Source: a bacterium
GTDB taxonomy: Bacteria > Myxococcota_A > Bradymonadia > UBA7976 > UBA1532
DNA: 56,411 nt
Direction of reading: 5' to 3'
NCBI GenBank assembly: GCA_041389985.1
Contig: JAWKQS010000026.1
Location: 1 to 56,411, forward strand
Part shown: piece after piece, positions 1 through 56,411 of the stretch
How positions within the stretch are numbered: position 1 is the stretch's first letter
Layout of the letters: each line of letters starts with the position of its first letter
The notes under the pieces: generated by a model
What the model saw: only the letters and a program-made list of their open reading frames with translations
Databases searched by the model: none
Told to the model about the DNA's origin: nothing
Program-made: the position numbers and the translations under genes

Positions 1-3000
1 GCCAGGTGGACGAGGCGACCGACCGCGACGGCGATGGCTACGCGGGCGATGATCCCGACCCGGCCCGGGTCGACTGCGACGACGACAACCCCCGCGTGCA
101 CCCCTTCCGTGGGGAAATCCCCTGTAATGACGTGGATGAAGACTGCGTCGGCGGCGACCGCTGCGTGATGGGCGACCTGGACGGCGATGGCGTCTCGGCC
201 CCCGAGGACTGCGACGACCACGACGCAGGCAGCTTCCCCGGCGCACCCGAGCGCTGCGGGGACGGCATCGATCAGGACTGCCAGGGCGGGGACATGCCCT
301 GCGCCCCCGGCGACACCGATCAAGACGGCTTCGTGGATGGCGACGACTGCGGCGAGGGCGACGCAAGCCGCTACCCGGGGGCGCCCGAGAAGTGCGGCGA
401 CGGCATCGATCAGGACTGCGACGGCGCCGACATGCCGTGCGGGGGCGCCGACGGCGACGGGGATGGCTACCTGGCCCCCGCCGACTGCGCCGACGATGAT
501 CCCCGGGTGGGTCCTGGCGCCGTCGAGCTCTGCGACCGGGTGGACAACGACTGCGACGGCCGCGTCGACGAGGGCAACCCGCTCCAGCTCCCGGGGGGTC
601 CCCTCATGCCGCCCACCTGCGGCACCGATGTGGGCATCTGCCAGACGGGGCCCCATGTCTGCAGCCGCGCCGAGGGGGCGGCAGGCGCCGAGATCCTCTG
701 CCTGGCCATCCCGCCGGCCGAGGAGGTCTGCGATGGCCTCGACAACGACTGCGATGGCACCGTCGACCAGCCTCCGGCCGGCCAGGATCGCCTCGCCGAC
801 GAGGGCGTGGAGCCCTGCGGCCCCGAGCGCGAGGTCGGCGCGTGCCGTCGGGGCCCGCTCTACTGCGCCCAGGGCTCCCTGAGCGCCTGCCGCGGGGCCG
901 TCGAGGGTCTCGACGAGAGCTGCAACTCCCAGGACGACGACTGCGACGGCCGCATCGACGAGGGCGAGGGCGGCGGCGCCCTCACCGAGCCCTGCTTCGA
1001 CGGCGATCCGGCGGCGGCCAGCCAGGGCATCTGCCGGGAGGGCCAGCGGCGCTGCGAGGACGGCGCCTTCACGGCCTGCGAGGGGCAGCTCCTGCCCGCC
1101 GAGGAGGGCTGCAACGACCTGGACGACGACTGCGACGGCCAGGTGGACGAGGGGCTGGCGCAGGCGTGCTACACCTTCGATCCCGCCACCGAGAACGTCG
1201 GCCGCTGCCGGGGCGGCGCCCGCCAGTGCGTCAACGGCCAGTTCGGCGACTGCGAAGGCCAGGTCGGCCCCAGCCCCGAGCTGTGCAACGACCGGGACGA
1301 TGACTGCGACGGCCGCATCGATCAGTTCACCGAGGACTGCTTCGGCGAGGCCGGCCAGGGCCTCGATCCGGCGCTGATCGGGCGCGGCCTCTGCGAGGCG
1401 GGCTTTCGCACCTGCCGCGACGGCGTGGTGGGGGAGTGCGTCGGCGACATCCTCCCCGAGGCCGAGATCTGCGATCGCCTCGACAACGACTGCGATGGAT
1501 CGGCCGACGAAGACTTCGACTTCGTGAACGATCCCGCCAACTGCCGCGAGTGCGGCCGCCGCTGCAACGCGGGCGAGGGCTGCTGCGCCAGCGCCTGCCG
1601 GCCCCTGAACACCCCCGAGAACTGCGGCGCGTGTGGCCGCACCTGCGGCGACGACTCCGATCGCTGCGCCGCGGGGGCCGGGGGGGCCGAGTGCCGGTGC
1701 GGCAACGGCCCCGCCTGCGAGGACGGCCTGCGCTGCATCAACGGCAGCTGCCGGTGTGTCGAGAACACCGACTGCGGCGCGAACGAGCTGTGCTGTGACG
1801 GGGTCTGCCAGGCCACCGATCCGGGCGTGCAGTGCCAGGCCTGTGGCGTCGCCTGCCCCGACGGCCGGGCCAACGACTGCCGCGATCGGACGTGCAGCTG
1901 CGGGGCGGGGGGCGCGTGCCCGCCGGCCACCGTCTGCACCCAGGACGCGGGGCAGGGGCCGTTCCTCTGCCGCGGCTGCGGCAGCAACGCCCAGTGCCCG
2001 GCCGACGCCATCTGCTGCGGCGGCGTCTGCACCCCCAGCTCGGCCGCCGGCAACTGCACCGGGTGCGGGGTCGGCTGCGATCCCGACGTGGCAGACTTCT
2101 GTCAGGGCGCCGAGGAGAGCGTGGCGCGCAGCTGCGTCTGCGGCCAGAACGGCGTGGCCTGCCCCGATCCCCTGGTCTGCGTCTTCGGGCGCAACGCCGG
2201 CGAGGGCCGCTGCGCGGAGTGCCGCAACGACGCCGACTGCGGCGCCAGCTTCCCCGGGCGTCCCCGCTGTGTCGACAACGTCTGCCGGGCCTGCAACCCC
2301 CGCGACCAGGCGCCGTGCGGAAACAACCAGATTTGCTGTGGTTTTCAGTGTGTCGCCACCGGCGCCGGCCCCGGCGCCTCCTGCGAGCAGTGCGGGGTGT
2401 CCTGCGCCCAGGAGCCCACCAACGTCTGCACCGGCCGCACCTGCGGCTGCGGCAACGGCCCGCCCTGCGTCGCCGGCTCGGCCACCCCCCTCTGCGATGA
2501 TCCCCGCGGGGTCTGCGTGCAGTGCCGCACCGACGTGGACTGCGCGGGCAACCCGGCGGGCGGGCAGTGCGTGAACAACCGCTGCGAGGCCTGCGATCCG
2601 GGCGACCAGGCCGGCTGCCTGCGCACCCAGCTCTGCTGCAACGCCGGCGGGCGGCCCGTCTGCCAGGAAGCCAACATCAACGCGCGCCAGTGTGAGAGCT
2701 GCAACAACGACTGCGATCCCCTGGCCACCAACCGCTGCAACCAGCGCGTCTGCCAGTGCGGCAACAACCCGCCCTGCGCCGGCGGTACCCCCGTCTGCGA
2801 TGACGCCGCAGGGGCCTGCGTGGAGTGCACCACCGACGCCCACTGCAACGGCCACGCGCGTGGCAGCCAGTGCGTCGCCAACCGCTGCCAGCCCTGTGAT
2901 CCCGCCGATCACGCCGGCTGCGGTGCCAACCAGCTCTGCTGTGGCGACCTGGCGGCGCCGAGCTGCCAGGCCACCGGCGCGGGGGCAGGCCAGCAGTGCG

Positions 3001-5620
3001 AGAGCTGCGGGGTCGCCTGCGATCCGACCGCCGCCGCCGACCGCTGCACCAACCGAAGCTGCGCCTGCGGCAACGGCGCCGACTGCGGCGGCGCCACGCC
3101 CTACTGCGTCGGCGCGGGCTGCTTCGAGTGCCGCAACAACAACGACTGCCCGGCCAACGAGCTGTGCTGCGGCGGGACGTGCGAGCCCACGGGGGGCGGC
3201 GCCAACGAGCAGTGCGAGGCGTGTGACGTGGCCTGCGACCAGGAGGCCTCCAACCGCTGCGGCAACCGCCGGTGCAGCTGCGGCAACGACGCGGCGTGCG
3301 CGGGCGACCGCCCCATCTGCCGGGAGGACGCCCAGGGCCGGGCCCTCGGCTGCGTGCAGTGCCTCGCCGACGCCGACTGCGCCGACTTCCCGGGCCACCA
3401 GTGCGTGGACTTCAGTGCCGCCCCTGCGACCCCGCCGATCACGCGGGCTGCGACGAGGCGGCCGCGGCCCCCATCTGCGACGCGGCCAACGCGACCTGCC
3501 GCGGCTGCGGGAGCGACGCGGAGTGCGCCGCCCGCCCGGGTCCCCGCAACGAGTGCGTCGGCAGCCGGTGCGAGCGCTGCGATCCGGCGAACAACGCGGG
3601 CTGCCCGCCCGAGTCGCCCATCTGCGACCCCATGAACCTGTCGTGCCGCGCCTGCGCCAACGACGGCGAGTGCGGCGGGGCGCAGCAGTGCGTGGCCGGT
3701 CGCTGCCGCGGCTGTGACCCGGCGACGGACGAGCCCTGCAACGGGGTCACGCCCATCTGCGGCGTCGACTTCGTCTGCCGCGCCTGCGGGGCCGACGGCG
3801 AGTGCCTCGACAAGCCGGGCAACGAGAACGAGTGCGTCGACGGCCTGTGCCGCACCTGCGATCCGACGGGCCACGCCGGGTGCCAGGCGGGCGAATTGTG
3901 CTGTGGTTTCCGGTGTGTTCCCGTTGCGCTCGATAGCTGCCAGGCCTGCAACGTGGCCTGCGATGCCAACGCCGCCGACGCCTGCGCCGACCGGTCGTGC
4001 CGCTGCGGCGACGGCGCCGCGTGCGCTGGTCAGACGCCGTTCTGCGACGCCGGAAGCTGTGTGGGTTGCCGCGACGACCAGGACTGCGCGGCCGGCCGCC
4101 CCGAGTGCGTGGGGGAGCAGTGCGAACGCTGTGATCCCGTGGACGACGCGGGCTGCAACCCCGACGGCGTGACGCCCAACTGCGACGCCGGCAGCCTGAG
4201 CTGCCAGGGCTGCCGGGTCGACGCCGACTGCGCCGGCAACCGCAACGGTGGCCAGTGCCAGGCGGACGGCTCCTGCGGCGCCTGTGATCCTCGCGACAAC
4301 GCCGGCTGCAGCGGCCGGACGCCCATCTGCCAGGCGGGCGCCGATCCGGTCTGCCGGGCCTGCGGGACGGACCAGGAGTGCGGCGGCAACAACCAGTGCG
4401 TGCGGGCGGGGGCCCTCACCGGCGCCTGCGGCCAGTGCGATCCGGCCGACGGCGCCGGGTGCAACGCCAACAGCGCCACCCCGATCTGCGACGCCGCCAC
4501 CGCCCGCTGCCGGGCGTGCGCCGCCAACGCCGAGTGCACCGATCCGGCCAGCCCCGCCTGCGTGGCGGGCGGCTCCTGCAAGGCCTGCAACCCCGCCAAC
4601 TCCTTCGGCTGCAACCCGGCGTCGACGACGCCCATCTGCGAAAACGCCCAGAATCCGCGATGTTCCGCGTGTCGGGATGACGCGCAGTGCGCCGCGCTGC
4701 CCCAGAGCCCGGGCGGGCAGTGCATCGGCGCCGGGGCCGCCACCGGCTCCTGCCAGGAGTGCGATCCGGTGGGCGGCGCGGGCTGCGTGCTGGCCAGCCC
4801 CACGCCCACCTGCGACCCCACGGACTTCTCGTGCCGCGGCTGCCAGAACAACGCCGAGTGTCGGGCGCCGCAGCCGTTCTGCGTGGGCGCGCAGTGCAAG
4901 CAGTGCGTCACCGCGGCGAGCTGCGCGGGCCAGATCTGCCAGAACAACACGTGCGCCAACTGCGCCCAGAACGCCGACTGCGCGGGTCACCCCCTGGGCG
5001 GCGTGTGCGGGGCCGCCCAGGCGGGCCGGTGCGGGTGCAACGCCGCAGCCGACTGCGCCGGCACCGCCTGCGTCGCCCAGGCCTGCGTCCTCTGCGTCGC
5101 GAACGGCGACTGCGCCGGCAACCCCTTCGGCGCCGTGTGCGGGGCCGCCGTGCCCGGGGTCTGCGGCTGCGACGACGCCAGCGACTGCAACGGCCGCACC
5201 TGCCAGGGCGGGAGCTGCGTGCCCTGCGGTGACGACGCGGACTGCGTCGGCAACCCGGCGGGCCCGGTCTGCCAGATCGCCGACGGCGGCACCTGCGGCT
5301 GCAGCCAGGACGCCGAGTGCGGCGGCCTGCTCTGCACCGCGGGCCGCTGCCAGCCCTGCGTGAACGATGGCGACTGCGCCGGCCACCCCCGCGGCCCGAA
5401 CTGCGGCGCCGCGGCGGCCGGTGAGTGTGGCTGTGCCCAGGACGATGAGTGCGGGCTGCAGGTCTGCGACCAGGGGGCCTGCACCCCCTGCGCAGCCAAC
5501 GCGGACTGCGTCGGCCACCCCGCCGGGGCCATCTGCGGCGCGGCCCAGGCCGGGGCCTGCGGCTGCAACGCCAACGGCGACTGCGGAGCCGGCGCGTGCG
5601 TGGACAACCGGTGCCAGTAG
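1..5620 (+). CDS. Giant secreted cysteine-rich repeat protein, 5'-partial (runs off the window start, no signal peptide seen). The N-terminal ~500 aa are MopE-like putative metal-binding repeats (DxDGDG...[27 protein letters not shown]). The rest is dozens of CxxC/CGCGNGxxC 'Myxococcus cysteine-rich repeat'-type units. There is one apparent -1 frameshift near 3410 (ORFs 6..3635 and 3272..5620 join).
   Basis: ORF 6..3635 reads a regular Cys repeat until ...QCVDF, then becomes Pro/Ala/Arg junk. Frame 2 resumes the repeat ...[24 protein letters not shown]3 is high in the proposed frames. Stop TAG at 5618-5620. Confidence 0.7.
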
Positions 5621-8600
5621 CCCGCCGCCTCGCCCTCGGCCTGCTCGCGGGCCTCGCGTCGTGCGCGACGGACGAGGCCCGCGCCTCGATCTCGTGGTCG
5701 GCGCGGGCGAGCGGGTGGGGTCGGTGCAGGCCATCGTCTTCTTTCTGCGGGTGGGAGACGGGGCCGACCGGGCCGTGGGCGCCAGCGTCTTCGACCTGGC
5801 CCAGCAGGGGGTGGATCTCACCGCCGGCCCCCTGAACATCGGCCTGCGGGCCCCCGATGACGTCCAGGGGCAGGTCACGGTCTATGCCGTGGGCTGCGCC
5901 GGGGCCATCACCTGCCGCGATGACGACCCCGTCGTCGTCCCGACCTGCCGGTGCGACCAGCCGGTGGCCCTCGGCGCCGTGCGGGGCGAGGTCAGCGGCG
6001 TGACGCGGCTGGCGCTGCAGCTCGAGCCCTTCGCGCCCGGCTGCGACCTCGATGGCGACCTCTTCGTCGCCTGCACCCGGGGCGAGGTGGACACCGGGTG
6101 CTGCGTCGGCCTGCCGGCGGCGGCGGCCGCCGCCGTGAACGACTGCCACGACCTCCCGCGGCCCGCCGACTGCGCGGCCCGCGGCTGCGACGCCGCCACC
6201 GCCCACCCCTTCCGGCCGGCCGAGCTGCCCGGCGAGCAGGCCACCACCGACCTCCAGCGCCGCCGCCACCTGGCCTGGTGCGACGATGGCCTGGACAACG
6301 ACTGCCGGGGCGAGGCGGACGTCCCCTGCGCCGAGGTCGACGCCGACGGCGACGGCTCGCCCGCCGCCCAGGACTGCGATGACGCCGATCCCCGGCGCTT
6401 CCCGGGCAACCCCGAGATCTGCGCCGACGGCATCGACCAGGACTGCGACCAGTCCGACCCGCCCTGCGACGCCGACGGGGACGGGGTCTACGCGGAGCGC
6501 GACTGCGACGACAACGATCCTCGCCGCTTCCCGGGCAACGCCGAGATCTGCGGCAACGGCATCGACGACGACTGCGATGGCCGCGACCCGGTCTGCATCT
6601 CGTCGGATCTGGACGGCGACGGCTTCCTCTGCGCCATCGAGCCGCGCTGGTCCCCGCACGTCTGCATGGGCGTGGGCGCCGACGGCCAGCCCCTCGACTG
6701 CGACGACCTGGACGCCGGCATCCACCCCGGGGCCACCGAGCGCTGCAACGACCGCGACGACGACTGCGACCAGCTCATCGACGAGGGCTGCCCGGGACCG
6801 GACGTCGACGCCGACCGAGACGGCGTCCCCGCCGTGGATCGGGGCGGCACCGACTGCAACGATGCCGATCCGACCATCCACCCGGGCGCTCCCGAGCGCT
6901 GCGGCGACGCGATCGACCAGGACCATGACGGCCGCGACGACGCCTGCGCGGCCGACGGCGACGGGGATGGTTTCGCGGGAGCCGCCGACTGCGACGACAC
7001 CGCGCCAGCGTCCGCCCCGAGGCCCCGAGGTGGTGCAACGGCATCGACGACGACTGCGACGGCACCGTGGACAGGGAGCAGCCGCCCCAACCACCTCGGC
7101 CGACGATCCGGCCCGCGAGGCGCGCTGCGGCAGCCCCTGCCTGGGCGTCGCCTGCGCCTGCCTGCTGGCGCCCCTGGTCTGCTCCACCAACGGGCGCCCG
7201 AGCAACGCCGTCGAGCCGGCCGATCGCTTCGTGTGCCTCGGGGTGGTGGCCGACGAGGTCGCCGAGCGCTGCAACGGCATCGATGACGACTGCGATGGCA
7301 CCCTGGACGAGCGCACCGAGATCGCGTGCCACACCTACGCCGACGCCTCGGTCAACGTGGGCATCTGCCGGGAGGGCCTGGCCTGGTGCAGCGCCTCCGA
7401 GGGCGCCGGCATGGAGCAAAGGCGCGCCTGCGAAGAGGAAATCTCCCCCCAGGAGGAGACGTGCAACGCCCAGGACGACGACTGCGACACCCGGGTCGAC
7501 GAGCGGCCGGAGGGCGGTCCCCTGGAGCGACGGTGCTTCCCCAGCTATCCCGGCTTCGACTCGGCCCGCCCCGGCAACGGCCCCTGCCGCCGCGGCACCG
7601 AGACCTGCGGCGGGGGCGCCTGGGGGCCTGTGTCGGCGCCACGGGCCCGTCTCCGGGACGTCTGCAACGGCTCGACGACGACTGCGACGGCCGCCAGGAC
7701 GAGACGTGGCGGGTCGGTGATCCCTGCCAGGTGGGGGTGGGCGCCTGCCTGCGCCGCGCCACCATCGTCTGCCAGCCCGACGGCACCAGCGACTGCGGCG
7801 CTCAGCCCGGCCGCCCGGCCATGAGACCTGCAATGGCATCGACGACGACTGCGATGGCGCCACCGACGAGGGCTTCGGCCTGGGTGACGCCTGCACCGTA
7901 GGGGTGGGGAGTGTCTGCGGCTTGCTCATCTTAGCGGGGCGGCCAGCCTGGCTGCGGCGTCCAGCCCCCGCAACCCCGGCAGCTTGAGGTCTGCGACGGC
8001 AACGACGACTGCGACGGCATGACCGACGAGGCGTGCTCCAACGCCTGCGGCATGTGCGGCGCGGTCCCCGCCGAGCGCTGCGACAACCGCGACAACGACT
8101 GCGATGGCAGCGTGGACGAGACCTTCGACGTCGGCGATCCTGCCTGGCAAGCCCGGGCGGGGGCTCTGACGCCGGGCGTCCAGCGTCTGCCGGCAGGATG
8201 GCACCGCGCGGTGCAACGCGATGCCGGGCGCGCCCGGCATGGAGGCCTGCAACGGCGAGGACGACGACTGCGATGGCCGCACCGACGAGGGCTTCGCGAA
8301 TGTGCCGGAGCTGTGCAACGGCATCGACGACAACTGCAACGGCACCGTCGACGAGCGGCCTCGGGGGGAGGGCGATGCCTGCGACACCGGCGAGCCCGGC
8401 GCCTGCGGGGCGGGCGTGCAGACCTGCCGGGACGGCCGGCTCACCTGCCCCCAGAGCATCAGCCCCATCGCCGAGCGCTGCGACACCCTCGACAACGACT
8501 GCGATGGCCGCACCGACGAGGGCTTCGGCGAGGAGGTCGAGCGCTGCAACGGCGTGGACGACAACTGCAACGGCGCCACCGACGAGGGCACCTGCATGGG

Positions 8601-8709
8601 CGGGCGCGCCGACGCCTGCGCCGGCATGCGCGGCTGCATCTGCACCGCGACCGGGGCCATCTGCCCCGACGGCCAGGTCTGCGGCATGGAGGGCTGCGCG
8701 CCGCCCTGA
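5611..8709 (+). CDS. Second MopE-like cysteine-rich repeat lipoprotein. The GTG start overlaps the stop of the upstream gene. The signal is [18 protein letters not shown] (lipobox). The reading frame is broken at least 6 times (near 5685, 7015, 7085, 7640, 7905 and 8150-8220), so this is either a pseudogene or heavy indel error in repeat DNA.
   Basis: Lipoprotein signal in frame 1. The repeat CDDxDPxxxPGxxExCxDGIDxDCDG then continues successively in frames 3, 2, 1, 3 and 2 (ORFs 5367..7286, 7067..7720, 6286..7824, 7326..7901, 8019.., 8221..8709). The C-terminal segment 8221..8709 ends ...GMEGCAPP*. Confidence 0.45.
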
Positions 8710-8865
8710 CCCGCCCGATGACGCGAATCCCGATTGAAATCAGGCACCTGGCCATGGGCCCGGGCCACCGCCCGATCGGCCTGGGGGGGGCGCGTGACTT
8801 CCCCCTCGTTTCGGGCTAGAACCCAGGACACCGGGTGCCCGCGCACCCCCGGTCCGGACGAGGTC

Positions 8866-10713
8866 ATGGAGCAGTCCGGCAGCCCCAACTTCGGTCGCTA
8901 CCGCCTCCTGCGCCGCCTGGGCCAGGGGGGCATGGCCGAGGTGTATCTGGCGGAGGTGGCTGGCCTCGGCCAGTTCCGCAAGCGCATCGCCATCAAGCGC
9001 CTGCTGCCCCACTACGCCGCCAACGAGCGCTTCGTCTCCATGCTGCGCGACGAAGCCAAGATCGCGGCGGCCATCCGCCACCCCCATGTGGCGGCCGTGC
9101 TCGACTTCGGCGAGGTCGAGGGCCAGCACTACATCGCCATGGAGTACATCCACGGCGTCGACCTGGCGACGGTGCTGCGCACGCTGCGCGATCGCGACCA
9201 GCTCATGCCCATCGCCGCGGCCGTCTACGTAGCCCGCTGCGTGGCCGAGGGCCTCGAGGCCGCCCACAGCCTGCGCGACGCCTCCACCGGCAAGGCCCTG
9301 GCGGTCATCCACCGCGACGTCAGCCCCCACAACATCCTGGTGTCGTTCGAGGGGGCGGTGAAGCTGATCGACTTCGGCGTCGCCAAGGCCGAGAACAACA
9401 GCACCAAGACCCGCAGCGGCGTCATCAAGGGCAAGCTGCAGTACATGAGCCCCGAGCAGGCCCAGGCCCACGAGGTCGATGGCCGCTCCGACGTCTTCTC
9501 CCTGGGGATGACGCTCTACAAGCTGCTCACGGGGCGCCTGCCCTTCACGGGCCGCAACGAGTACCAGATCTACGACCAGATCCTGCGCAAGGAGCCCTCG
9601 CCGCCGCGCGCGTTCGTCCCCGAGCTCCCCGAGCGCATCGACGCGGTGGTCACCCGGGCGCTGCGCAAGGACCCGGAGCGCCGCTTCCAGAGCGCCGCCG
9701 AGATGGCCCGCGTGCTCCAGCTCAGCCTGTGGGACGTGGATCCCGAGTATGGCCCCCATGAGCTGGCGGCCCTGCTCCATGAGATCGCGCCCTCCAGCGA
9801 GGACTACGACCACGAGGTCGACGACGACTTCGGGACGGCCGACGGCAGCCCGCCCGTGGAGGTCGCGCCCCTCGCCGAGGAGGAGGTCGACCGGCTCACG
9901 CGGGTGGGGCCGGCGGTCGCCGAGCCCGAGCTGCACGAGACGCAGGCCATGGCCCTGCACGATCCCGGCGCCCAGACGCAGGTCAGCCTGGAGTCGCTGC
10001 CCGCCACGGCGGTAGTGGCGACGGGGGATGCCTGGCCCGAGGAGGCCCTGGCCACGTTCCACGGCGCCGTGACGCAGATCCACCAGGCCCCCGAGGCGCC
10101 GCCCGAGCCGGCCATCATCACCACCGCCGAGCGCGCCGTGCCCGCGCCGTCGCGGCGGGGTGGGTGGGTGCTCCTCCTCGTCGCCCTCAGCGGCATCGCC
10201 GCCGCGCTGCTGTTCTCGCTGCTGCACCCCGACGCGGGCGACCGCCGCCCGGACGCCGAGCTGCGGCCCGCCGTGGTGCTCCCGGAGGCGGCGCGCCCGG
10301 ACGCCGCGGTCGCCGACGCCGAGCCCATCGTCGACGCCGCGCCTCGCGCCGCGGCGCCTGGCACCGCCGAGCCGGCCGCGGCCGACGCCGGCCTCCCCGA
10401 TGCAGCCCCGCCCGCAGAGCCCGACGCCGCCCCTCCCGCCCTCGACGCGGCCCCGCCCGACGCTGGCGCCGCCGCCCCCGCCACCCGGGCCATCCAGCGG
10501 CGGCCGTCCCGGGGCTACCTGACGGTCAACGCGCTGCCATGGGCCAACGTCGAGGTGGACGGGCGCCGCCTGCGCACCCGCACCCCCATCCGCCGCCACC
10601 CGCTGCCGGCCGGCACCCACCTCATCCGCCTCATCGGCCCCGACGGCCAGAGCTGGTCGAAGCGCGTCACGGTCCGGGGCGGCCGCGAGACGAACCTGGG
10701 CCACAAGTTCTAG
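8866..10713 (+). CDS. Ser/Thr protein kinase with a Pro/Ala-rich linker, one TM helix (GGWVLLLVALSGIAAALLFSLL) and a C-terminal PEGA domain.
   Basis: Kinase motifs: GxGxxAEV, AIK, HRDVSPHN, DFG, SPEQ. ATG at 8866 is preceded by GGACGAGG. The ORF-track start at 8734 is an N-terminal over-extension. C-terminus RGYLTVNALPWANVEVDG...GTHLIRLIGPDG is PEGA-like. Confidence 0.85.
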   Translation: MEQSGSPNFGRYRLLRRLGQGGMAEVYLAEVAGLGQFRKRIAIKRLLPHYAANERFVSMLRDEAKIAAAIRHPHVAAVLDFGEVEGQHYIAMEYIHGVDLATVLRTLRDRDQLMPIAAAVYVARCVAEGLEAAHSLRDASTGKALAVIHRDVSPHNILVSFEGAVKLIDFGVAKAENNSTKTRSGVIKGKLQYMSPEQAQAHEVDGRSDVFSLGMTLYKLLTGRLPFTGRNEYQIYDQILRKEPSPPRAFVPELPERIDAVVTRALRKDPERRFQSAAEMARVLQLSLWDVDPEYGPHELAALLHEIAPSSEDYDHEVDDDFGTADGSPPVEVAPLAEEEVDRLTRVGPAVAEPELHETQAMALHDPGAQTQVSLESLPATAVVATGDAWPEEALATFHGAVTQIHQAPEAPPEPAIITTAERAVPAPSRRGGWVLLLVALSGIAAALLFSLLHPDAGDRRPDAELRPAVVLPEAARPDAAVADAEPIVDAAPRAAAPGTAEPAAADAGLPDAAPPAEPDAAPPALDAAPPDAGAAAPATRAIQRRPSRGYLTVNALPWANVEVDGRRLRTRTPIRRHPLPAGTHLIRLIGPDGQSWSKRVTVRGGRETNLGHKF

Positions 10714-10814
10714 CTGGACCTGGGCGCCCTGCGGCGCCCACGCCCTGCGCCCGCCCCGCGGCCACCCATGCTGCGCCGCAGCAGCCCCCGCGCCAAGCAT
10801 GTTGCAATGCAGCA

Positions 10815-10838
10815 TCTAGCCTCGCTATCGTGCTCTCC
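10815..10838 (+). promoter_or_regulatory. Candidate sigma70-like promoter for the esterase gene: TTGCAA, about 18 nt, then TATCGT, in a locally low-GC intergenic patch.
   Basis: Sequence tgTTGCAAtgcagcatctagcctcgcTATCGTgctctccATG. The GC drop is local. Confidence 0.2.
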
Positions 10839-12203
10839 ATGAAGCCTTTCCTTCTGCTGCTGTTGCTCAGTTCGGTGGCCCTGGGCGCCGACTGGTCCAG
10901 CCGATCGGCGGGCGGGATCGACGCCCGGATCGCGATCCCCGCCCAGCACCCCGCTGGCGGGCGCCCGCTCTTCGTGCTGCTGCACGGCTGCGCTCAGAGC
11001 AACACCGCCCTGGAGCAGCACACCGCGCTGGCGGCGCTGGCCGAGGAACGTGGCGCGATCATCGCCCTGCCCCGGGTGCCGGGCGGGGGCGTCATCGCGG
11101 GCTGCTGGGACTACTACGGCGCGGCGCATGCCCGCGGATCCCGGCACACCGGGCCTCTGCTGGCCTTCACCGAGGCGCTGCTGGCCGACGCCGATCTGGA
11201 CGTCGATCCGGCGGCGGTCTACGTGGGCGGGCTGTCCTCCGGGGCCGGCCAGGCCCTCGTCGCGGGCTGCCTCGCGCCCGATCTGTTCGCCGGGATCGCC
11301 GTGGCGGGGAGCCCCGGGCTCGGCACCGAGGCGAGCGCCATCGCGGCCGTCTCGACGACCCCCGACGCCGTGGCGACCCTGTGCACGCGCCTGGCGGGAC
11401 CCGCCGCGGCGGATCTGGGCCGGCAGCGCGCCGCCATCATCGTGGGCGGGCGGGACTTCATCGTCGCCCAGGGCTACGGCCGCGTGAACGCCGAGGGCCT
11501 CGCCCAGGCCTACGGCGCCTCGCCGGCGGGCTCGGCGCCCGTGGACGGGGGAGAGGCCGCGCTCTGGGCCGACGCCCGCGGCCCCCGCGTGGCCCTGCTG
11601 ACGATGCCGGGCCTGGACCACGCCTGGCCCAGCGGCGTCGGCCAGGGCGCCACCCTCGAGTTCGTCGCCCAGGGCGGGCTGGACTTCGCGGCCTGGAGCC
11701 TCGACTTCTTCGCCGGCGCCGACGCCCGCGAGCCGGAGCCGCCGGCCGAGGAGGCCGACGGGGGGATCCCCATGGCGGACGCCGGCGGCGCCCCTTGCCC
11801 CCCGCCCGTCTCCGTGGTGGCCACGCTGCCCGGCCACGCCACGCGCCTGGCCGTCTACCCGGGCGGCTACGGCGTCGCCGACATGACCTACATCGAGCTG
11901 CTGGAGCGGTACGGCGTCCAGACCGCCTTCCCGCTCTACCAAGGGGAAGACGGCGCCTGGTACCACGATCAGCCGGCGGCAAACGCCTGTGAAACCCCTG
12001 AAGTTCCAGAGCCTTACGAGCCCGTGGACCAGGGACGTCCGCCGCCGGGGTACCCACCGGATGCGGGTGTGCCCGCTGGCGACGAGGGCGTCGCGGCCCA
12101 GGACGACGGGGCAGGGGGCTGCTCCGCGAGCGGCTCCGGGGGTGGTGGGTGGCTGCTGCTCGTCGCCGCGGTGGCTGTGCGCCGCCGCCGGTCACTCCGC
12201 TGA
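10839..12203 (+). CDS. Secreted alpha/beta-hydrolase, esterase / PHB-depolymerase-like, with a C-terminal MYXO-CTERM sorting tail.
   Basis: Signal peptide MKPFLLLLLLSSVALGADW. Oxyanion/nucleophile motifs LLHGCAQS and GGLSSGAG (GxSxG). Tail ...[29 protein letters not shown] (Cys, Gly-rich, hydrophobic, RRRR). Confidence 0.8.
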   Translation: MKPFLLLLLLSSVALGADWSSRSAGGIDARIAIPAQHPAGGRPLFVLLHGCAQSNTALEQHTALAALAEERGAIIALPRVPGGGVIAGCWDYYGAAHARGSRHTGPLLAFTEALLADADLDVDPAAVYVGGLSSGAGQALVAGCLAPDLFAGIAVAGSPGLGTEASAIAAVSTTPDAVATLCTRLAGPAAADLGRQRAAIIVGGRDFIVAQGYGRVNAEGLAQAYGASPAGSAPVDGGEAALWADARGPRVALLTMPGLDHAWPSGVGQGATLEFVAQGGLDFAAWSLDFFAGADAREPEPPAEEADGGIPMADAGGAPCPPPVSVVATLPGHATRLAVYPGGYGVADMTYIELLERYGVQTAFPLYQGEDGAWYHDQPAANACETPEVPEPYEPVDQGRPPPGYPPDAGVPAGDEGVAAQDDGAGGCSASGSGGGGWLLLVAAVAVRRRRSLR

Positions 12204-13858
12204 AGCCGGCGCATCCTTCAGGGCGCGGATCGCGGCGTCGATCTCGCCGCTCATGCACAGGTTGTCCAGGAACCCTCGGCCCCGGGCCCGCTTGAGGTCG
12301 GGGAGAGCAGCGCCGTCGCCCCAGGCTCCCAGCGCCTCTGCCGCCTTGCGGCGCCGCTCGCAGTCACCCAGCCGCAGATCCCGCCGCAGCGCCGCGAACC
12401 GCGCCGGCCTCGCCTCGGGCGCCTCGGCCTTCTCGAGGGCGTCGACGAGGCGCCAGCGGGCCCGCAGTCCGGCCTCCGCCACCGCGGCCAGCAGTCTGGG
12501 CCCGGCGCCCCGGCCCGCCGGGCCCGCCAGCAGGCCCACGGCCTCGTCCGCCTCCCGCTCGTCGAGCACCTCCAGCAGGGCGGGCAGCACGCGCGGATCC
12601 GCCGCCAGGGCTGCGTCGTCGACGAAGGCCGCGGCGAGATCGGCGAGGCCGGCCTGGATCTTGTCCGCCTTCAGGCGGCCCAGACCGCGTCGCAACAGGC
12701 GCTGCGACGCCGATCCCTCCTCCGGGTGGCTCTCGATCCACACGAGGGCCGCGGCCGGGTTCTCGGCTAGCAGGGCGTCCGCCTCGGCCAGCGCCGCGGC
12801 CGCCGCCGGCGGCGAGGTAACCGGCGCTACCTCGGACGCCGCCGATGCCGCAGCGACCACCGGGCGAGGCTCGGGCGCAGCCGGCGCCAGCGCGAGCCCG
12901 ACCACGACCCCCAGCGCGAGCGCCCCTCCGCCGATCGCGGCGGACCGGCGCCAGCCGGCCGTCCGGCGACCATGGCCGGGCGCACGGCCGCCACCGCCGG
13001 GCGCACCGCCGCCACCGCCGGCGCGGCCCAGCCCTCCAGCCGGGCCAGCACGGCCGCGCCATCGGCCGGGCGGAGCGTGGGCTCCTTCTGCAGGCAGTCG
13101 CTCACCAGCGTCGAGAGCGCGGCCGGCACGGCCTCGGGCAGCGCGTCGGGGGGCTTCTGGGTCAGCTTGAAGAGGATCTCGGGCACATGCTTGCCCGTGA
13201 ACGGCGGCCGCCCCGCCAGGAGCGTGTGCAGCAGGACGCCCAGGGCCCACACATCGGTAGCCGGCGTCGCGCGCTGGCCCATGGCCTGCTCCGGCGCCAT
13301 GAACTCCGGTGTGCCGAAGACGCTGCCGTCGCTGGTGAAGCGGGTGTGTCCTCGCCCACCCGCTCGATGGCCGCGATGCCGAAGTCCAGGAGCCGCAGGC
13401 GATCCGCCGCGCCGGGGCTGCGCTGGAGGAGCAGGTTGTCGGGCTTCAGGTCGCGATGGATGATGCCGAGCTGGTGGGCCTCGCCCAGCGCCCCGCCACC
13501 GGCGCGAGCAGGTGGACGGCCCGGGCCGCCGGCACTGGCCCGCCCGCCAGCAGCCGACTCAGCGGCTCGCCGTCGATGAACTCCAGCACGATGAACGGCC
13601 GCCCGTCGGAGAGCTGGCCCAGGTCATGGATGCCCACGACGGCCGGGTGGGCGAGGCGGGCCGCCGCCCGCGCCTCCCGCCGAAGGCGCTCGGTGTGGGC
13701 GCTGGCCGACTCCCGCAGGACCTTGATGGCCACCGGCCGATCCAGGTGGGTGTCCACGGCGCGGAAGACCCACGCCATGCCGCCCGCTCCCAGGAGCGAC
13801 TCGATCCGGTAGCGCCCCGCGAGCACGGCGCCGGTCTGGAGAGTGCCGGGGCGTCCAT
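12192..13858 (-). CDS. Ser/Thr protein kinase with a TM helix and a C-terminal helical domain. The coding frame is interrupted by at least 3 single-base frameshifts (near 13830, 13495 and 13345, the last two in g/c runs, plus one near 13000).
   Basis: N-lobe ORF 13446..13826 ([12 protein letters not shown]). The catalytic loop HRDLKPDN and DFG are readable only in a third frame. APE and DVWALGV are in ORF 12827..13300. [19 protein letters not shown] and the C-terminus are in ORF 12192..13250. The 3' end overlaps the esterase 3' end by 12 bp (convergent). Confidence 0.6.
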
Positions 13859-13874
13859 GACCGCGTCCGAAAAT

Positions 13875-16559
13875 CAGTGAATATCCGCCCAGTTATCACC
13901 AATCGCCACATCCACGCCGAGAGGTACGCTCAGGTGGGCCCCCCTCCATCTCGGTGCGCAGGAGCCCAGCGACCGCCTCGGCGCGGGCCGCCGGGCACTC
14001 CACCACCAGCTCCTCATGCACCGTCAGCAGCAGGTGCGCCTCGGGCTCCTCGGCGCGCAGGCGGCGGTCGAGCGCCACCATCGCATACTTCAGGATGTCG
14101 GCCGCCGTGCCCTGGATGGGGGTGTTGATGGCGAGGCGCTCTGCCGCCCGGCGGTCGTTGAACTTCCGCGTGTCGATGTGGGGCAGGGGCCGGATGCGGC
14201 CGAAGAGCGTCGACGACTGCTTCGTGCGCCGAGCCTCCTCGATGAGGCGATCCTGGTAGGCCTTCACCGCCGAGAAGCGCTCGAAGTACCGGGCGTGGAT
14301 GGCGTCCGCCTCGCCCCGCGAGATGCCGAGCTGGCGCGACAGGCCGAAGCCCGTGAGCCCGTACGCGAGGCCATAGTTCACGGCCTTCGCGCGCCGCCGC
14401 AGCTCGGCGGTCACATCGGCCAGCGCCACCCCGAACACCTCGGCGGCCGTGCGGGCGTGGATGTCCACGCCCTGCCGGAAGGCCTCGATCATCGTGGGAT
14501 CCTCGGCCAGGTGCGCCAGCACCCGCAGCTCCACCTGGCTGTAGTCGGCGCTCACCAGCTTGAAGCCGGGCTCGGTGATGAAGGCGCGCCGGATCTCGCG
14601 CCCCTCCGTCGTCCGCACCGGGATGTTCTGCAGGTTCGGGTCGATGGAGCTGATGCGGCCCGTCGCCGCCACCGCCTGCCGGAAGGAGCTGTGGACCCGA
14701 CCGGTCTTCGGGTTGATGAGCGTGGGCAGCGTGTCGAGGTACGTCCCCTTCAGCTTCACCAGGTGCCGGTAGTCCACGATCTTCGCGGGCAGCGGGTGCA
14801 TCGGCGCCAGGGCATCCAGCACCTCGGCGTCCGTGCTGGGTCCCGTCTTCGTCGACTTGATCACCGGCAACCCCAGCTTCTCGAAGAGGATCTCCCCGAG
14901 CTGCTTGGGGCTGCTGATGTTGAACTCCTGCTCGGCCAGGGCGTGGATCTCGGCCTCCATGGCCGCGATGCGCCCCTCGAACGTCTTCGACTGGGCGCGC
15001 AGCAGATCGGGATCGATGCGCACGCCCCGCAGCTCCATGCGCCCGATGACCTCGGCGAGGGGCAGCTCGAGCTCGTCGTTGATGCGGTCCAGGCCCGCCT
15101 CGGTGAGCTTCGGCTTGAAGACGTCGCACAGCCGCAGCGCCACGTCGGCGTCCTCGGCGGCGTACTGCGTGGCCTGCTCCACCGCGACCGCCGCGAAGTC
15201 GGCGTCCTTGCCCTTGGTGCCGGTGACCTCCTCGAAGGCGATCATCTTGTGGCCGAGGAAGTCCTGCGACAGCTCGTCGAGCTTGTAGTCGGGGCGGTTG
15301 GGGTCGATCAGGTAGGCCGCCAGCATGCTGTCGCAGACGTAGCCCCGGTAGTGAATCCCATGCTGCCAGAGGACTTGCCACTCATACTTCACGTTCTGCC
15401 CGAACTTCGGGAACGCGGGATCCTCGATGATCGGACCGAGGGCCGCCTTCACCTCGTCGAAGGACAGCTGGGGCTCGGCGTCGGCGCCGGTGTGGCCGAC
15501 GGGCACGTACGCCGCGCGGCCATGATCCCAGGCCAGCGCGAAGCCGACGATGCGGGCGTCCACGGTCGAGAGGCTGGTGGTCTCCAGGTCCAGGGAGAGG
15601 CGCTTGTCCCGCTTGATGCGGCGGACCAGCGTCTTGAGCTCCTCCGACGTCCGGACCGCGTAGTACCCCCCGCGATCGATCTGCTGGACCGCGTGGCTCT
15701 CCAGCCCGAACTCCTTGAGAAACGTGCGGAAGTTCAGGCGGCGGAAGTAGCCGGCCAGGGTGTCCGGATCCGGCGCCGAGCGCTTGAGATCCTCGTCGGT
15801 GGCCGTGACCGGCGCGTCGGTGACGATGGTGGCGAGGGTGCGCGACAGCCGCGCCTGGTCGGCGAACTCCCGCAGGTTCTCCCCGCGCTTGCCCTTCACC
15901 TGATCGGCCGCCGCCAGCAGGGCGTCCATCGTGCCATGCTCTTCCAGCAGCTTCGCGGCCGTCTTCTCGCCGATGCCCGGGACGCCGGGGATGTTGTCGC
16001 TGCTGTCGCCAGCCAGGCCGAGCACGTCGATCACCCGCTCCGGGGGCACCCCGAAGCGCTCGATCACGCCGTCGCGCCCGATCTCCTTCTCCTTGCCGTC
16101 CCAGATGGAGATCTGGTCGTTGACGAGCTGCATCATGTCCTTGTCGGCCGTGACGATGATGCAGGGGCGGCCCGAGGCGGTCCACCGCGTGGCGAGGGTG
16201 CCGATCATGTCATCGGCCTCGTAGCCCTTCTCGATCAGCACCGGGATGCCGAGGGCCGCCACCGCCTCGCGGCAGAGCGCGAACTGCGGCCGCATGTCCT
16301 CGGGGGGCTCTTTGCGGTTGGCCTTGTAGTCGGGGTAGAGCTCGTTGCGAAACACCCCGCCGGAGGGGTCGAAGGCCACCGCCACATGGCCGGGATCCCG
16401 GTCGCGCAGCAGATTCAGCAGCAGGCGGACGAAGCCGTAGACCGCGTTGGTGGGGGTGCCATCCACCGCCGTCATCGACGCCCGGATGGCGTAGTAGGCC
16501 CGGAAGATGAAGCCCGATCCATCCACCAGATAGAGGGTGTCGTTGCTCTGCTCGGCCAT
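13875..16559 (-). CDS. polA: DNA polymerase I (5'-3' exonuclease, 3'-5' exonuclease and polymerase domains). The C-terminus is frameshifted at a G7 run near 13925.
   Basis: ORF 13896..16619 has MAEQSNDTLYLVDGSGFIFRAYYA... (the real start is about 16559). After ...TEMEGG the ORF reads junk, but a shift of one base restores the canonical Pol I end AHLSVPLGVDVAIGDNWADIH*, with stop near 13875. Confidence 0.9.
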
Positions 16560-16628
16560 GGGATCCCTGCGCGCCACGAGTGAGGCGGCAGGGTAGTCCA
16601 CCCATCCGCGCGCGTCCACGGGGGTCGG

Positions 16629-17837
16629 TCAGCGCGGCCCCAGCGCCGCCAGGATCATGCCCATGTTCGCCCAGTCCACGTCGCTGCCCGCCAGCAGGGC
16701 CCCCACCGTCACCACCTCGGGCCAGGTGACCTCCGAGCTGCCGGCGTGCCCGTAAGGCCCCGGATTCTGGACGAAATGATCGACCTCCTCCGGCGCGAGG
16801 GCCGCCCGGAAGACGGCCCCCTGGTGCGCCGAGAGCGTCGCCGCGAGCTGCCGCGTCCCCACCGGCTCCAGCCGGGCGGGATCCAGGTGGAAGCCCAGCT
16901 CCTCCGCCAGCTCCTCGGCGGCCACCTCGACCAGCGAGGCCCCGCCATCGAACGAGGATCCCCCCGGCAGCTCGTGCACGCAGCCATCCGTCGTGCGGCC
17001 GCAGGCGCGAAACTCGCGCACCAGCACCACCCGCGTCTCGGCCAGGCTCGCGGCCCCCGCCTCGTACAGCACCACCGCGGCGATGTCGGGCCGGCCGATG
17101 AGCAGCTCGCTGTGCTTGTTGCGGCCCTCGGCGGCGATGTGCACGTCCACCTGGAGGGCCCAGAAGACCAGCAGGTGGCGGCGGTCGCCCACGCGCCACG
17201 ACCACTCCATCCGGGCACCGTCCAGGCGGTTGCCGGCCGCGCGCTGGGCGGCATACCACCCCTGGAACGGGGCCTGGCGCCAGACGTCCAGGGGCACGGC
17301 GCACTCGGCACCCACCCGCCGCGCGGGCGGCCCGAGCCGCGCCAGGGCCGCCGCCACCGTCTCGGCCAGCGTCGCGCAGACCGGCACCCGCCACCGCCGC
17401 GCGTGCCAGGCCAGGTACCGCATCTTGGCCGCCTCGGGCGGGTGGCCCAGCACCACCTGGCCGCTCTTCTCCCAGCGCCCCCACTCGACGTTGGTGGTGA
17501 ACCCCGGCAGCACCACCAGATCCCGCGGCACCCAGAAGATCAGCTGGTCGCTGCGCTCCATGGCGGCCTGCTCCCAGGCCACCTGGGCGTCGTAGTCGGT
17601 GGGGAAGACGCCCCGCGGGGCACGGGGAGAAGACGACCCCGCGAAGCCCTGCGCCGCGAGGCAGGCCAGGGCCTCCGCCCGCCAGTCCGGGTGGCCCGTG
17701 GCCCGCGGCGAGGGCCCGGCGAGGAAGAGGCTCTGCTCGAAGGCCTCCGGGAACGGCTCGTGGGCGTAGACGACCTGCATCACCACCTCATGGGGACGAA
17801 CGGGGGCCACTTCACGCGCTCCAGGCGCCGGCTGCAA
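16629..17837 (-). CDS. Fusion protein: an N-terminal nucleoside 2-deoxyribosyltransferase-like domain plus a C-terminal Nudix hydrolase domain. It is co-oriented with polA and lies immediately upstream of it.
   Basis: The N-terminal half resembles the Nuc_deoxyri_tr2 fold (...LFLAGPSP...QLIFWVP...). The Nudix box is ELPGGSSFDGGASLVEVAAEELAEELGF. The alternative start MQVVYAHEPF is at about 17780. Confidence 0.7.
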   Translation of the reverse strand: MQPAPGAREVAPVRPHEVVMQVVYAHEPFPEAFEQSLFLAGPSPRATGHPDWRAEALACLAAQGFAGSSSPRAPRGVFPTDYDAQVAWEQAAMERSDQLIFWVPRDLVVLPGFTTNVEWGRWEKSGQVVLGHPPEAAKMRYLAWHARRWRVPVCATLAETVAAALARLGPPARRVGAECAVPLDVWRQAPFQGWYAAQRAAGNRLDGARMEWSWRVGDRRHLLVFWALQVDVHIAAEGRNKHSELLIGRPDIAAVVLYEAGAASLAETRVVLVREFRACGRTTDGCVHELPGGSSFDGGASLVEVAAEELAEELGFHLDPARLEPVGTRQLAATLSAHQGAVFRAALAPEEVDHFVQNPGPYGHAGSSEVTWPEVVTVGALLAGSDVDWANMGMILAALGPR

Positions 17838-17957
17838 GGGGGTTCGCGCGGTACGTCACGGCCTCGTGGGCGCGATGATTGAAGAATCCGGGATCAGCCC
17901 CTGTCGTGCAGCCCGTTCGCGCCGTATGATCCCGGCGCCACATCCCAGGAGGCATCC

Positions 17958-18650
17958 ATGACCCGGTTCTTCACGCTCGCTCTCCTCGCCCTCGGCCTCG
18001 CGGCCGCCCCGGTCTCCATCGACGGCGTCACCGCCGCCCACGCCCAGAAGGCCAAGAAGGTCACCAAGGTGACGAAGGCCAAGAAGGCCTCCAAGCAGGC
18101 CAAGTCGGTCTACAAGGGACCCATCAAGAAGGGCACCGGCACCAAGGCCACCGTCGCGAAGAAGACGGCGGCCAAGGCGGCCGCTCAGGACGAGCAGAAG
18201 ATCCTCTTCGTGAAGCCCGCCATCCGCAACACCAACACCATCCTCGGCCAGGCCCGCCAGGCCGTGAAGGCCGGCGCCAAGGGGCAGCAGCTCCTGCGCG
18301 ACGCGGTGGTGCGCCAGCACGCAGCCCGCAAGGCCAACGCCGCCGGCAGCCCCCGCCTGGCCTTCTACCTCACCCGGGCCTCCCGCGGCCTGGCCATCGA
18401 GGCCATCGTGCAGAACGGCCTCAAGCCGGCCGAGGAGCCCAAGGCCGATGACTTCGTCCCCACCGCCGAGGACATCGCGGGCGTCGACGAGTTCATCACC
18501 GCCGTGGAGAGCGAGAACCTCGTGCCCCCGGTCGATGTGATCCCCAACGACGAGTCCATTGGCACCGATCTGCCCGAGGATCTGGGCGACGACGAGGGTG
18601 TGGCCGCGAAGCCCACCAGCGGCCCCGAGGTCGAGGTGCAGCGCCAGTAG
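17958..18650 (+). CDS. Secreted Lys/Ala-rich polycationic protein (H1-like KAKKVTKVTKAKKASKQAK tract) with an acidic C-terminus. Function unknown.
   Basis: Signal peptide MTRFFTLALLALGLAAAPVS. RBS AGGAGG then ATG. Single clean ORF. Confidence 0.6.
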   Translation: MTRFFTLALLALGLAAAPVSIDGVTAAHAQKAKKVTKVTKAKKASKQAKSVYKGPIKKGTGTKATVAKKTAAKAAAQDEQKILFVKPAIRNTNTILGQARQAVKAGAKGQQLLRDAVVRQHAARKANAAGSPRLAFYLTRASRGLAIEAIVQNGLKPAEEPKADDFVPTAEDIAGVDEFITAVESENLVPPVDVIPNDESIGTDLPEDLGDDEGVAAKPTSGPEVEVQRQ

Positions 18651-18665
18651 CGCCGCCGAGGACGC

Positions 18666-19163
18666 TCAGTCGTCCTCGTCCTCATCCTCCCCACCCGCGG
18701 GCCGGCCCTCCACCTGCGCCACCGCCTCCTCCGCGCTCACATCGTCGCTCCAGAGCAGGCGCATCAGGCCGGGGTGGTACCGGTCGGCCGTGCTGAGGTT
18801 GGCGTGCAGCAGGTTGCGGAACACCGTCGAGGTGAACTCGGCGCCCTCCAGATCGACGCTGGTCTTGTACCGCACCTCGCCGTCGCTGAAGTCGAGCTCG
18901 AAGTTCCCGATGAACATGCCGTGGTTGGCGCGGCAGATGAACTCGGCGGCCTGGGGCAGCCGGGCCTCGGGGACGGTGGCCTCCAGCCGGCTGTGGATGC
19001 AGACGACGTCGATGACCTCCCGCACGATGATCGTAGTACGCACGGTGCTGTTGCGGCCGGTGTAGCTGAAGAACACCAGGTGCTGGCCATCGCGCTCCTC
19101 GCTGGAGAAGTTCCACTCGTCTTCCTCCAGGAAGCGCAGCAGCCCGTCGATGATCCGTCCCAT
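18666..19163 (-). CDS. YbjN-domain protein (putative sensory transduction regulator / chaperone-like) with an acidic tail.
   Basis: Clean 165-aa ORF. YbjN-like core (...NFELDFSDGEVRYKTSVDLEG...). C-terminus GEDEDEDD. Confidence 0.7.
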   Translation of the reverse strand: MGRIIDGLLRFLEEDEWNFSSEERDGQHLVFFSYTGRNSTVRTTIIVREVIDVVCIHSRLEATVPEARLPQAAEFICRANHGMFIGNFELDFSDGEVRYKTSVDLEGAEFTSTVFRNLLHANLSTADRYHPGLMRLLWSDDVSAEEAVAQVEGRPAGGEDEDEDD

Positions 19164-19225
19164 CCACCCCTCCTCGGTTTGGCGTGTGCATGATGCCGGC
19201 CACGCCTGCCCGCGACAACTGCCTG

Positions 19226-19630
19226 TCAGCTGGCCAGGCGGGCGTAGCTGCGCGCCCGCTGCACCATGGCGGCGAAGCCGTTGCGGCGGTTGAGGCTGAG
19301 GTGCCGATCGAGGCCGAGGCGCGTGAACAGCGCCTCCACGTCGGTGGCCAGCACCTCGGCCGGTGTGCGCGCCTGGAGGGCGACGAGCAGGACGGCGATG
19401 AGGCCCCGGACGATTCGTGCGTCGCTATCCGCCTGAATCTGAAGGCGATTCTCCGCATCGAGGTCGGCCACGAGCCAGACCTGGCTCATGCAGCCGACCA
19501 CCAGGTTCGCCGGCACCTTGATCCCCTCGGGCAGCGTGGGGAGCGCGTCGCCCAGCTCGATCAGGTAGGCGTAGCGGTCTTCCCAGTCGTCGAAGAACTC
19601 GAAGTTCTCCACCAGCTCGTCGATGGTCAT
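19226..19630 (-). CDS. sufE: SufE-family sulfur acceptor protein.
   Basis: MTIDELVENFEFFDDWEDRYAYLIELG... and the conserved LVVGCMSQVWLVA Cys motif. The ORF-track start at 19660 is probably an over-extension. Confidence 0.8.
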   Translation of the reverse strand: MTIDELVENFEFFDDWEDRYAYLIELGDALPTLPEGIKVPANLVVGCMSQVWLVADLDAENRLQIQADSDARIVRGLIAVLLVALQARTPAEVLATDVEALFTRLGLDRHLSLNRRNGFAAMVQRARSYARLAS

Positions 19631-19751
19631 GGGGCCCTCCAGTGGCGCGCAGGATGCCATGGCCGACGGCCCCAGGCGAGAGCGTGCAATTCCCTCACGC
19701 TCCGCGCTACCCTACGCCGGATCTGCGCCGAGCTGCGCTCGGGGAGGCTTC

Positions 19752-21025
19752 ATGACCTGGACACGCCGCCGCTTCACCGCCGGCCTCGGCGCCGCGCTCC
19801 TGGCGGGGCCGTTCTGCCGCCTGCTCGGGGGGACGGCGCACGCCCAGGGCGTCGCGCCCCGGCGGCTGCTCACGTTCTTCAGCCCCAACGGCACCATCCA
19901 CCGGCACTGGCGGCCCACGGGCGGTGAGCGCGACTTCGTGCTGCCGCCGGGTTCCATCCTCGAGCCCCTGGGTCCGTGGCGCGATCGCCTGGTCATCGTG
20001 GACGGGCTGGACTTCTTCACCGGCGACAACCACGAGGGTGGCCAGGCCGCCATGCTCACCAACCAGGGGGGCGCCGCGACGCCCACCCGGGGCATGTCCC
20101 TGGACCAGTACGTCGCCAGCCGCATCGGGGCGGATGACCGGTTCTCGTCCCTGGAGCTGGGCGTCCTGACGGACCTGTGGGGCTCGGGGCGGCAGACCCG
20201 CATCAGCTACCGAGGGCCGGGCGAGCTGGTCCACCCCGACGCCGACCCCCGCCGCGCCTTCGACCGCCTCTTCGCCGACCTCGCCGGCGGCCCCGCCGCC
20301 GCCGCCCGACGCCGCGCCCGGCGCCTCAGCGTGCTGGACGTGGCCCGCGCCGAGCTGGCCGACCTGCACCAGCGCGTCGGCCAGCTGGAGCGCCGCAAGC
20401 TGGAGGCCCACCTGGAGGCGCTGCGGGGCGTCGAGCGCGGCCTGGCCGAGGGCGGCGGCGGGTGCGGCGCCCCGACCCCCCCCGACGCGCTGGCTCCGGG
20501 CGACAACGACAACGCCCCCGCCATCCTGGCGGCCCAGCTCGACCTCGCGGTGCTGGCCCTCGCCTGCGGCATGACCCGGGTGGCCACCGTCCAGCTCAGC
20601 CACACCGTCAGCCCGCTGGTGTTCCGGTGGGCGGGCAACAGCGACCAGCACCACTCCCTCAGCCACGCCGACGACAGCCAGGTCGAGGCGGTGGGCCAGT
20701 TCGTGGCCGCCGAGCGCTGGGTGGCGGGCCAGTTCGGTGCGCTGCTCGACCGCCTGGCCGGGACGCCGGATCCGGAGGGCGAGGGGAGCCTGCTCGACAA
20801 CACCGTCGTGCTCTGGGCCAAGGAGATGGGCGACAGCCGCGCCCACGTCTGCCAGTCGGTGCCCTTCGTGCTGGCGGGGGGCGGGCTGCGAGGGGGGCGC
20901 TACCTGCGCTACCCGGGCGAGAGCCACGCGCGGCTGCTGGTCAGCATCTGCCAGCAGCTCGGCCTGGACAACGACACCTTCGGTGACCCGACCACGGGCC
21001 GCGATGCGCTGCCGGGGCTGCTCGC

Positions 21026-21029
<4 letters not shown>
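19752..21029 (+). CDS. DUF1552-family protein with a Tat signal (TRRRFTAGLGAALLAG).
   Basis: RRxF twin-arginine motif. Family-typical length and conserved blocks. The 3' end overlaps the next gene by 4 nt. Confidence 0.75.
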
Positions 21030-22969
<1,940 letters not shown>

Positions 22970-22972
22970 GCG

Positions 22973-23839
22973 TCAGCGGCCGGCCTCGAAGGCGGCGAGC
23001 CGGCGAGCCGCATCCGCCCGCAGATCCAGGTAGAAGAGGTTGACGGCCTGGAGGTGGTAGTCGCCGTCGCCGACCCCCACGAGCTCCCGCGCCGAGAGGC
23101 CCTGGGCCTCGGCGGTGTCGTCGATCCAGAGCGTGCCATCGGGGGCACACCGCGTGGCGACGAGGCCGGGGCTGAAGCCCGCGAACCCGCCGCCGAGCAG
23201 CCCGCCGCCGGGGCCGGCCCCCCGGTGCGCCGCCTGGGGGGCGGGCGCGGCCGATCCCCTCACCGGGTTGAAGCAGATCGTGGGGAGCGCTCCCGGACAG
23301 CGATCCGCGCCGCAAGCGGAGGAGGGGGCCCCCGGCCGCGCGGGGGCCCAGGCCGCCACGCAGCCCGTGGCGTCGGGGCTCGCGCAGACGGGGAAGGGCG
23401 CGACGTCATCCGGCGCTGTTCGCAGGCCGGCGAGGTAGGCCACCACCAGGCGACGCGCCAACGCCGGATCGGCGCGAAACCGCGTCTGCAGCAGCCGCAG
23501 GCCGAGCATCGCCCCCTGGTCGTGGCCGAGCACGAAGATCGGCGCCGATGGCGGGCTGCCCGCGAGCAGCGCGTCCAGGGCCTGCTGCGCGTCGGCCAGG
23601 CCGTCGTCGAGGGCCTCGGGGGCGCCCACGCGCAGGGCCTCGCGGTCGGCCTGGCGATAGCGCGGCGCCCAGATCCGGGCCACGCCGTTGAGCACGCTGC
23701 CCTGAAACCGCACGGCCTCGGCCTCGAAGCCGGGATCGCCGGGGCTGCTGGCGGCCGGGTGCAGGTAGAGCGCGACCGCGGCCGCCGCGGCCTGCCGATC
23801 ACCCAGTAATAACGCCGTTTCTTCTTTCAAATCAGCCAC
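22973..23839 (-). CDS. DUF3089-like alpha/beta-hydrolase-fold protein. The N-terminal secretion or lipoprotein signal is probably missed because of an upstream frameshift or a non-canonical start.
   Basis: Motif FVLGHDQGAMLG (GHSQG-like). The ORF starts at GTG with no RBS. In frame upstream lies ...LCAAGIALCAC..., which looks like a lipoprotein signal, but no ATG/GTG start is reachable. Confidence 0.5.
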   Translation of the reverse strand: MADLKEETALLLGDRQAAAAAVALYLHPAASSPGDPGFEAEAVRFQGSVLNGVARIWAPRYRQADREALRVGAPEALDDGLADAQQALDALLAGSPPSAPIFVLGHDQGAMLGLRLLQTRFRADPALARRLVVAYLAGLRTAPDDVAPFPVCASPDATGCVAAWAPARPGAPSSACGADRCPGALPTICFNPVRGSAAPAPQAAHRGAGPGGGLLGGGFAGFSPGLVATRCAPDGTLWIDDTAEAQGLSARELVGVGDGDYHLQAVNLFYLDLRADAARRLAAFEAGR

Positions 23840-23968
23840 TTGTGGCGTTAGATCCGCTTCGTCCCGGGTGTCGGGGCGGGCCAGCCAGCCGGCGGTGTCG
23901 GGCGCTGCGGGCGCGCTCGCGGGGGGCGGATCGCCGCCCCGACAGGCGCACAGGGCGATCCCGGCGGC

Positions 23969-24013
23969 GCAGAGGCACGCTGGGCAGAGGCGCGCTGGAC
24001 AGAGGCGCGCTGG
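23969..24013. repeat. Three perfect-to-near-perfect 15-bp tandem direct repeats (GCAGAGGCRCGCTGG) in the PGI/DUF3089 intergenic region.
   Basis: Sequence gcagaggcacgctgg gcagaggcgcgctgg acagaggcgcgctgg read directly from the sequence. Confidence 0.6.
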
Positions 24014-24024
24014 GCGGCGCAGGC

Positions 24025-25050
24025 TCAGGGGACGTACGGCCCGAGGCGGGCCTTGAAGTCTTCGACCATGGCGACGGGGTTGGGGTCGATGCCGCCGAGC
24101 GCCGCGTGGGCGCAGGTCACGAAGTCGAACAGGTAGAGCGCCGCGAAGGCTTTGACGAGGGGCGGCTCGCCGGCCGGCAGCGGGACGCGGATGACCGGGA
24201 CCCCGGCCGTTTCCAAGGTGGCTACCGTGGTTGCCACCCGGTGCTGCGCGCGGCTCGGCGCGTCGGGATCGTCGAGGACGACGGCCGAGAACGGGCCCGG
24301 CAGGCGGGTGTAGCCGACCATCTCGTTGTGGTTGAGCTCGGGCAGGGCGTAGCTGAAGGCCGGCGTCTTGGCGTTCTCGTTGAACTTGATCTTGGCGATC
24401 AGGGCCACCGGCTCAAAGGGGGCCGTGGCGTAGATCACCGGGATGCGGCCATCGAGGGCCTTCGCCAGGGCCAGGGCGCGATCTTCGACACCGTCCGTGT
24501 GCCGACGCATGCCGTCACCGATGGCAATCATGGCGGCGGCGCCGCCCGGCAAGAGCCCGGCATTCTCGAGGATGGCGGCCAGGGCCCCCAGAAAGAACCC
24601 GGTGGCCGCGCGCGGCTGAAAGCCGGGCGTAGGACGCTCCAGCTTCACGGCGGGCAGGCCGTCCCGCGCGGCGATGGCGGCCAGCTCGCCACCGGCGCTG
24701 AGGATGACGACGCGAGCGCCACGGGCGCGGGCATCGGCCAGCGCGGCGATGGTCTCCTCGGTGTTGCCGCTGTAGCTCGAGGCGATGACCAGCGTGTCGG
24801 CGCCGAGATCGGCGGCGCGCACGCTGTACTCGCGGGAGACGCTCAGATCCACGCCCAGGGGATCGCTGTACATCTTCAGCAGATCACCGGGGAAGGCGCT
24901 GCCGCCCATGCCGCAGAGGATGGCGCGGCGCACGCCCCGGGCCTCGACGCCGATCTGGCCGGCGAAGGCCACACCTTGAGCGAAGTGGTCGGGCACCCCC
25001 CGGACGGCGTCCAGCATCGTCCCCGACGTCCAAGTTGACATAATGCTCAT
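24025..25050 (-). CDS. Bifunctional phosphoglucose/phosphomannose isomerase (SIS-domain, archaeal-type PGI/PMI). The true start is probably the internal ATG near 25017 (MLDAV...).
   Basis: SYSGNTEET SIS motif. Length about 330 aa. The first 11 codons of the ORF use AT-ending codons atypical for this genome. Confidence 0.8.
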   Translation of the reverse strand: MSIMSTWTSGTMLDAVRGVPDHFAQGVAFAGQIGVEARGVRRAILCGMGGSAFPGDLLKMYSDPLGVDLSVSREYSVRAADLGADTLVIASSYSGNTEETIAALADARARGARVVILSAGGELAAIAARDGLPAVKLERPTPGFQPRAATGFFLGALAAILENAGLLPGGAAAMIAIGDGMRRHTDGVEDRALALAKALDGRIPVIYATAPFEPVALIAKIKFNENAKTPAFSYALPELNHNEMVGYTRLPGPFSAVVLDDPDAPSRAQHRVATTVATLETAGVPVIRVPLPAGEPPLVKAFAALYLFDFVTCAHAALGGIDPNPVAMVEDFKARLGPYVP

Positions 25051-25146
25051 TGTGCGACAATTGCCTCCGGCGCGACAAACGCCTCCGCGGAGCCGATCAA
25101 GCCCTTCTCGATGATCCTCGTGCTCCCCATGAGCCCTGCTCCTGGT

Positions 25147-26435
25147 TCAGCCGATGTCGATGAAGAGCTGGTTGATGACCTTCTGGAGCTCCTGCTGCTC
25201 GTCGCGCTCCAGCCACTCGCGCGCGGCGAACATCTCGAAGAACAGCAGCTCGTTGAGGGCCTGGGACAGGAAGCTCAGCCGGTTGTCCATCTGGGTGCCG
25301 GCCAGGTTCGCCAGCAGGCGCTCTCGGTCGAGCTTGCCGTCGATGAAGACCACCCCTGGAACAGCTCGACGAAGCCGTAGAACTGCAGGAACGTCTCCAG
25401 ACCCTTCTGGAGCGCCTGCTGCTGGCCGTGCCGGGCGATGGCCTGGTAGATGCGCTCGAACACCGTGTTGAAGGTGTCCACCATCGTGCCGGTTTCGGAG
25501 CCGACGCGATCGTCCTCCACCGACTCCGCCGCGGGCGGCTCGGTGTGCTCGGCCACCAGGTCGACGTGGCCGCTCTGCTTGAGGTGGAACAGGATCTTCA
25601 TGGTCTCGAAGTCGCCGTAGCGACACGCCCGGGAGACCTGCTCCACGGTCCGCGGCTTCTGGAGCATGCGCAGGACGAGCCGCTCGCGGGCGCCCAGCTC
25701 GCTCACATCCGCGTCGGGCCGCGCCACGAGCCGCATGCCATCCTCGGGGATGCGCTCGCGGAAGTACGCCATCTCGTCCATGCGCCGCAGCCCCTCCATG
25801 AGGAGCGACTGGGCGTTGAGGGCCAGCGGCCCTCCCCCGGGATCCCGCGGGTTGCGCGTCAGGTAGAAGTCGCCGTCCTTCATGAGCAGGATCGAGTAGA
25901 AGATCTCTTCGACCTGGCGACGGACGTTCAGATAGAGATCGGCCTGGGTGATCTGGCCGCGATCGAGCAGATGGTTGCCCAGGGGCCGCCGGATCCGACG
26001 GCACTCCTCGGCCGCCCGGTCCAGCACCTCACGCGGCAAAGCCCCGTAACGATAGAGGATTTCCCCCAGCCGATCCTCGGCGCGGTTCGACGTGGCGTTG
26101 CGGACCTGGCCGTCCTTGAACGTCAGCGTCTTGCGGGTGTCGCCCTGCACGAACAGCAGGTTGCCTGACTGCTGGGACGAGTGGACGAAGTTGATGACGT
26201 CCACCGTGGAGCCGAAGCCTGCCACATCGCCCTGCAGCACGATCGGGTGGCGCAGCTCTTCGAGGGGCGGCGTGCCCCCGACCCGCTGGAAGTGCAGCAG
26301 CGAGCTGTCCGACGGCAGGTGCGTGTACACCCCTGCGAGCGCCGCCAGCTCCTGTCGAAGCGCAGCCCCCACCGCGATCATCCGGCCGGCCTCGTCCACC
26401 TGGACGTAGCCCTTCACGTCGTCTCGACGACTCAT
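25147..26435 (-). CDS. DUF4388 (PATAN-domain) protein of about 429 aa. There is one frameshift at a g-run near 25355.
   Basis: N-terminal DUF4388 pattern (...IVLQGDVAGFGSTVDVINFV...NLLFVQGDTRKTLTFKDGQV...). ORFs 25275..26435 and 25147..26004 join at ccagggg|tgg. The ATGA start/stop overlap with the upstream gene is at 26432-26435. Confidence 0.65.
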
Positions 26436-27307
26436 CCCCTCTTCCGGAGACCGAAGAGGCCCTTCTTCTCGGCGGGCCTGCGCTGAAGGTGTCTTAGCTC
26501 GCTTGCCGCCTCAGCGCAATGCGGGTTGATCTCCAACGCGCGCTGCAGGGCGGCCATCGCCTTGTCGGTGTTGTCCATCAGGCGGTGGACGCGGCCCAGG
26601 TACAAGAACGGCTCCTCGCGGCCACCATCGCTTCCCATGGCCTGGGTGACCTCGGTCATGAGCTGGGCCGTCTTGGCGGCCATCGTCAGGGAGGGGCCGC
26701 GCGCCCACACGATGAGCAGCTCGGCGTAGGCCAGCCCGGCCCGGGCCACGGGGTCGTCCGGCGTCGCCTTCAGGGCCTCTTGGAACCGATCACGAGCCGC
26801 CTCGGGGTTGCCGGCCTTGATGATGGCGACAGCCTCCTTGACCAGCTTCTCGGCGCGGAACACCTGGCCCAGATCCGCGCCGCCCGCCTCGTTCACCACG
26901 CCGCCGGCCCGCGCCCGCATCACCTGCTCGGCGTCGTAGTCCTTGCGGGCCGCGGCGTCGCTGAGGACCTCGTTGGCGCGGTTGATGGCGATGAAGACCC
27001 GCTGCACCGCCTCCAGATCCGTCGGCGGGAGGTCGTACCGGGCGAACCGATCGGCGTGGAACTCGCGGGCAAGTGCCCGGAATGCATTGCGAATTTCCTC
27101 AGACGTCGCGGTCTTGGCGACCCCGAGGACCTCGTAGTGCGTCTTGGTCTCCAGGCCCTCGAGGCGCTGGTGGACCTCGCGGACGCGGGCCACGACGCGC
27201 TCGTCCGGGGCCTTCTTGGAGTTGGCGTCGGAAGGCGGCCGGCTGGGCGCCCGCGCTCCCACCTCGGTGCCGCGGGCGGGCGTCGCGGGCGCGACGGCGC
27301 GGCGCAC
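26432..27307 (-). CDS. J-domain (DnaJ-like) protein with TPR-like C-terminal repeats. It may be the C-terminal part of a longer DUF4388-J fusion (see next feature).
   Basis: J-domain HYEVLGVAKTATSEEIRNAFRALAREFHADR, then helical TPR-like repeats. Confidence 0.7.
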   Translation of the reverse strand: MRRAVAPATPARGTEVGARAPSRPPSDANSKKAPDERVVARVREVHQRLEGLETKTHYEVLGVAKTATSEEIRNAFRALAREFHADRFARYDLPPTDLEAVQRVFIAINRANEVLSDAAARKDYDAEQVMRARAGGVVNEAGGADLGQVFRAEKLVKEAVAIIKAGNPEAARDRFQEALKATPDDPVARAGLAYAELLIVWARGPSLTMAAKTAQLMTEVTQAMGSDGGREEPFLYLGRVHRLMDNTDKAMAALQRALEINPHCAEAASELRHLQRRPAEKKGLFGLRKRG

Positions 27308-28268
27308 CGGGGGCGCCGGGCGGCGGCGGCGGCGCGGCCCGCCGGACGCCGGACGTCGGCCCGGCCGGAGGCGGTGCGGCAGCGGGCGGAGCGCTCGTGC
27401 GGCTCACGAAGACCGGCGGCGCGGCGCCCGGCCCCACCGACGGGCGCCGGGTGGCCGTCCCCGCGACGTTGGCCGGCCGGGCCACGCGGCGGACCGACAC
27501 GGTGCTGGGTCGCGGCGGCTCCGACGCCTCTGGCGGTCGGCCCTCCTCCGGGGCCTTGCTCACGTTGGACTGAAACCGCGCCATGCCGGACAGCACCAGC
27601 ACCGCCACCTCGCGGGCCGCCAGATCGCGGTTGCCCCGCACCCGCGCGATGAGCTCGAAGGGCGTGGGCGCCTCGAGCATGGAGCGGGTGTTCGGCGTCG
27701 GGAAGAGCTGGTCGAAGCGCGCCGCGTGGTGGGTGGCGAAGTCGGTCGGGGCCACGAGCTGCCGCGCGTACTTCGCCACGAACTCGGTGGCCGCCGGCCC
27801 CTTGATGTAGCGCCCCGCGGCCTCGACGAGCAGATCCACCAGGTCGATGCCCTGGGCGCCCTGATCGGGGCGGATGACCTGGTCCTCGAACTGGTAGAGC
27901 CCGTCCGTCCAGCCAAAGGGCTCCAGGAGCAGGTGCCGCGCCACCCGGCGCTGGATGGCGGCCAGGCGCTTCGGGGCGACGAGGCCCATGCGCACCACCA
28001 TGAGATCGATGGGCGTCCGGGTGGTCTGGGCCTGCTGGCGCAGCTCCACCTCCTCCGTCGAGGAGATCAGGCCCTCGTCGACCAGCGCATAGACAAGGCC
28101 ATCCTGGCGCTGGTTGGAGGCCGTCCGCACGGGATAGCCGTTGGCGATCTCGGCCCGCTTGATCACGTTGCCGGCCTGGAGCGTCAGCACGCCGCTCATG
28201 CGACGCTCGAGAATGCTCCGGAACACCATGAAGAGCCGCAGGTGCTCCAGCTTTCCCCGGATCGCCAT
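27099..28268 (-). CDS. Second DUF4388 (PATAN) domain protein with a long Pro/Ala-rich linker. The 3' boundary is uncertain. The ORF overlaps the J-domain ORF by about 200 bp in another frame, so a single DUF4388-linker-J-TPR protein with one frameshift is plausible.
   Basis: N-terminus MAIRGKLEHLRLFMVFRSILERRMSGVLTLQAGNVIKRAEI.... The C-terminal third is pure P/A/R/G and overlaps the 27307 start. Confidence 0.5.
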   Translation of the reverse strand: MAIRGKLEHLRLFMVFRSILERRMSGVLTLQAGNVIKRAEIANGYPVRTASNQRQDGLVYALVDEGLISSTEEVELRQQAQTTRTPIDLMVVRMGLVAPKRLAAIQRRVARHLLLEPFGWTDGLYQFEDQVIRPDQGAQGIDLVDLLVEAAGRYIKGPAATEFVAKYARQLVAPTDFATHHAARFDQLFPTPNTRSMLEAPTPFELIARVRGNRDLAAREVAVLVLSGMARFQSNVSKAPEEGRPPEASEPPRPSTVSVRRVARPANVAGTATRRPSVGPGAAPPVFVSRTSAPPAAAPPPAGPTSGVRRAAPPPPPGAPGAPRRRARDARPRHRGGSAGAQPAAFRRQLQEGPGRARRGPRPRGPPAPRGPGDQDALRGPRGRQDRDV

Positions 28269-28375
28269 GAACGCCTCGTGCTGGTCGCAGGAAGGCCAGT
28301 GTACTGGTGTTGGGGGCCAGTGGCGAGGGGCTGCGAGCGCCTCCGGGCGGCGGGCGTCAACGCGCCGGGCGCCGG

Positions 28376-29539
28376 CTACTCCGAGGCGAGCGCCGCGAGG
28401 TGCCAGGCCGCCGCCTTGTGGAGGGCCACGACCTCACCGTGCAGCACCTGCTTCCAGAGCTGCTCGGCGCGCTCGGCGTCGCCCTCGATCTCGGCGATGA
28501 GCGCGTCGCGCTGCCAGGCCCACTCGGGCTCGTAGAAGTGCATGTTCAGGCGCGTCAAGCGGTTCTGGTCGCGCTCCCAGCCATCGATCATGGCGTCGAC
28601 GGCCTCGTCGTACCGGCCGGTCAGGTCGTGCAGGGCGGCCAGGCCCATGTAGCCCCAGGCCCCCTCCGGCTGGGTGTCGATGGCCTGGCGATAGAGATCA
28701 CCCGCGCCCCGGTAGGCCCCCTGGAGCTGGAGCAGCTCCGCCAGGTTCGAGAGCGCGACGCTCTCGCTGTACGGCCGGGCGGCGGGGGCGTCGAGGATGG
28801 CCTCGAAGAAGCCGGCCGCGCCGTCGAGATCGCGCCGCAGGTAGTGGATGTTGCCGAGGTTGTTCAGCGCCACGGGCTCGGCGGGATCGGCGGCCAGCAC
28901 CTCGCGGTACAGGTCCTCCGCGTCGTCGAGCTCCTGAGCCTGCAGGTGGACGTAGGCGAGCGCCAGCCGGCCCTCAAGGCGGTCGGGGGCGCGCTTCATC
29001 AGGTCGCGGGCCACCTGCTCGGCCGTGGTGAAGTCGCCGGCCAGGGTGGCCAGCTCGGACTGGTAGGCCAGGAGGGCCCGGACCCGATCTTCAGCGCCCG
29101 CGTCGCGATCGAGCACGCCGATCAGGCGATCCGCCGCCTCGGCCGCCGTGGCGAAGTCGCCCGACTCCACCGAGCCCCGCAGGACGCGCTCCAGCAAGAG
29201 GCGGTCGTCCCCTGCCCGCTTGAGCCCCTCGCGCCAGGCCGCCATGGCCGCCTCGGGCTGATCGAGGGTGAAGCGCAGGTCGCCGACCATGCGCCAGAGC
29301 GAGGGATCCTGGGGTTCCTGGCGGGTGGCCGCCTCGAAGGCCACGAGGGCCGCGGCCCGGTCGCCCTGCCGAAGCCGGGTGAAGCCTTCCACGCGGTGGG
29401 CCAGATCCGGCGCCTGCCGGACCATCTCGATGCGCTTCGCGGAGGGCTGCGCCCCCTTGAAGCCCGGCGCGGCCTGGGCCTGGCCGACCCAGAGTCCGCC
29501 CGCGGCCAGCGCGATGAGCCAGCGGTTCCTGCGTGCCAT
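28376..29539 (-). CDS. Secreted TPR-repeat protein.
   Basis: ATG at 29539 with a perfect RBS GAGGAGGA. Signal MARRNRWLIALAAGGLWVGQAQA. TPR-like repeats follow. The ORF-track start at 29824 is an over-extension. Confidence 0.75.
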   Translation of the reverse strand: MARRNRWLIALAAGGLWVGQAQAAPGFKGAQPSAKRIEMVRQAPDLAHRVEGFTRLRQGDRAAALVAFEAATRQEPQDPSLWRMVGDLRFTLDQPEAAMAAWREGLKRAGDDRLLLERVLRGSVESGDFATAAEAADRLIGVLDRDAGAEDRVRALLAYQSELATLAGDFTTAEQVARDLMKRAPDRLEGRLALAYVHLQAQELDDAEDLYREVLAADPAEPVALNNLGNIHYLRRDLDGAAGFFEAILDAPAARPYSESVALSNLAELLQLQGAYRGAGDLYRQAIDTQPEGAWGYMGLAALHDLTGRYDEAVDAMIDGWERDQNRLTRLNMHFYEPEWAWQRDALIAEIEGDAERAEQLWKQVLHGEVVALHKAAAWHLAALASE

Positions 29540-29726
29540 TCGACCGTCCTCCTCTGATGCCGTCTTGCAGTACACGCCGCGGCCGGCCGCGGGCGCACCG
29601 GAGTGAGACGAACCAGCCTGGCTGAAGTTCCATTCCCACCAGAAAAACTCAGATGGGCGTGGGCGACCGGCCAGCCAGAGGCCTGCCGTTGAAGGTCGCG
29701 CATCCTCCCGGCGCGGGCAACGACAC

Positions 29727-31261
29727 CTAGGGCAACCTGTTGTTCTCGCTGACTTTTTCTCCCACGTCGCGCCCATCGCCGGCCCCCGCAAGCTCGCCAC
29801 CGAACAGCGCCACGAGGGCCGCATCGAGGGCGGGGCGCAGGGATCGCGCTGCGCTGAAGGTCGCCGCGCTGCGGGCCCGCTGGCGGCGGTGGCGGCCGGC
29901 CAGCGTCAAGCGCGCCTCGGCGCCGGCGACTTGCAGCCAGACCGTCCCGGGCGGCAGCCGGGTGGGCGCGACCCGCGGGCTGAGGACGAGGGTGGGCGGT
30001 CCCGGGAGGGCCGCCTCGGCCGGCAGCAGCTCCAGGCGGACGCGGTGGTGGCGGATCTCGACGCCCAGGCTGGCCCGCAGCAGCACCTCCTCCTCACGGG
30101 CGATCCGCTCGTCGAGGGGCGAGCCGATGCGCCAGTGGAGCGACGAGCTGGCGGCGAGGGCGGAGAACGTCCGAGCGAGATCGGCGTGTAGCGCGAGGTA
30201 GAGGCCCTGGACCAGCACGAGGGTCTGGACCGGCAGCGCGGCCTCCTTCTGGCGCAGGCTCGCCAGATCGTCGATCACCACCGCGACGTGGCGGTGCGCG
30301 TCCAGCAGCGGGCTCTCGTCGCGGGTGTAGTAGAGCAGCTCGCCCACGACATAGCGGATGTCGAAGGCGTCGACCTCCCCGAGGCCCCCTGCCCCACGTA
30401 CGCGACCTCGGAGCGCACCAGGTTCTCGAAGCGCCCCTGGTGGCTGAGGGCGTCGAAGCCGCCGGCCGGGAAGCGGTCGGCCTCCTCGGCCTCGACCGGG
30501 ATCTCGCGGGCGGTGCGGCGGAGGCGCCCCGCCACGGTGGCCTGGATGGGGCCGAGGCGCGCGGCGACGCCATGGAGCTGCCGGAGGGCCAGGCGCTGGG
30601 ACTCGCTGTGCAACTCCGCGAAGTGATTGAGTTCCCACAGATCTTCGGGCCCGAAGAGGGGGCCCGGACCGAGGGCCTCGATGGCGGCGCCGTGGACGTC
30701 GGCGGCCAGGCTCAGCCACTCGGCGTCCTGGGGTGACCACTCGTCGAACCGGCTCGGCGTCTCGGCGACGACCTTCCCGCCCAGACTGCGCACATGGGCG
30801 GCGTTGCCGGTGAGCCGCAGCCGGGCCTGGAGCAGCCGATCGGAGAGCGCCAGCCGGATGGCATGGGCGACGAAGACCTCGCGGCGATCGGGCGGGACCC
30901 CGCCGAGGGCCACCTGGGCGGCGTCGACGCTGCCATCCAGCAGCCAGCGGCCCAGCACGCGCTCCTCATAGCCCAGGCGGGCGGCCTGCTCCTGGGGCGG
31001 CCAGTCCGCCAGGTCGCGGCCGGAGGCCAGCCGGAAGGCGTGGCCCTGCACGAGCAGCACGCCGAGGTCGTGGACCAGGGTCAGGGGGACGTGCTCGTCC
31101 CCTGCCCCCCAGATCTCGGCCAGCCAGCCGAGCGCGTCGGGCGCCGTGGCGTGCCAGTCCGCCGCCGCCCCCGACCAGTACAGGCTCGCCGCCAGCGCCG
31201 GGACGAGGCGGTCGCGCCCGAGGGGGTGCTCCTCGACCGCCGGCTCGTCGAGCTCAGCCAT
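29727..31261 (-). CDS. Hypothetical protein of about 511 aa encoded directly downstream of the RavA-like ATPase, where a ViaA/VWA-type partner would be expected. No confident domain call. There is one frameshift near 30390 at a g/c run.
   Basis: ORFs 30275..31261 (MAELDEPAVEEH...) and 29727..30740 join at ...VGQG|EVDAFDIRYVVGELLYYTRDE. The start overlaps the ATPase stop by 8 nt. Confidence 0.55.
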
Positions 31262-32246
31262 CGAGGCCCAGCAGGCTGTTGACCTTCTCCTCGACGATGG
31301 TCAACTCGGTGCGGCGATTGCCGATGTAGCGCAGGACCCGCAGGTCGCCGGCCTGGACGGCACCGCCGTGGTGGAGGAACGCGCGGGCGCGGATGAGCTT
31401 GTAGATCTTCACCGCCTTGCGGTCGCTCACGTACACCTGGTCTTCGGTCTCGAGCACCCGGACGATGCGGCGCAGCTCGGCGAAGACCGCGGGGGGGAAC
31501 CACCGGGCGTGGTCGCCGGCGCGCCCGGACGCCGCGAAGTGCAGGTCCAGGTAGCGCTTGAGCTTGAGGAAGTCCGTGAAGCTCGCCGGGCCATCGGCCC
31601 ACGGGCGCTGGCCCAGGTTGCGGTTGGCCTCCGTGCGCATCCCGGCCTCGATGAGGGCGTCGAAGTGGCGCTCCTTGACGGGGCGCGTCTCGACCTTGAG
31701 GACGAAGCGATCCGAGAGCGCCACCAGCTCGCTCTGCTCGGGGATGTCATTGGTGGCGGCGAAGAGCAGCCGCAGGTTCACGGGCTCGGGGGCGCCGTCC
31801 TGGTAGAACTTCCGCTCGTTGACGATGGTGAGGAGCGTGTTGAGGATGGCGCTGTTGCTCTTGAAGATCTCGTCGAGGAACACCACCCGCGCCTCGGGCA
31901 GCATGCCGCGCGTGCGCCGACGAAAGCGCCCCTCCTTCAGCAGCGCGATGTCGATGGGCCCAAGGATTTCGCTGGGTTCGGTGAACTTCGTGAGCATGTA
32001 CTCGAAGTAGTCCTCGGCCCCGAGGCCCAGGCTCTCGACGAACTTCAGCACCAGATCGCTCTTGGCGGTGCCCGGTGGACCGGCGAACAGGAGGGGCTCC
32101 TGGGTCGCCGCCGCCAGCAGCATCAGGTCGGCCTCTGCCTCTCGCCCGACGAAGAACCCCGCCAGGAACCGGCCATGCTGGAGGATCCGGTGGCGGACGT
32201 CGTCGATCTCTTCGTCCAGGGCCTCGAAGGTCCAGTCCTCGGCCAT
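31254..32246 (-). CDS. MoxR-family AAA+ ATPase, RavA-like.
   Basis: Walker A LLFAGPPGTAKS. Walker B VVFLDEIFK. The region is alignable by eye to E. coli RavA (FEYLMTRF..., ILNTLLT.INER.F...RLL.AA.N). The start ATG overlaps the upstream stop (TGATG). The first 230 aa of ORF 31254..32936 are an out-of-frame extension. Confidence 0.85.
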   Translation of the reverse strand: MAEDWTFEALDEEIDDVRHRILQHGRFLAGFFVGREAEADLMLLAAATQEPLLFAGPPGTAKSDLVLKFVESLGLGAEDYFEYMLTKFTEPSEILGPIDIALLKEGRFRRRTRGMLPEARVVFLDEIFKSNSAILNTLLTIVNERKFYQDGAPEPVNLRLLFAATNDIPEQSELVALSDRFVLKVETRPVKERHFDALIEAGMRTEANRNLGQRPWADGPASFTDFLKLKRYLDLHFAASGRAGDHARWFPPAVFAELRRIVRVLETEDQVYVSDRKAVKIYKLIRARAFLHHGGAVQAGDLRVLRYIGNRRTELTIVEEKVNSLLGLDG

Positions 32247-35200
32247 CAGCGCGCGCTCCTCCAGTCCGACACGATGCGGCGCCGCACCGCCTGCTCCTCC
32301 GCCTCCAGCCACAGCCGAAGCCGCCCGCCGCCATGGGCGCGGGTGTCGGCGAGGGCGTCCACGACGCGCTCGACCAGCAGGAACCGGTGCAGGCGGAAGT
32401 ACCGCTGCGTGGTGAAGTTGTCTCGAAAAACCTCTAGAGATTCCAATGCCTTGCCCCCCGCGATCTCGCGCGCCGAGACCGGCCACGCGCGCAGGGTGCC
32501 AAACAGCACGCTCGCCCCCTCGAACCGGGCGATGGGGTCGAGGTGCGGGCCGTAGAGCGACTCCTCGATCTCGGCCAGGGTGCGCTCGGCGGCCGGGTGA
32601 TCCCCCAGCAGGCGGAAGCCGTCGGCGACGAAGACCGCCACCTTCGTCGCCTCGCGGTGGCCGCGGCGGGCGACGTCGCGCAGCGAGAGCAGGAAGCGCT
32701 CGGCCTCGCCGCCCAGGCCGATGCGCCGCAGGGCCGCCATGGCCGGCTCGACCGCGCGCAGGATCTCGGCGATGGACTCCATCTCGGGGAGCTGCTGCAC
32801 GAAGAGCTCGATGAGGCCGTGGACGCTGGCCTCGTCCTCCAGCAGCGCCGCCGCCCGCAGGATGGAGCCGATGGCGGCGGCGCGGTGGCCGGGGATGTGC
32901 AGCCGCTCCAGCGTGGTGAAGGCGGCGTCCCGGCACTCGGCGATGAGGCCGTCGCGGCCCGTGCCGAGGGCCAGAGTCAAGGCGCCGTCCAGCAGATCCG
33001 CCACCAGGTAGTCATGGCCGAAGCCCGGGTCGCGCAGGGCCGCGGGGATGCCCTCGGGGGTCTCGGCCAGGTCTTCGAGGCGGGCGAGGACGCGGCTGTC
33101 CACCCGGCTCGGCGCGGCAGTGCCCTCGGCCAGCCAGACCGACCGCTTGCGCGCGAAGTCGACGGCGGCGCGCTCCCGGGCGCTGAGGCCCTGCACCGCG
33201 TCGGCCACCGCGCGCTGCCAGAGCGTCTCGGCGTCGGCCGAGCCCAGGCACTCGAGGCGGGCGAGGTACAGCCGCAGCAGCGCGCGCCCCGGCGGGTCGA
33301 ACAGGGGCCGCAGCTCCTCGACGTCATGGGCCAGGCTGCGGGCGCGGGCGGCGTCCCCGGCCTGGGCGAAGCCCACCGCGAAGATGGCCCGGTACAGGGT
33401 GGCCTGGAGGTCGAGGTCGTCCAGATCCCCCTCCACCCGCACCCACGCCGCCGCCAGGGCCGCGCGCTGGAGGTCGGAGGCGCTGCCCGGCACAGTGCCG
33501 TCGTCGCCACCCAGGGCCAGGCCGAGCCGGACGAAGCGCGGGGCGTCGAAGGCCTCCCGCAGGCCGTCCATGTTGAGGGCCCCCAGCAGCACCTCCCGGG
33601 CGCGGGTCAGGCCCAGCAGATCGCCCGTGGCGCCGTGCAGGCTGCGCAGCACCAGCCAGGCGAGGCGCCGCGACGCGGTGCAGTGTTGCTGCGCAAACCC
33701 CTGGATCAAAAGGGGTTGCAGGCCATCCATCAGGGCGTCTCGGCCGACGTCGGCGGTGGCAGCGGCGCCCAGGAGCGCCAGCGCGAGGGGCGCGGGCCGC
33801 TCGGCCGTCGCGGTCGTGAGCAGGAAGTCGGGCAGGCCCGCCGCCGAGACGCCGAGGCTGCGCGCGCGGGTGTCGACCAGGGCTGCCAGCGCGGGCATCG
33901 CGGCCGGGAGGTCGGCGGCGTGGAAGGCGGCGGCCTCCAGGCACAGGCCCGCATCATCGGGCTCGCCGAGCTGGTCGAGCAGCCGGCCGAGCTGCAGCCA
34001 GGCCGCAGAATCGGTCAGGCCGCCGGCGGTCACCCGCGCTTGCAGAGGCTCGGCGGCCAGGCGCCAGGCGCGGATCTGATCGGCCTCCGATCCCGCCTCG
34101 GCGACGGGCTCGGCCGCGATCGCCGCAGGCCGGGGTCGACGGGCGGGCGGCGTGCGGACCGGAGGTCGGGGCCGCACCGCCCGCTCCACGGGCCGGATGG
34201 AGCGATCGAGCTGGATGGCGGGCAGCACGAAGACCGCCTCCTCGAGCAGCGCATCCAGGGTGGCCCGGTTGTCGAGGGCCAGGTAGTCGACCAGCTCGCG
34301 GAGGGGCGCCTCGGGAGCGGGGCCGATGCGGAGGATGCGCGGACCGTCGCGGGTGGCCTCGACCAGCACCACCCCGTTCTCGGGGGGCTGGAGCACCGCG
34401 CGCAGGGCCTCCAGGCGCATCGGGGGCATCAGGCGCATCCCGGCCGGCACGAAGATGCGCTCCGCCCCCGCCACCCGGGTGTAGCCGCCGGTGCCCAGCA
34501 GGCCCGAGAGGCGGTCGGCGAGGCCGTCGTCCTCGCTGCCCGCCCGCAGCCGCAGGACGTAGCGGACGCCCGCGTCGCCCTGCATGCGGGCGAGCGTCAC
34601 GGCCCCCAGCCCCTCCAGGGGGGTGGCGTCCAGCAGGGGCAGCAGCGCCGGCAGCTCGTCCGCGCGGATGACCCAGAGGCTGGGCGGACGCGGCCGATCC
34701 AGCTCCAGCCGCAGGTGCACCGTGAAGCGCAGGGGCTCGCCCTCGGCGGCGCGGAGGAGGGCGACCGGGGCCGGCAAGGCGGCGTCGGCGAAATCGAGGA
34801 GGGGCCGCTGATCCCAGACTGCCGGCACGCCCTGCCAGCGGCCGTCGGCGTCGACCAGCGCCCCCGTCCCGGCGGCCGCGAGGCGCGCCGCGGCCGCCGC
34901 CGCGAGGGGGTGCTGCCAGCTCCAGGCCACCCACAGGTTCGAGTCCCGGTAGCGCGCGTAGGCCGTCACCGGCTCGCCGCCATCCCGGGCGCGGAGCAGC
35001 AGGTACAGGGGCGGGTGGGCCAGGCGCAGGGCCAGGACGGGGCCCGCCGGTCCCGCCCACTGCGTCAGCGTGGCGTCCGGGCGGGCCAGCCGCAGCAGCC
35101 GCTCGACGGTGCGGGTGGCCGCTGGGTCGTCGCCGGGCACGATGAAGCAGCCCTCCGCCGGCACCTCGTCATGGCCCGCCGCGAGCGGTCGCAGCGCCTC

Positions 35201-35461
35201 CAGCAAGTGGGTCGACGCCCGCACCTCGCCGGGGAGCCCCGCCTCGGGGGGGAGCTGGACCAGGGGCACGCCGGCGGCGATCGCCTCACTCGCAAAGTCG
35301 AAAAGCTGTTCCGAAACAACGAGATAGGAGCCATCTTCGAAGCCGCTGATCGTCTGCCAGGCGCCCTCGATGAGCGCAGGCCGGCCGCCCATGAGGGCGT
35401 CGAGGTGCGCGAGATCCGCCGGCCCCCCGGCCAGGCGCAGGCCCCAGACCGGCGGCTTCAC
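32246..35461 (-). CDS. Large (1071 aa) cytoplasmic protein: an N-terminal region of about 450 aa of unknown fold, then an alpha-helical repeat (TPR/HEAT-like) scaffold. Function unknown.
   Basis: Single clean ORF with consistent high GC3. The GTG start sits inside the GTGA overlap with the upstream small gene. No signal peptide or TM helix. Confidence 0.7.
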   Translation of the reverse strand: MKPPVWGLRLAGGPADLAHLDALMGGRPALIEGAWQTISGFEDGSYLVVSEQLFDFASEAIAAGVPLVQLPPEAGLPGEVRASTHLLEALRPLAAGHDEVPAEGCFIVPGDDPAATRTVERLLRLARPDATLTQWAGPAGPVLALRLAHPPLYLLLRARDGGEPVTAYARYRDSNLWVAWSWQHPLAAAAAARLAAAGTGALVDADGRWQGVPAVWDQRPLLDFADAALPAPVALLRAAEGEPLRFTVHLRLELDRPRPPSLWVIRADELPALLPLLDATPLEGLGAVTLARMQGDAGVRYVLRLRAGSEDDGLADRLSGLLGTGGYTRVAGAERIFVPAGMRLMPPMRLEALRAVLQPPENGVVLVEATRDGPRILRIGPAPEAPLRELVDYLALDNRATLDALLEEAVFVLPAIQLDRSIRPVERAVRPRPPVRTPPARRPRPAAIAAEPVAEAGSEADQIRAWRLAAEPLQARVTAGGLTDSAAWLQLGRLLDQLGEPDDAGLCLEAAAFHAADLPAAMPALAALVDTRARSLGVSAAGLPDFLLTTATAERPAPLALALLGAAATADVGRDALMDGLQPLLIQGFAQQHCTASRRLAWLVLRSLHGATGDLLGLTRAREVLLGALNMDGLREAFDAPRFVRLGLALGGDDGTVPGSASDLQRAALAAAWVRVEGDLDDLDLQATLYRAIFAVGFAQAGDAARARSLAHDVEELRPLFDPPGRALLRLYLARLECLGSADAETLWQRAVADAVQGLSARERAAVDFARKRSVWLAEGTAAPSRVDSRVLARLEDLAETPEGIPAALRDPGFGHDYLVADLLDGALTLALGTGRDGLIAECRDAAFTTLERLHIPGHRAAAIGSILRAAALLEDEASVHGLIELFVQQLPEMESIAEILRAVEPAMAALRRIGLGGEAERFLLSLRDVARRGHREATKVAVFVADGFRLLGDHPAAERTLAEIEESLYGPHLDPIARFEGASVLFGTLRAWPVSAREIAGGKALESLEVFRDNFTTQRYFRLHRFLLVERVVDALADTRAHGGGRLRLWLEAEEQAVRRRIVSDWRSAR

Positions 35462-35718
35462 CCCTCGCCCACCTTCTGCGCCTCCCGCCCGCCTTCGAGC
35501 GTCCCCACCGGCGTGGCGGCGCCCGCCCGGCCGTCGCGCTCCACCTCGATGGCGTCGGCGAGCGACGCGCGCGGGACGCCCAGCAGCGACTCCACCAGCG
35601 CCCGGTGATCGCGCTCGTGCTCATGGGGCAGCGCGTCATCCTCTGACTCGTAGTGGATGACCAGCACCCGCTCGCCCGTGCGCGGATCGTGGCGCAGCTT
35701 CAGCGTCACCTCAGCCAT
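35458..35718 (-). CDS. Small (86 aa) acidic/His-rich protein wedged between the FtsH-like gene and the 1071-aa gene. Function unknown.
   Basis: MAEVTLKLRHDPRTGERVLVIHYESEDDALPHEHERDHR.... It overlaps neighbours by 8 and 4 nt, so it is operon-embedded. Confidence 0.45.
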   Translation of the reverse strand: MAEVTLKLRHDPRTGERVLVIHYESEDDALPHEHERDHRALVESLLGVPRASLADAIEVERDGRAGAATPVGTLEGGREAQKVGEG

Positions 35719-37798
35719 GATCGCCTCCGAGGGCCCCCCGCAGGGCCGGTCCTTCGAGCACCTTGTGGGTCAGGAGCAGGTCGACCAGCGCCGTGTGCAG
35801 GGCCTGGTGCTGCTGGATGAGGCCGCGGGCCCGGGCGAGCTCCTCGGCGATGAGGGCGTCGATGGCGGCGTCGATGCGGCCGCGGCGGGCGTCGCTCTCA
35901 GGCTCGCCCTCCAGGCTGGCTCGCACGCCCGCGGCCGACATGCCGTAGTCCACCACCATCGAGCGCGCCATGCCGGCGACCTGCTTGAGATCGGCGAACG
36001 CCCCGATGGAGACGTCCCCCAGGACCACCTGCTCGGCCACGTAGCCGCCCAGCCCCACGCAGATCTCGGCGCGCATCTCGGCGCTCGTCACGGCGTAGGG
36101 CCGCGCCCGGGCCGCCCGCAGCACATACCCCAGCGCCCCCTCGAGGTCGGGGGAGATGGAGATGCGCTCGGGGGGCGTGGCCCCCGGCAGCAAGGTCGCG
36201 AGCAGCGCGTGGCCGGCCTCGTGGACGGCGATCACGTGCTCCTCCTGGCTCGACAGCACGACCGGCCGCCGCGACCGGCGCTCCAGGGCCCGATCTACGT
36301 CGTCCGGCGTGAACACCCCGTCGCCGGTGCGCAGGGCCTGGCGCTTCAGCGCGCGGCAGACGGCGTAGAGGTGGTCGCCGGTGTAGGGCAGCCCCTGGCT
36401 GCGATCGGCCAGGCCGTCCGTGCGGCGGACGAGGTGGTCCACCAGCGCGGGGGCCAGGGACAGGCCGAGCTTGCGGTCGTAGATCTCGATGATCGCGCGG
36501 CGATCCGCCGGCTCGGGCGCCGGAATCTCGATCAGGAACTCGAAGCGACCGGGGCGCAGCAGGGCCCCATCCACGGACTCCAGGAAGTTCGTGGTGCCCA
36601 CCACGAAGACCATCTCGTTGCGCCGGAAGCCGTCCATCTCGGTGAGGAGCTGGTTGACCATGGAGTGCTCGACGCCCGAGCCGGAGTAGGTGCCGCGCCG
36701 CTGGGCGAAGGCGTCCAGCTCGTCGAAGACGATGACCGAGGGGGCCGCCGCCCGCGCCTGGCGGAAGATCCGCCGCAGGTTCTGCTCGCTCTCGCCCACC
36801 CACTTGCTCTTGAGCTCCGGGCCGCTCACCACCAGGACGGTAGCGTCCAGGGCCGTGGCCAGGGCCTTGGCGAACCAGGTCTTCCCGGTGCCCGGCGGGC
36901 CATGGAAGATGATGCCGCGGGGCAGCAGGGCCTCGAGCTGCTCGATGTCGTCCACCGCCTCCAGCGCGTCGCGGCGGCGCACCAGGTCGATGATCTCTTC
37001 CCGCAGGCGCTTCTTCACCTCGGGGTAGCCGCCCACGTCCCGGTCCAGATCGACCTGCGGGAGATCGACCCCGTCGGAGGTGGTCTGCTGGCGGATGAGG
37101 CGGTAGATCGAGCTGGCCCGGTCCTGGCCCGGCATGGCCTCGCGCCGCAGGGCGAGCTGGCCCAGGAGCTTGCGGCACCGCACCGGGTTCTGCCCGGAGA
37201 CGTACTTGTAGAGGGCGAAGGGATCAAACGCATCTGCCCGGATTGACAGTGCTTCTCGGCGCGTCACCAGGCGCGGGAGGGCGTCGCGGGGGATGCCGGT
37301 GACGGCGCGCACGGCGCCGAAGACCTGCTCGATCACGCCCGGCAGCGGGAAGCTCGGATCCCGGAAGCCGAGGAGCAGGGCCTCGGGGTTCTCGTAGAGC
37401 AGCGGGATGACCTCGCGGGCCTCGAAGGTCAGGCCGGTGTGGGTGGTCGCGAGGACGTCCAGATGGGGCAGCACCAGCAGCAGCCGCTCCACCGAGCCCC
37501 GGATGGCGTCGGTCAGGTGGGCCAGGGTGTTCTGCAGGCCCGTGCGCCCCGCCTCGTTCTCGTTGCGGGGGCGGCCGTCGATGAGCTGGATGCGCGGCGC
37601 GTCGGGCACCTTGCGCAGGCGGTTGCGCACGGCGAGGTAGAGGTGGAGCGACAGCTCCTTGTCACACTCGACCAGGACGCTGGTGCCCTGCCGCAGGCGG
37701 CCCTCGATGAAGGCGATGTCGTCGGCGCAGGCCGCCTCCACCGCCTGATCGATGGTGACGTCGGTGGGCAGCGACTCGAGGGGGAGCGTGCGGCGCAC
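35711..37798 (-). CDS. FtsH-like AAA+ ATPase fused to an M41 zinc peptidase, but with no transmembrane anchor. It has a roughly 300-aa N-terminal region of unknown function.
   Basis: Walker A GIIFHGPPGTGKT. Walker B VIVFDELDA. Sensor / Arg finger TNFLESVDGALLRPGRFE. HEXXH is HEAGHALL. No hydrophobic helices in the N-terminal 300 aa. Confidence 0.85.
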   Translation of the reverse strand: MRRTLPLESLPTDVTIDQAVEAACADDIAFIEGRLRQGTSVLVECDKELSLHLYLAVRNRLRKVPDAPRIQLIDGRPRNENEAGRTGLQNTLAHLTDAIRGSVERLLLVLPHLDVLATTHTGLTFEAREVIPLLYENPEALLLGFRDPSFPLPGVIEQVFGAVRAVTGIPRDALPRLVTRREALSIRADAFDPFALYKYVSGQNPVRCRKLLGQLALRREAMPGQDRASSIYRLIRQQTTSDGVDLPQVDLDRDVGGYPEVKKRLREEIIDLVRRRDALEAVDDIEQLEALLPRGIIFHGPPGTGKTWFAKALATALDATVLVVSGPELKSKWVGESEQNLRRIFRQARAAAPSVIVFDELDAFAQRRGTYSGSGVEHSMVNQLLTEMDGFRRNEMVFVVGTTNFLESVDGALLRPGRFEFLIEIPAPEPADRRAIIEIYDRKLGLSLAPALVDHLVRRTDGLADRSQGLPYTGDHLYAVCRALKRQALRTGDGVFTPDDVDRALERRSRRPVVLSSQEEHVIAVHEAGHALLATLLPGATPPERISISPDLEGALGYVLRAARARPYAVTSAEMRAEICVGLGGYVAEQVVLGDVSIGAFADLKQVAGMARSMVVDYGMSAAGVRASLEGEPESDARRGRIDAAIDALIAEELARARGLIQQHQALHTALVDLLLTHKVLEGPALRGALGGDHG

Positions 37799-37802
37799 CG
37801 GG

Positions 37803-38345
37803 TCAGACCTTGACCTTGATGGTCAGCTCCAGGCCGCCAGCCTCGTCGGTGCGCTCGTCGATGCTCGTCACCTCGCCCAGGCGGGCCGCCTTCTCTTTCA
37901 GGGCCCGGACGTAGATGCGCTGCACGTGATCGGCGAGGCTCCCCTGCAGGTCGGCCTCCGCCCGGTCGAGCCGCTGGGCCAGCTCCGCGGCCAGCCGCTC
38001 ACGGGCCGCCACCTCGTTGCGCGACAGGGCCTGCTGGGCCTCGACCTGGGTGTCGGCGGTGGCCTGGACCGCCCGGGTCCCCTCGATGCGCAGCTGGACG
38101 CTGCGGCCGTCGGCGGCGAGGCGCGCCTCTGCCCCCCCGGGGAGTTGCCGGACCAGGCCGCCGTCCGCGCTGGGGGACCACCCGTCGTCGCAGAGCGCCT
38201 CACGCAGCAGGGCCACCATCTCGGCCTCGGGCAAGATGGGCAGCAGCTCGACACCCAGCTCCAGGCGATCGGAGGCCGCCACGGTGCCCCGCTCGGTGAC
38301 CCGCGTCACCGCCTCACGCCAGCGAATCCGGTAGCCCCGGCTCAT
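37803..38345 (-). CDS. Hypothetical protein of 180 aa, whose stop overlaps the FtsH-like gene start.
   Basis: Clean ORF MSRGYRIRWREAVTRV...LELTIKVKV*. Confidence 0.5.
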   Translation of the reverse strand: MSRGYRIRWREAVTRVTERGTVAASDRLELGVELLPILPEAEMVALLREALCDDGWSPSADGGLVRQLPGGAEARLAADGRSVQLRIEGTRAVQATADTQVEAQQALSRNEVAARERLAAELAQRLDRAEADLQGSLADHVQRIYVRALKEKAARLGEVTSIDERTDEAGGLELTIKVKV

Positions 38346-38355
38346 GGTGCCCCCC

Positions 38356-39752
38356 TCAGCCGATCACCCCGGCGGCCGTCCGGCGGGCGGCCGCGAGGCT
38401 CGCCGTGACGTCGGGGGGGTGGTGTGCGGCGTAGTCTGCCAGATAGAGCTGCGCCTCGGCATGCTGATCGTCGCCGTAGCGCACCTGCCCCAGGGCGTCG
38501 CGCAGCTCGGCGAGCCGCTCGCCCAGCCCGTAGAGGAGCACCGCGGCGTCCCGCCCCTGGTCCCGTGGGGTGCGCTGGGCCGCGAAGCGCTCCCGCAGGC
38601 GCCCCGGGGGGACGAGCTCCAGCAGCTCCGCCGTGACCACGAGCGCGGAGGTGGCCAGATCCAGGCGCCGCGCCTTCTCCAGGGCCCGCAGCCACTGGTG
38701 CAGCACCGTGGCGACGGAGGCGACGGCGCTGGCCGCCTCGGGCTCCCCCGCCAGCCCCCGCAGGCGGCGACGCCAGGCGGCGACCAGGGGCGCCTGCCAG
38801 CACTCGATCAGCCGCACCGCCCGCGGGGCGAGCAGCCGCGCCAGATCGGCGGGGGTCACGGGCGCCAGGTCCTCCAGCGCCAGCAGGGGCGAGGCAGCCC
38901 GCAGGCGGCTCTGCACCTCGTCGTCGGCGCCGGCCAGCCCCTGGGCCAGCAGGCCGGGCGCGATCTGGCGCACGAAGAGCCAGTCCCCGGGCTCGGTGTC
39001 GCTCACCTGCAGCCAGCGCCGCAGGATCTTGCGCCGCTCCCGCTCCCCCGACCGCTGCACCGCCGGCACCTCGATGACCCCCTGCGTCCACAGCCGGGAG
39101 GTGCCGCTGCCGTAGCTGAGCTGGAAGTCGCCCACGAGGGCGGCATCCCACAGGCGGCCCCGCACCCGCTGGCCGTCGCGCAGGACGGTCCGGGGCAGGT
39201 GGCCGCCGGCCCGCAGCAGAGCGGCGAGGCCCGTGCGGGCGATGAGCCGGCCGCCCGCCTCCAGGACCGACAGGCTGGGCCGCCGCTCCTGCTCCAGGGC
39301 AGCCTGCCCCTCCGCCGTGGAGGTGAACCGCTGGCCGCTCAGCAGCGCCCCCAGGAAGGCCAGGCGCTCGGCGTCGGCGGGGCCGGGCCGGCGAGCGTCG
39401 CCAAGGGCAACCCTCCGACTTCACTGAGGATTCCGGGACCGGGCTCGCCGAGCAGCCGCGTCTGCTGGCCGGCGGGGAAGAGCTCCACGGTGGGCGCCGC
39501 CGCGGCCGGGGCGTGCCCGCGTGCCACCGGCAGGCTCCCGGCCGCGGCCTGGAGCGCCGCCACGGCCGCCTCGTCGGCGGGCAGGAGGACCACCAGGCCA
39601 TCGGCCCCGAGCCGCCGCGCCCGACCCACGAGGGCCGCCGGATCCATGACCTCTCCACCGGATGCCGCGAGCTGGATGGCGAGCTGGCGGCCGCCCCCCG
39701 CCGCCCGGGTGAGCGGGAAGATCGCCCGCACGCGCACGGTCGCCTCGGTCAA
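38356..39752 (-). CDS. Hypothetical protein of about 465 aa. The TTG start overlaps the stop of the upstream beta-propeller gene (TTGA). At least one frameshift lies near 39330-39340.
   Basis: N-terminus MTEATVRVRAIFPLTRAAGGGRQLAIQLAAS... (tail of ORF 39339..40703). Continuation in ORF 38356..39165. Confidence 0.4.
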
Positions 39753-40884
39753 GGGGGGCCCCCGTCGGCGGGGATCCCCGCGTCCGGGGCGTCCTCCGGG
39801 CAGACCACCTCGAAGACCTGCACCGCGTCGTCGGTGGCCACCGCGAACCGTCGGCCCTCGGCGGCCACGTGGTGGGCGGGGGTGGCGGTCGACGCGGCCA
39901 GCCAGACCGTCGGGGCCTCGGGCGCCTGCAGATCCACGATCAGCGCGCCGTTGCCGGCGACGACCACCCCCAGGTCGCGGCCCAGGAGCGCCACGTCGGC
40001 GACGGGCTCGGCCGGCAGGAAGGTGGCGAGGCGGGTCGGCCCTCCGGGCAGCAGATCGATGATCCCCGCGCCGGCCGGGCCCTCCGCGAGCAGCACCCGG
40101 TCGCTCTGCAGGGCCACCCCCTCCGCCCGCCCGGCCGTCTCCAGCAGCACGTCGGCGCGGCGGACGGGCCCCGCGTCGGTGAGATCCACGAGGGCCAGCC
40201 CGGCCAGGCCATCGGCCACGGCCAGCAGCGTCCCCTGGCGAGCCAGGGCGGAGGCGCGGCCCGGCGTGTCGGCGCGCCCCGTGCGGGAGGGCGCCGACCA
40301 GTCGCCCGGCTGCACCACCTCGATGCCCTTGGCGTAGGAGGCCACGAACACGCGCCCGCCCTGGAAGACCACGCCCCGCACCTCGTCCGAGGCCGCCCAG
40401 GCCACCCCGACGGGGGCGCCGCTGGCCCGATCCAGCGCCCGCACGACGCCGGCCTGCTCCCCGATCACGATGCGGTCGGTGGCCACGGCCAGGTGGTCGA
40501 CGCTGCCCTCTTCCCCCTCCAGGTGGCGCTCGAGGCGCAGGGACGGCGGCAGAGGAAACGCCGAAAGATCCCAGATTTCGAGACCTTCGAGTCCCTTGGC
40601 GATGTAGAGCTCGCCGTCCACGAGGGCGACGGCGTGGGGGCCGACCGCGACGGGGATGGGATCGCCGGCCACCAGCTCGGCGGCGGGGCGCCCGAAGACG
40701 CAACGGCCCGCGGCGCAGGTGGCCGTCGTGCAGGGGTCGTCATCCTGGCAGTCGAGGGCGCCGTCGCAGCCCAGGCCGGCGTCGGTGAGGGCCGCGTCCG
40801 CGGCCGCGTCGCGCACGTCGGCTGCCCCGTCGTCCTGGCAGGCGACGGCGGCGGGGAGCGCGAGGGCGATCAGGAGGAGGGCGG
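39749..40884 (-). CDS. Lipoprotein with LVIVD-type beta-propeller repeats.
   Basis: Signal (M)RRPALLLIALALPAAVAC from a TTG start. Repeated ...GxxVxVAxxxxGLxIxDL... units. The first about 220 aa of ORF 39749..41623 are a shadow of the plus-strand outer-membrane protein gene. Confidence 0.6.
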
Positions 40885-41023
40885 GGCGTCTCAAGGTGCG
40901 GGGAGTATAGCCAGGGGCTCTGGTGGACGGAACCGGGTGGACGGAACCGATCGGACCGTTCGAAGAGGTGTTCGGCTTCGGTCGGGGACGCAGTATACTC
41001 CCGCGGTCCTGAGCGGAGGAAGC
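40885..41023. promoter_or_regulatory. Divergent intergenic region that should hold promoters for the minus-strand operon and the plus-strand outer-membrane protein cluster. It contains a tandem direct repeat GGTGGACGGAACCG x2 (40912-40939), bracketed by an 11-bp inverted repeat GGGGAGTATAG / CAGTATACTCCC (about 40889 and about 40990).
   Basis: Repeats read directly from the sequence. The region is flanked by two divergent starts. Confidence 0.4.
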
Positions 41024-41617
41024 ATGCGCATCCCTGGCTGGCCGGCCCTCGTGGCGCTCCTGGCGCTCGGCGCGACCGCGGCGCATGCCGACGGGCCGCT
41101 GCCGGCCCGGGCGGTGCAGAACCGCACCCACACCCAGACCCACGAGTTCACCGTCGCGGTGGGCAGCCTGCCCCTGGACGCCTTCCGCAAGGGCGTCACC
41201 CTCAGCGGCGCCTACACCCTGCACTTCACCGACCTGTGGGCGTGGGAGGCGGTGCAGTACACCTACAGCTACCCCATCTCCACCGATCTCGAGGACGAGC
41301 TGCGGGCCTACGACCTGCGGCCGACGCCCTTCGAGCGGCTGGAGTCGTACGTGGCCAGCAACGTCGTGCTCAAGCCACTGTACTTCAAGGGCGCGTGGCT
41401 CAACGACCACCTCACCTTCGGCGAGCTGCTCTTCCTGGCGGGCGGCGGGTACGGCTGGCTGACGCGGACGGCGCGGCCCATGGTGGACGCGGGCATCGCG
41501 ACGCGCATCTACGCCACCGAGTGGGTCTCCTTCCGGCTCGATGTGCGGGGCATGTCCTTCTTCAACGCCGACGACTTCCACAACGAGCTGTGGATCGGCC
41601 TGGGTGTCTCCCTTTGA
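41024..41617 (+). CDS. Small outer-membrane beta-barrel protein (197 aa).
   Basis: RBS GGAGGA then ATG. Signal MRIPGWPALVALLALGATAAHA. Alternating amphipathic strands and a C-terminal aromatic-rich end ...ELWIGLGVSL. Confidence 0.7.
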   Translation: MRIPGWPALVALLALGATAAHADGPLPARAVQNRTHTQTHEFTVAVGSLPLDAFRKGVTLSGAYTLHFTDLWAWEAVQYTYSYPISTDLEDELRAYDLRPTPFERLESYVASNVVLKPLYFKGAWLNDHLTFGELLFLAGGGYGWLTRTARPMVDAGIATRIYATEWVSFRLDVRGMSFFNADDFHNELWIGLGVSL

Positions 41618-43050
41618 GCCCACGCCTGGCCCTGCTGATCGGCCTCGCCCTCCTGGGCGGGTGCGCCACCACCGGCGGCATCCCCGCCGACCGGGAGGAG
41701 GCGTTCACCTATGCCGTCGCGCGGCTCCAGGCGGGCGACCACGCCCGGTCGGCCGCCGCAGCCTGGGAGTACATCCGAGGCGCGGGGCCCGACGATCCGC
41801 GCCATGACCGGGCCCTGCGCATCCTGGCCCTCGACGCCCGCGCCCTCGGCCTGACCCACGCCGCCGCCCTCTGGTACCTCGAGATCGCCGAGAGCCGGCG
41901 CGATCCCACGCTCCTGCCCGACGCCGTGCGGGGGCTCCAGCAGGTCATCGAGGGGGGACCCCACGACGAAGAGACGCTCGTCCAGGGCTTCCTCGCGACG
42001 AGCGAGCTGGCCGGATTGCCCCATGATCTCCAGGCCTTCGTCGACTACCAGCGCGGCCTGCGCGACGCCCGCCAGCGGCTGGATGCCTGGGCCGATGACC
42101 GGCTCGCCGCCATCGATCCCCGCACGCCCCACGCCCAGCGGGCCCGGTGGCTCCAGGCGGTCCGGCAGGTGGCGCGGCGTGATCTGGAGGGCGGACGGGC
42201 GGCGCTGGAGGCGCTGCTGCAGCCTCCGGCGGCCGGCGCCCTGCCCCTGCCGGCCGATCTGGAGGCCGACGTCCGCCGTGCGCTGGCGCGCCTCGCCATG
42301 GAGGCGGGCGATCACGCGGCGGCCCTGGCCCAGTACGAGGTCCTGCGGCAGCAAGTACCCGATGATCCAGAGCTTTTGCTGGAGATGGCGTGGGCGGAGT
42401 TCTACCGGGGGGACTCACGCCGCACCCTCGGCCTGCTGCTCGCGCTCGACGCGCCCGTCTACCAGGCGCTCATCGCGCCCGACCGGTTCTTGCTGGAGGC
42501 CATGGCGCTGCGGCGGCTCTGCCAGTTCGGCCCGGCCCGCCAGGCCGCGGTGCGGCTGCGTGCCCGGCACGGTGAGGCGCTGGACGCCCTGCACGGCGGC
42601 ATCCCCCCCGCGGCCTCGCCGGCGGTCCGGGGCGCCGCGCGCCTGCGGCCTCGCGGCGCTCCCCTCGCCGACTTCACGGCGCTGCTGGAGCGGGAGTCGG
42701 CGCAGGTCGACGATCTGGAGGGCGGGCTGGGCGACGCGCTGGCCGAGCGGCTCCGGGGCCTCTACGCGGACGGCCTGGCGGACGCCCGGCGCCGGCTCGA
42801 GGCCGCCCTGACGACGGAGGCGGACGTGGTGGCGGCCGAGCTCCTGGGCGCCGAAGAGAACGTCGATCTCATCCTGCATGAGCTGGGAGTGGCCCTGCTG
42901 CGTGGGCGCCTGCGCCCCGCCGGGCCGGCCGAGCCCGCCACGCCCGATGCCGAAGGGGGCGATGTGCGCTTCGGGTTCACGGGCGAGTTCTGGACGGACG
43001 AGCTGGACGACCTCGTGGTGGTGGCGGAGGACCGATGCATCGCGCCCTGA
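41614..43050 (+). CDS. Alpha-helical (TPR-like) lipoprotein of about 478 aa. The TTG start overlaps the outer-membrane protein stop (TTGA).
   Basis: (M)SPRLALLIGLALLGGCATTGG lipobox. Helical repeats. Confidence 0.6.
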   Translation: MSPRLALLIGLALLGGCATTGGIPADREEAFTYAVARLQAGDHARSAAAAWEYIRGAGPDDPRHDRALRILALDARALGLTHAAALWYLEIAESRRDPTLLPDAVRGLQQVIEGGPHDEETLVQGFLATSELAGLPHDLQAFVDYQRGLRDARQRLDAWADDRLAAIDPRTPHAQRARWLQAVRQVARRDLEGGRAALEALLQPPAAGALPLPADLEADVRRALARLAMEAGDHAAALAQYEVLRQQVPDDPELLLEMAWAEFYRGDSRRTLGLLLALDAPVYQALIAPDRFLLEAMALRRLCQFGPARQAAVRLRARHGEALDALHGGIPPAASPAVRGAARLRPRGAPLADFTALLERESAQVDDLEGGLGDALAERLRGLYADGLADARRRLEAALTTEADVVAAELLGAEENVDLILHELGVALLRGRLRPAGPAEPATPDAEGGDVRFGFTGEFWTDELDDLVVVAEDRCIAP

Positions 43051-46000
43051 CCACCCGCGTGCTGGTGCTGGCCGGCCTGCTCGCCGGCTGCGGCGCCACC
43101 CCCCCGCCCGTGAAGGACGCCTCGCGGGTCGAGCGCCTGCGGGTGCAGATCACCAAGGCGCGCAACGCCATCGCCGAGACGAATGGCGCGCTGGCGCGGG
43201 CCCGCGGGACGCCCTACGTCACCGAGCTCGAGGTGCGGCTCGCCGAGCTGCTCAGCGAGGAGGCCCGCTACCACTACCAGGTCGCCCAGGAGCGCGAGAG
43301 CCGCGCGGGGGGCCGCAGCGAGCGCAGCATGCACGTCCCCCAGGTGCGGCTGCTCAAGGAGCGCGCCATCGAGCTGTACGAGCAGGTGCTCACCCGGGAG
43401 ACGCCCCTGGCGCCCCGCGTCCTGTTCAACGTGGCCCAGGAGCACCGGGAGCTGGGCGACTACGACGCCATGCACGCCGCCCTGCGCCGACTCGTCGCCG
43501 AGCACCCCCAGCACCCGCTGGCCGCCGAAGCCCTGCTGATCATGGGCGATGACGCCTTCGACCGCGGTGATCTGGCCGCGGCCGCCCAGGCGTGGGTGCC
43601 CATCACCCAGGGCCCCCCCACTCGGGCCACGGGCCTCGCCTGGTACAAGCTGGGCTGGGTGCGGGTGAACCAGGGGGACTGCAAGCGGGCTCTGGAGAGC
43701 TTCACCCGCGCCATCGGGGCCGCCGACGCGGGCCCCGCCGCGGTGGACGCCATCGGGCCGCAGTCGGATGTGGACGTCCGCCGCGAGGCGCTGGTGGATC
43801 TGACGTGGTGCCTCAGCCGCGAGGTGCCACCCGACCAGGCGGTGCCGTTCGTGCAGAAGCTCGCAGCGGATCGGGGCGCCTACGTGGCCGCCCTGGCCCG
43901 GCTGGCCGACCGCTTCAGCCTCATGGATCAGGCGGTGGGCGCCATCGCCGTCAGTCGCGAGCTGCTGGCCCTGGGGCCCGACGGCCAGGCCCGGCTCGAG
44001 GACGCGCGCATGCTGCACGCCGCGCTGCGCAAGACGGAGGCGTACGACCACATCGGCGACGACGTGCGCCTGATCGTCCAGGCCGTGCTCCGCCACGTGC
44101 GGCGCCCCGACGTGGGCGCCGAGGCCCGCGCCCGCCTGCTGGAAGAGTTCGAGAAGTACGGGCGCGACCTCGGCACCCGGGCCCAGGCGCGCATGCAGAA
44201 GCCCGGCGCCCCGGCGCGGCCGGGCCTGGCGCCGCCCGAGCAGGTCGCCGCGGCCTACACCGCGTGGCTGGAGGCCTTCCCCGAGGACGTGAACCGGCTG
44301 GCCGTGCTCCAGAACCTGGCGACGGTCCTCGCAGACGCCGGGGACGCCTTCGGCAGCGCCCGCCGCTCGCTGGAGGCCGGCCTGGCCCTCGCGCCCGGCG
44401 CCGAGCGCACCCGCGCCCTCTACGATGCCGTCGTCCAGTACCAGAAGGCCCTTGGGCCCGACACGCGCCGCACCCCCCTCGAGCGCGTCCTGGGCCGCGC
44501 CGGCCTGCGGCGGGCCGCCGGCGAGCTGCTGACCGGGACGCTCCCCGCCGACCAGGCCCGCCGGGTCAAGTTCGCCATCGGCGAGACCGACTACGACGAG
44601 GGCCGCCTCCAGGCCGCCATCGATCGGCTCACCGCCGTCGCCTTCGAGCACCCCGGCACCCCCGAGGGGGACGCCGCGGTGCGGCTGGTGCTTGACGCCC
44701 ACAAACGGCGCGACGACTGGCTGGGCCTGATCGCGAGCGGCCGCCGGTTCATCGCGGCGGACAGCCCGGTGGCAGCCGCCCTCAAGACCGAGCTCTCCCC
44801 GCTCGTGGCGGCCGCCGAGCAGCGCCAGCTCGATGATCTCTCCCTCGCGGCCGCGGGGGTGGACGGCGCGGACGTGGCGGCCGAGCTGCAGAAGTTCGCC
44901 GAGCGCTACCAGGGCACCTCTCTCGGCGAGCGCGCCCTGCTCAACGCCTTCGTCGCAGCGCGGGCCGACGGCGACACCGCCGCGCTCTACCGGATGACGG
45001 ACGAGATCCGGACCCGCTACCCCCAGTCCACCCAGCTCCCCGGGGTGCTGGCGACGGCGGCGCGCACGGCTGCCGCCCGCTTCGAGGTCGAGCGCGCCGT
45101 GCCCTGGTTCCAGCAGGCCGCCGCCGCCGATCCCGAGCGCCAGGCCACCCTGCGCCTGGCGGAGGGGCGCCTGCGCGCGGCCATGGCCGACGGCGCGGGC
45201 GCGGCCGACGCCTTCCGCCAGGGCCTCGCCTCCGCGAAGGAAGGGCCGGCGCGGGCCCAGCTCGCCGCCGCTCTCGCCGAGCAGCTCGAGGCCACCGTCC
45301 CGCCAGTGGCGGTCATCCAGCAGCTCGAGCCCCTGGCCACCACCGGCGATGCGGAGGTCCTGGCCCGGCTGGGGCTGGCCCAGGTGCGGGCCGGCCGCGG
45401 GGACGTGGGCGAGGCCACCCTGCAGAAGGTCCTCAACCTGGGGCGGCCGCCTCGGACGGGGCGCGCGCGCGGGCCTGGTATGGCCAGGCCGAGGCGCTGG
45501 CCGCGACCCTCGCCAGCTACCAGCCCCAGGGTGACATGGAGTCGATCACCGAGCTGGTGACGCTCATCGAGGTCACCGAGCAGGCCTACCTGAAGGCCGC
45601 CCGGCAGGTGGATCCGGTCTTCACGGCCGCTGCGCTGGGCCGGCTCGCCCACCTCTCGCAGGACGCCGCACGCCGCCTGGCCGCCCTGCCCCCCGCGCTC
45701 ACGAGCTCGGCGGGCATCCAGGAGGCGATGGGCAAGCGTGTGAAACAACTGGAGAAATCGGCACAGGATGCCCTGGCCGCCTGTGCTGAGCTGGCCTGGA
45801 CGCGCCAGGTCTTCAACGCCGCGACGCGGGCGTGTCTGCTGGGGCAGGCGCCGGCCCGGGATCCCGTCGGGACGGACGCGCTCTCGCCGCGGACCCCGGC
45901 CCCCAACGCCCCCGGCCTCGACGAGCCGCGGGCCCGGCTGGCCCGGGACCCCGAGGATGTAGAGGCCCTGCGGGCGCTGGGCGAGATCCTGCTGGACGCC

Positions 46001-46839
46001 GGCGACGCCCACGTCGCGCGCCTGGCCTTCGCCCGCGCCAGCCAGGTGGGGGGCGGGCCCGTCGAGGCCAACCTGCTGGGCCTGGCCAGCCACCGGGCCG
46101 GCGACAAGACCGGCGCCCTGGAGGCCTTCGCCCGGGCCGCCGCCGGGGGCCTGGAGGCCGGGCGGCAGAACCTGGCCGCCACCCTGCGCGAGCCGGCCTG
46201 GCGGCGGCCGCCGACGCCGCCCTCGCCCGCCGGCCGGCGGGCCGCGAGGGCGGGCGCCTGCTGGGAGGTCGCGATGAGGGCTCGCCGCGCTCCTGCGTCC
46301 GGGGATGCTGGCCGGGTGCGGCGGCCCCCGCGTCCAGCCCCTCTCCGTGGGCGATCCTCGCCTCCGGCCGACGCGCGGCGCTGGATCGCCGACGCCGAGG
46401 ACGCGGTGGTGGCGGCCCGCGCCCGGGCCAGCGACGCCGCCGTGCAGCAGCGCGACGCCCGCCGGTACCTCGATCGCGTCGAGGCCGCGGCGGCGACGCT
46501 GGGCGCGGTCGCCGAGCCCTGCGGCGGCTCGCCGAGGCCCGGCGGGATCACGCCGACTCGGAGCTGGGGGTGGCCCAGGCCGAGCTGGGCCTGGCCGACG
46601 CCCGCCGCGAGGAGGCCATGGCCGAGACGGCCATGCGGCACGACGTCGCCGTCTACGATCTGGCCCCCATCGCCGCCGACGTCGAGGGCTGGCGGACGCG
46701 CACGGCGGCGGCCCGCGACGCCCGCCAGCAGCAGCGCGACGCGCTCGAGGCCGCCACCCAGGCGTGGTGGCAGGCGTGGCGCCAGTACGCCGCCAGCGGC
46801 GGCGACACCCGCGTCCTGTGGCGGGATCTGACCCCGTGA
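43035..46839 (+). CDS. Large TPR-repeat lipoprotein (about 1260 aa). There are frameshifts near 45450 (g-run) and about 46540. An independent small gene starting near 46270 cannot be excluded.
   Basis: MHRALTTRVLVLAGLLAGCGATPPP.... ORF 43035..45560 continues as 45536..46831 (...WYGQAEALAATLASYQPQGDMESITELV...), then the 45832 frame, ending ...DTRVLWRDLTP*. Confidence 0.5.
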
Positions 46840-46840
46840 C

Positions 46841-47396
46841 GTCCCGCCCCTGGCCGCTGGTGGTCGTCGCCCTCGCGGCCTGCGATCCCCGCCGACACCT
46901 GCGGCCAGGACGGCCTGGCGGTCCTCCCGGATGCCGTGCAGTTCGGCGACGTCCGCCCCGCGCGGCCGACGACCGGCGATCCCACCGCGGCCGACCAGGT
47001 CCCCGCCGCCGCGTCGTGCTGCTGCGCAACACCTGCGCCGCCACGCTCACCCTCAGCGAGATCTGCCTCATCGAGGACGCCCGCAACGGCGACGCCAGCT
47101 CCCCGCGTTCTTCCTGGAGCAGCCCGAGCGCACCCAGCTCGCCGCCGGCGACACCGCCGCCGTGCGCATCACCTACGACCACCTGGACGCCAACACCGAT
47201 CGCGACCTCGATGGCGAAGGCGCGATCCCGACCGCGCCATCCTGGTCATCCAGTCCACCGCCGCGGGCACCCCACCCGGGTCATCCCGGTCTGCGGCCGC
47301 ATCGTCCCGGCCGGCGAGGAGGCCGCCCCGACGGACTGCCCCGCGCCCTTCACCATCCCGGCTGGCGAAGCCATCGCCGACCTCTGCACCCGATGA
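46841..47396 (+). CDS. Small lipoprotein, DUF1573 / PapD-like beta-sandwich by pattern. It is heavily frameshifted.
   Basis: (M)TSRPWPLVVVALAAC... The blocks VQFGDVRP..., VLLRNTCAATLTLSEICLIEDARNGDAS, AAVRITYDHLDANTDRDLDGEGAIP and VIPVCGRIVPAGEEAAP are each readable in different frames. Confidence 0.3.
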
Positions 47397-47830
47397 GGTG
47401 GCTGGCGCTGCTCGGCCTGCTCGGCCCGCTCGCCGCCTGCGCCAGCGCCGAGGAGGAGTTCACCCAGGGCCGCCTGGAGGCTCTGTGCGACGGCGCCATC
47501 CCCATCTGCCGCCTGCGGGCCGGGTGCGTCCTCGGCGACGACACCTTCGCCCGCGGCCGCTTCCCCGGCGCCCAGCAGGTCATCGTGCGCTCCCCCGTGG
47601 ACGCCGCCGAGCTCCAGGTCCGGCTCCTGCTCACCGATCTCGTTCACCCGGGCACCGAGCTGCTGGTCCAGGTCCATGGCCTCGGCTTGCGGCACCCTGG
47701 AGCAGGCCCAGCTGGTGGACGTCGTATTCCGCCTGGCCGGCGACGACGGCATCCTCGAGTTCACGCTGCCTCTGACCGAGCGCGGCGACCACCTGCTCAG
47801 AGATCTACGCCGACGAGCGCAGCCTACGTC
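47394..47830 (+). CDS. Small lipoprotein (MRWLALLGLLGPLAAC) with a frameshift near 47690. A lower-GC intergenic stretch follows it.
   Basis: ORFs 46931..47842 and 47676..47993 join at ...VHGL|ACGTLEQAQLVDVVFRLAGDDGILEF.... Confidence 0.3.
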
Positions 47831-47932
47831 GTCACCGCATAGGTCCGGTTCGAGTAGGCCGGAAAACTGGCCCAGAAAACCGCCTGATTTCATGGACTTG
47901 ACCCTGCCGTCGTGCGCTGGCGCCGTCCGTGC

Positions 47933-49840
47933 ATGGAGACCCCGCTGGAACCCCTTCGGCTTTCGGTCGGGGCCTGCTACAACAGGGGGGTGAGCCAGGA
48001 ACGCCCCATCTCCGACGCCGAGCTCGACGCCCTCGACGAGAGCCTCTCTCCGGGCCCGGTCTCCCCCGATCTGCGGGTGGCGCAGCTCGAGGCCGCCCTC
48101 GGCCAGCAGGAGGCCCGCCTCGCCGGCATGCTGCGCATCGCCGGCAACCTGGGCCAGAGCCGCGATCCGAAGAAGGCCATGAAGGCCATGGTGGTCGACA
48201 TCAGCCAGCTCCTGCGGGCGGATCGCACCACCATCTACGAGGTCCGGGCCGACGAGGGGATGCTGCGGGGCCTCGCCGTCGAGGGCGAGGTGAGCCTGGA
48301 GGTGGGGGTGCCCGTCGGCACCGGGATCGCGGGCCTGGTGGCCGAGCGCGGGCGGGTCATCAACCTGAAGGATGCCTACCTGCACCCCGCCTTCGATCCC
48401 AAGTTCGACAAGCTCACCGGGTACCGCACGCGCTCGATGCTGGTGGTGCCCATGCGCAACTCGCGGCGCGAGATCATCGGCGTCGTGCAGGTGCTCAACA
48501 AGTGCGATGGCTACTTCACGGTCGATGATCAGGCGCTGCTGACGGCCCTGGCCGCCCAGGCCGCCATCACCCTGGAGGCCCTGCGGCTGCAGCTCGCCTT
48601 GAACCTCTCCAACACCGAGCTCTCGGAGCTGTCGCGCCAGCTCCGCCAGAAGGTCCGCGAGCTGGAGCTGCTGTACCAGAACGAGCAGGCCATCGCCGAC
48701 GCCGCCGACGAGGCCGATCTGGCGGAGCAGATCCTGAAGCTGGCCTGCCGGGTGGGGCGCAGCGAGGTGGCCGCGCTGTACCTGGCCGACGCCGAGGCGG
48801 GCAGCGGCCCCGCGTGGGTGCGCATGGCCGGTGCCGGGCCGACGGCGCACATCCCGCGTATCGAGATCGGCGAGGGCATCGTGGGGAAGGTGGCCAGCCG
48901 CGGCGAGGTGCTGGTCCTGACGGGCGGTGCCTTCGAGAAGCACGCCATCCCCCACGAGCTCGGCGGTGGGTACCCGCTCGAGGTCGACGACGCCGTCGCG
49001 GTGCCGCTGCTCGACGGCGACGTCACGATGGGGACGTTCGCGCTCATCAACCGCAAGGATCCCGCCCGCCGGGTGGACGCCGAGGATCGCCAGCTCGCGG
49101 TGCTGGTGGCCGGGCAGGTCGCGCGGGCCGTGGCCCGGCTGCGCTCCCGCAACGACGCCCAGCGCAAGGACCGCATGATGACCATCGGCCAGATGATGAG
49201 CGGCGTGCTGCGACCTGCGCGGGCCGATGTCCGTCATCAGCGGCTACAGCCAGCTCATGGCCGGCGAGGAAGACGCCCAGCAGCGCGCGGAGATGTCGGC
49301 GGCCATCCGGCGCAAGATCGAGCTCTTCAACGACATGACCCGCGAGGTGATGGCCTTCGCCCGTGGCGAGCGGCACGTGCTGTGCCGGAAGGTCTACATC
49401 GAGCAGTTCGTGCGGGCGGTGCGCGAGTCGGTGGAGCCCGAGTTCGCGGAGCGCGGGTGGCCTTCGAGTGGGAGGTCCACTCGGCCCGCGGTCTCTCCTT
49501 CTTCGACGAGAGCAAGATGCTGCGGGTGGTCACCAACATCGCCCGCAACGCCCGCCAGGCCATGGGGACGACCGGGTCGTTCCGCTGGATCATCGAGACA
49601 CGCCCGAGGGCGGCACCCGCATGCGCATGCGAGACACCGGCCCCGGCATCCCCGAGAGCATCCGCGCCCGCCTCTTCGAGGCGTTCACGACCGTCGGGAA
49701 GCAGGAAGGCACCGGCCTGGGCCTCGCCATCGTGCGCCGCATCGTCGAGGACCACGGAGGGACCATCACGTTCACCACCGAGACGGGCAAGGGCACCGAG
49801 TTCGTGATCACCCTGCCCCCCGCCGGCGGAGCAGGCCTCG
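47933..49840 (+). CDS. Cytoplasmic sensor histidine kinase with two GAF domains, a HisKA and a HATPase_c domain. There are at least 4 frameshifts (near 49210, 49455, 49575 and a C6 run near 49830).
   Basis: GAF-like blocks in ORF 47912..49807. The H-box ...LRGPMSVISGYSQLM... is in ORF 49227 and the G2 box GTGLGLAIVRRIVEDHGGTITF is in ORF 49363. With one C removed from the C6 run the gene ends ...ITLPPPAEQAS* in a GTGA overlap with the next start. Confidence 0.6.
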
Positions 49841-50733
49841 TGAAGCACCTGAGTTCATTGAGTTTTCTGGCGGCGATCGTGGCGACGGGCTGCCGGGAGA
49901 CGCCGGCGCCCGCCCAGCCCGCCGCGCCGCGGTCGGCGGCTGCTGCGTCCGCGCCTGCCTCCGCCGCCGCGACGGACGCCGCGCCCGCGACGGACGCCCC
50001 GGCCGCGCTCCCACCCGGCAACGAGGCCCAGGAGGCCGCGCTGGAGGCCGGCCGCGCCGCCCTGCGGAGGGTCGGGATGACGAAGCGCTCCGCCAGTTCA
50101 AGGCGGGCGCCGAGGGCCCGGTGACCGGCGCGGCCGTCTCGGCGGCGCTCGCGGCCGCCGCGATGCTGGAAGAGCAGAAGCGGCTGGACGAGGCCGAGGT
50201 CCTCTACCGCGGGCTGCAGGATCGGGCCGGCCATGTGGCCGAGGTGCAGTTCGTCGTCGCGCGCTTCCTGGCCGGGCGCGAAGCCCCAGGAGGCCATCGC
50301 CGCCTTCCGGGAGGCGATCCGGCTCCAGCCCGACTTCCTGCCCGCCTATCCGCTCCTCAGCGCGCTCCTCGTGTCGGCGGGCCAGCGGGACGTGGCGGCC
50401 GAGCTGCTGGTCGACTACGAGCGGCGCCTGGCGGCCCGCATCCGACGCGTCCAGACCGAGACCGCCAGCGACGCAGAGCGCCTGGCCATCGTGGATCTGC
50501 TGGCCGTGCTGGTGGACGAGCGCGCCGAGGAGACGCTGCGGGGGTTGCTGGGCGCCGAGTCCCCTCGGTGCGGATGGCGGCGGCGGGCGCCGTGGCCGAT
50601 CAGGACGAGCCCGCGGCCCTCGTGGCCCTGGCCGGAGGCGCTGGGCCGGGAGAAGGACTACACCGCCCAGCAGGTCATCCGCGCCGCCTTGAAGCGGGCC
50701 CGGGATCGGGCCGCGGGCAGCCTGCAGCCCTGA
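49838..50733 (+). CDS. TPR-like lipoprotein (MKHLSSLSFLAAIVATGC from GTG) with about 3 frameshifts.
   Basis: The signal-peptide codons are locally AT-richer. Helical repeats ...AIAAFREAIRLQPDFLPAYPLL.... End ...RARDRAAGSLQP* at 50733. Confidence 0.4.
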
Positions 50734-50740
50734 GCGGGCG

Positions 50741-52876
50741 TCAGCCGCCCTTCGTGGGCACCGGGAGCCGGGGCAGGCGCTCCTCCAGATCCAGCTCCAC
50801 GCGGCGGCGCCGCAGCTCCACCGAGACCACCCGCACGCGCAGCCGATCGCCGATGGTGTAGCGGTTGCCGGTGCGTCGCCCCAGCAGGCAGAAGCCGTCG
50901 TCGTCGAGGCTGTAGAAGTCGTCGTCGAGGGCATCCACCGGCACGAACCCCTCCACCAGGTGCGGCTGGAGCTGTACGAAGACGCCCATGCCCGTCACCC
51001 CCACGATGACGCCCTCGAAGGACTCCCCGATGTGCTGGCGCAGATAGAGCGCCTTGTACAGATCGAGGACCGTTCGCTCCGCGTCCACCGCGACGCGCTC
51101 CCGCCGGCTGCACTGGTCGGCCACCTCGCCCAGGTGGCGGGTCGTCGGAAGCTGCTCGCGCCGGAGGATGCCCTTCAGCAGCCGGTGCACCACCAGATCG
51201 GGGTAGCGCCGGATGGGGCTGGTGAAGTGCAGGTACGCGGGCGCCCCCAGGCCGAAGTGCGGGGCGACCTCCTCGTCGTAGACCGCCTTCGCCATCGAGC
51301 GCAGCACCAGGAGCCCCAGCAGGCCGAAGAGCGGGTGCTCGGCGAGATCCGCGAGCCACCGGGACAGGCCATCGGCCGTCGGCCGGCCCAGGCCCTTGAT
51401 GGACACATCCAGCAAGGTGGCCTGCGCCCGCAGGCGCGCGAGGCCGTCCACCGGCGGGTTGCCGTGGATGCGGAAGATGGACGCCTGGTGGCGCCGCACG
51501 AAGAGCTCCGCCGTGGCCTCGTTGGCCACCAGCATGGCGTCTTCGATCATCTGGTGGGCCTCGTGGCGATCCGAGGCGCGCACATCATCGATGCCTCCAT
51601 CCGTCGCGAAGAACACACGCGGCTCGGGCAAGGCCATGTCCAGGTAGCCGCGCTTGCGGCGGCGGCGGCGGCGCACCCGCGTCGCGTCCCGCAGGGCCTC
51701 CAGCACCGGGCGCAGCGCCTCGAAGTCCGGGCTGTCGTCGGCCGCGGGCGGCGCCCCCATCATGCCGAGCATCCGCGCCGCCCGGTCATAGGTGAACCGG
51801 GCATGGCTCCGAATGATCGCCTCGGCGAACTCGGCGTCCTCGATCTCGCCCTCGGGGGTGATGGTGCACTCCACCACCATGGCGAGCCGGTCTTCCTCCG
51901 GCCGCAAGCTGCAGAGATCACTGGACAATCGATGCGGCAACATCGGGATGACGCGGTCGGGCAGGTAGACGGAGAAGCCGCGGGCGCTCGCCTCCTGGTC
52001 CAGGGGGCCATCGGCCTGGACGTACCAGGACACATCGGCGATGGCCACGGTGAGGCGCCAGCCCCCGACGGCAGCGGCTCGACATGCACCGCGTCGTCGA
52101 AGTCGCGGGCGCTCTCGGGATCGACGGTGATCAGGGGGCGGCCGCGCAGATCGAGTCGGCGCGCGATCTCCTCCTCGAGGGATGCGATCGGGCAGCGAGG
52201 CCGCCTCGGCCTCGGCGGCGGACGGGAAGCGCAGCCGGAGGCCCAGGTCATGGACCACCAGGTCGGTCTCCTGGCTCGCCACGTCATCCCCGCTGAAGAC
52301 GCGGATGACCCGGCACGCGGCCCCGTGGGGGTGATCGGGGTAGCGGGTGAACTCCGCCGCGACCAGATCGCCATCCTGGGCGTTGCCGGGCTTCTCGACG
52401 ATGACGTGCTCGGGCAGGCGGGTGTCCTGCGGGTGGACGATGCGCGCGCGAGCCGCCTCGCGGTAGGTGCCGACGAAGGTGGCGGTGCCGCGCTCGAGGA
52501 CGTCGACGATGATCCCCTCGGTGCGCCCGCGGTTGCCCTCCCGGGTCTCCACGACCACCCGATCGCGGTGCAGCGCGTCGCCGAGGTTGCGGCTGTCGAT
52601 GTAGAGGTCCTCGCCCTCCCCCTCCAGGTTCACGAACCCGAAGCCGCGGTGGGTCATGATCAGCGTGCCCGTCCGGCGGGCCTCGGCGTCGATGCGGCCG
52701 TACCGGTTGCCACGAAAGCGACCAAGGCGGCCCTCCTCGACGAGGGCGTGGAGCCTCAGGCGAAACGCCGCCCGCTCGGTGCGATCGACGCCCAGGGCGC
52801 GCGCGAGGTCCCGGAGCGCGGCGGTGCGCGGGGTGGGCGGCAGGCTGCCCAGGATGTCTTCGTCAGGCGGGAGCAC
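50741..52876 (-). CDS. RNase R / RNase II family 3'-5' exoribonuclease (cold-shock OB domains, RNB domain and S1 domain). Two compensating frameshifts lie near 52100-52200.
   Basis: ORF 50741..52876 with RNB-domain blocks. The segment ...EEEIARRLDLRGRPLITVDPESARDFDDAVHVEPL... is readable only in ORF 51760..52374. S1-like C-terminus. Confidence 0.75.
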   Translation of the reverse strand: MLPPDEDILGSLPPTPRTAALRDLARALGVDRTERAAFRLRLHALVEEGRLGRFRGNRYGRIDAEARRTGTLIMTHRGFGFVNLEGEGEDLYIDSRNLGDALHRDRVVVETREGNRGRTEGIIVDVLERGTATFVGTYREAARARIVHPQDTRLPEHVIVEKPGNAQDGDLVAAEFTRYPDHPHGAACRVIRVFSGDDVASQETDLVVHDLGLRLRFPSAAEAEAASLPDRIPRGGDRAPTRSARPPPDHRRSRERPRLRRRGACRAAAVGGWRLTVAIADVSWYVQADGPLDQEASARGFSVYLPDRVIPMLPHRLSSDLCSLRPEEDRLAMVVECTITPEGEIEDAEFAEAIIRSHARFTYDRAARMLGMMGAPPAADDSPDFEALRPVLEALRDATRVRRRRRRKRGYLDMALPEPRVFFATDGGIDDVRASDRHEAHQMIEDAMLVANEATAELFVRRHQASIFRIHGNPPVDGLARLRAQATLLDVSIKGLGRPTADGLSRWLADLAEHPLFGLLGLLVLRSMAKAVYDEEVAPHFGLGAPAYLHFTSPIRRYPDLVVHRLLKGILRREQLPTTRHLGEVADQCSRRERVAVDAERTVLDLYKALYLRQHIGESFEGVIVGVTGMGVFVQLQPHLVEGFVPVDALDDDFYSLDDDGFCLLGRRTGNRYTIGDRLRVRVVSVELRRRRVELDLEERLPRLPVPTKGG

Positions 52877-53056
52877 GGCACCTCCAGGGGGGCAAGGTGC
52901 GGAGTGTAGGGGCCCACCCCGTCGCGCTCACGGGGCGCCGGTGGCCGACCCTCTTCCCGCCCCGTCGGATCAACCGCGTTGGACTTGAGAGGATGGGTTT
53001 CGGTGGGGGGCCGGGCCATGTATCCTCCGAGCATCCACCCGACGACGCCCCGTGGG

Positions 53057-54766
53057 ATGAAAGCGCAATTCGGCCGCTATGTTTTCCTGAAGAAGCTCGC
53101 CGTCGGAGGGATGGCCGAGATCTTCCTCGCGCGCCGCCTGAGCTTCGGCGGCTTCGCCCGCTTCGTCGTGCTCAAGCGCCTGCTGCCCGAGCACCGCGGC
53201 CGCAAAGCCTACGAGCGGCTCTTCCTGGGCGAGTCCCGCATCACGGCCCTGCTGGACCACCCCAACGTCATCAGCCTCCACGACCTCGGCAAGCTGGACG
53301 ACGCCTACTTCATGGCCATGGAGTACATCCATGGCCTCTCGGGCGCGGAGCTCATGGCGGCCGCCGCCCGCGCCCGAACGGCCGTCCCCATCGGGGTGGC
53401 CCTGCGCCTGGCGATGTGCACCGCGGACGCGCTGCAGTACTGCGCCGAGGGGCTCGACCTGGATGGCCACGCCTTCGGCGTCATCCACCATGACGTCAGC
53501 CCCCACAACATCCAGGTCGGCTTCGACGGGGCCGTGAAGCTGCTGGACTTCGGCGTCGCGACCCAGGTCGGCCGTCCTGCCCCCGCCGGCCGGCGCGGGA
53601 AGTTCGCCTACATGTCCCCGGAGGCCATGGCCAAGGGCGACGTGGACACCCGCAGCGACCTCTTCTCGCTGGGGGTGGTGCTCTACGAGCTGACGGTCGG
53701 CAAGCGGCTCTTCAAGGGCGCGACGCCGGACGAGACGCGCGCCCGGGCCGAGGCGGGTGCCTTCCGCCGGCCGAGCGAGGTCAGCCGCGACTACCCACCG
53801 ATGCTGGAGGCCATCACCCTCAAGGCGCTGGCGCGGGATCGCGGCGACCGGTATCAGACCGCCCAGGAGCTGAGCTTCGACCTCGCCAACGCGGCCCGGG
53901 CGCTCCGGGCCGACACCAGCCCCGAGGCCACGGCGGCGTGGCTGCGCGAGATCATGGGTCCCGAGATCGATCGGCGGCGCCATGAGCTCTATGCCCTCGC
54001 CGTCGCCTCGGCCGCCCGGCGCCCCGGCGCCCCGACGGAAGCGTCGGTGGCGCTGCTGGACCCGTCCGTCCCTCCTGGCGAGGCCCCTACGGTCGAGATG
54101 GCGATCGCCGCCGTCCCCCGGCCGGACGATGATGAGAACGACGACGACGAAGCCGCCGACGACGCCGGCGCAGACGACGCCGAGGCCGAACGCGACGACG
54201 CCCGGGAGGACGCCGCAGCGCCCGCCGGGGCCCCCCCCGACGAAGCCGCCGAGGCCCCCGAGGTCCGGCTGGCCCGGGCCGAGGAACAGCACCCGGAGGC
54301 CGCACCGCCCGACGACCCGGCGCCCGACTACGCCGAGCCCGATCCCTCCACGGGCGACTTCCTGCTGCCCACCGATGCCATCAGCGCGGACAACGACTGG
54401 GACGCCATGCTGGACGCTCCCATCCGCACCTGGCGCAGGCTGACGCTCCTGATCGCGCTGCTCGGCGCCGCCGCGGCCGTCGGGACGTTCTTCGTCGGCC
54501 AGATCTACCAGGAGCGGCAAGCGGCCGCCGGCGCAACGGGGGTCCTGCGCATCGAGAGCGAGCCGGCCGGCGCCACCATCGAGAGCAGCGGCAAGCCCGT
54601 CGGCACCACGCCGTGGGAGTCCCCGCCCACGGCCCTCGGGACGGTCTTCCACCTGCGCGTGTCCCGGGCCGGCTTCGAGGACTGGTCGGGGGCCATCAGC
54701 CTCGTGCCCGACCGACGCGACCGCTCGGTCCTGGTCGCGCTGCGCAAGAAGCACCAGGCCCAGTAG
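53057..54766 (+). CDS. Ser/Thr protein kinase with an acidic linker, a TM helix and a C-terminal PEGA domain. It is a paralogue of the 8866..10713 kinase.
   Basis: MKAQFGRYVFLKKLAVGGMAEIF, HHDVSPHN, DFG, SPE. TM LTLLIALLGAAAAVGTFFV. PEGA-like GVLRIESEPAGATIESSGKPVGTTPW.... Confidence 0.85.
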   Translation: MKAQFGRYVFLKKLAVGGMAEIFLARRLSFGGFARFVVLKRLLPEHRGRKAYERLFLGESRITALLDHPNVISLHDLGKLDDAYFMAMEYIHGLSGAELMAAAARARTAVPIGVALRLAMCTADALQYCAEGLDLDGHAFGVIHHDVSPHNIQVGFDGAVKLLDFGVATQVGRPAPAGRRGKFAYMSPEAMAKGDVDTRSDLFSLGVVLYELTVGKRLFKGATPDETRARAEAGAFRRPSEVSRDYPPMLEAITLKALARDRGDRYQTAQELSFDLANAARALRADTSPEATAAWLREIMGPEIDRRRHELYALAVASAARRPGAPTEASVALLDPSVPPGEAPTVEMAIAAVPRPDDDENDDDEAADDAGADDAEAERDDAREDAAAPAGAPPDEAAEAPEVRLARAEEQHPEAAPPDDPAPDYAEPDPSTGDFLLPTDAISADNDWDAMLDAPIRTWRRLTLLIALLGAAAAVGTFFVGQIYQERQAAAGATGVLRIESEPAGATIESSGKPVGTTPWESPPTALGTVFHLRVSRAGFEDWSGAISLVPDRRDRSVLVALRKKHQAQ

Positions 54767-54769
54767 CCC

Positions 54770-54815
54770 TCCAAGGGTGCGGCGCCCGCGGCCCCAGCTT
54801 TTTTTCCTTTGGTTT
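54770..54815 (+). terminator. Possible intrinsic terminator: a GC-rich segment followed by a T7 run, downstream of the kinase gene.
   Basis: Sequence ggtgcggcgcccgcggccccagCTTTTTTTcc. The stem is imperfect. Confidence 0.3.
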
Positions 54816-54897
54816 CAACAAACTAGAAAAAAGTCTGCGACACGCGCCGCGACTGACCGATGGATCGAGAGGCCCCCACCACGCGGAGGACTCTCCC

Positions 54898-55857
54898 ATG
54901 GCCGACACGCTCATCATCCAGGTGCCCGACCGGCTGCTCTACAGCCCCCGGCTCAAGCGCTGGGTGCTCGTCTCCGAGGTTACGTCCAAGACCTCCAACG
55001 ACCTCTTCCTCTTCGTCCCGCTGGAAGTCGTCGTCGCCATCCTCAACGGCATCATCGGCCGCGCCCAGGCGCGCTGCCACGAGGAGGGCGGCTTCGGCTT
55101 CGACTTCGACCTCTACGGCTACTTCTTCATGTCCAACCACCTGCACTGGCTCATCGGCGTGGACACGCTGGTCCACAAGAGCATCGTGCTGGAGTGGGTC
55201 AACCGCGAGATCGCCAGGCGAATCAACAAGTTCCACGACCGGAGCGGCCAGGCGCTGGTACCCAGCACGGCGATCCAGATCACGACGCTGGAGAAGGCCC
55301 TGGACCGGCTGCGGTACGTCATGGGCCAGGGCACGGCGGCGATGAAGTCGCGCCACCCGGCGGACGACGTCTTCGCCTGCTCCAACCCGGCCTTGTTGCG
55401 GGGCGAGAAGCTGCACGGAGTCTTCGTCCACGCCGACGGCCGGAGGGAGGAAACCACCGTCCGCATCGACCGCCTGCCGGGCCTGGGCGACCTGACGGAG
55501 AAGGAGCACCGGGCGCTGATGTGGCAGCTGGCCGACGGCATCGCCGCCGAAGCCCGCCCGCGGCGCAAGAAGGCGGGCCTGCCGGTGCCTGACCCCGAGG
55601 CGGTGCGGAAGGTGGACCCGATGACGCGGCCGAAGGAGCGCGACCGCAGCCCCGCGCCGGTGGTGCATGGGCCGCCGGAGCACCAGGAGGAGTGGCGCAA
55701 GCTCCACGCCGAGCTCAAGGACGCCTACACGACGGCGCACATCGCCTACTGGAAGTGGCTGGCGGACCCGACGTTGCCGCTGATCCCGTTCCCGGCGAAC
55801 ACGATTCCGCCGTCGCATGCGCGGAAGAAGCTCAGGGCGCTGGCCGAGAGCGGCTGA
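54898..55857 (+). CDS. IS200/IS605-like (HUH, Y1) transposase-family protein of 319 aa.
   Basis: RBS GGAGGA then ATG. HuH motif FMSNHLHWLIG. A downstream Tyr-containing block ...RLRYVMG.... It is flanked by locally AT-richer DNA that is unusual for this contig. Confidence 0.6.
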   Translation: MADTLIIQVPDRLLYSPRLKRWVLVSEVTSKTSNDLFLFVPLEVVVAILNGIIGRAQARCHEEGGFGFDFDLYGYFFMSNHLHWLIGVDTLVHKSIVLEWVNREIARRINKFHDRSGQALVPSTAIQITTLEKALDRLRYVMGQGTAAMKSRHPADDVFACSNPALLRGEKLHGVFVHADGRREETTVRIDRLPGLGDLTEKEHRALMWQLADGIAAEARPRRKKAGLPVPDPEAVRKVDPMTRPKERDRSPAPVVHGPPEHQEEWRKLHAELKDAYTTAHIAYWKWLADPTLPLIPFPANTIPPSHARKKLRALAESG

Positions 55858-56039
55858 CCCGCACGGCGCAAGTGCCCTAAATCACGACTTTTCAGCGCCG
55901 AAACCGGGCGCCAGGAAGGGCGTACGTTCGCCGTCCGTCACCCGTTCAGCCTCGCGGTGCGCCCGTGACCAGGACGTTCACGAAGACCACCATTCGCCAC
56001 CCAAAACGGATCGAAGCCCCGCCAGCACCCGAGCCTGGG

Positions 56040-56175
56040 GCACCGGAATTCCAGCCAGACCGCAGCCCTGACACCCTCTCCCGCCGACATACTCGGTCGG
56101 TCTACCCACCTCGAATTCCAGCGGTGGTGTCCACGAACACCACCGCCGCCAACATACTCGGTACGTCGCCGCGGA
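56040..56175. repeat. Structured non-coding repeats 3' of the transposase gene. Two roughly 66-bp direct repeat units share ends GAATTCCAGC...CGCCRACATACTCGGT. There is also a perfect 9-bp stem hairpin CGGTGGTGT-ccacga-ACACCACCG (56122-56145), and a related CACGAAGACCACC motif at about 55977.
   Basis: Read directly from the sequence. Confidence 0.5.
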
Positions 56176-56274
56176 TGCCCGCAGGGCGGGTCTCGACCCA
56201 CCGAACGCGGGCCGCTGCGGGGGTGTGTCGCCGGGAAAAACGCTGTCGGTGGTGCGCGCCGAGGGGTCGGGGTC

Positions 56275-56411
56275 AGTCGAGGCCCTGCGAGGGCCTTCTC
56301 GATGTCCACCTGGATGGTGGCCTTGTCGCGTAGTTCGCCGATCCAGGCGCGGGCTTCGGCGTCGCTGACGGGGGTGCGCTTGAGCTCGGCCTCGAGCTCG
56401 GCGCGGACGGC
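56275..56411 (-). CDS. Possible 3' fragment of a minus-strand gene entering from beyond the window (...AVRAELEAELKRTPVSDAEARAWIGELRDKATIQVDIEKAL...). Very tentative.
   Basis: High-GC3 reading frame at the window edge. No stop found in that frame before the low-GC repeat region, so the end point is unknown. Confidence 0.2.

What the first reader, a model, noticed from the sequence alone, without database searches (positions are those of the whole stretch)
1..56411. Pervasive single-base frameshifts at G/C homopolymers in otherwise conserved genes: assembly indel errors rather than pseudogenisation
Well-conserved genes lose frame exactly at g/c runs and resume in another frame with perfect family motifs. 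The sites I see are these.
- polA loses its canonical C-terminus AHLSVPL.VDV...NW..IH at a G7 run near 13925.
- The minus-strand kinase needs 3 shifts: gggg near 13495, ccc near 13345 and one near 13830.
- DUF4388 shifts at cagggg|tgg near 25355.
- The 511-aa gene shifts near 30390.
- The big TPR gene shifts at ctgggg|cgg near 45450.
- The histidine kinase shifts at least 4 times, including a C6 run near 49830 that hides its stop.
- RNase R shifts out and back near 52100-52200.
- The cysteine-rich gene pair shifts about 7 times.
- Other large single-copy genes are intact: the FtsH-like, RavA-like, 1071-aa, PGI and DUF1552/1592 genes and the two PEGA kinases.

This pattern is typical of homopolymer-biased read error in a high-GC genome. 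Gene calls on this contig will be fragmented unless it is polished. Any 'pseudogene' conclusion here is unsafe.
Basis: seen in the sequence. Interest (0 to 1): 0.55.

Follow-up and report, generated by a model that had tools for sequence, protein, structure and literature searches.

The report
Assembly indel errors breaking many genes
About 44 one- or two-base insertions and deletions break or garble 14 otherwise well-conserved genes in this very GC-rich metagenome contig, and the evidence says they are sequencing or assembly consensus errors, not real gene loss.

Summary
A codon-usage frame model and frameshift-aware alignment to orthologues both find about 44 frame changes in 14 genes.

- All breaks are 1-2 nt indels.
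- 6,549 frame-corrected codons hold no internal stop codons.
- Identity to orthologues is as high after the shifts as before them.
- Housekeeping catalytic motifs are hit.
- The sister species is in frame at the same sites.
- A second public assembly of the same population (GCA_041390005.1) differs from the window by 285 indels against 250 substitutions. It carries the frame-restoring allele at about 9 window sites.

- Only about half of the sites lie at runs of 4 or more (48% against 12% expected).
- The polA run is G6, not G7.
- Deletions outnumber insertions.
- Events are strongly clustered.

This is an artefact. It matters only as a warning about the deposited annotations.

The parts
3411..3416 (+). 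-1 frameshift inside the giant Cys-rich (MopE-repeat) gene 1-5617
   Evidence: The codon-model frame switches here. A paralogous internal repeat at 2816-2922 has one more base at TTCAG|TGC, and adding it restores the QCVxxxCxxC module.
7008..8169 (+). 8 frameshift events (7008, 7085, 7627, 7650, 7672, 7821, 7934, 8166) in the second Cys-rich gene 5684-8700. The sister species has this as one continuous ORF.
   Evidence: tblastn HSPs of the L001 ORF fall in alternating frames. The alignment offset changes and the frameshift-aware alignment agree.
12927..12928 (-). -1 in the low-complexity linker of the Ser/Thr kinase (less certain)
   Evidence: The sister MAG also changes frame in this linker, so this event is ambiguous.
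13346..13347 (-). -1 in the kinase catalytic domain, between the DFG and APE motifs
   Evidence: The Pfam Pkinase domain is contiguous across the junction. The L001 orthologue is in frame.
13492..13496 (-). -1 at a C4/G4 run in the kinase, before the HRD motif
13846..13851 (-). -1 just after the kinase ATG (13856-13858). The start codon is out of frame with the kinase domain.
   Evidence: DNA alignment to L001 shows a single-base gap in CCCCGG(G).
13939..13944 (-). +1 in a G6 run (C6 on + strand) that removes the last 21 residues of polA. The true stop is at 13874-13876.
25353..25356 (-). -1 at a C4 run that splits the DUF4388/PatA_N gene (25150-26435, about 429 aa)
   Evidence: Homologues P0203-P0208 match frame -1 and then frame -3. 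The second assembly has the same indel.
30385..30389 (-). -1 in a C5 run that splits the ivWA gene of the FtsH ternary system (29761-31254)
   Evidence: Pfam ivWA residues 262-407 span the junction. The second assembly has the same indel.
39406..39407 (-). -1 that splits fvmX6 (38357-39752). The sister species has one 463-aa gene here.
45438..45443 (+). -1 at a G4 run in the large TPR gene (43035 to about 46270)
   Evidence: The window-only frame switch coincides with an offset change against L058.
46190..46193 (+). -1 in the TPR gene
   Evidence: The second assembly has an extra T at 46193, which restores the frame.
46341..47815 (+). About 15 events in three small genes, orthologues of L058 8313-8858, 8855-9415 and 9412-9882
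   Evidence: The second assembly restores the frame at 46890 and 47688.
49211..49211 (+). -2 in the histidine kinase at the HisKA H-box region
   Evidence: 8 of 8 orthologues agree. The second assembly has the extra AC here.
49458..49459 (+). -1 in the histidine kinase
   Evidence: 8 of 8 orthologues agree.
49595..49598 (+). Frameshift in the HATPase_c domain (net -1; most simply an extra GA)
   Evidence: 8 of 8 orthologues agree. The second assembly lacks the GA.
49816..49821 (+). +1 in a C6 run. It hides the kinase stop TGA at 49841-49843 and fuses the kinase in frame to the next gene, whose GTG start is at 49840.
   Evidence: DNA and three-frame comparison with L058. One search agrees.
50062..50634 (+). 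4 events (50062, 50283, 50566, 50631) in the HEAT-like lipoprotein gene 49840-50730
   Evidence: The second assembly restores the frame at 50064 and 50281-2.
52062..52068 (-). -1 at a C5 run in RNase R. This is the return leg of the out-and-back shift.
   Evidence: 7 of 7 orthologues agree. See the alignment.
52174..52177 (-). +1 in RNase R. This is the outward leg. 36 codons are read off frame, which replaces EEIARRLDLRGRPLITVDPESARDFDDAVHVEPL.
   Evidence: TIGR02063 scores 583 bits as the sequence stands and 653 bits after correction.

Best explanation
The window is a stretch of a metagenome-assembled genome from a Myxococcota/Bradymonadia-like bacterium with 74% G+C. Its consensus sequence carries uncorrected small indel errors.

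I found about 44 events, roughly 0.8 per kb. Density reaches about 5 per kb at 45.4-50.7 kb and is only about 0.1 per kb at 20.5-38 kb. Net one-base losses outnumber net gains about 2:1. Half of the events sit at G/C runs of 4-6. The rest sit in ordinary or dinucleotide-repeat context.

Each error moves the reading frame. Because off-frame ORFs stay open for a long way at 74% G+C, three kinds of miscall result:
- genes split into overlapping ORFs;
- genes fused to their neighbour (the histidine kinase);
- genes that keep an intact ORF while a stretch is read off frame (RNase R).

The genes themselves are most likely intact in the organism.

Shown here: the positions of the indels, the absence of decay, and the disagreement between assemblies. 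Inferred: that the source is long-read (Nanopore-type) consensus error with incomplete polishing.
For: 1. Frame changes are real and specific to the window.
- The codon-model Viterbi path gives about 35 same-strand in-gene switches in the window. The same model gives 3-4 in 44 kb of the sister MAG.
- The switches coincide with changes in alignment offset, and the sister is continuous there.
- The frameshift-aware alignment pins them down. It reports 0 events in six control genes covering about 2,000 codons.
- Independent orthologues from JGI, ENA and Logan give the same sites.

2. There is no decay.
- The corrected path holds no internal stop codons in 6,549 codons. Its only 2 stops are in the last gene, G32c, probably where that alignment runs past the gene's own stop.
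- Identity downstream of the first shift equals identity upstream, for example 0.88/0.88 for the histidine kinase and 0.89/0.87 for RNase R.

3. Housekeeping functions are hit.
- The polA C-terminus is lost.
- The RNase R DPESARDFDDA motif is lost while the ORF stays open. TIGR02063 scores 583.2 bits, below the 597.85 cut-off, as the sequence stands. It scores 652.7 bits in one stretch after correction.

4. The second assembly disagrees.
- GCA_041390005.1 contig JAWKQU010000052.1 aligns at 96.7-99.3%.
- It differs by 285 indels (213 of 1 nt, only 14 multiples of 3) against 250 mismatches.
- It has the frame-restoring allele at about 9 places: 46193, 46335/46338, 46890, 47688, 49211, 49597, 49814, 50064 and 50281-2.

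5. Homopolymer enrichment is 48% against 12%.

6. Published work describes exactly this artefact in Nanopore assemblies and MAGs, and describes residual errors after short-read polishing (PMC9262707, PMC8812927, PMC8518188).
Against: - No reads or base qualities could be examined.
- About 11 events, including 25353-56, 30385-89, 39406 and 45438, show no difference from the second assembly within 8 nt. Agreement between the assemblies may therefore reflect a shared systematic error, but it could also reflect real indels.
- Half of the events are not at homopolymers.
- The strong clustering has no demonstrated cause. GC content does not explain it.
- The sequencing platform is inferred, not known.
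Confidence: 0.9

Rival explanations
1. Genuine pseudogenisation: a strain or population undergoing gene decay, with real frameshift mutations in about a third of the genes in this region.
For: - The indels are in the deposited sequence, and at least one deposited protein reflects them (MEZ4473549.1).
- About 11 events have no nearby difference from the second assembly.
Against: - The corrected codons hold no internal nonsense codons, and conservation is undiminished downstream.
- The targets include polA, the RNase R active site and a kinase catalytic core.
- Compensating out-and-back pairs occur.
- About 9 sites are repaired in the second assembly, and the indel:substitution ratio of about 1:1 is unlike natural variation.
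- The sister species is in frame at these sites.
Confidence: 0.04
2. Biological recoding: programmed ribosomal frameshifting, transcriptional slippage, or phase variation at homopolymers.
For: - About half of the sites are at short G/C runs.
- Two of them, including the conflict-system ivWA gene, are identical in both assemblies.
Against: - The runs are only 4-6 nt, and half of the sites have no run.
- The sites are not conserved. Orthologues in the sister species and in more distant relatives read straight through.
- There are about 44 sites in 56 kb, in unrelated genes, with up to 7 in one 186-codon gene.
Confidence: 0.01
3. Consensus blurring from mixed strains. The contig merges reads of co-existing strains, and the indels arise where strain differences disturb the consensus. 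This is still an artefact, but its cause is not platform homopolymer error.
For: - Events cluster at 45.4-50.7 kb and 7-8.2 kb.
- Mismatches between the two assemblies also rise to 31-55 per 2 kb at 40-48 kb, against 1-3 per 2 kb at 26-38 kb.
- Half of the events are not at homopolymers.
Against: - The second assembly is itself very noisy in that stretch, so the mismatches may simply be its own errors.
- No read data are available to show strain heterogeneity.
Confidence: 0.05

Closest known systems
Homopolymer and other small-indel consensus errors in Nanopore (R9-type) assemblies and MAGs, which fragment gene calls (Sereika et al. 2022, PMC9262707)
   Same: - 1-2 nt indels with a deletion bias.
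- Enrichment at homopolymers.
- Split or truncated ORFs in otherwise conserved genes.
- Different indel sets in different assemblies of the same organism.
   Different: - Only about half of the events are at runs of 4 or more, and those runs are short (4-6 nt).
- The events are strongly clustered rather than evenly spread.
- The platform of this MAG is not known to me.
Residual errors left after short-read polishing of long-read assemblies, especially in repeats and poorly mappable regions (Polypolish paper, PMC8812927; the hybrid activated-sludge MAGs of PMC8518188 note the same difficulty)
   Same: - Long clean stretches (for example 26-38 kb) alternate with error-dense patches.
- One dense patch is the internally repetitive Cys-rich gene.
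   Different: - The 45-51 kb patch is not obviously repetitive.
- Whether this MAG was polished at all is unknown.
Genuinely pseudogene-rich bacterial genomes such as Mycobacterium leprae or recent host-restricted symbionts (from my own knowledge)
   Same: Many conserved genes are interrupted by frameshifts.
   Different: - Such genomes also show nonsense codons, deletions and relaxed constraint, and they spare core replication and RNA-turnover enzymes.
- None of that is seen here.

Membership tests
Assembly/consensus indel artefact | Gene breaks are caused by 1-2 nt indels and not by substitutions, and the corrected frames are fully open | tested here: met
   About 44 events, all of +/-1 or +/-2 nt. 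No internal stop codons in 6,549 corrected codons; the only 2 lie at the end of the G32c alignment, probably past that gene's stop.
Assembly/consensus indel artefact | Errors are enriched at homopolymer runs | tested here: met
   48% of events lie within 2 nt of a run of 4 or more, against 12% of random positions (binomial p about 1e-9). The other half of the events are elsewhere.
Assembly/consensus indel artefact | Indels are not reproducible between separate assemblies of the same population, and the indel:substitution ratio is far above natural variation | tested here: inconclusive
   285 indels (14 of them multiples of 3) against 250 mismatches over 39.6 kb. About 9 window events are repaired in the other assembly, but about 11 show no nearby difference. 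The other assembly comes from the same submission batch.
Assembly/consensus indel artefact | Accurate reads contradict the consensus at the sites | not testable with these tools
   No read data are available. The protein searches found no same-species sequence from JGI, ENA or Logan. The best non-self hits were 87-88% identical.
Genuine pseudogenes | Relaxed constraint: nonsense codons and lower conservation downstream of the first lesion | tested here: not met
   no internal stop codons, and downstream identity is about equal to upstream identity.
Genuine pseudogenes | Lesions are fixed in the population | tested here: inconclusive
   About 9 sites differ between the assemblies and about 11 do not.
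Programmed frameshift / slippage / phase variation | The shift site and its signal are conserved in orthologues | tested here: not met
   The sister species and more distant orthologues are in frame at all tested sites.
Programmed frameshift / slippage / phase variation | A slippery heptamer or a long (about 8 nt or more) homopolymeric tract at the site | tested here: not met
   The longest run at any site is 6 nt, and half of the sites have runs of 3 or fewer.

The most novel reading that the evidence does not exclude
A minority of the indels that are identical in both assemblies and sit in G/C runs could be real. The candidates are the ivWA gene of the FtsH ternary conflict system (C5 run, 30385-30389) and the neighbouring DUF4388 gene (C4 run, 25353-25356). 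If real, they would be on/off slippage switches in a defence or signalling locus.
Probability: 0.04. Interest if true: 0.35.

Novelty: not a real feature. Interest (0 to 1): 0.08.

Why it matters
There is no new biology here. The value is quality control.
- About a third of the genes in this window are miscalled in the public record.
- Some miscalls escape length-based checks. RNase R (MEZ4473549.1) has an intact 711-aa ORF, but 36 residues of off-frame text replace its catalytic motif. The histidine kinase is fused to its neighbour.
- Any claim about pseudogenes, gene loss, domain architecture or novel proteins that rests on this contig is unsafe until it is polished. The same holds for the even noisier sister assembly GCA_041390005.1, and to a lesser degree for HK-STAS-MYXO-10.

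Tried and rejected
- A simple GC3 sliding-window frame plot was too noisy on strand. I replaced it with a codon-model Viterbi path.
- A concatenated query of five frame-corrected proteins timed out in the search for homologous proteins. A two-protein concatenation returned nothing. Single fragments worked.
- Looking up the window's own contig through P0001 found nothing on record.
- The locus around the JGI RNase R orthologue P0004 was not syntenic beyond the PEGA kinase, so it gave no help for the neighbouring genes.
- The second assembly (L054-L056) is too noisy to serve as a reference. I used it only to ask whether each indel is shared.
- I set aside three +1 events in the PEGA kinase linker (10297-10482) and a -1/+1 pair in the gene at 17619-17642. 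These are probably alignment artefacts in low-complexity sequence, or errors in the sister genome.
- I first thought the TPR shift might be a normal gene boundary, because the sister's 833-aa gene call aligns end to end. I rejected this when the sister proved to have its own shift about 280 nt upstream.
- I did not scan metagenome contigs for same-species short-read contigs. The protein searches showed no same-species sequence outside these two MAGs.
- A literature search for the accession found nothing.

Full report
**Setting.** The window has 69-78% G+C throughout, so long ORFs appear in all six frames. I trained a codon-usage model on clear genes and ran a seven-state Viterbi path (three frames per strand plus non-coding). 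It returned a gene map with many same-strand frame changes that are not stop/start boundaries. At these places the old frame stays open for tens to hundreds of bases, and the new frame opens well upstream.

**Origin and comparison material.**
- The RNase R ORF (50744-52876, minus strand) is identical to NCBI protein MEZ4473549.1 apart from the GTG start codon. That protein sits on a 120,411-nt MAG contig.
- Exact-protein look-ups found a second public assembly of the same population, GCA_041390005.1 contig JAWKQU010000052.1 (39.5 kb). It aligns to window 14931-54577 at 96.7-99.3% identity. Its protein accession, MEZ4466629, is from the same submission batch.
- The closest other genome is the hybrid Nanopore/Illumina activated-sludge MAG HK-STAS-MYXO-10 (PMC8518188). 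It is syntenic at 78-86% nucleotide identity over window 3.9-20.5 kb (L001) and 37.9-54.8 kb (L058).

**Checking the observation.** I used four approaches.

1. Domain continuity. Frame-corrected proteins give single uninterrupted Pfam matches across the junctions. These are Pkinase 1-253/263, ivWA, HATPase_c and RNB 1-325/326.

2. Alignment offset. The window-to-sister alignment changes its offset (mod 3) at the positions where only the window's frame path switches. This holds at 7001, 7084, 8183, 13348, 13495, 45442, 46194, 47006, 47099, 47273, 49209, 49456, 49596, 50063, 50289, 52063 and 52178. The same codon model finds only 3-4 switches inside the sister's own genes. They correspond to window positions near 14073 (polA), 11149, 45164 and the kinase linker.

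3. Frameshift-aware alignment. A protein-to-DNA alignment that allows frameshifts, run against sister orthologues, located the events to within a few bases. It found none in six control genes covering about 2,000 codons.

4. Independent orthologues. Proteins from JGI, ENA and Logan data gave the same positions:
   - 8 of 8 histidine-kinase orthologues for 49211, 49458 and about 49595;
   - 7 of 7 RNase R orthologues for about 52174 and 52067;
   - 5 of 5 DUF4388 homologues for about 25354.

**Site details.**
- polA: the run is G6 on the coding strand (13939-13944). Deleting one G restores MEGAHLSVPLGVDVAIGDNWADIH*.
- Kinase: the ATG is out of frame with the kinase domain because one base is missing at 13846-51.
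- Histidine kinase: the C6 run at 49816-21 carries one extra C. In the correct frame the gene ends ...ITLPPPAEQAS-TGA (49841-43), overlapping the GTG start of the next gene. That next gene encodes a lipoprotein. As written, the two genes are fused.
- RNase R: the ORF is unbroken, but 36 codons are read off frame. They replace EEIARRLDLRGRPLITVDPESARDFDDAVHVEPL, which is conserved in all 11 aligned homologues.
  - As written, the protein scores 583.2 bits on TIGR02063, below the 597.85 cut-off, in two stretches.
  - After correction it scores 652.7 bits in one stretch.
  - This probably explains the generic name NCBI gave it.
- First Cys-rich gene: a paralogous internal repeat shows a single missing base at about 3415.
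- ivWA: a G5 run on the coding strand needs to be G6 to read YVGQGGLGEVD.

In total there are about 44 events in 14 genes.

**Statistics.**
- 48% of events lie within 2 nt of a homopolymer of 4 or more, against 12% for random positions (p about 1e-9). The other half do not.
- Event types are 23 of -1, 10 of +1, 8 of -2 and 5 of +2.
- The density is very uneven: about 5 per kb at 45.4-50.7 kb and about 0.1 per kb at 20.5-38 kb. There is no matching difference in GC content. I have no demonstrated cause for this clustering.

**Error or decay?**
- The frame-corrected paths of 12 broken genes hold 6,549 codons and no internal stop codons. The only 2 stops are in the alignment of the last small gene, G32c, probably where it runs past that gene's own stop.
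- Identity to the orthologue is the same after the first shift as before it.
- The two assemblies of the same population differ by 285 indel events against 250 substitutions. Of the indels, 213 are single-base and only 14 are multiples of 3. The other assembly has the frame-restoring allele at about 9 places: 46193, 46335/46338, 46890, 47688, 49211, 49597, 49814, 50064 and 50281-2.
- These patterns match consensus error, as described for Nanopore assemblies and MAGs and for incompletely polished hybrids (PMC9262707, PMC8812927, PMC8518188). They do not match natural pseudogenes.
- Programmed frameshifting and phase variation are excluded. Orthologues read straight through, the runs are short or absent, and the number of sites is far too high.

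**Remaining doubt.** About 11 events have no nearby difference from the second assembly. They include the homopolymer sites in DUF4388 and ivWA. No same-species sequence from other sources appeared in the protein searches. The platform (long-read, probably Nanopore) is my inference.

**Verdict.** The interpretation as assembly error is supported at about 0.9 confidence. This is not a biological feature, and its interest is low except as a warning about the deposited annotations.

Noticed in passing
window 29761-39752, minus strand: A complete FtsH ternary conflict-system operon. It comprises ivWA with its N-terminal helical region, bpMoxR, a 1071-aa protein with no Pfam hit, an fvmX3 analogue, an AAA+/Peptidase_M41 FtsH-like protein, fvmX5 and fvmX6 (Pfam families). 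The first and last genes carry frameshift errors.
   Followed up: partly
window 1-5617 and 5684-8700, plus strand: Two giant cysteine-rich proteins built from Cu-binding_MopE-type motifs and CxxC(D/N)P modules. The first has at least 1,872 aa and runs off the window start. The second has about 1,010 aa and is a single ORF in the sister species.
   Followed up: partly
window 50744-52876, minus strand (NCBI MEZ4473549.1): The deposited RNase R protein has a full-length ORF, but a 36-residue off-frame insert replaces its catalytic motif. Checks based on ORF length would not flag it. It falls just below the TIGR02063 cut-off, which probably explains its generic name.
   Followed up: yes
L001 near 12486, 13637 and 15469; L058 near 7212: The sister MAG HK-STAS-MYXO-10 (GCA_020633435.1) has its own frameshifts. 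They are in polA, in the kinase linker, in the esterase-like gene and in the TPR gene, whose 833-aa call ends in the wrong frame.
   Followed up: partly
L054, L055, L056 (GCA_041390005.1, JAWKQU010000052.1): This second assembly of the same population is far noisier than the window. Near its contig end it reaches about 1 indel per 50-100 bp, mostly deletions, and not only at homopolymers. Its gene calls are heavily fragmented.
   Followed up: yes
window 54767-56411: Synteny with the sister species stops after the PEGA kinase. The 316-aa ORF at 54875-55846 has no Pfam or NCBIfam match and is absent from the sister locus, which has a rotamase gene there.
   Followed up: no
window 12960-13010, minus strand: The kinase linker holds a 21-nt tandem duplication (PAVAAVR twice). 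Both the window and the sister MAG change frame in this GC-rich low-complexity stretch.
   Followed up: partly
window 45400-50700 compared with 20500-38000: Frameshift events are about 50 times denser in the first stretch than in the second, with no difference in GC content. The second assembly is also worst from 40 kb onwards. The cause could be depth, strain mixture or failed polishing, and is unknown.
   Followed up: no

Follow-up and report, generated by a model that had tools for sequence, protein, structure and literature searches.

Genes of the core and its divergent flank

The window, by which we mean the whole stretch of 56,411 nucleotides analysed here, has a GC content of 74%. Coding on its minus strand is uninterrupted from about 40894 to beyond 25147, as seen in the codon-position GC plot and in an independent codon-likelihood gene call. 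Twelve real genes occupy the run from 40894 to 25147, in agreement with an earlier note on this DNA, which had counted at least 12. Orthologues were compared across 80 related loci (81 sequences with the window included). Two sequences recur below: the related locus L001, and L081, an independently deposited contig 99.07% identical to the window.

The first gene of the putative operon, geneA (39749..40894, minus strand), encodes a 381-aa lipoprotein with a TTG start and the signal peptide RRPALLLIALALPAAVAC. The protein showed about seven LVIVD-like repeats with a spacing of ~42 aa and no Pfam match, and among the 81 sequences compared it was found only in the window and L001. The divergent intergenic region (40895..41023) between geneA and a plus-strand secreted-protein gene holds the palindrome AGTATACT; a second TATACT box lies there, 9 nt before the geneA TTG. 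Both boxes are conserved in L001, as is the geneA TTG, at the homologous position. A plus-strand TPR lipoprotein gene (41614..43050) has a TTG start overlapping the TGA of the secreted-protein gene (41024-41617). L001 shares this TTGA (41614-41617), already reported in the earlier note, as well as the LLGGC lipobox. In both sequences the overlap leads straight into a lipoprotein signal peptide, and the likelihood call picks the same TTG. The similar stop/start overlap proposed near 49838 did not hold up in the available sequence: the histidine-kinase gene there is broken into at least three frames, and GTG 49840 is in frame with its HATPase_c part whereas TGA 49841-49843 is out of frame.

The remaining core genes lie on the minus strand. 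The second (38356..39752, TTG start) encodes an fvmX6-domain protein (PF20004) of ~465 aa once repaired. An apparent 1-nt deletion near 39408-39420 (a 1-nt gap relative to L001) interrupts the reading frame, and tblastn placed the gene in two frames; an intact 465-aa ORF is present in L081. The following 10-nt gap holds a Shine-Dalgarno-like GGGGGG run and leads to a 180-aa fvmX5-domain protein (37803..38345, PF20003, E = 1.6e-29, ATG start). Next comes an FtsH-like AAA+ metalloprotease of 695 aa (35711..37798, GTG start), with Pfam AAA and Peptidase_M41 matches, the Walker A motif GPPGTGKT and the zinc motif HEAGH, and without transmembrane helices. The 86-aa fvmX3-analog protein (35458..35718, PF20002) has an ATG start that overlaps the FtsH stop by 8 nt (ATGGCTGA, 35718-35711).

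The largest product is an fvmX7-family protein of 1071 aa (32246..35461, GTG start). Its homologues carry PF20005 (fvmX7), but the protein itself gave no match in Pfam, NCBIfam, PADLOC or PDB sequences. The AlphaFold2 model (mean pLDDT 82.8) predicts an alpha/beta region at the N-terminus, then a disordered linker and a 600-residue alpha-solenoid at the C-terminus, and a Foldseek search with this model returned only generic TPR/HEAT matches. A scaffold role for this solenoid protein is one idea that the model allows.

The fvmX7 gene is followed by a MoxR-type AAA+ ATPase of 330 aa (31254..32246, Pfam bpMoxR, E = 1.6e-58), whose ATG overlaps the fvmX7 stop by 1 nt. The last core gene encodes the ivWA protein (29727..31261, ATG start), with an N-terminal helical domain (PF19996) and a divergent vWA domain (PF19997). 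Its ATG overlaps the MoxR stop by 8 nt, again with ATGGCTGA (31261-31254). An apparent +2 frameshift near 30377-30395 splits the gene into two ORFs and divides the two Pfam domains between them; L081 has the same break, and in L001 the gene is a single 496-aa ORF.

Spacer and downstream genes

A non-coding minus-strand spacer of 187 nt (29540..29726) separates ivWA from the next gene. Its sequence has otherwise diverged, but a promoter-like block, TTTTTCTGGTGGGAATGGAACTTC...TGGTTCGTCTCA, is conserved. Within the block lies an ECF-sigma-like GGAAC-N16-CGTC (29631-29607), a motif that is not significant alone (2 found vs 1.67 expected). Folding of the spacer gave no outstanding structure (z = +1.0). 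Simple scans detected no sigma-70-like promoter, and none of the spacers contained a minus-strand terminator, so that the end of the operon is placed at 29727 on the basis of spacer length, the conserved motif and synteny.

A strong AGGAGGA precedes ATG 29539 of the gene for a secreted TPR protein of 387 aa (28376..29539, minus strand, Pfam TPR families). The protein has a Sec signal peptide ending AQA/AP, without a lipobox cysteine. Its start is homologous to ATG 12600 of L001, before which that ORF offers no start codon; the earliest possible start there lies 123 nt past ivWA. The DUF4388/PATAN protein b (27099..28268, minus strand, PF14332) starts at an ATG 107 nt beyond the TPR stop. In the sequence as it stands, its ORF overlaps the DnaJ gene by 164 nt; the homologous L001 stop aligns near 27375, and L081 has the same 389-aa ORF. 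The DnaJ (J-domain) and TPR protein (26432..27262, minus strand, Pfam DnaJ and TPR) has a GTG start assigned by homology to L001. The stop of this gene is overlapped by the ATG of the DUF4388/PATAN protein a (25147..26435, minus strand, PF14332), which is split by an apparent 1-nt deletion at ~25353-25356.

Only 2 of the 81 sequences have the TPR, DUF4388, DnaJ and PGI genes behind the system, and the other 78 loci lack TPR and PGI. Two more sequences, L046 and L002, carry a DUF4388 gene behind ivWA, and L002 ends within this gene.

Junctions, start codons and frameshifts

Junction distances are given in nt, with negative values for overlaps. Within the core they were −4 (geneA/fvmX6), +10 (fvmX6/fvmX5), +4 (fvmX5/FtsH), −8 (FtsH/fvmX3-analog), −4 (fvmX3-analog/fvmX7), −1 (fvmX7/MoxR) and −8 (MoxR/ivWA). 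Further downstream they were +187 (ivWA/TPR), +107 (TPR/DUF4388b), −164 as sequenced and +84 in L001 (DUF4388b/DnaJ), −4 (DnaJ/DUF4388a) and +96 (DUF4388a/PGI). Tight junctions account for 8 of the 11 in the 12-gene run. Seven of these lie within the eight-gene core (LVIVD-like lipoprotein, fvmX6, fvmX5, FtsH, fvmX3-analog, fvmX7, MoxR and ivWA), and the eighth joins the DnaJ-TPR gene to DUF4388a. The earlier note had described every junction as a 1-8 nt overlap or a gap of at most 10 nt, which is correct for these eight and incorrect for ivWA/TPR, TPR/DUF4388b and DUF4388b/DnaJ. The four minus-strand motifs that it cited are exact: TTGA at 39752-39749 (TTG 39752 on TGA 39751-39749), GTGA at 35461-35458 (GTG 35461 on TGA 35460-35458), TGATG at 32248-32244 (TGA 32248-32246 on ATG 32246-32244) and ATGA at 26435-26432 (ATG 26435 on TGA 26434-26432).

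All 6 overlaps of the 12-gene chain that are tight fall in the classes −4 (ATGA/GTGA/TTGA), −1 (TGATG) and −8 (ATGNNTGA). TTG or GTG starts occur in only two of the six, fewer than the "systematic" use that had been claimed. A Shine-Dalgarno-like run lies inside the upstream gene at most overlaps; such sequences are weak for FtsH and ivWA. Roughly 20% of co-directional pairs elsewhere in the window are as tight (≤10 nt), and from this rate the chance of seven consecutive junctions of ≤10 nt is ~1e-5. Such a series is non-random and has the typical look of an operon. The start/stop overlaps are real but of the commonest gene-packing type in bacteria, and ordinary: −4, −1 and −8 nt are the three commonest distances among 2.66 million gene pairs from 1,695 prokaryotic species (PMC10666635, PMC6728339).

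The motif NTGA (N not C) alone is uninformative; a non-C base is expected before 46% of TGA stops from third-position composition and was observed before 36% in the window. With that background, and with in-frame downstream alternatives such as ATG 35392 for the fvmX7 gene, the GTGA and TTGA overlaps could be chance contexts, with the true starts further downstream and no special coupling. We consider this very improbable, as each of the 18 orthologues inspected has an ATG or GTG start aligned with the fvmX7 GTG, with conserved residues directly after it, and the fvmX6 TTG is an ATG in L001 (ATGA at its geneA/fvmX6 junction). TTG 40894 and TTG 41614 are each the first codon of a lipoprotein signal peptide. 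The codon-likelihood caller independently picks TTG 40894, TTG 39752, GTG 37798 and GTG 35461, together with ATG 32246, ATG 31261 and ATG 29539, and the gene calls on record for L081 use the same starts. The FtsH start is likewise conserved: 15 of 20 orthologues have GTG there, and L001 has TTG. The claim that these are true overlaps and not mis-called starts is thus borne out, and the comparison of orthologous loci agrees: fvmX7 and MoxR overlap in 47 of 59 loci, and 16 of 29 share the FtsH/fvmX3-analog octamer (−8). The TTG and GTG starts are genuine and unremarkable for a 74% GC genome, and because the L081 gene calls already use them, the lesson for gene callers drawn in the earlier note falls away. 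The frameshifts pose a separate question, since at least five genes in or adjoining the region are affected. Three breaks are common to the window and L081, so those in ivWA, DUF4388a, DUF4388b and perhaps fvmX6 and PGI could be real mutations in a system decaying into pseudogenes, in which case some apparent junctions would be biological. This is unlikely, given that 81 indels, most of them in runs of G or C, separate the two assemblies over 21 kb, both assemblies are full of such 1-2-nt changes, and the break sites lie in or beside G or C runs. Protein identity to L001 stays high past every frameshift (tblastn), and for DUF4388a it is 96% up to the break and 98.6% in the shifted frame beyond it. 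The fvmX6 break is missing from L081, and the glucose-6-phosphate isomerase-like gene and the histidine kinase elsewhere in the window are frameshifted too. Several apparent extra ORFs and odd junctions would therefore be artefacts of a noisy myxobacterial draft assembly. Several ORFs listed with the earlier note are such fragments, which its reader had missed.

Relation to MoxR-vWA systems and the operon model

By its domain content, the eight-gene core is an FtsH-type MoxR-vWA "ternary system" of the simpler subtype, in which the vWA protein has a large N-terminal helical domain. This "conflict" system was predicted by Kaur, Burroughs, Iyer and Aravind (eLife 2020, PMC7159879), and our literature search found no experimental study of it; the earlier note had not recognised the module as an already described system. 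The Pfam families of the system are PF19996-PF20005 and PF20030, and the core matched bpMoxR, ivWA-helical_N, ivWA, fvmX3-analog, fvmX5, fvmX6, and AAA with Peptidase_M41. The MoxR P-loop, GPPGTAKS, is of the GXXXTAKS variant described for these systems (PMC7159879). The helical-domain vWA protein, the FtsH-like AAA+ protease and the system-specific helical proteins fvmX3-analog, fvmX5, fvmX6 and fvmX7 are also shared, and a myxobacterial host fits the reported deltaproteobacterial distribution. The window differs in that it has no radical SAM gene, whereas the other Myxococcota loci checked have one, in a 4-nt overlap with fvmX6. Its first cistron is instead the LVIVD-like lipoprotein, and its fvmX6 has an extra N-terminal stretch of ~115 aa.

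The adjoining genes for an AAA+ MoxR ATPase and a vWA partner also resemble RavA-ViaA, the E. coli MoxR-vWA chaperone pair, and the window MoxR has a partial NCBIfam RavA match (E = 3e-43). However, its 148 bits are far below the RavA cut-off of 681 bits, and its 330 aa compare with 498 positions in the profile. Its partner is a vWA protein of the divergent ivWA family, and the operon has six further genes.

We read the region, with a probability of about 80%, as two units end to end on one strand: the eight-gene ternary-system operon (40894-29727), then neighbouring genes (29539-25147) for the secreted TPR, DUF4388, DnaJ-TPR and second DUF4388 proteins. We infer co-transcription and coupling of the core from its geometry. 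A ribosome ending on one core cistron would re-initiate at once on the next, aided at most junctions by the Shine-Dalgarno-like run within the upstream gene. In this way the subunits of a large cytoplasmic AAA+ assembly (MoxR, ivWA, the FtsH-like protease, the fvmX7 alpha-solenoid as a possible scaffold, and the small fvmX proteins) could be produced jointly and in matched amounts. Spacings of −8 to +6 nt point to termination-reinitiation (PMC6728339; PMC10666635), and overlaps are enriched among genes for heteromeric-complex subunits (PMC10666635; PMC6728339). The core resembles the coupled pairs of Huber et al. (2019, 2023) in its overlap classes and in the Shine-Dalgarno-like runs. It differs in the use of TTG, a rarer re-initiation codon than ATG or GTG, and in one pair, geneA/fvmX6, made up of an exported lipoprotein and a protein with no noted signal peptide. 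Coupling therefore need not always mean a shared complex, and the fixed stoichiometry proposed earlier is doubtful for that pair.

The earlier note had taken the whole 16 kb as one translationally chained unit, whose modules are co-expressed in fixed ratios and act together. We regard this as improbable, if less so than the decay of the system. All 12 genes do share one strand, the scans found no terminator in the spacers, and DUF4388b lies directly behind ivWA in L046 (7-nt gap) and L002 (35-nt gap), with the order DUF4388, DnaJ-TPR, DUF4388 of the window kept in L046. The proposed coupling agrees with the published experiments across the core, but not across the spacers of 187 and 107 nt, which far exceed the ~20 nt that almost abolish it (PMC10666635). 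Because of these gaps, and as DUF4388b/DnaJ is not tight either, the FtsH/MoxR module is not joined by overlaps to the TPR and PATAN/J-domain genes. The ivWA-TPR spacer also carries the conserved promoter-like block and a separate strong Shine-Dalgarno, and DUF4388 genes lie downstream of ivWA in only 4 of the 81 sequences. Identity to L001 is 96-98% for DUF4388a and 65-92% for the system's own proteins, a contrast that points to a housekeeping gene under different constraint. In the two-unit reading, the spacers imply that the genes from TPR to DUF4388a would be initiated de novo, probably from at least one promoter of their own, with only DnaJ-TPR/DUF4388a coupled by overlap (ATGA). Given the arrangement in L046 and L002, the core and the DUF4388 module may still be functionally linked.

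Gene content of the chain and its likeness to the FtsH ternary system

Genes were called by codon-position GC and by a codon log-likelihood model trained on the long ORFs of the window, with starts chosen ignoring neighbours. The GC content of the window is about 74%, and therefore long spurious ORFs are present in all frames. Both methods showed unbroken minus-strand coding from about 40894 to past 25147, in agreement with the run of consecutive minus-strand genes reported in the earlier note. The chain opens with a lipoprotein gene without a family match, here geneA (40894-39749), followed by fvmX6 (39752-38356), fvmX5 (38345-37803), an FtsH-like AAA and M41 protease gene (37798-35711), fvmX3-analog (35718-35458), a gene for a 1071-aa protein (35461-32246), MoxR (bpMoxR, 32246-31254), and ivWA-helical_N with ivWA (31261-29727). 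These eight genes are called the core below. A TPR gene (29539-28376), a DUF4388 gene (DUF4388b, 28268-27099), a DnaJ and TPR gene (27262-26432), a second DUF4388 gene (DUF4388a, 26435-25147), and a SIS/PGI gene (from 25050) follow on the same strand. Except for geneA and the 1071-aa protein, all were named by Pfam.

What the earlier note called an FtsH/RavA module is an already described, computationally predicted FtsH ternary system of the simpler subtype, because the Pfam families matched here derive from the FtsH ternary system that Kaur et al. described in 2020 (PMC7159879). In that description, the system combines a MoxR-clade AAA+ ATPase, whose P-loop is often the variant GXXXTAKS, with a divergent vWA protein that in the simple subtype carries a large all-alpha domain at its N-terminus; the third component has an active FtsH-type AAA+ domain with an inactive AAA+ copy ahead of it. 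Accessory fvmX proteins and an adjacent effector, either NEFF1 or a radical SAM enzyme with a peptide, complete the system (PMC7159879). The MoxR of the window matched bpMoxR (E = 1.6e-58) and AAA_5 in Pfam, and its P-loop, GPPGTAKS, fits GXXXTAKS. ivWA-helical_N (E = 1.9e-43) and ivWA (E = 2.6e-23) were matched over two frameshift-split ORFs; the gene is intact in L001, a relative used for homology. Residues 304-693 of the FtsH-like protein hold the active AAA domain (GPPGTGKT, DELD) and Peptidase_M41 (HEAGH), the first ~250 residues are without a Pfam match, and no transmembrane segment was visible by eye. Direct matches were obtained for fvmX3-analog, fvmX5, and fvmX6. Of the described effectors, radical SAM was searched for by tblastn and gave no hit. 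Our literature search found no experimental study of the FtsH ternary system, a predicted conflict system. The locus, read from a noisy assembly, adds a member with some variant features to this known predicted system.

The 1071-aa protein could not be named directly, with nothing in Pfam (even at E <= 5), NCBIfam, PADLOC, or PDB sequences. It was resolved solely via homologues that carry PF20005 (fvmX7) and share 53% and 36% identity with the window protein. In the AlphaFold2 model (mean pLDDT 82.8), residues 1-400 form an alpha/beta region, a disordered linker follows, and the C-terminal part is an alpha-solenoid of 600 residues. A fold search with this model returned generic TPR/HEAT alpha-solenoids only, none at E <= 0.001. 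The predicted shape would fit a scaffold role.

Assembly noise and broken reading frames

An exact-protein look-up found a second contig, L081 (JAWKQU010000052.1), which matches window positions 21245-42271 (21 kb) at 99.07% identity but with 81 indel events between the two. Most of the indels are 1-2 nt in length and sit in runs of G or C; 49 indels cluster within 39395-42162. Both assemblies look like noisy long-read assemblies, and this indel noise makes single-base features of the window unreliable. Frameshifts were placed against the intact relative L001 (JACKDP010000006.1), a Myxococcales MAG whose MoxR is 92% identical. By this comparison fvmX6, which is intact in L081, is broken near 39408-39420; further breaks lie in ivWA near 30377-30395, in DUF4388a near 25353-25356, and in the PGI gene (~23939-25050) near 24170-24210, all on the minus strand. 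In DUF4388b, the stop that L001 has near 27375 is missing from the window.

Judged by these alignments, the breaks are probably assembly errors. Three of them occur in both the window and L081, which is what real mutations common to the two contigs would produce, and programmed frameshifting or real pseudogenes could likewise split ivWA, fvmX6, and DUF4388a. Protein identity holds past the breaks, reaching 98.6% after the break in DUF4388a. Frameshifting and pseudogenes were set aside as less likely because 81 homopolymer-type indels separate assemblies that are 99% identical and conservation continues past each break; real mutations behind the three common breaks are also the less likely explanation. 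Single-base features, and window ORFs that look short, fused, or overlapping, should thus be checked against relatives before they are interpreted.

The histidine kinase gene (47912-50124, plus strand) is broken as well, with GAF domains in 47912-49807, HATPase_c in a second frame (49363-50124), and a third frame between the two parts. The stop/start overlap claimed at ~49838 was not reproduced in the sequence as given. A C6 run (~49816-49821) lies shortly upstream of GTG 49840, the putative start of a lipoprotein, and a 1-nt error in this run could restore the junction.

Junction geometry and conservation of the core

Junction distances were taken with starts set by L001 homology and the likelihood model. 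In the core, geneA/fvmX6 overlap by 4 nt (TTGA), fvmX6/fvmX5 are 10 nt apart, fvmX5/FtsH are 4 nt apart, FtsH/fvmX3-analog overlap by 8 nt, fvmX3-analog/fvmX7 by 4 nt (GTGA), fvmX7/MoxR by 1 nt (TGATG), and MoxR/ivWA by 8 nt. Beyond the core, the distances are +187 nt (ivWA/TPR), +107 nt (TPR/DUF4388b), −164 nt as sequenced and +84 nt in L001 (DUF4388b/DnaJ), −4 nt (DnaJ/DUF4388a, ATGA), and +96 nt (DUF4388a/PGI). The four motifs quoted in the earlier note are exact in the sequence, but its statement that all junctions are within 10 nt fails at 3 of 11. The TPR start could not be moved upstream, because the TPR ORF of L001 opens only past the ivWA stop, with its first start codon 123 nt downstream; the window start, ATG 29539, has a strong AGGAGGA ahead of it and opens a Sec signal peptide. 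The octamer ATGGCTGA makes both 8-nt overlaps (35711-35718 and 31254-31261, minus strand), and the proteins that begin in it, fvmX3-analog and ivWA, share the N-terminus Met-Ala-Glu.

As far as comparison can tell, the non-ATG starts are real. In each of the 18 orthologues inspected, an ATG or GTG aligns with the GTG of fvmX7, which is followed by a conserved G-L-R-L-x-G. FtsH begins with GTG at 15 of 20 loci; L001 uses TTG there, and has ATG where the fvmX6 of the window has TTG. A lipoprotein signal peptide comes directly after TTG 40894 and TTG 41614, and both TTG codons are kept in L001. Identical overlapping starts are present in the recorded gene calls of L081, and such overlaps, GTGA included, are already handled by gene callers, so that the caution raised for them was unnecessary.

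Third codon positions of the window are 54% C, 39.5% G, 4.6% T, and 1.9% A. At this composition 46% of TGA stops are expected to have a preceding base that makes an NTG codon (36% observed), and therefore a lone GTGA is uninformative; the ATGA form is enriched. A run of seven junctions, each of at most 10 nt, is far from random, as about 20% of the other co-directional pairs in the window are that tight, and such a run is the normal look of an operon. Over 2.66 million gene pairs drawn from 1,695 species, −4 is the commonest distance by far, followed by −1 and −8 (ATGNNTGA); distances of −8 to +6 nt are the accepted signature of termination-reinitiation, a spacer of ~20 nt almost abolishes coupling, and overlaps are enriched between genes for subunits of heteromeric complexes (PMC10666635; PMC6728339). 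Of the seven core junctions, six (−4, +4, −8, −4, −1, and −8) lie in this range, as does DnaJ/DUF4388a (−4), and fvmX6/fvmX5 (+10) lies outside it. The overlap chain of the earlier note stands for the eight-gene core and one further pair, and was overstated for the remainder. Translational coupling, predicted here from junction distances, is a reasonable but textbook interpretation. Overlaps of 4, 1, and 8 nt, GTGA included, are the standard packing of operons for multi-subunit machines and offer little news as an overlap finding.

A comparison of the overlaps with orthologous loci had also been proposed, and across 80 related loci the core genes are again closely packed. An overlap of fvmX7 and MoxR is present in 47 of 59 loci, most commonly by 13 nt, and ATGGCTGA was present at FtsH/fvmX3-analog in 16 of 29 loci, one planctomycete among them. 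At fvmX5/FtsH (20 junctions) a gap of 0-20 nt was seen in 14 and a 4-nt overlap in three. This conserved packing gives a concrete hypothesis on which proteins assemble together. Among the 52 loci whose upstream sequence spans at least 9 kb, 26 have no FtsH upstream, and 17 of these 26 still have fvmX7, MoxR, and ivWA. The trio without FtsH within 9-10 kb upstream (17/52) was seen, for example, in loci L003, L005, L007, L009, L025, and L032; genes on the opposite strand lie just upstream of it in L009, L025, L032, and apparently L003. What is conserved as the core of the system may be fvmX7, MoxR, and ivWA, with the FtsH module optional or encoded elsewhere.

Flanking genes of the system

The link from FtsH to the PATAN/J-domain genes that the earlier note drew does not follow from the overlaps, and a DUF4388 gene after ivWA is rare. 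In the window and the 80 related loci, TPR and PGI genes after the system were found in the window and L001 only, and a DUF4388 gene after ivWA only in these two, L046, and L002. In L046 (10960-15978) a 7-nt gap after ivWA is followed by DUF4388, DnaJ-TPR, and DUF4388, in the order of the window; in L002 (4226-6373) DUF4388 lies 35 nt past ivWA, and then the contig ends. Neither has a TPR gene between ivWA and DUF4388. This arrangement is a hint that the two modules may be linked recurrently. The PATAN/J-domain genes should not be assumed to be members of the system. The DUF4388a protein is 96-98% identical to its L001 orthologue where the regional DNA is only ~83% identical; this conservation is far above that of the neighbouring system genes and would be expected of a housekeeping function.

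The 187-nt ivWA/TPR spacer has diverged from L001 except for one block, TTTTTCTGGTGGGAATGGAACTTC...TGGTTCGTCTCA (29600-29650, minus strand), which is ~45 nt long, near-perfect against L001, and ~60 nt upstream of the TPR start. The block includes an ECF-sigma-promoter-like GGAAC-N16-CGTC (29631-29607). Two such motifs were found against 1.67 expected; as the motif is not significant alone, it was dropped as statistical evidence and retained only as a conserved block, a lead and not a result. Folding of the spacer (z = +1.0) gave no case for a structured RNA or terminator. No Rfam family or tRNA was found in the whole window, no sigma-70-like promoter in a consensus scan, and no minus-strand terminator in any spacer.

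At the other end, geneA has a cysteine-bearing lipoprotein signal peptide and at least five G-h-x-h-h-D repeats ~42 aa apart, with no Pfam match even at E <= 5. All five other Myxococcota loci that were gene-called with an intact fvmX6 have a gene of ~170-200 aa overlapping fvmX6 by 4 nt. It encodes a radical SAM protein in all three loci scanned (L015 1851-2462, L021 1745-2338, and L045 1982-2491), matching the effector described by Kaur et al. With the L021 and L015 radical SAM proteins as queries, tblastn found no such gene in the window or L001. Both have the LVIVD-like lipoprotein in its place, and their fvmX6 is ~115 aa longer, with an extra N-terminal stretch.

The window and L001 might represent an undescribed FtsH-ternary variant, in which an exported LVIVD-type beta-propeller lipoprotein takes the place of the radical SAM/peptide effector, its translation is coupled by the overlap to that of an fvmX6 with an N-terminal extension, and the system is functionally tied to the PATAN, DnaJ-TPR, PATAN module. 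We consider this reading doubtful as a whole, at about one chance in four. If true, a predicted AAA+ conflict machine would be linked both to the cell envelope and to Hsp70 co-chaperone and PATAN signalling.

The divergent promoter region (40895-41023) contains the palindrome AGTATACT and a second TATACT box, which is only 9 nt upstream of the geneA TTG; box and palindrome are both kept in L001. These elements could point to an mRNA that is almost leaderless and is translated from TTG, or to an operator.

Follow-up and report, generated by a model that had tools for sequence, protein, structure and literature searches.

A seven-gene locus of a Myxococcota-related bacterium resembles the predicted FtsH–MoxR–vWA ternary conflict systems

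The DNA analysed here (the window; 56,411 nt, GCA_041389985.1 JAWKQS010000026.1:1-56411) comes from a bacterial MAG related to the Myxococcota, with GCA_041390005.1 as a sibling assembly. On its minus strand lies an operon of seven tightly packed and partially overlapping genes, in the order X6–X5–FtsH–X3a–X7–MoxR–ivWA:

38356..39752, minus strand: X6 gene, fvmX6 with a ~100-aa N-terminal extension, ~460 aa once repaired (Pfam, frame plot)
37803..38345, minus strand: X5 gene (fvmX5), 180 aa (Pfam PF20003)
35711..37798, minus strand: FtsH-like soluble protease, 695 aa (Pfam AAA and Peptidase_M41)
35458..35718, minus strand: X3-analog gene (X3a), acidic product of 86 aa (Pfam PF20002)
32246..35461, minus strand: X7 gene, 1071 aa (fvmX7 assigned via homologues)
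31254..32246, minus strand: MoxR-type AAA+ ATPase (bpMoxR), 330 aa (Pfam PF20030, AAA_5 and AAA_lid_8)
29727..31261, minus strand: degenerate vWA protein (ivWA-helical_N and ivWA), 511 aa with one base restored (Pfam PF19996 and PF19997)

Third-position GC was 0.91-0.95 for the X5, FtsH-like, X3a and X7 reading frames (180, 695, 86 and 1071 aa) and 0.88-0.98 along the MoxR gene at 31254-32246 in a sliding frame plot, indicating that these five minus-strand frames, including that of 330 aa, are real. Overlaps at the junctions measured 8, 4 (GTGA), 1 and 8 nt, close to the 4-8 nt with GTGA-type overlaps reported from the first reading, and overlaps of 1-8 nt suggest co-translation. No transmembrane segment was found in any of the seven proteins. 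A GC content of 74% was noted along with the promoter and terminator scan.

Three parts can be distinguished in the 695-aa FtsH-like protein: a degenerate AAA+ domain, D1 (residues 1 to ~285), an active classical AAA+ domain, D2 (~286-512), and an M41 zinc protease (513-695). Pfam matched AAA (E 2.8e-39) and Peptidase_M41 (1.5e-33), and the protein contains a Walker A GPPGTGKT at residue 300, the pore loop KWVGESE, a Walker B VFDELD, a second region of homology with RPGRF and HEAGH at residue 526. Among the orthologues, neither HEAGH nor the catalytic motifs of D2 vary, and no hydrophobic segment was detected (maximum 19-residue Kyte-Doolittle value 1.31), so that the complete FtsH catalytic cassette with no membrane anchor described in the original prediction is confirmed. 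The N-terminus of ~300 aa had been called novel. An AF2 model of residues 1-290 (pLDDT 86.8) gave p97, Rix7, Vps4 and TRIP13 as top Foldseek matches (E 3e-6 to 1e-4), which identifies it as a degenerate AAA+ domain. ECDKE stands in place of the P-loop and DGRP in place of Walker B. Residues 1-300 had no Pfam match at E ≤ 10, and hhalign of this domain against the protein's own AAA domain gave a probability of only 0.34%, with the alignment in register at Walker B; the assignment relies on the AF2 and Foldseek results. The N-terminus is thus an AAA+ fold without P-loop, and the whole protein is p97-like (D1 inactive, D2 active) and fused to an M41 protease.

Canonical FtsH likewise combines a classical AAA+ module with an M41 HEXXH protease behind it, and the 695-aa protein aligns to solved FtsH over residues 253-690 (E 3e-59). 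However, it has no N-terminal anchor, transmembrane helices or periplasmic domain, carries the extra degenerate AAA+ domain, shows a pore loop of the Cdc48/Vps4 rather than the FtsH type, and scores 261.7 bits against FtsH_fam TIGR01241, where the cutoff is 600. The nearest PDB sequence matches of D2 are VAT and p97 (E ~1e-81 to 1e-87). With the type-II unfoldases p97/Cdc48/VAT it shares the tandem AAA+ arrangement and a D1 model matching the p97, Rix7 and Vps4 folds, while it differs from them in a D1 without P-loop and Walker B, in having no N-terminal double-psi barrel and in its covalently fused protease. Non-myxobacterial homologues of ~490-507 aa seemed to lack the M41 domain; we rejected this, since an M41 frame directly follows in two of these loci (L035 and L036), and the scattered ends with out-of-frame tails point to assembly frameshifts.

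The MoxR protein belongs to the bpMoxR family (PF20030, E 9.2e-59, plus AAA_5 and AAA_lid_8), with the P-loop variant GPPGTAKS at residue 56 and a Walker B VVFLDE. It had been placed in the RavA clade. RavA is indeed its nearest solved and named relative (E 3.6e-37), and the protein is a MoxR ATPase; its family is nevertheless bpMoxR, and the match to RavA covers the core AAA domain only (residues 37-193). Since this corresponds to residues 27-183 of the RavA chain, nothing matches the C-terminal part of RavA (LARA). Against the RavA equivalog NF010054, it scored 148.5 bits for a cutoff of 681, over profile positions 17-191 of 498 only. The next gene, at the position where ViaA/VWA had been expected, does encode a vWA protein (Pfam ivWA), in which PF19996 was matched at 1.7e-43 and PF19997 was split over two frames (1.4e-08 and 1.3e-23). 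Among 20 orthologues, DxSxS (MIDAS) is not a conserved motif. As in RavA-ViaA of E. coli, a MoxR-clade ATPase gene is thus directly followed by a vWA gene, but the ATPase has 330 aa instead of 498 and matches RavA neither at equivalog level nor over its full length, the vWA partner has a different N-terminal domain and no conserved DxSxS MIDAS, and the pair sits in a seven-gene operon.

Among the remaining proteins, X5 matches PF20003 over its full length (E 1.4e-29); it is conserved in 22 loci, where the N-terminus MSRxYR is invariant and the C-terminus is IKV. The X3-analog matches PF20002 (E 5.4e-21), and 29 aligned orthologues conserve an N-terminal module of 47 aa, in which HEHExxHR is invariant, whereas their tail is variable. 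Its acidic character, already proposed, was verified (pI 5.1; 18 D+E and 11 K+R). The 1071-aa X7 had no Pfam match at E ≤ 10, fvmX7 being found in its homologues. It had been seen as a helical repeat scaffold, which describes its C-terminal ~610 residues, a TPR-like alpha-solenoid (459-1071); residues ~1-390 form the alpha/beta fvmX7 domain, and a disordered Pro/Arg/Ala-rich linker (392-456) lies between.

X6 starts with a TTG at 39752, overlapping the TGA stop of an upstream lipoprotein gene, and fvmX6 scored 30.7 bits (cutoff 27) on the stop-to-stop frame 38356-39420. Its C-terminal motif G[RV][IL]G is conserved. The ~100-aa N-terminal extension resembles a radical-SAM activase without the Cys loop; hhalign against radical-SAM enzymes gave 29.9 for a shuffle maximum of 17.9. 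In most relatives, X6 is preceded by a PflA/NrdG-like radical-SAM gene, whereas the window and its clade (L006, L001 and L005) have no separate one, and the N-terminus of X6 appears to be what is left of it, without the Fe-S cysteine loop. From these sequence comparisons, the extension is taken to be a remnant of the radical-SAM enzyme, a new detail relative to the published system. In the 56-kb window, a tblastn search with the Nannocystis radical-SAM protein retrieved no such gene and no neighbour had a radical-SAM Pfam match; among the Pfam matches of the neighbours, NEFF1 was not recognised.

Dedicated Pfam families already exist for six of the seven proteins, and the seventh, X7, is homologous to fvmX7-bearing proteins. 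What had been presented as an uncharacterised five-gene module that could not be placed is therefore a set of seven genes with Pfam fvm families and a published description, a known kind of system and not an unplaced novelty. We conclude that the locus is, almost certainly, a chromosomal FtsH-MoxR-vWA 'FtsH ternary system' of the simple subtype, in which the vWA carries an all-alpha domain at its N-terminus. By comparative genomics, Kaur, Burroughs, Iyer & Aravind (eLife 2020; PMC7159879) predicted this bacterial conflict machine, and they defined it by an FtsH-type protein with two AAA+ domains, the first of them inactive, a divergent vWA and a MoxR P-loop GxxxTAKS. The locus matches these traits as well as the fvmX accessories: its MoxR carries the GxxxTAKS P-loop, its vWA has the all-alpha N-terminus and a degenerate MIDAS, its FtsH-type protein has an active second AAA+ and a first one that is inactive on the modelled fold, and X5, X3-analog and X6 directly, and X7 via homologues, stand in the same order. 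Presence in the Myxococcota lineage is shared too. In the simple subtype, the adjacent effector is a radical SAM protein (plus peptide) or NEFF1 (PMC7159879); the window locus differs in having no stand-alone gene of either kind next to it, with the radical-SAM-like remnant on X6, and in two genes that are frameshifted as assembled. The MoxR-vWA-beta-propeller ternary systems and the threat-sensing Esr pathway of Actinomycetales (bioRxiv 10.64898/2026.09.08.750141) also have a bpMoxR with this P-loop variant and a divergent vWA, and the same logic is proposed for them (from sensor to MoxR/vWA switch to output). The system of the window, however, has no beta-propeller sensor, kinase, FHA or Esx output, and it has the tandem-AAA+ M41 protease with X3a, X5, X6 and X7.

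Of 33 related loci, which come from Nannocystis species, Polyangiales, Bradymonadia and other Myxococcota MAGs, about 25 share the seven-gene order. It was also observed in two further contigs found via the FtsH N-domain, whose FtsH-like proteins resemble planctomycete-labelled ones. Compared with locus L002, FtsH and MoxR are 65-68% identical, the two parts of ivWA 46-49%, and X6, X7 and X5 31-44%; the ATPases are thus far more conserved than X7, X5, X6 and ivWA, which fits fast-evolving binding components. The locus and its flanks are collinear with L006 over 23 kb, and also between six species of Nannocystis (83-93% nucleotide identity), indicating vertical inheritance, which is atypical for defence systems. 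The flanks hold TPR, PatA_N/DnaJ and PGI genes. No mobile-element or defence gene was found among them, so that embedding in a defence island, which the original prediction had proposed to check, is not seen. Scoring of the module with PADLOC, proposed at the same time, gave no specific match: PADLOC-DB v2.0.0 contains no FtsH ternary model, the FtsH-like protein matched IetA and TRIP13 (generic AAA), MoxR had only weak sigma-54-type matches, and the other five proteins had none.

Neighbouring genes were considered as further parts of the system and set aside. A lipobox-type signal sequence is encoded by the lipoprotein gene upstream (39749-~40900), and the genes preceding X6 differ among L001, L005 and Nannocystis. 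The downstream TPR gene (28376-29539) has a signal-peptide-like N-terminus and follows the cassette in the window's clade only. Genes inserted within some Nannocystaceae operons, among them a hybrid histidine kinase, an AAA ATPase and a hydrolase, are unrelated and mostly on the opposite strand, and were not retained as hidden effectors.

Two of the genes are interrupted as assembled. The vWA gene lies in two frames (30275-31261, and 29727-30386 and beyond), and the frame changes in G-runs inside 30369-30397. The 511-aa partner foreseen as a single open reading frame does not exist as such; it is the product read across a 1-nt frameshift, and this composite can be aligned over its whole length with 19 intact orthologues. 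X6 has a 1-nt frame break inside 39390-39413, the third-position GC switching frame at ~39400, and its orthologue in L006 is one intact frame.

How might such a machine work? The MoxR hexamer and its vWA co-chaperone could form an ATP-driven switch, with X7 and the vWA helical domain as a binding platform or sensor. This switch would control the assembly of the FtsH-like hexamer or its access to substrates, which would then be unfolded through the D2 pore (KWVGESE) and degraded in the attached M41 chamber. With no functional radical-SAM partner in this clade, the protease would be left as the only catalytic output that can be recognised. As a result, proteolysis might be triggered during conflict or as a self-sacrifice response, a role taken solely from the published comparative genomics (PMC7159879). 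We found no experiment on any FtsH ternary system in the literature searched. In the published comparative genomics, 63 of the 79 organisms are multicellular, and the MoxR and vWA types are shared with systems carrying caspase, TIR or Ubl effectors (PMC7159879). Recent experimental support as a threat sensor exists for the related MoxR-vWA-beta-propeller pathway (bioRxiv 10.64898/2026.09.08.750141). Of the two possibilities initially raised, an NTP-dependent conflict system or an assembly and quality-control machine, the conflict reading is the one proposed in PMC7159879. We hold this mechanism and role tentatively, at somewhat below even chances, whereas the explanation taken whole, from ternary-system identity and composition to mechanism and conflict role, is likely the best one.

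Other readings of the locus were weighed against it. That a soluble FtsH paralogue and a RavA-ViaA-like pair adjoin by chance, with unrelated large genes between them, would follow from the individual domain similarities alone. It is practically untenable, because the gene order recurs in ~25 Myxococcota loci and two distant contigs, the junctions overlap translationally and the accessory proteins all belong to families defined by this same neighbourhood. Since two of seven genes are frameshifted as assembled, the window copy could be inactive, that is, a decaying pseudogene cluster with real vWA and X6 frameshifts and a system non-functional here. The vWA break recurs unchanged in L034, a sibling assembly that is independent and 98.2% identical, the public record carries a truncated 328-aa vWA product (P0305) that is 100% identical including the out-of-frame tail, and the radical-SAM partner is already degenerate in this clade. 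Nevertheless, each break consists of a one-base change in the length of a G/C run, and unrelated genes of the window are also broken relative to L006 or L001 (PatA_N at ~25356, the lipoprotein at ~40920). Between the two sibling assemblies, 155 gap openings were counted over 21.4 kb, as is typical of long reads whose indel errors were left uncorrected and recur at the same homopolymers. Moreover, past each break the third-position GC stays above 0.9, the protein is conserved and the shifted frame has no stops, while the other five genes are intact, with FtsH and MoxR 83-92% identical to relatives. Decay is therefore improbable.

A more serious contender accepts the ternary machine and changes its role. 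Assembly and quality control are the classical tasks of MoxR-vWA pairs and of FtsH or p97. The locus could accordingly serve lineage-specific housekeeping, or developmental quality control or complex assembly by regulated proteolysis, as would suit its stable vertical inheritance alongside L006 and the six Nannocystis species, neighbours that are chaperone-like or TPR (PatA_N-DnaJ, TPR) rather than defence or mobile genes, and the classical functions of its components, also described in PMC7159879. The multicellular bias of the hosts and the sharing of MoxR/vWA types with effector systems speak against it, as do the much faster divergence of X7, X5, X6 and ivWA than of the ATPases and the tolerance of relatives' operons for unrelated insertions and component loss, unusual for an essential machine. 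We consider this role rather unlikely, below the conflict role in which the machine would perform triggered proteolysis. A bolder form of the latter, speculative and less likely still than housekeeping, is that the system was rewired: with the radical-SAM partner fused onto X6 and its Fe-S cluster loop lost, the p97-like AAA+/M41 protease would be the sole catalytic output of a MoxR/vWA-gated 'immune proteasome' of multicellular bacteria. Fast-evolving X7 and vWA would sense the trigger, invader or self proteins would be destroyed, and the C-terminal G[RV][IL]G of X6 and the HEHExxHR of X3a might be processing or recognition handles.

The window copy is not the discovery of a new kind of system. 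Together with its relatives, it defines the core of the FtsH ternary system as a fixed seven-gene cassette, eight with the radical-SAM enzyme, and indicates that this enzyme can be lost. It also adds a structural reading, with p97-like D1/D2 fused to M41, as modelled for D1, and X7 made of an α/β domain and a TPR solenoid, and points to Nannocystis exedens DSM 71 and N. pusilla as cultured hosts. Several machines centred on MoxR–vWA, the FtsH ternary system among them, are predicted to underlie the immunity of multicellular bacteria or their programmed cell death.

Since the window has a GC content of about 74%, genes were called by third-position GC (GC3) rather than by ORF length. One unbroken minus-strand gene series with a GC3 of at least 0.9 was found to span 29727-39752. 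Its products are named here, where applicable, after the Pfam families fvmX6, fvmX5, fvmX3-analog, and fvmX7.

Genes of the cassette in transcription order
38356-39752, minus strand, X6, about 460 aa once repaired, first
37803-38345, minus strand, X5, 180 aa, second
35711-37798, minus strand, FtsH-like protein, 695 aa, third
35458-35718, minus strand, X3-analog, 86 aa, fourth
32246-35461, minus strand, X7, 1071 aa, fifth
31254-32246, minus strand, MoxR-type ATPase, 330 aa, sixth
29727-31261, minus strand, vWA protein, 511 aa once repaired, seventh

The junctions are, in order, gaps of 10 and 4 nt followed by overlaps of 8, 4 (GTGA), 1, and 8 nt. The ORFs and overlaps of the five-gene module described in the original prediction are thus real, while the number of genes rises to seven. 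All seven proteins appear soluble. Upstream, a gene at 39749-~40900 (minus strand), whose stop overlaps the X6 start, encodes an apparently exported lipoprotein (lipobox LPAAVAC), whose N-terminus is rich in Cys and which contains beta-strand repeats. Downstream, the gene at 28376-29539 (minus strand) encodes an apparently exported TPR protein with a signal-peptide-like N-terminus; only within the clade of the window (related loci L001, L005, and L006) does it lie 3' of the cassette. Elsewhere in the window, two paired genes at 19575-22969 (plus strand) specify one protein of DUF1552 (HXXSHH) and another that combines DUF1592/DUF1588/DUF1587/DUF1595 with CBM_2 at its C-terminus. These families were originally defined in Planctomycetes.

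The vWA gene, predicted as a single ORF for a 511-aa partner, turned out to be split by a frame shift within 30369-30397, in the sequence GTGGGGCAGGGGGCCTCGGGGAGGTCGAC, which measures 17 nt in the window versus 15 and 21 nt in the intact relatives L006 and L001. With one base restored, the 511-aa composite could be aligned over its whole length with 19 intact orthologues (429-507 aa). A comparable 1-nt break lies within 39390-39413 in X6. That the window copy is a real pseudogene with genuine breaks is suggested by the sibling assembly GCA_041390005.1 (contig L034), where the vWA break is the same, and by the public record P0305 (100% identical), which annotates a truncated 328-aa vWA product. 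Nevertheless, we hold this to be improbable, and both breaks are probably assembly errors, because they sit in G/C runs, because GC3 signal and protein conservation persist beyond each, and because unrelated window genes likewise switch frame when compared with their intact L001 or L006 orthologues, namely the PatA_N gene (~25356) and the upstream lipoprotein gene (~40920, region ~40909-40933). Moreover, L034, though 98.2% identical to the window, departs from it by 155 gap openings over 21.4 kb; frame changes disrupt its FtsH-like, vWA, and TPR genes, and two ORFs are called in place of a single X7. Together, this makes the window look prone to indel errors as assembled, a caveat contributed by the present analysis, and ORF boundaries anywhere in it need caution. 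At 27283-27435 (within 25150-28268), the PatA_N/DnaJ region shows a further frame change by comparison with L001, although here L006 too has two ORFs.

X5 (1.4e-29), X3-analog (5.4e-21), and the MoxR-type ATPase (9.2e-59) matched the Pfam families fvmX5, fvmX3-analog, and bpMoxR, respectively, and X6 matched fvmX6 with 30.7 bits (cutoff, 27). The vWA protein matched ivWA-helical_N (1.7e-43), and its ivWA match was divided between two frames. X7 had no direct Pfam match, even at E <= 10; in most of its 35 homologues (best, 53% identity covering 99% of the length), PF20005 (fvmX7) occupies the N-terminal ~400 residues. These fvm, ivWA, and bpMoxR families stem from Kaur, Burroughs, Iyer and Aravind (eLife 2020, PMC7159879), who described an "FtsH ternary system" made of a MoxR ATPase, a highly divergent vWA protein, and an FtsH-type two-AAA+ protein with an inactive first domain. 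In its "simple" subtype, the vWA is fused to an all-α N-terminal domain, and the effector is described as either NEFF1 or a radical-SAM enzyme plus a peptide (PMC7159879). The locus matches the "simple" subtype, and it is a further member of an already described system type having Pfam families. A literature search found no experimental study of an FtsH-type ternary system.

In the FtsH-like protein, the second AAA+ domain (D2) carries Walker A, a KWVGESE pore loop, Walker B, and arginine fingers, and the M41 protease domain carries HEAGH, all conserved in orthologues; no membrane segment was found. The protein scored 261.7 bits with the FtsH equivalog model, well under its cutoff of 600, and its AAA module is by sequence equally close to VAT/p97 D2 and to FtsH. 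The N-terminal 290 residues, originally thought novel, were predicted to fold (pLDDT 86.8) like AAA+ domains, with p97, Rix7, Vps4, TRIP13, and katanin as top structural matches (E 3e-6 to 1e-4). This modelled first domain (D1), a reading added by the present analysis, and the intact D2 and M41 motifs together make this a type-II AAA+ protein in which D1 is dead, D2 is live, and a protease is fused on. The MoxR-type ATPase resembles RavA over the AAA core only and has the P-loop variant GPPGTAKS, a type remarked on previously (PMC7159879); in the vWA protein, the DxSxS motif is not conserved. The X7 model (pLDDT 80.7), likewise added here, predicts an α/β region (1-390), a disordered linker (392-456), and an α-solenoid (459-1071). 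In X3-analog, the N-terminal module (35578-35718) has a HEHExxHR motif and a start, MAE.T, nearly invariant among 29 orthologues, followed by an unconserved tail; the module may serve in metal binding or recognition.

Synteny was established by three approaches in agreement: X7-homologue look-ups, an X7-alignment genome scan sampling one genome per species, and tblastn with the window proteins. The look-ups showed identical gene order in metagenomic and Nannocystis contigs. The scan gave 28 loci, every one labelled Myxococcota or Deltaproteobacteria, including six Nannocystis species, Polyangiales, and Bradymonadia. By tblastn, the order X6–X5–FtsH–X3-analog–X7–MoxR–ivWA is kept in about 25 loci, and it recurs in two further contigs reached via the FtsH N-domain, other homologues of which are labelled Gemmataceae or Planctomycetia. 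The juxtaposition, predicted not to be a matter of chance, is thus decisively syntenic, and among the additions of the present analysis is a cassette of seven or eight genes that stays fixed in distantly related genomes. With 1076 representative clusters matching the X7 profile at E <= 1e-10, this is not a rare family. Some Polyangiales/Nannocystaceae loci (L004, 4653-15523; L008, L010, L017, and L022) keep X7-MoxR-ivWA with no detectable upstream FtsH, X5, or X6. In L004, three co-oriented proteins with no Pfam match (736, 690, and 350 aa) occupy that place and may be an alternative third component. L003 (9708-13156 and 17572-18816) has a distant X3-analog and X7 pair (28% identity) with no adjoining MoxR, vWA, or FtsH, and a Radical_SAM/SPASM gene about 4 kb away. 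Unrelated genes interrupt the operon in L014 (4907-7043), L015 (659-6778), L021 (12638-14734), L029 (14361-17817), and L036 (17092-19248), at the X6/X5 and MoxR/ivWA junctions; they encode a hybrid histidine kinase, an AAA ATPase, an alpha/beta hydrolase, and, between MoxR and ivWA, a Tex-like protein.

We propose that a MoxR hexamer and its vWA co-chaperone would form an ATP-driven switch, with a binding or sensing surface supplied by X7 together with the vWA protein's helical domain. Relative to Nannocystis, identity is 31-44% for X6, X7, and X5, 46-49% for the two ivWA parts, and 65-68% for the two ATPases, which places X7 and ivWA among the fastest-diverging parts. Assembly of the FtsH-like hexamer, or the delivery of substrates to it, would be gated by the switch, and the hexamer would unfold and degrade targets. 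Kaur et al. proposed a conflict system deploying an effector inside a large complex of controlled assembly and disassembly (PMC7159879), and for a related MoxR–vWA–β-propeller pathway, a role as threat sensor is now backed by experiment (bioRxiv 10.64898/2026.09.08.750141). The cassette's neighbours are ordinary chromosomal genes, cassette and flanks are collinear in related genomes and among Nannocystis species, and PADLOC has no model for it. These features argue against a typical defence island; therefore, lineage-specific regulated proteolysis or quality control stays a serious rival, if a tentative one.

A PflA/NrdG-like radical-SAM gene lies directly upstream of X6 in 13 Myxococcota loci and in both further contigs. 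Its product (190-205 aa in most loci) matches Fer4_12 and, in the 13 loci, carries GPGxRxxxWVQGCPLRCxGCCNPE. In all orthologues, X6 ends with a conserved G[RV][IL]G-COOH (38356-38380 in the window) after a conserved (F/Y)GDxR(Y/H)xE(A/S)Q motif, which invites the idea of X6 as a putative substrate of this activase, adjoining it in most relatives. No such gene was found anywhere in the 56-kb window or adjoining the cassette in the close relatives L006, L001, and L005. In these and the window, the X6 N-terminus is ~100 residues longer, and this extension can be aligned to the N-terminal half of radical-SAM family members, with exactly the cysteine loop lost in a gap of 17 residues. The hhalign score was 29.9 (E 4.4e-4); 200 column-shuffled alignments averaged 12.1 (standard deviation 1.9, maximum 17.9). 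We read this degenerate remnant, another addition of the present analysis, as a radical-SAM partner fused to X6 and inactivated in the window's clade. If so, the M41 protease would be the sole recognisable catalytic output of this clade's version.

Follow-up and report, generated by a model that had tools for sequence, protein, structure and literature searches.

Two copies of a short AT-rich palindrome, each most likely acting as the promoter −10 box of one of two back-to-back genes, make up the inverted-repeat arms in the 129-nt gap (40895–41023) between a lipoprotein gene and an outer-membrane protein (OMP) operon of the 56,411-nt stretch of DNA analysed here (hereafter the window; approximately 74% G+C). 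We consider it probable that the gap holds two sigma-70-type promoters, placed back to back, which arose when a bidirectional −10 palindrome was duplicated, and that a tandemly repeated 14-mer between them is a later, lineage-specific product of slippage. Judged from sequence comparison, the locus would be a divergent promoter region of an ordinary kind whose history can be traced, and in which the arms are meaningful and the tandem core is incidental.

The gap does separate two divergent units, as had been proposed, and both flanking genes could be delimited (Table 1). The lipoprotein gene has no alternative in-frame start upstream of its TTG, and its orthologues occupy the same position in relatives; its repeat-rich body is possibly of the LVIVD type, the LVIVD match for the orthologue in one relative (L009) being faint. 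On the other side, the OMP gene heads an OMP–TPR–TPR unit whose synteny is kept in relatives. The TPR gene that follows it starts with TTG at 41614 and overlaps the OMP stop codon (TTGA, 41614–41617), so that TTG starts are in use elsewhere in this genome.

Table 1 Coordinates of the features in and around the divergent gap (positions are those of the window)
Feature	Position	Strand	Remarks
FtsH-like AAA+/M41 protease	35711–37798	minus	Part of 'FtsH ternary system' cassette
fvmX5 (PF20003)	37803–38345	minus	Part of 'FtsH ternary system' cassette
fvmX6 (PF20004)	38356–39420	minus	Part of 'FtsH ternary system' cassette
Lipoprotein gene	39749–40894	minus	TTG start at 40894; from translation and codon-position GC
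Lipoprotein N-terminus		minus	Signal peptide (M)RRPALLLIALALPAAVAC, then repeat-rich body; from translation
Left arm GGGAGTATA	40901–40909	minus	Minus strand reads TATACTCCC
Putative lipoprotein −10, TATACT	40909 to 40904	minus	9 nt upstream of TTG, without Shine–Dalgarno
Spacer between the two promoter cores	40910–40960		Fast-evolving; L001 alignment indistinguishable from shuffles
Tandem duplication, 2 × GGTGGACGGAACCG	40922–40935 and 40936–40949		Both copies perfect
Candidate lipoprotein −35, TTCCGT	40927–40932	minus	17 bp from TATACT, inside 14-mer copy 1; 2/6 to TTGACA, predicted only
Fossil of ancestral lipoprotein 5′ end	40961–40978	minus	AAG CCG AAC ACC TCT TCG
Candidate OMP −35, TTCGGC	40971–40976	plus	17 bp upstream of TATACT; 2/6 to TTGACA
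Right palindrome copy GCAGTATACTCC	40990–41001		11/12 of GGAGTATACTCC
Putative OMP −10, TATACT	40994–40999	plus	Inside right palindrome copy; 24 nt from ATG, GGAGG between
OMP leader	41000–41023	plus	Short; Shine–Dalgarno GGAGG at 41015–41019
OMP gene, outer-membrane beta-barrel	41024–41617	plus	197 aa; ATG start; matches TIGR04565 OMP_myx_plus

Two observations concern the minus-strand DNA beyond the lipoprotein gene. The genes downstream of it (35711–39420) make up a cassette of the 'FtsH ternary system', which is predicted to act in conflict or defence. In relatives the cassette is unlinked to the lipoprotein gene, which has other genes downstream of it there. Within 39339–39750, between the fvmX6-like open reading frame and one reaching approximately 39730, the codon-position GC signal changes frame near 39400–39430; this change may mean that one gene contains a frameshift or an assembly error, or else that a small gene of its own directly follows the lipoprotein stop at 39749.

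The original prediction described the 14-mers as bracketed by an 11-bp inverted repeat. The inverted repeat exists, but its perfect match is 9 bp long, with GGGAGTATA (40901–40909) facing TATACTCCC (40994–41002) across 84 nt, and taken alone it is marginally unusual (64 of 2,000 shuffles). AGTATA occurs in just two places in the whole window, 40904–40909 and 40992–40997, 88 bp apart. Each of these places lies in a copy of one palindrome, the left copy matching GGAGTATACTCC at 9 of 12 positions with one palindrome half lost. Both in the window and in its closest relative, the Myxococcales metagenome-assembled genome (MAG) L001 (85% amino-acid identity in the OMP), each copy keeps TATACTC only in the orientation that faces its own gene. 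In the other orientation, the left copy has TATAGCC (plus strand) and the right copy TATACTG (minus strand).

The origin of the arms became apparent from DNA around OMP homologues, many of which belong to uncultured Myxococcota. Genome and metagenome collections supplied 32 loci (L003 and L011 are one contig, to which L004 is identical; L006 and L015 are also one contig), and the comparison set comprised 11 distinct related contigs. A look-up of the exact OMP protein of the window matched no recorded contig. Seven distinct contigs (L003, L005, L006, L007, L008, L009 and L012), with OMPs 64–75% identical to that of the window, share the same divergent lipoprotein/OMP–TPR–TPR layout, and the gap of each contains a single uninterrupted palindrome, in every case GAGTATACTC and frequently GGAGTATACTCC; AGTATACT is found exactly once per locus and always inside the gap. 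More distant syntenic loci have one-sided variants in which TATACTC is kept on the OMP side alone: GACTATACTC in L013, where the minus-strand hexamer TATAGT is still a TAnnnT, and GTTTATACTC in L016 and L017, where the minus-strand hexamer TATAAA is without the −7 T. Two separated copies occur in the window and L001 alone, with AGTATA spacings of 88 and 98 bp, respectively. Upstream of OMP homologues that have a different upstream gene (L002, L010, L014, L019 and L022–L030), no AGTATACT was found; L029 has one copy approximately 1.1 kb downstream of the gene start. Across all 12 lineages the top-strand TATACTC, including its −8 C and −6 C, is unchanged, and G invariably occupies position 2 of the palindrome.

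This element lies close to the lipoprotein start codon, and its distance to the OMP start varies. From the minus-strand TATACT to the lipoprotein start there are 9–13 nt, with no Shine–Dalgarno sequence, in all eight loci analysed. On the plus strand, the OMP start follows TATACT after 9 nt, as GTG, in L006 and L007, after 24–36 nt with an intervening GGAGG or GGAG in the window, L001, L005 and L009, and after a longer distance in L003 and L008. The whole gap of L006 and L007 is only 29 bp long and its sole AT-rich element is the palindrome, so that nothing else there fits a −10 box.

Conservation between the window and L001, set against a background of 67% identity at fourfold-degenerate sites of the OMP gene, is concentrated in the arms, the TTCGGC block and the OMP leader. 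Identical positions number 24 of 27 nt in the left-arm region, 16 of 16 in the block AGGTGTTCGGCTTCGG, which includes TTCGGC, and 31 of 32 in the GGAGG-containing segment that begins with AGTATACT and ends just ahead of the ATG. In both genomes TTCGGC is non-coding and precedes the top-strand TATACT by 17 bp; L003, L005, L009, L012, L016 and L017 have it at the same offset, as the reverse complement of the first two lipoprotein codons, ATG CCG. Being kept at the 17-bp offset, TTCGGC thus appears as a conserved though weak −35-position element.

Together, the conserved arms with their outward-facing TATACT, the TTCGGC block at the −35 position and an OMP leader with a Shine–Dalgarno sequence lend comparative support to the earlier description of the gap as a divergent promoter region. 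While the conservation and the spacing are directly observed, it is from them that we infer promoter activity, the transcription start sites and the type of sigma factor. The left-arm TATACT would be the −10 box of the lipoprotein gene, which would then be transcribed as a nearly leaderless mRNA with TTG 9 nt downstream of the hexamer, and the right-arm TATACT would be that of the OMP–TPR operon, paired with the weak conserved TTCGGC at 17 bp and followed by a leader of approximately 18 nt carrying GGAGG. Both arms would descend from one palindrome of 10–12 bp, (G)GAGTATACTC(C). In the relatives, this single palindrome presents TATACT on both strands with a 4-bp overlap and would serve as a shared bidirectional promoter.

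A TAnnnT hexamer at a suitable distance upstream is present for both genes. A TTGACA-like hexamer at 16–18 bp is present for neither, and because both −35 candidates match TTGACA at only two of six positions, a scan for consensus promoters and terminators returned no site in 40700–41200; at the offset of the lipoprotein −35 candidate, L001 reads TTCGAG. The broken palindromes of L013, L016 and L017 count for the −10 reading, the plus-strand TATACTC having always been retained. Against it stand the 9–13-nt spacing between hexamer and start, which implies leaders of 3–7 nt and hence not strictly leaderless mRNAs, the TTG of the window, which is an unusual start codon for a near-leaderless mRNA, and the minus-strand TATAAA without a −7 T in L016 and L017. 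Other promoter types were sought by eye in the 14-mers and the spacer, where the spacings of ECF-type (GGAAC...CGT/GTT) and sigma-54 (GG-N10-GC with TTGC) motifs did not fit. A literature search for the motif strings returned unrelated primer sequences alone.

Promoters in which a near-symmetric −10 element fires in both directions form a recognised class (Warman et al. 2021, as cited in PMC10268837 and PMC12825309), in which, as far as the class is described in PMC10268837, divergent starts lie 7–25 bp apart and the canonical 18-bp arrangement pairs −7T and −11A reciprocally. By that description the single-site relatives resemble the class, with one AT-rich pseudo-palindrome, a TAnnnT on each strand and genes starting within approximately 10–13 nt, and their predicted starts, approximately 21 bp apart, fall inside the 7–25-bp range. 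This distance, rather than the canonical 18 bp, follows from the 4-bp overlap of the hexamers, which also leaves −7T and −11A without reciprocal pairing and the −11A positions adjacent, so that the relatives do not belong to the canonical 18-bp class. Hexamers overlapping on both strands are seen in L003, L005–L009 and L012; the window lacks them and differs from the class, as so described, in having an unshared element with two sites 88 bp apart.

In its two outward −10 boxes, with both −35 regions in the 84-nt spacer, the window is instead like classical back-to-back promoters, from which it differs by the very weak −35 candidates and by −10 boxes that, together with the first bases downstream of them, are identical because of shared ancestry. 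Leaderless and short-leader promoters of Actinobacteria, Deinococcus and archaea carry TANNNT a few bases before the start codon. The lipoprotein gene (eight of eight loci) and the OMP gene of L006 and L007 are similar to these in starting 9–13 nt after TATACT, and differ in a spacing that is 3–7 nt longer and, in the window, in the TTG start codon.

The window also retains a trace of the arrangement that preceded the duplication. When the alignment is anchored on the right-hand copy, L003, L009, L012, L016 and L017 read TATACT or TATAAA, 13 nt, and then ATG CCG AAC or AAT (MPN...), and L005 has ATG CCG AAG (MPK) at the same 13-nt distance. In the window, the corresponding position, 13 nt from the right-hand AGTATA, is occupied by AAG (40978 to 40976), and the sequence that follows on the minus strand matches L016 and L017 in register at 15 of 21 positions, compared with 7–8 of 21 for loci whose N-terminus is a different one. 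The AAG is also present in L001. This in-register match to the ATG CCG of the relatives, seen directly in the alignment, indicates that the right copy marks the ancestral position, the present lipoprotein start adjoining the left copy.

We therefore propose the following course of events. The −10 element would have been duplicated in the ancestor that this genome shares with L001, and the lipoprotein gene would have gained a new start beside the new copy. The old start would have decayed from ATG to AAG and would today persist in no other role than that of −35 region for the OMP promoter. The tandem of 14-mers, which overlaps the weak lipoprotein −35 position, would have come later and in this lineage only. 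By our reading, the present signal peptide is still similar to that of L003 in its hydrophobic core and lipobox (LIA..L.A..VAC). The fossil AAG shares the reading frame of the present TTG, from which it is separated by 84 nt (28 codons) without a stop; this open frame may be due to chance in 74%-GC DNA.

How the second copy was made was approached through several candidate routes. A simple 88-bp tandem duplication was rejected, the segment between the arms having no residual similarity to the sequence left of the left arm (943 of 1,000 shuffles in the window and 370 of 1,000 in L001 scored equally). In a test for inverted duplication, the 24 nt downstream of each TATACT, compared between the two arms, share CCGCG..CC.TGAG, a score reached by 185 of 2,000 shuffles in both genomes; an origin of the second copy as an inverted copy of the OMP-side promoter is thus suggestive and not significant, with single-site controls behaving similarly. 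The idea that an L006/L007-like allele had replaced the 5′ end of the lipoprotein gene was rejected because L003 is the closest outgroup for both proteins, the lipoprotein (59% versus approximately 40% for the others) and the OMP.

The tandem repeat itself, two perfect copies of GGTGGACGGAACCG at 40922–40949, is exactly as originally described. A perfect tandem of at least 14 nt appeared in none of 2,000 dinucleotide-preserving shuffles of 40885–41023, and this is one of only two perfect duplications with a period of at least 10 in the 56-kb window, which together mark it as a genuine duplication event and not a product of chance. No further occurrence was found in the window at up to two mismatches, nor any exact match in the 32 fetched loci. 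L001 lacks the tandem and offers at most a single-copy resemblance of 9 of 14 positions, and the central 53–63 nt that contain the 14-mers align with L001 no better than shuffled sequence does (338 of 1,000 shuffles scored equally well). The best reading of the 14-mers is as a recent, lineage-specific and neutral slippage duplication in an unconstrained spacer. They are like replication-slippage duplications in non-coding DNA in every respect considered, namely two perfect copies, restriction to one lineage and lack of conservation with L001, and nothing sets them apart from such duplications. In L008, the OMP leader holds an 18-nt × 7 tandem array in the same gap (2289–2418), whose first unit bears the palindrome (CGGCCGAGTATACTCTCT) and whose later units are degenerate (CGGCCGAGAATACCCTGC and CGGCCGAGAGAACCCTGC); given this independent expansion, the gap appears to be prone to slippage or duplication.

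Repeats of other kinds were seen elsewhere. In the window, a 15-nt × 3.1 tandem repeat (GCAGAGGCGCGCTGG, 90% matches) lies at 23969–24015, in apparently non-coding DNA just below the stop of a minus-strand gene (25146–24025), and a 138-nt × 2.2 repeat (71% matches) at 197–494, inside the large open reading frame at the window start, is rich in TGC and GAC codons and looks like a repeated Cys/Asp-rich protein module. The DNA upstream of the distant OMP homologue of L019 (approximately 1240–1500) is packed with short tandem repeats of the GCGTGAGCGGC/ATAGGCGGC type, in a different context and with no palindrome.

Several regulatory explanations of the repeats have to be weighed against promoter duplication and slippage. 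The 14-mers had been taken for an operator array, and as functional direct repeats gained in this lineage and bound by, for instance, a response regulator, they would act on the lipoprotein −35 region and on approximately −57 to −84 of the OMP promoter. The identity of the copies, far beyond chance, and the overlap of copy 1 with the predicted lipoprotein −35 would suit such an array, which we nevertheless think very unlikely: perfect identity is also what recent slippage would leave behind, the independent expansion in L008 suggests a duplication-prone gap, the repeats are conserved neither in L001 nor in any other fetched locus, no additional copies exist, and a period of 14 bp, which fits neither the helical repeat of about 10–11 bp nor its multiples, would place the copies on different faces of the helix. 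It is unlikely, though less markedly so, that the palindrome GAGTATACTC is the operator of a dimeric regulator of the lipoprotein gene and the OMP–TPR operon, instead of or besides a −10 box, in which case DNA looping could bring together the two copies of this lineage, which lie 88 bp from each other. A perfect 10–12-bp dyad has been conserved while the OMPs diverged to 64–75% identity with that of the window, and G2, C11 and the top-strand −8 C, three positions that a TAnnnT box does not need, are invariant. This excess, to which the −6 C also contributes, makes an additional protein contact possible, and the dyad centred between divergent genes and overlapping the core promoter recalls TetR/tetA-type operators. 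Unlike those, the conserved unit contains no regulator gene: no DNA-binding domain was found among the neighbouring genes, and the flanking genes vary among relatives. Dyad symmetry is moreover lacking in several copies, as the left copy of the window and L001 keeps one half-site (9/12, compared with 11/12 on the right) and L013, L016 and L017 have lost the dyad yet preserve the one-sided top-strand TATACTC and its spacing. The palindrome GGAGTATACTCC with up to three mismatches has five matches in 56 kb where 8.2 are expected, no other palindrome site being found in the window, and the 29-bp gap of L006 and L007 offers no other −10. The looping or co-regulation site put forward in the original prediction is unsupported, the arms being better explained as duplicated −10 elements. 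That GAGTATACTC might be more than a −10 box, an operator through which a dimeric regulator couples the lipoprotein and the OMP–TPR unit as one envelope module, and that its duplicates here might be bridged by a loop which keeps the now separate promoters under common control, we regard as a decidedly unlikely extension of the same idea.

Two further explanations treat the arms as the borders of an inserted or folded element. The AGTATA direct repeat (40904–40909 and 40992–40997) flanks an 82-nt segment and could be read as the 6-bp target-site duplication of an 82-bp MITE-like element inserted into the ancestral palindrome. This is highly improbable, as the right third of the segment is the fossil lipoprotein 5′ end, in register with relatives, and not foreign DNA; a MITE or other small insertion was rejected on the lack of terminal inverted repeats and of any second copy in the window or the 32 loci. 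Pairing of the arms as a long-range stem, either in a transcript as a regulatory RNA or in single-stranded DNA as a cruciform, is scarcely credible. Predicted minimum-energy folds do pair both arms, but the folding energy is ordinary for the composition (z = −0.17 for the plus and −1.44 for the minus strand), and a structured RNA was rejected with folds of both gap strands no more stable than those of shuffles. No Rfam family matches 40500–41400 even at E ≤ 10, the predicted promoters would yield no mRNA containing both arms, and the palindrome of the relatives is single, contiguous and free of a loop.

Under the favoured reading of a duplicated −10 palindrome, the locus is a naturally occurring case in which two nearly leaderless genes of a 74%-GC bacterium are served by one compact, symmetric bidirectional promoter. 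One lineage split this promoter by duplication, and the fossil start codon would have been retained for its second role, as −35 region of the adjacent promoter. A striking repeat pattern can thereby be sorted into arms that are under selection and 14-mers that are not. For annotation, the start codons of both genes are fixed, at TTG 40894 and ATG 41024, and their likely promoters are placed. If confirmed, the locus would show how a shared promoter comes apart into two, and how the promoter of one gene can constrain the first codons of the gene that diverges from it.
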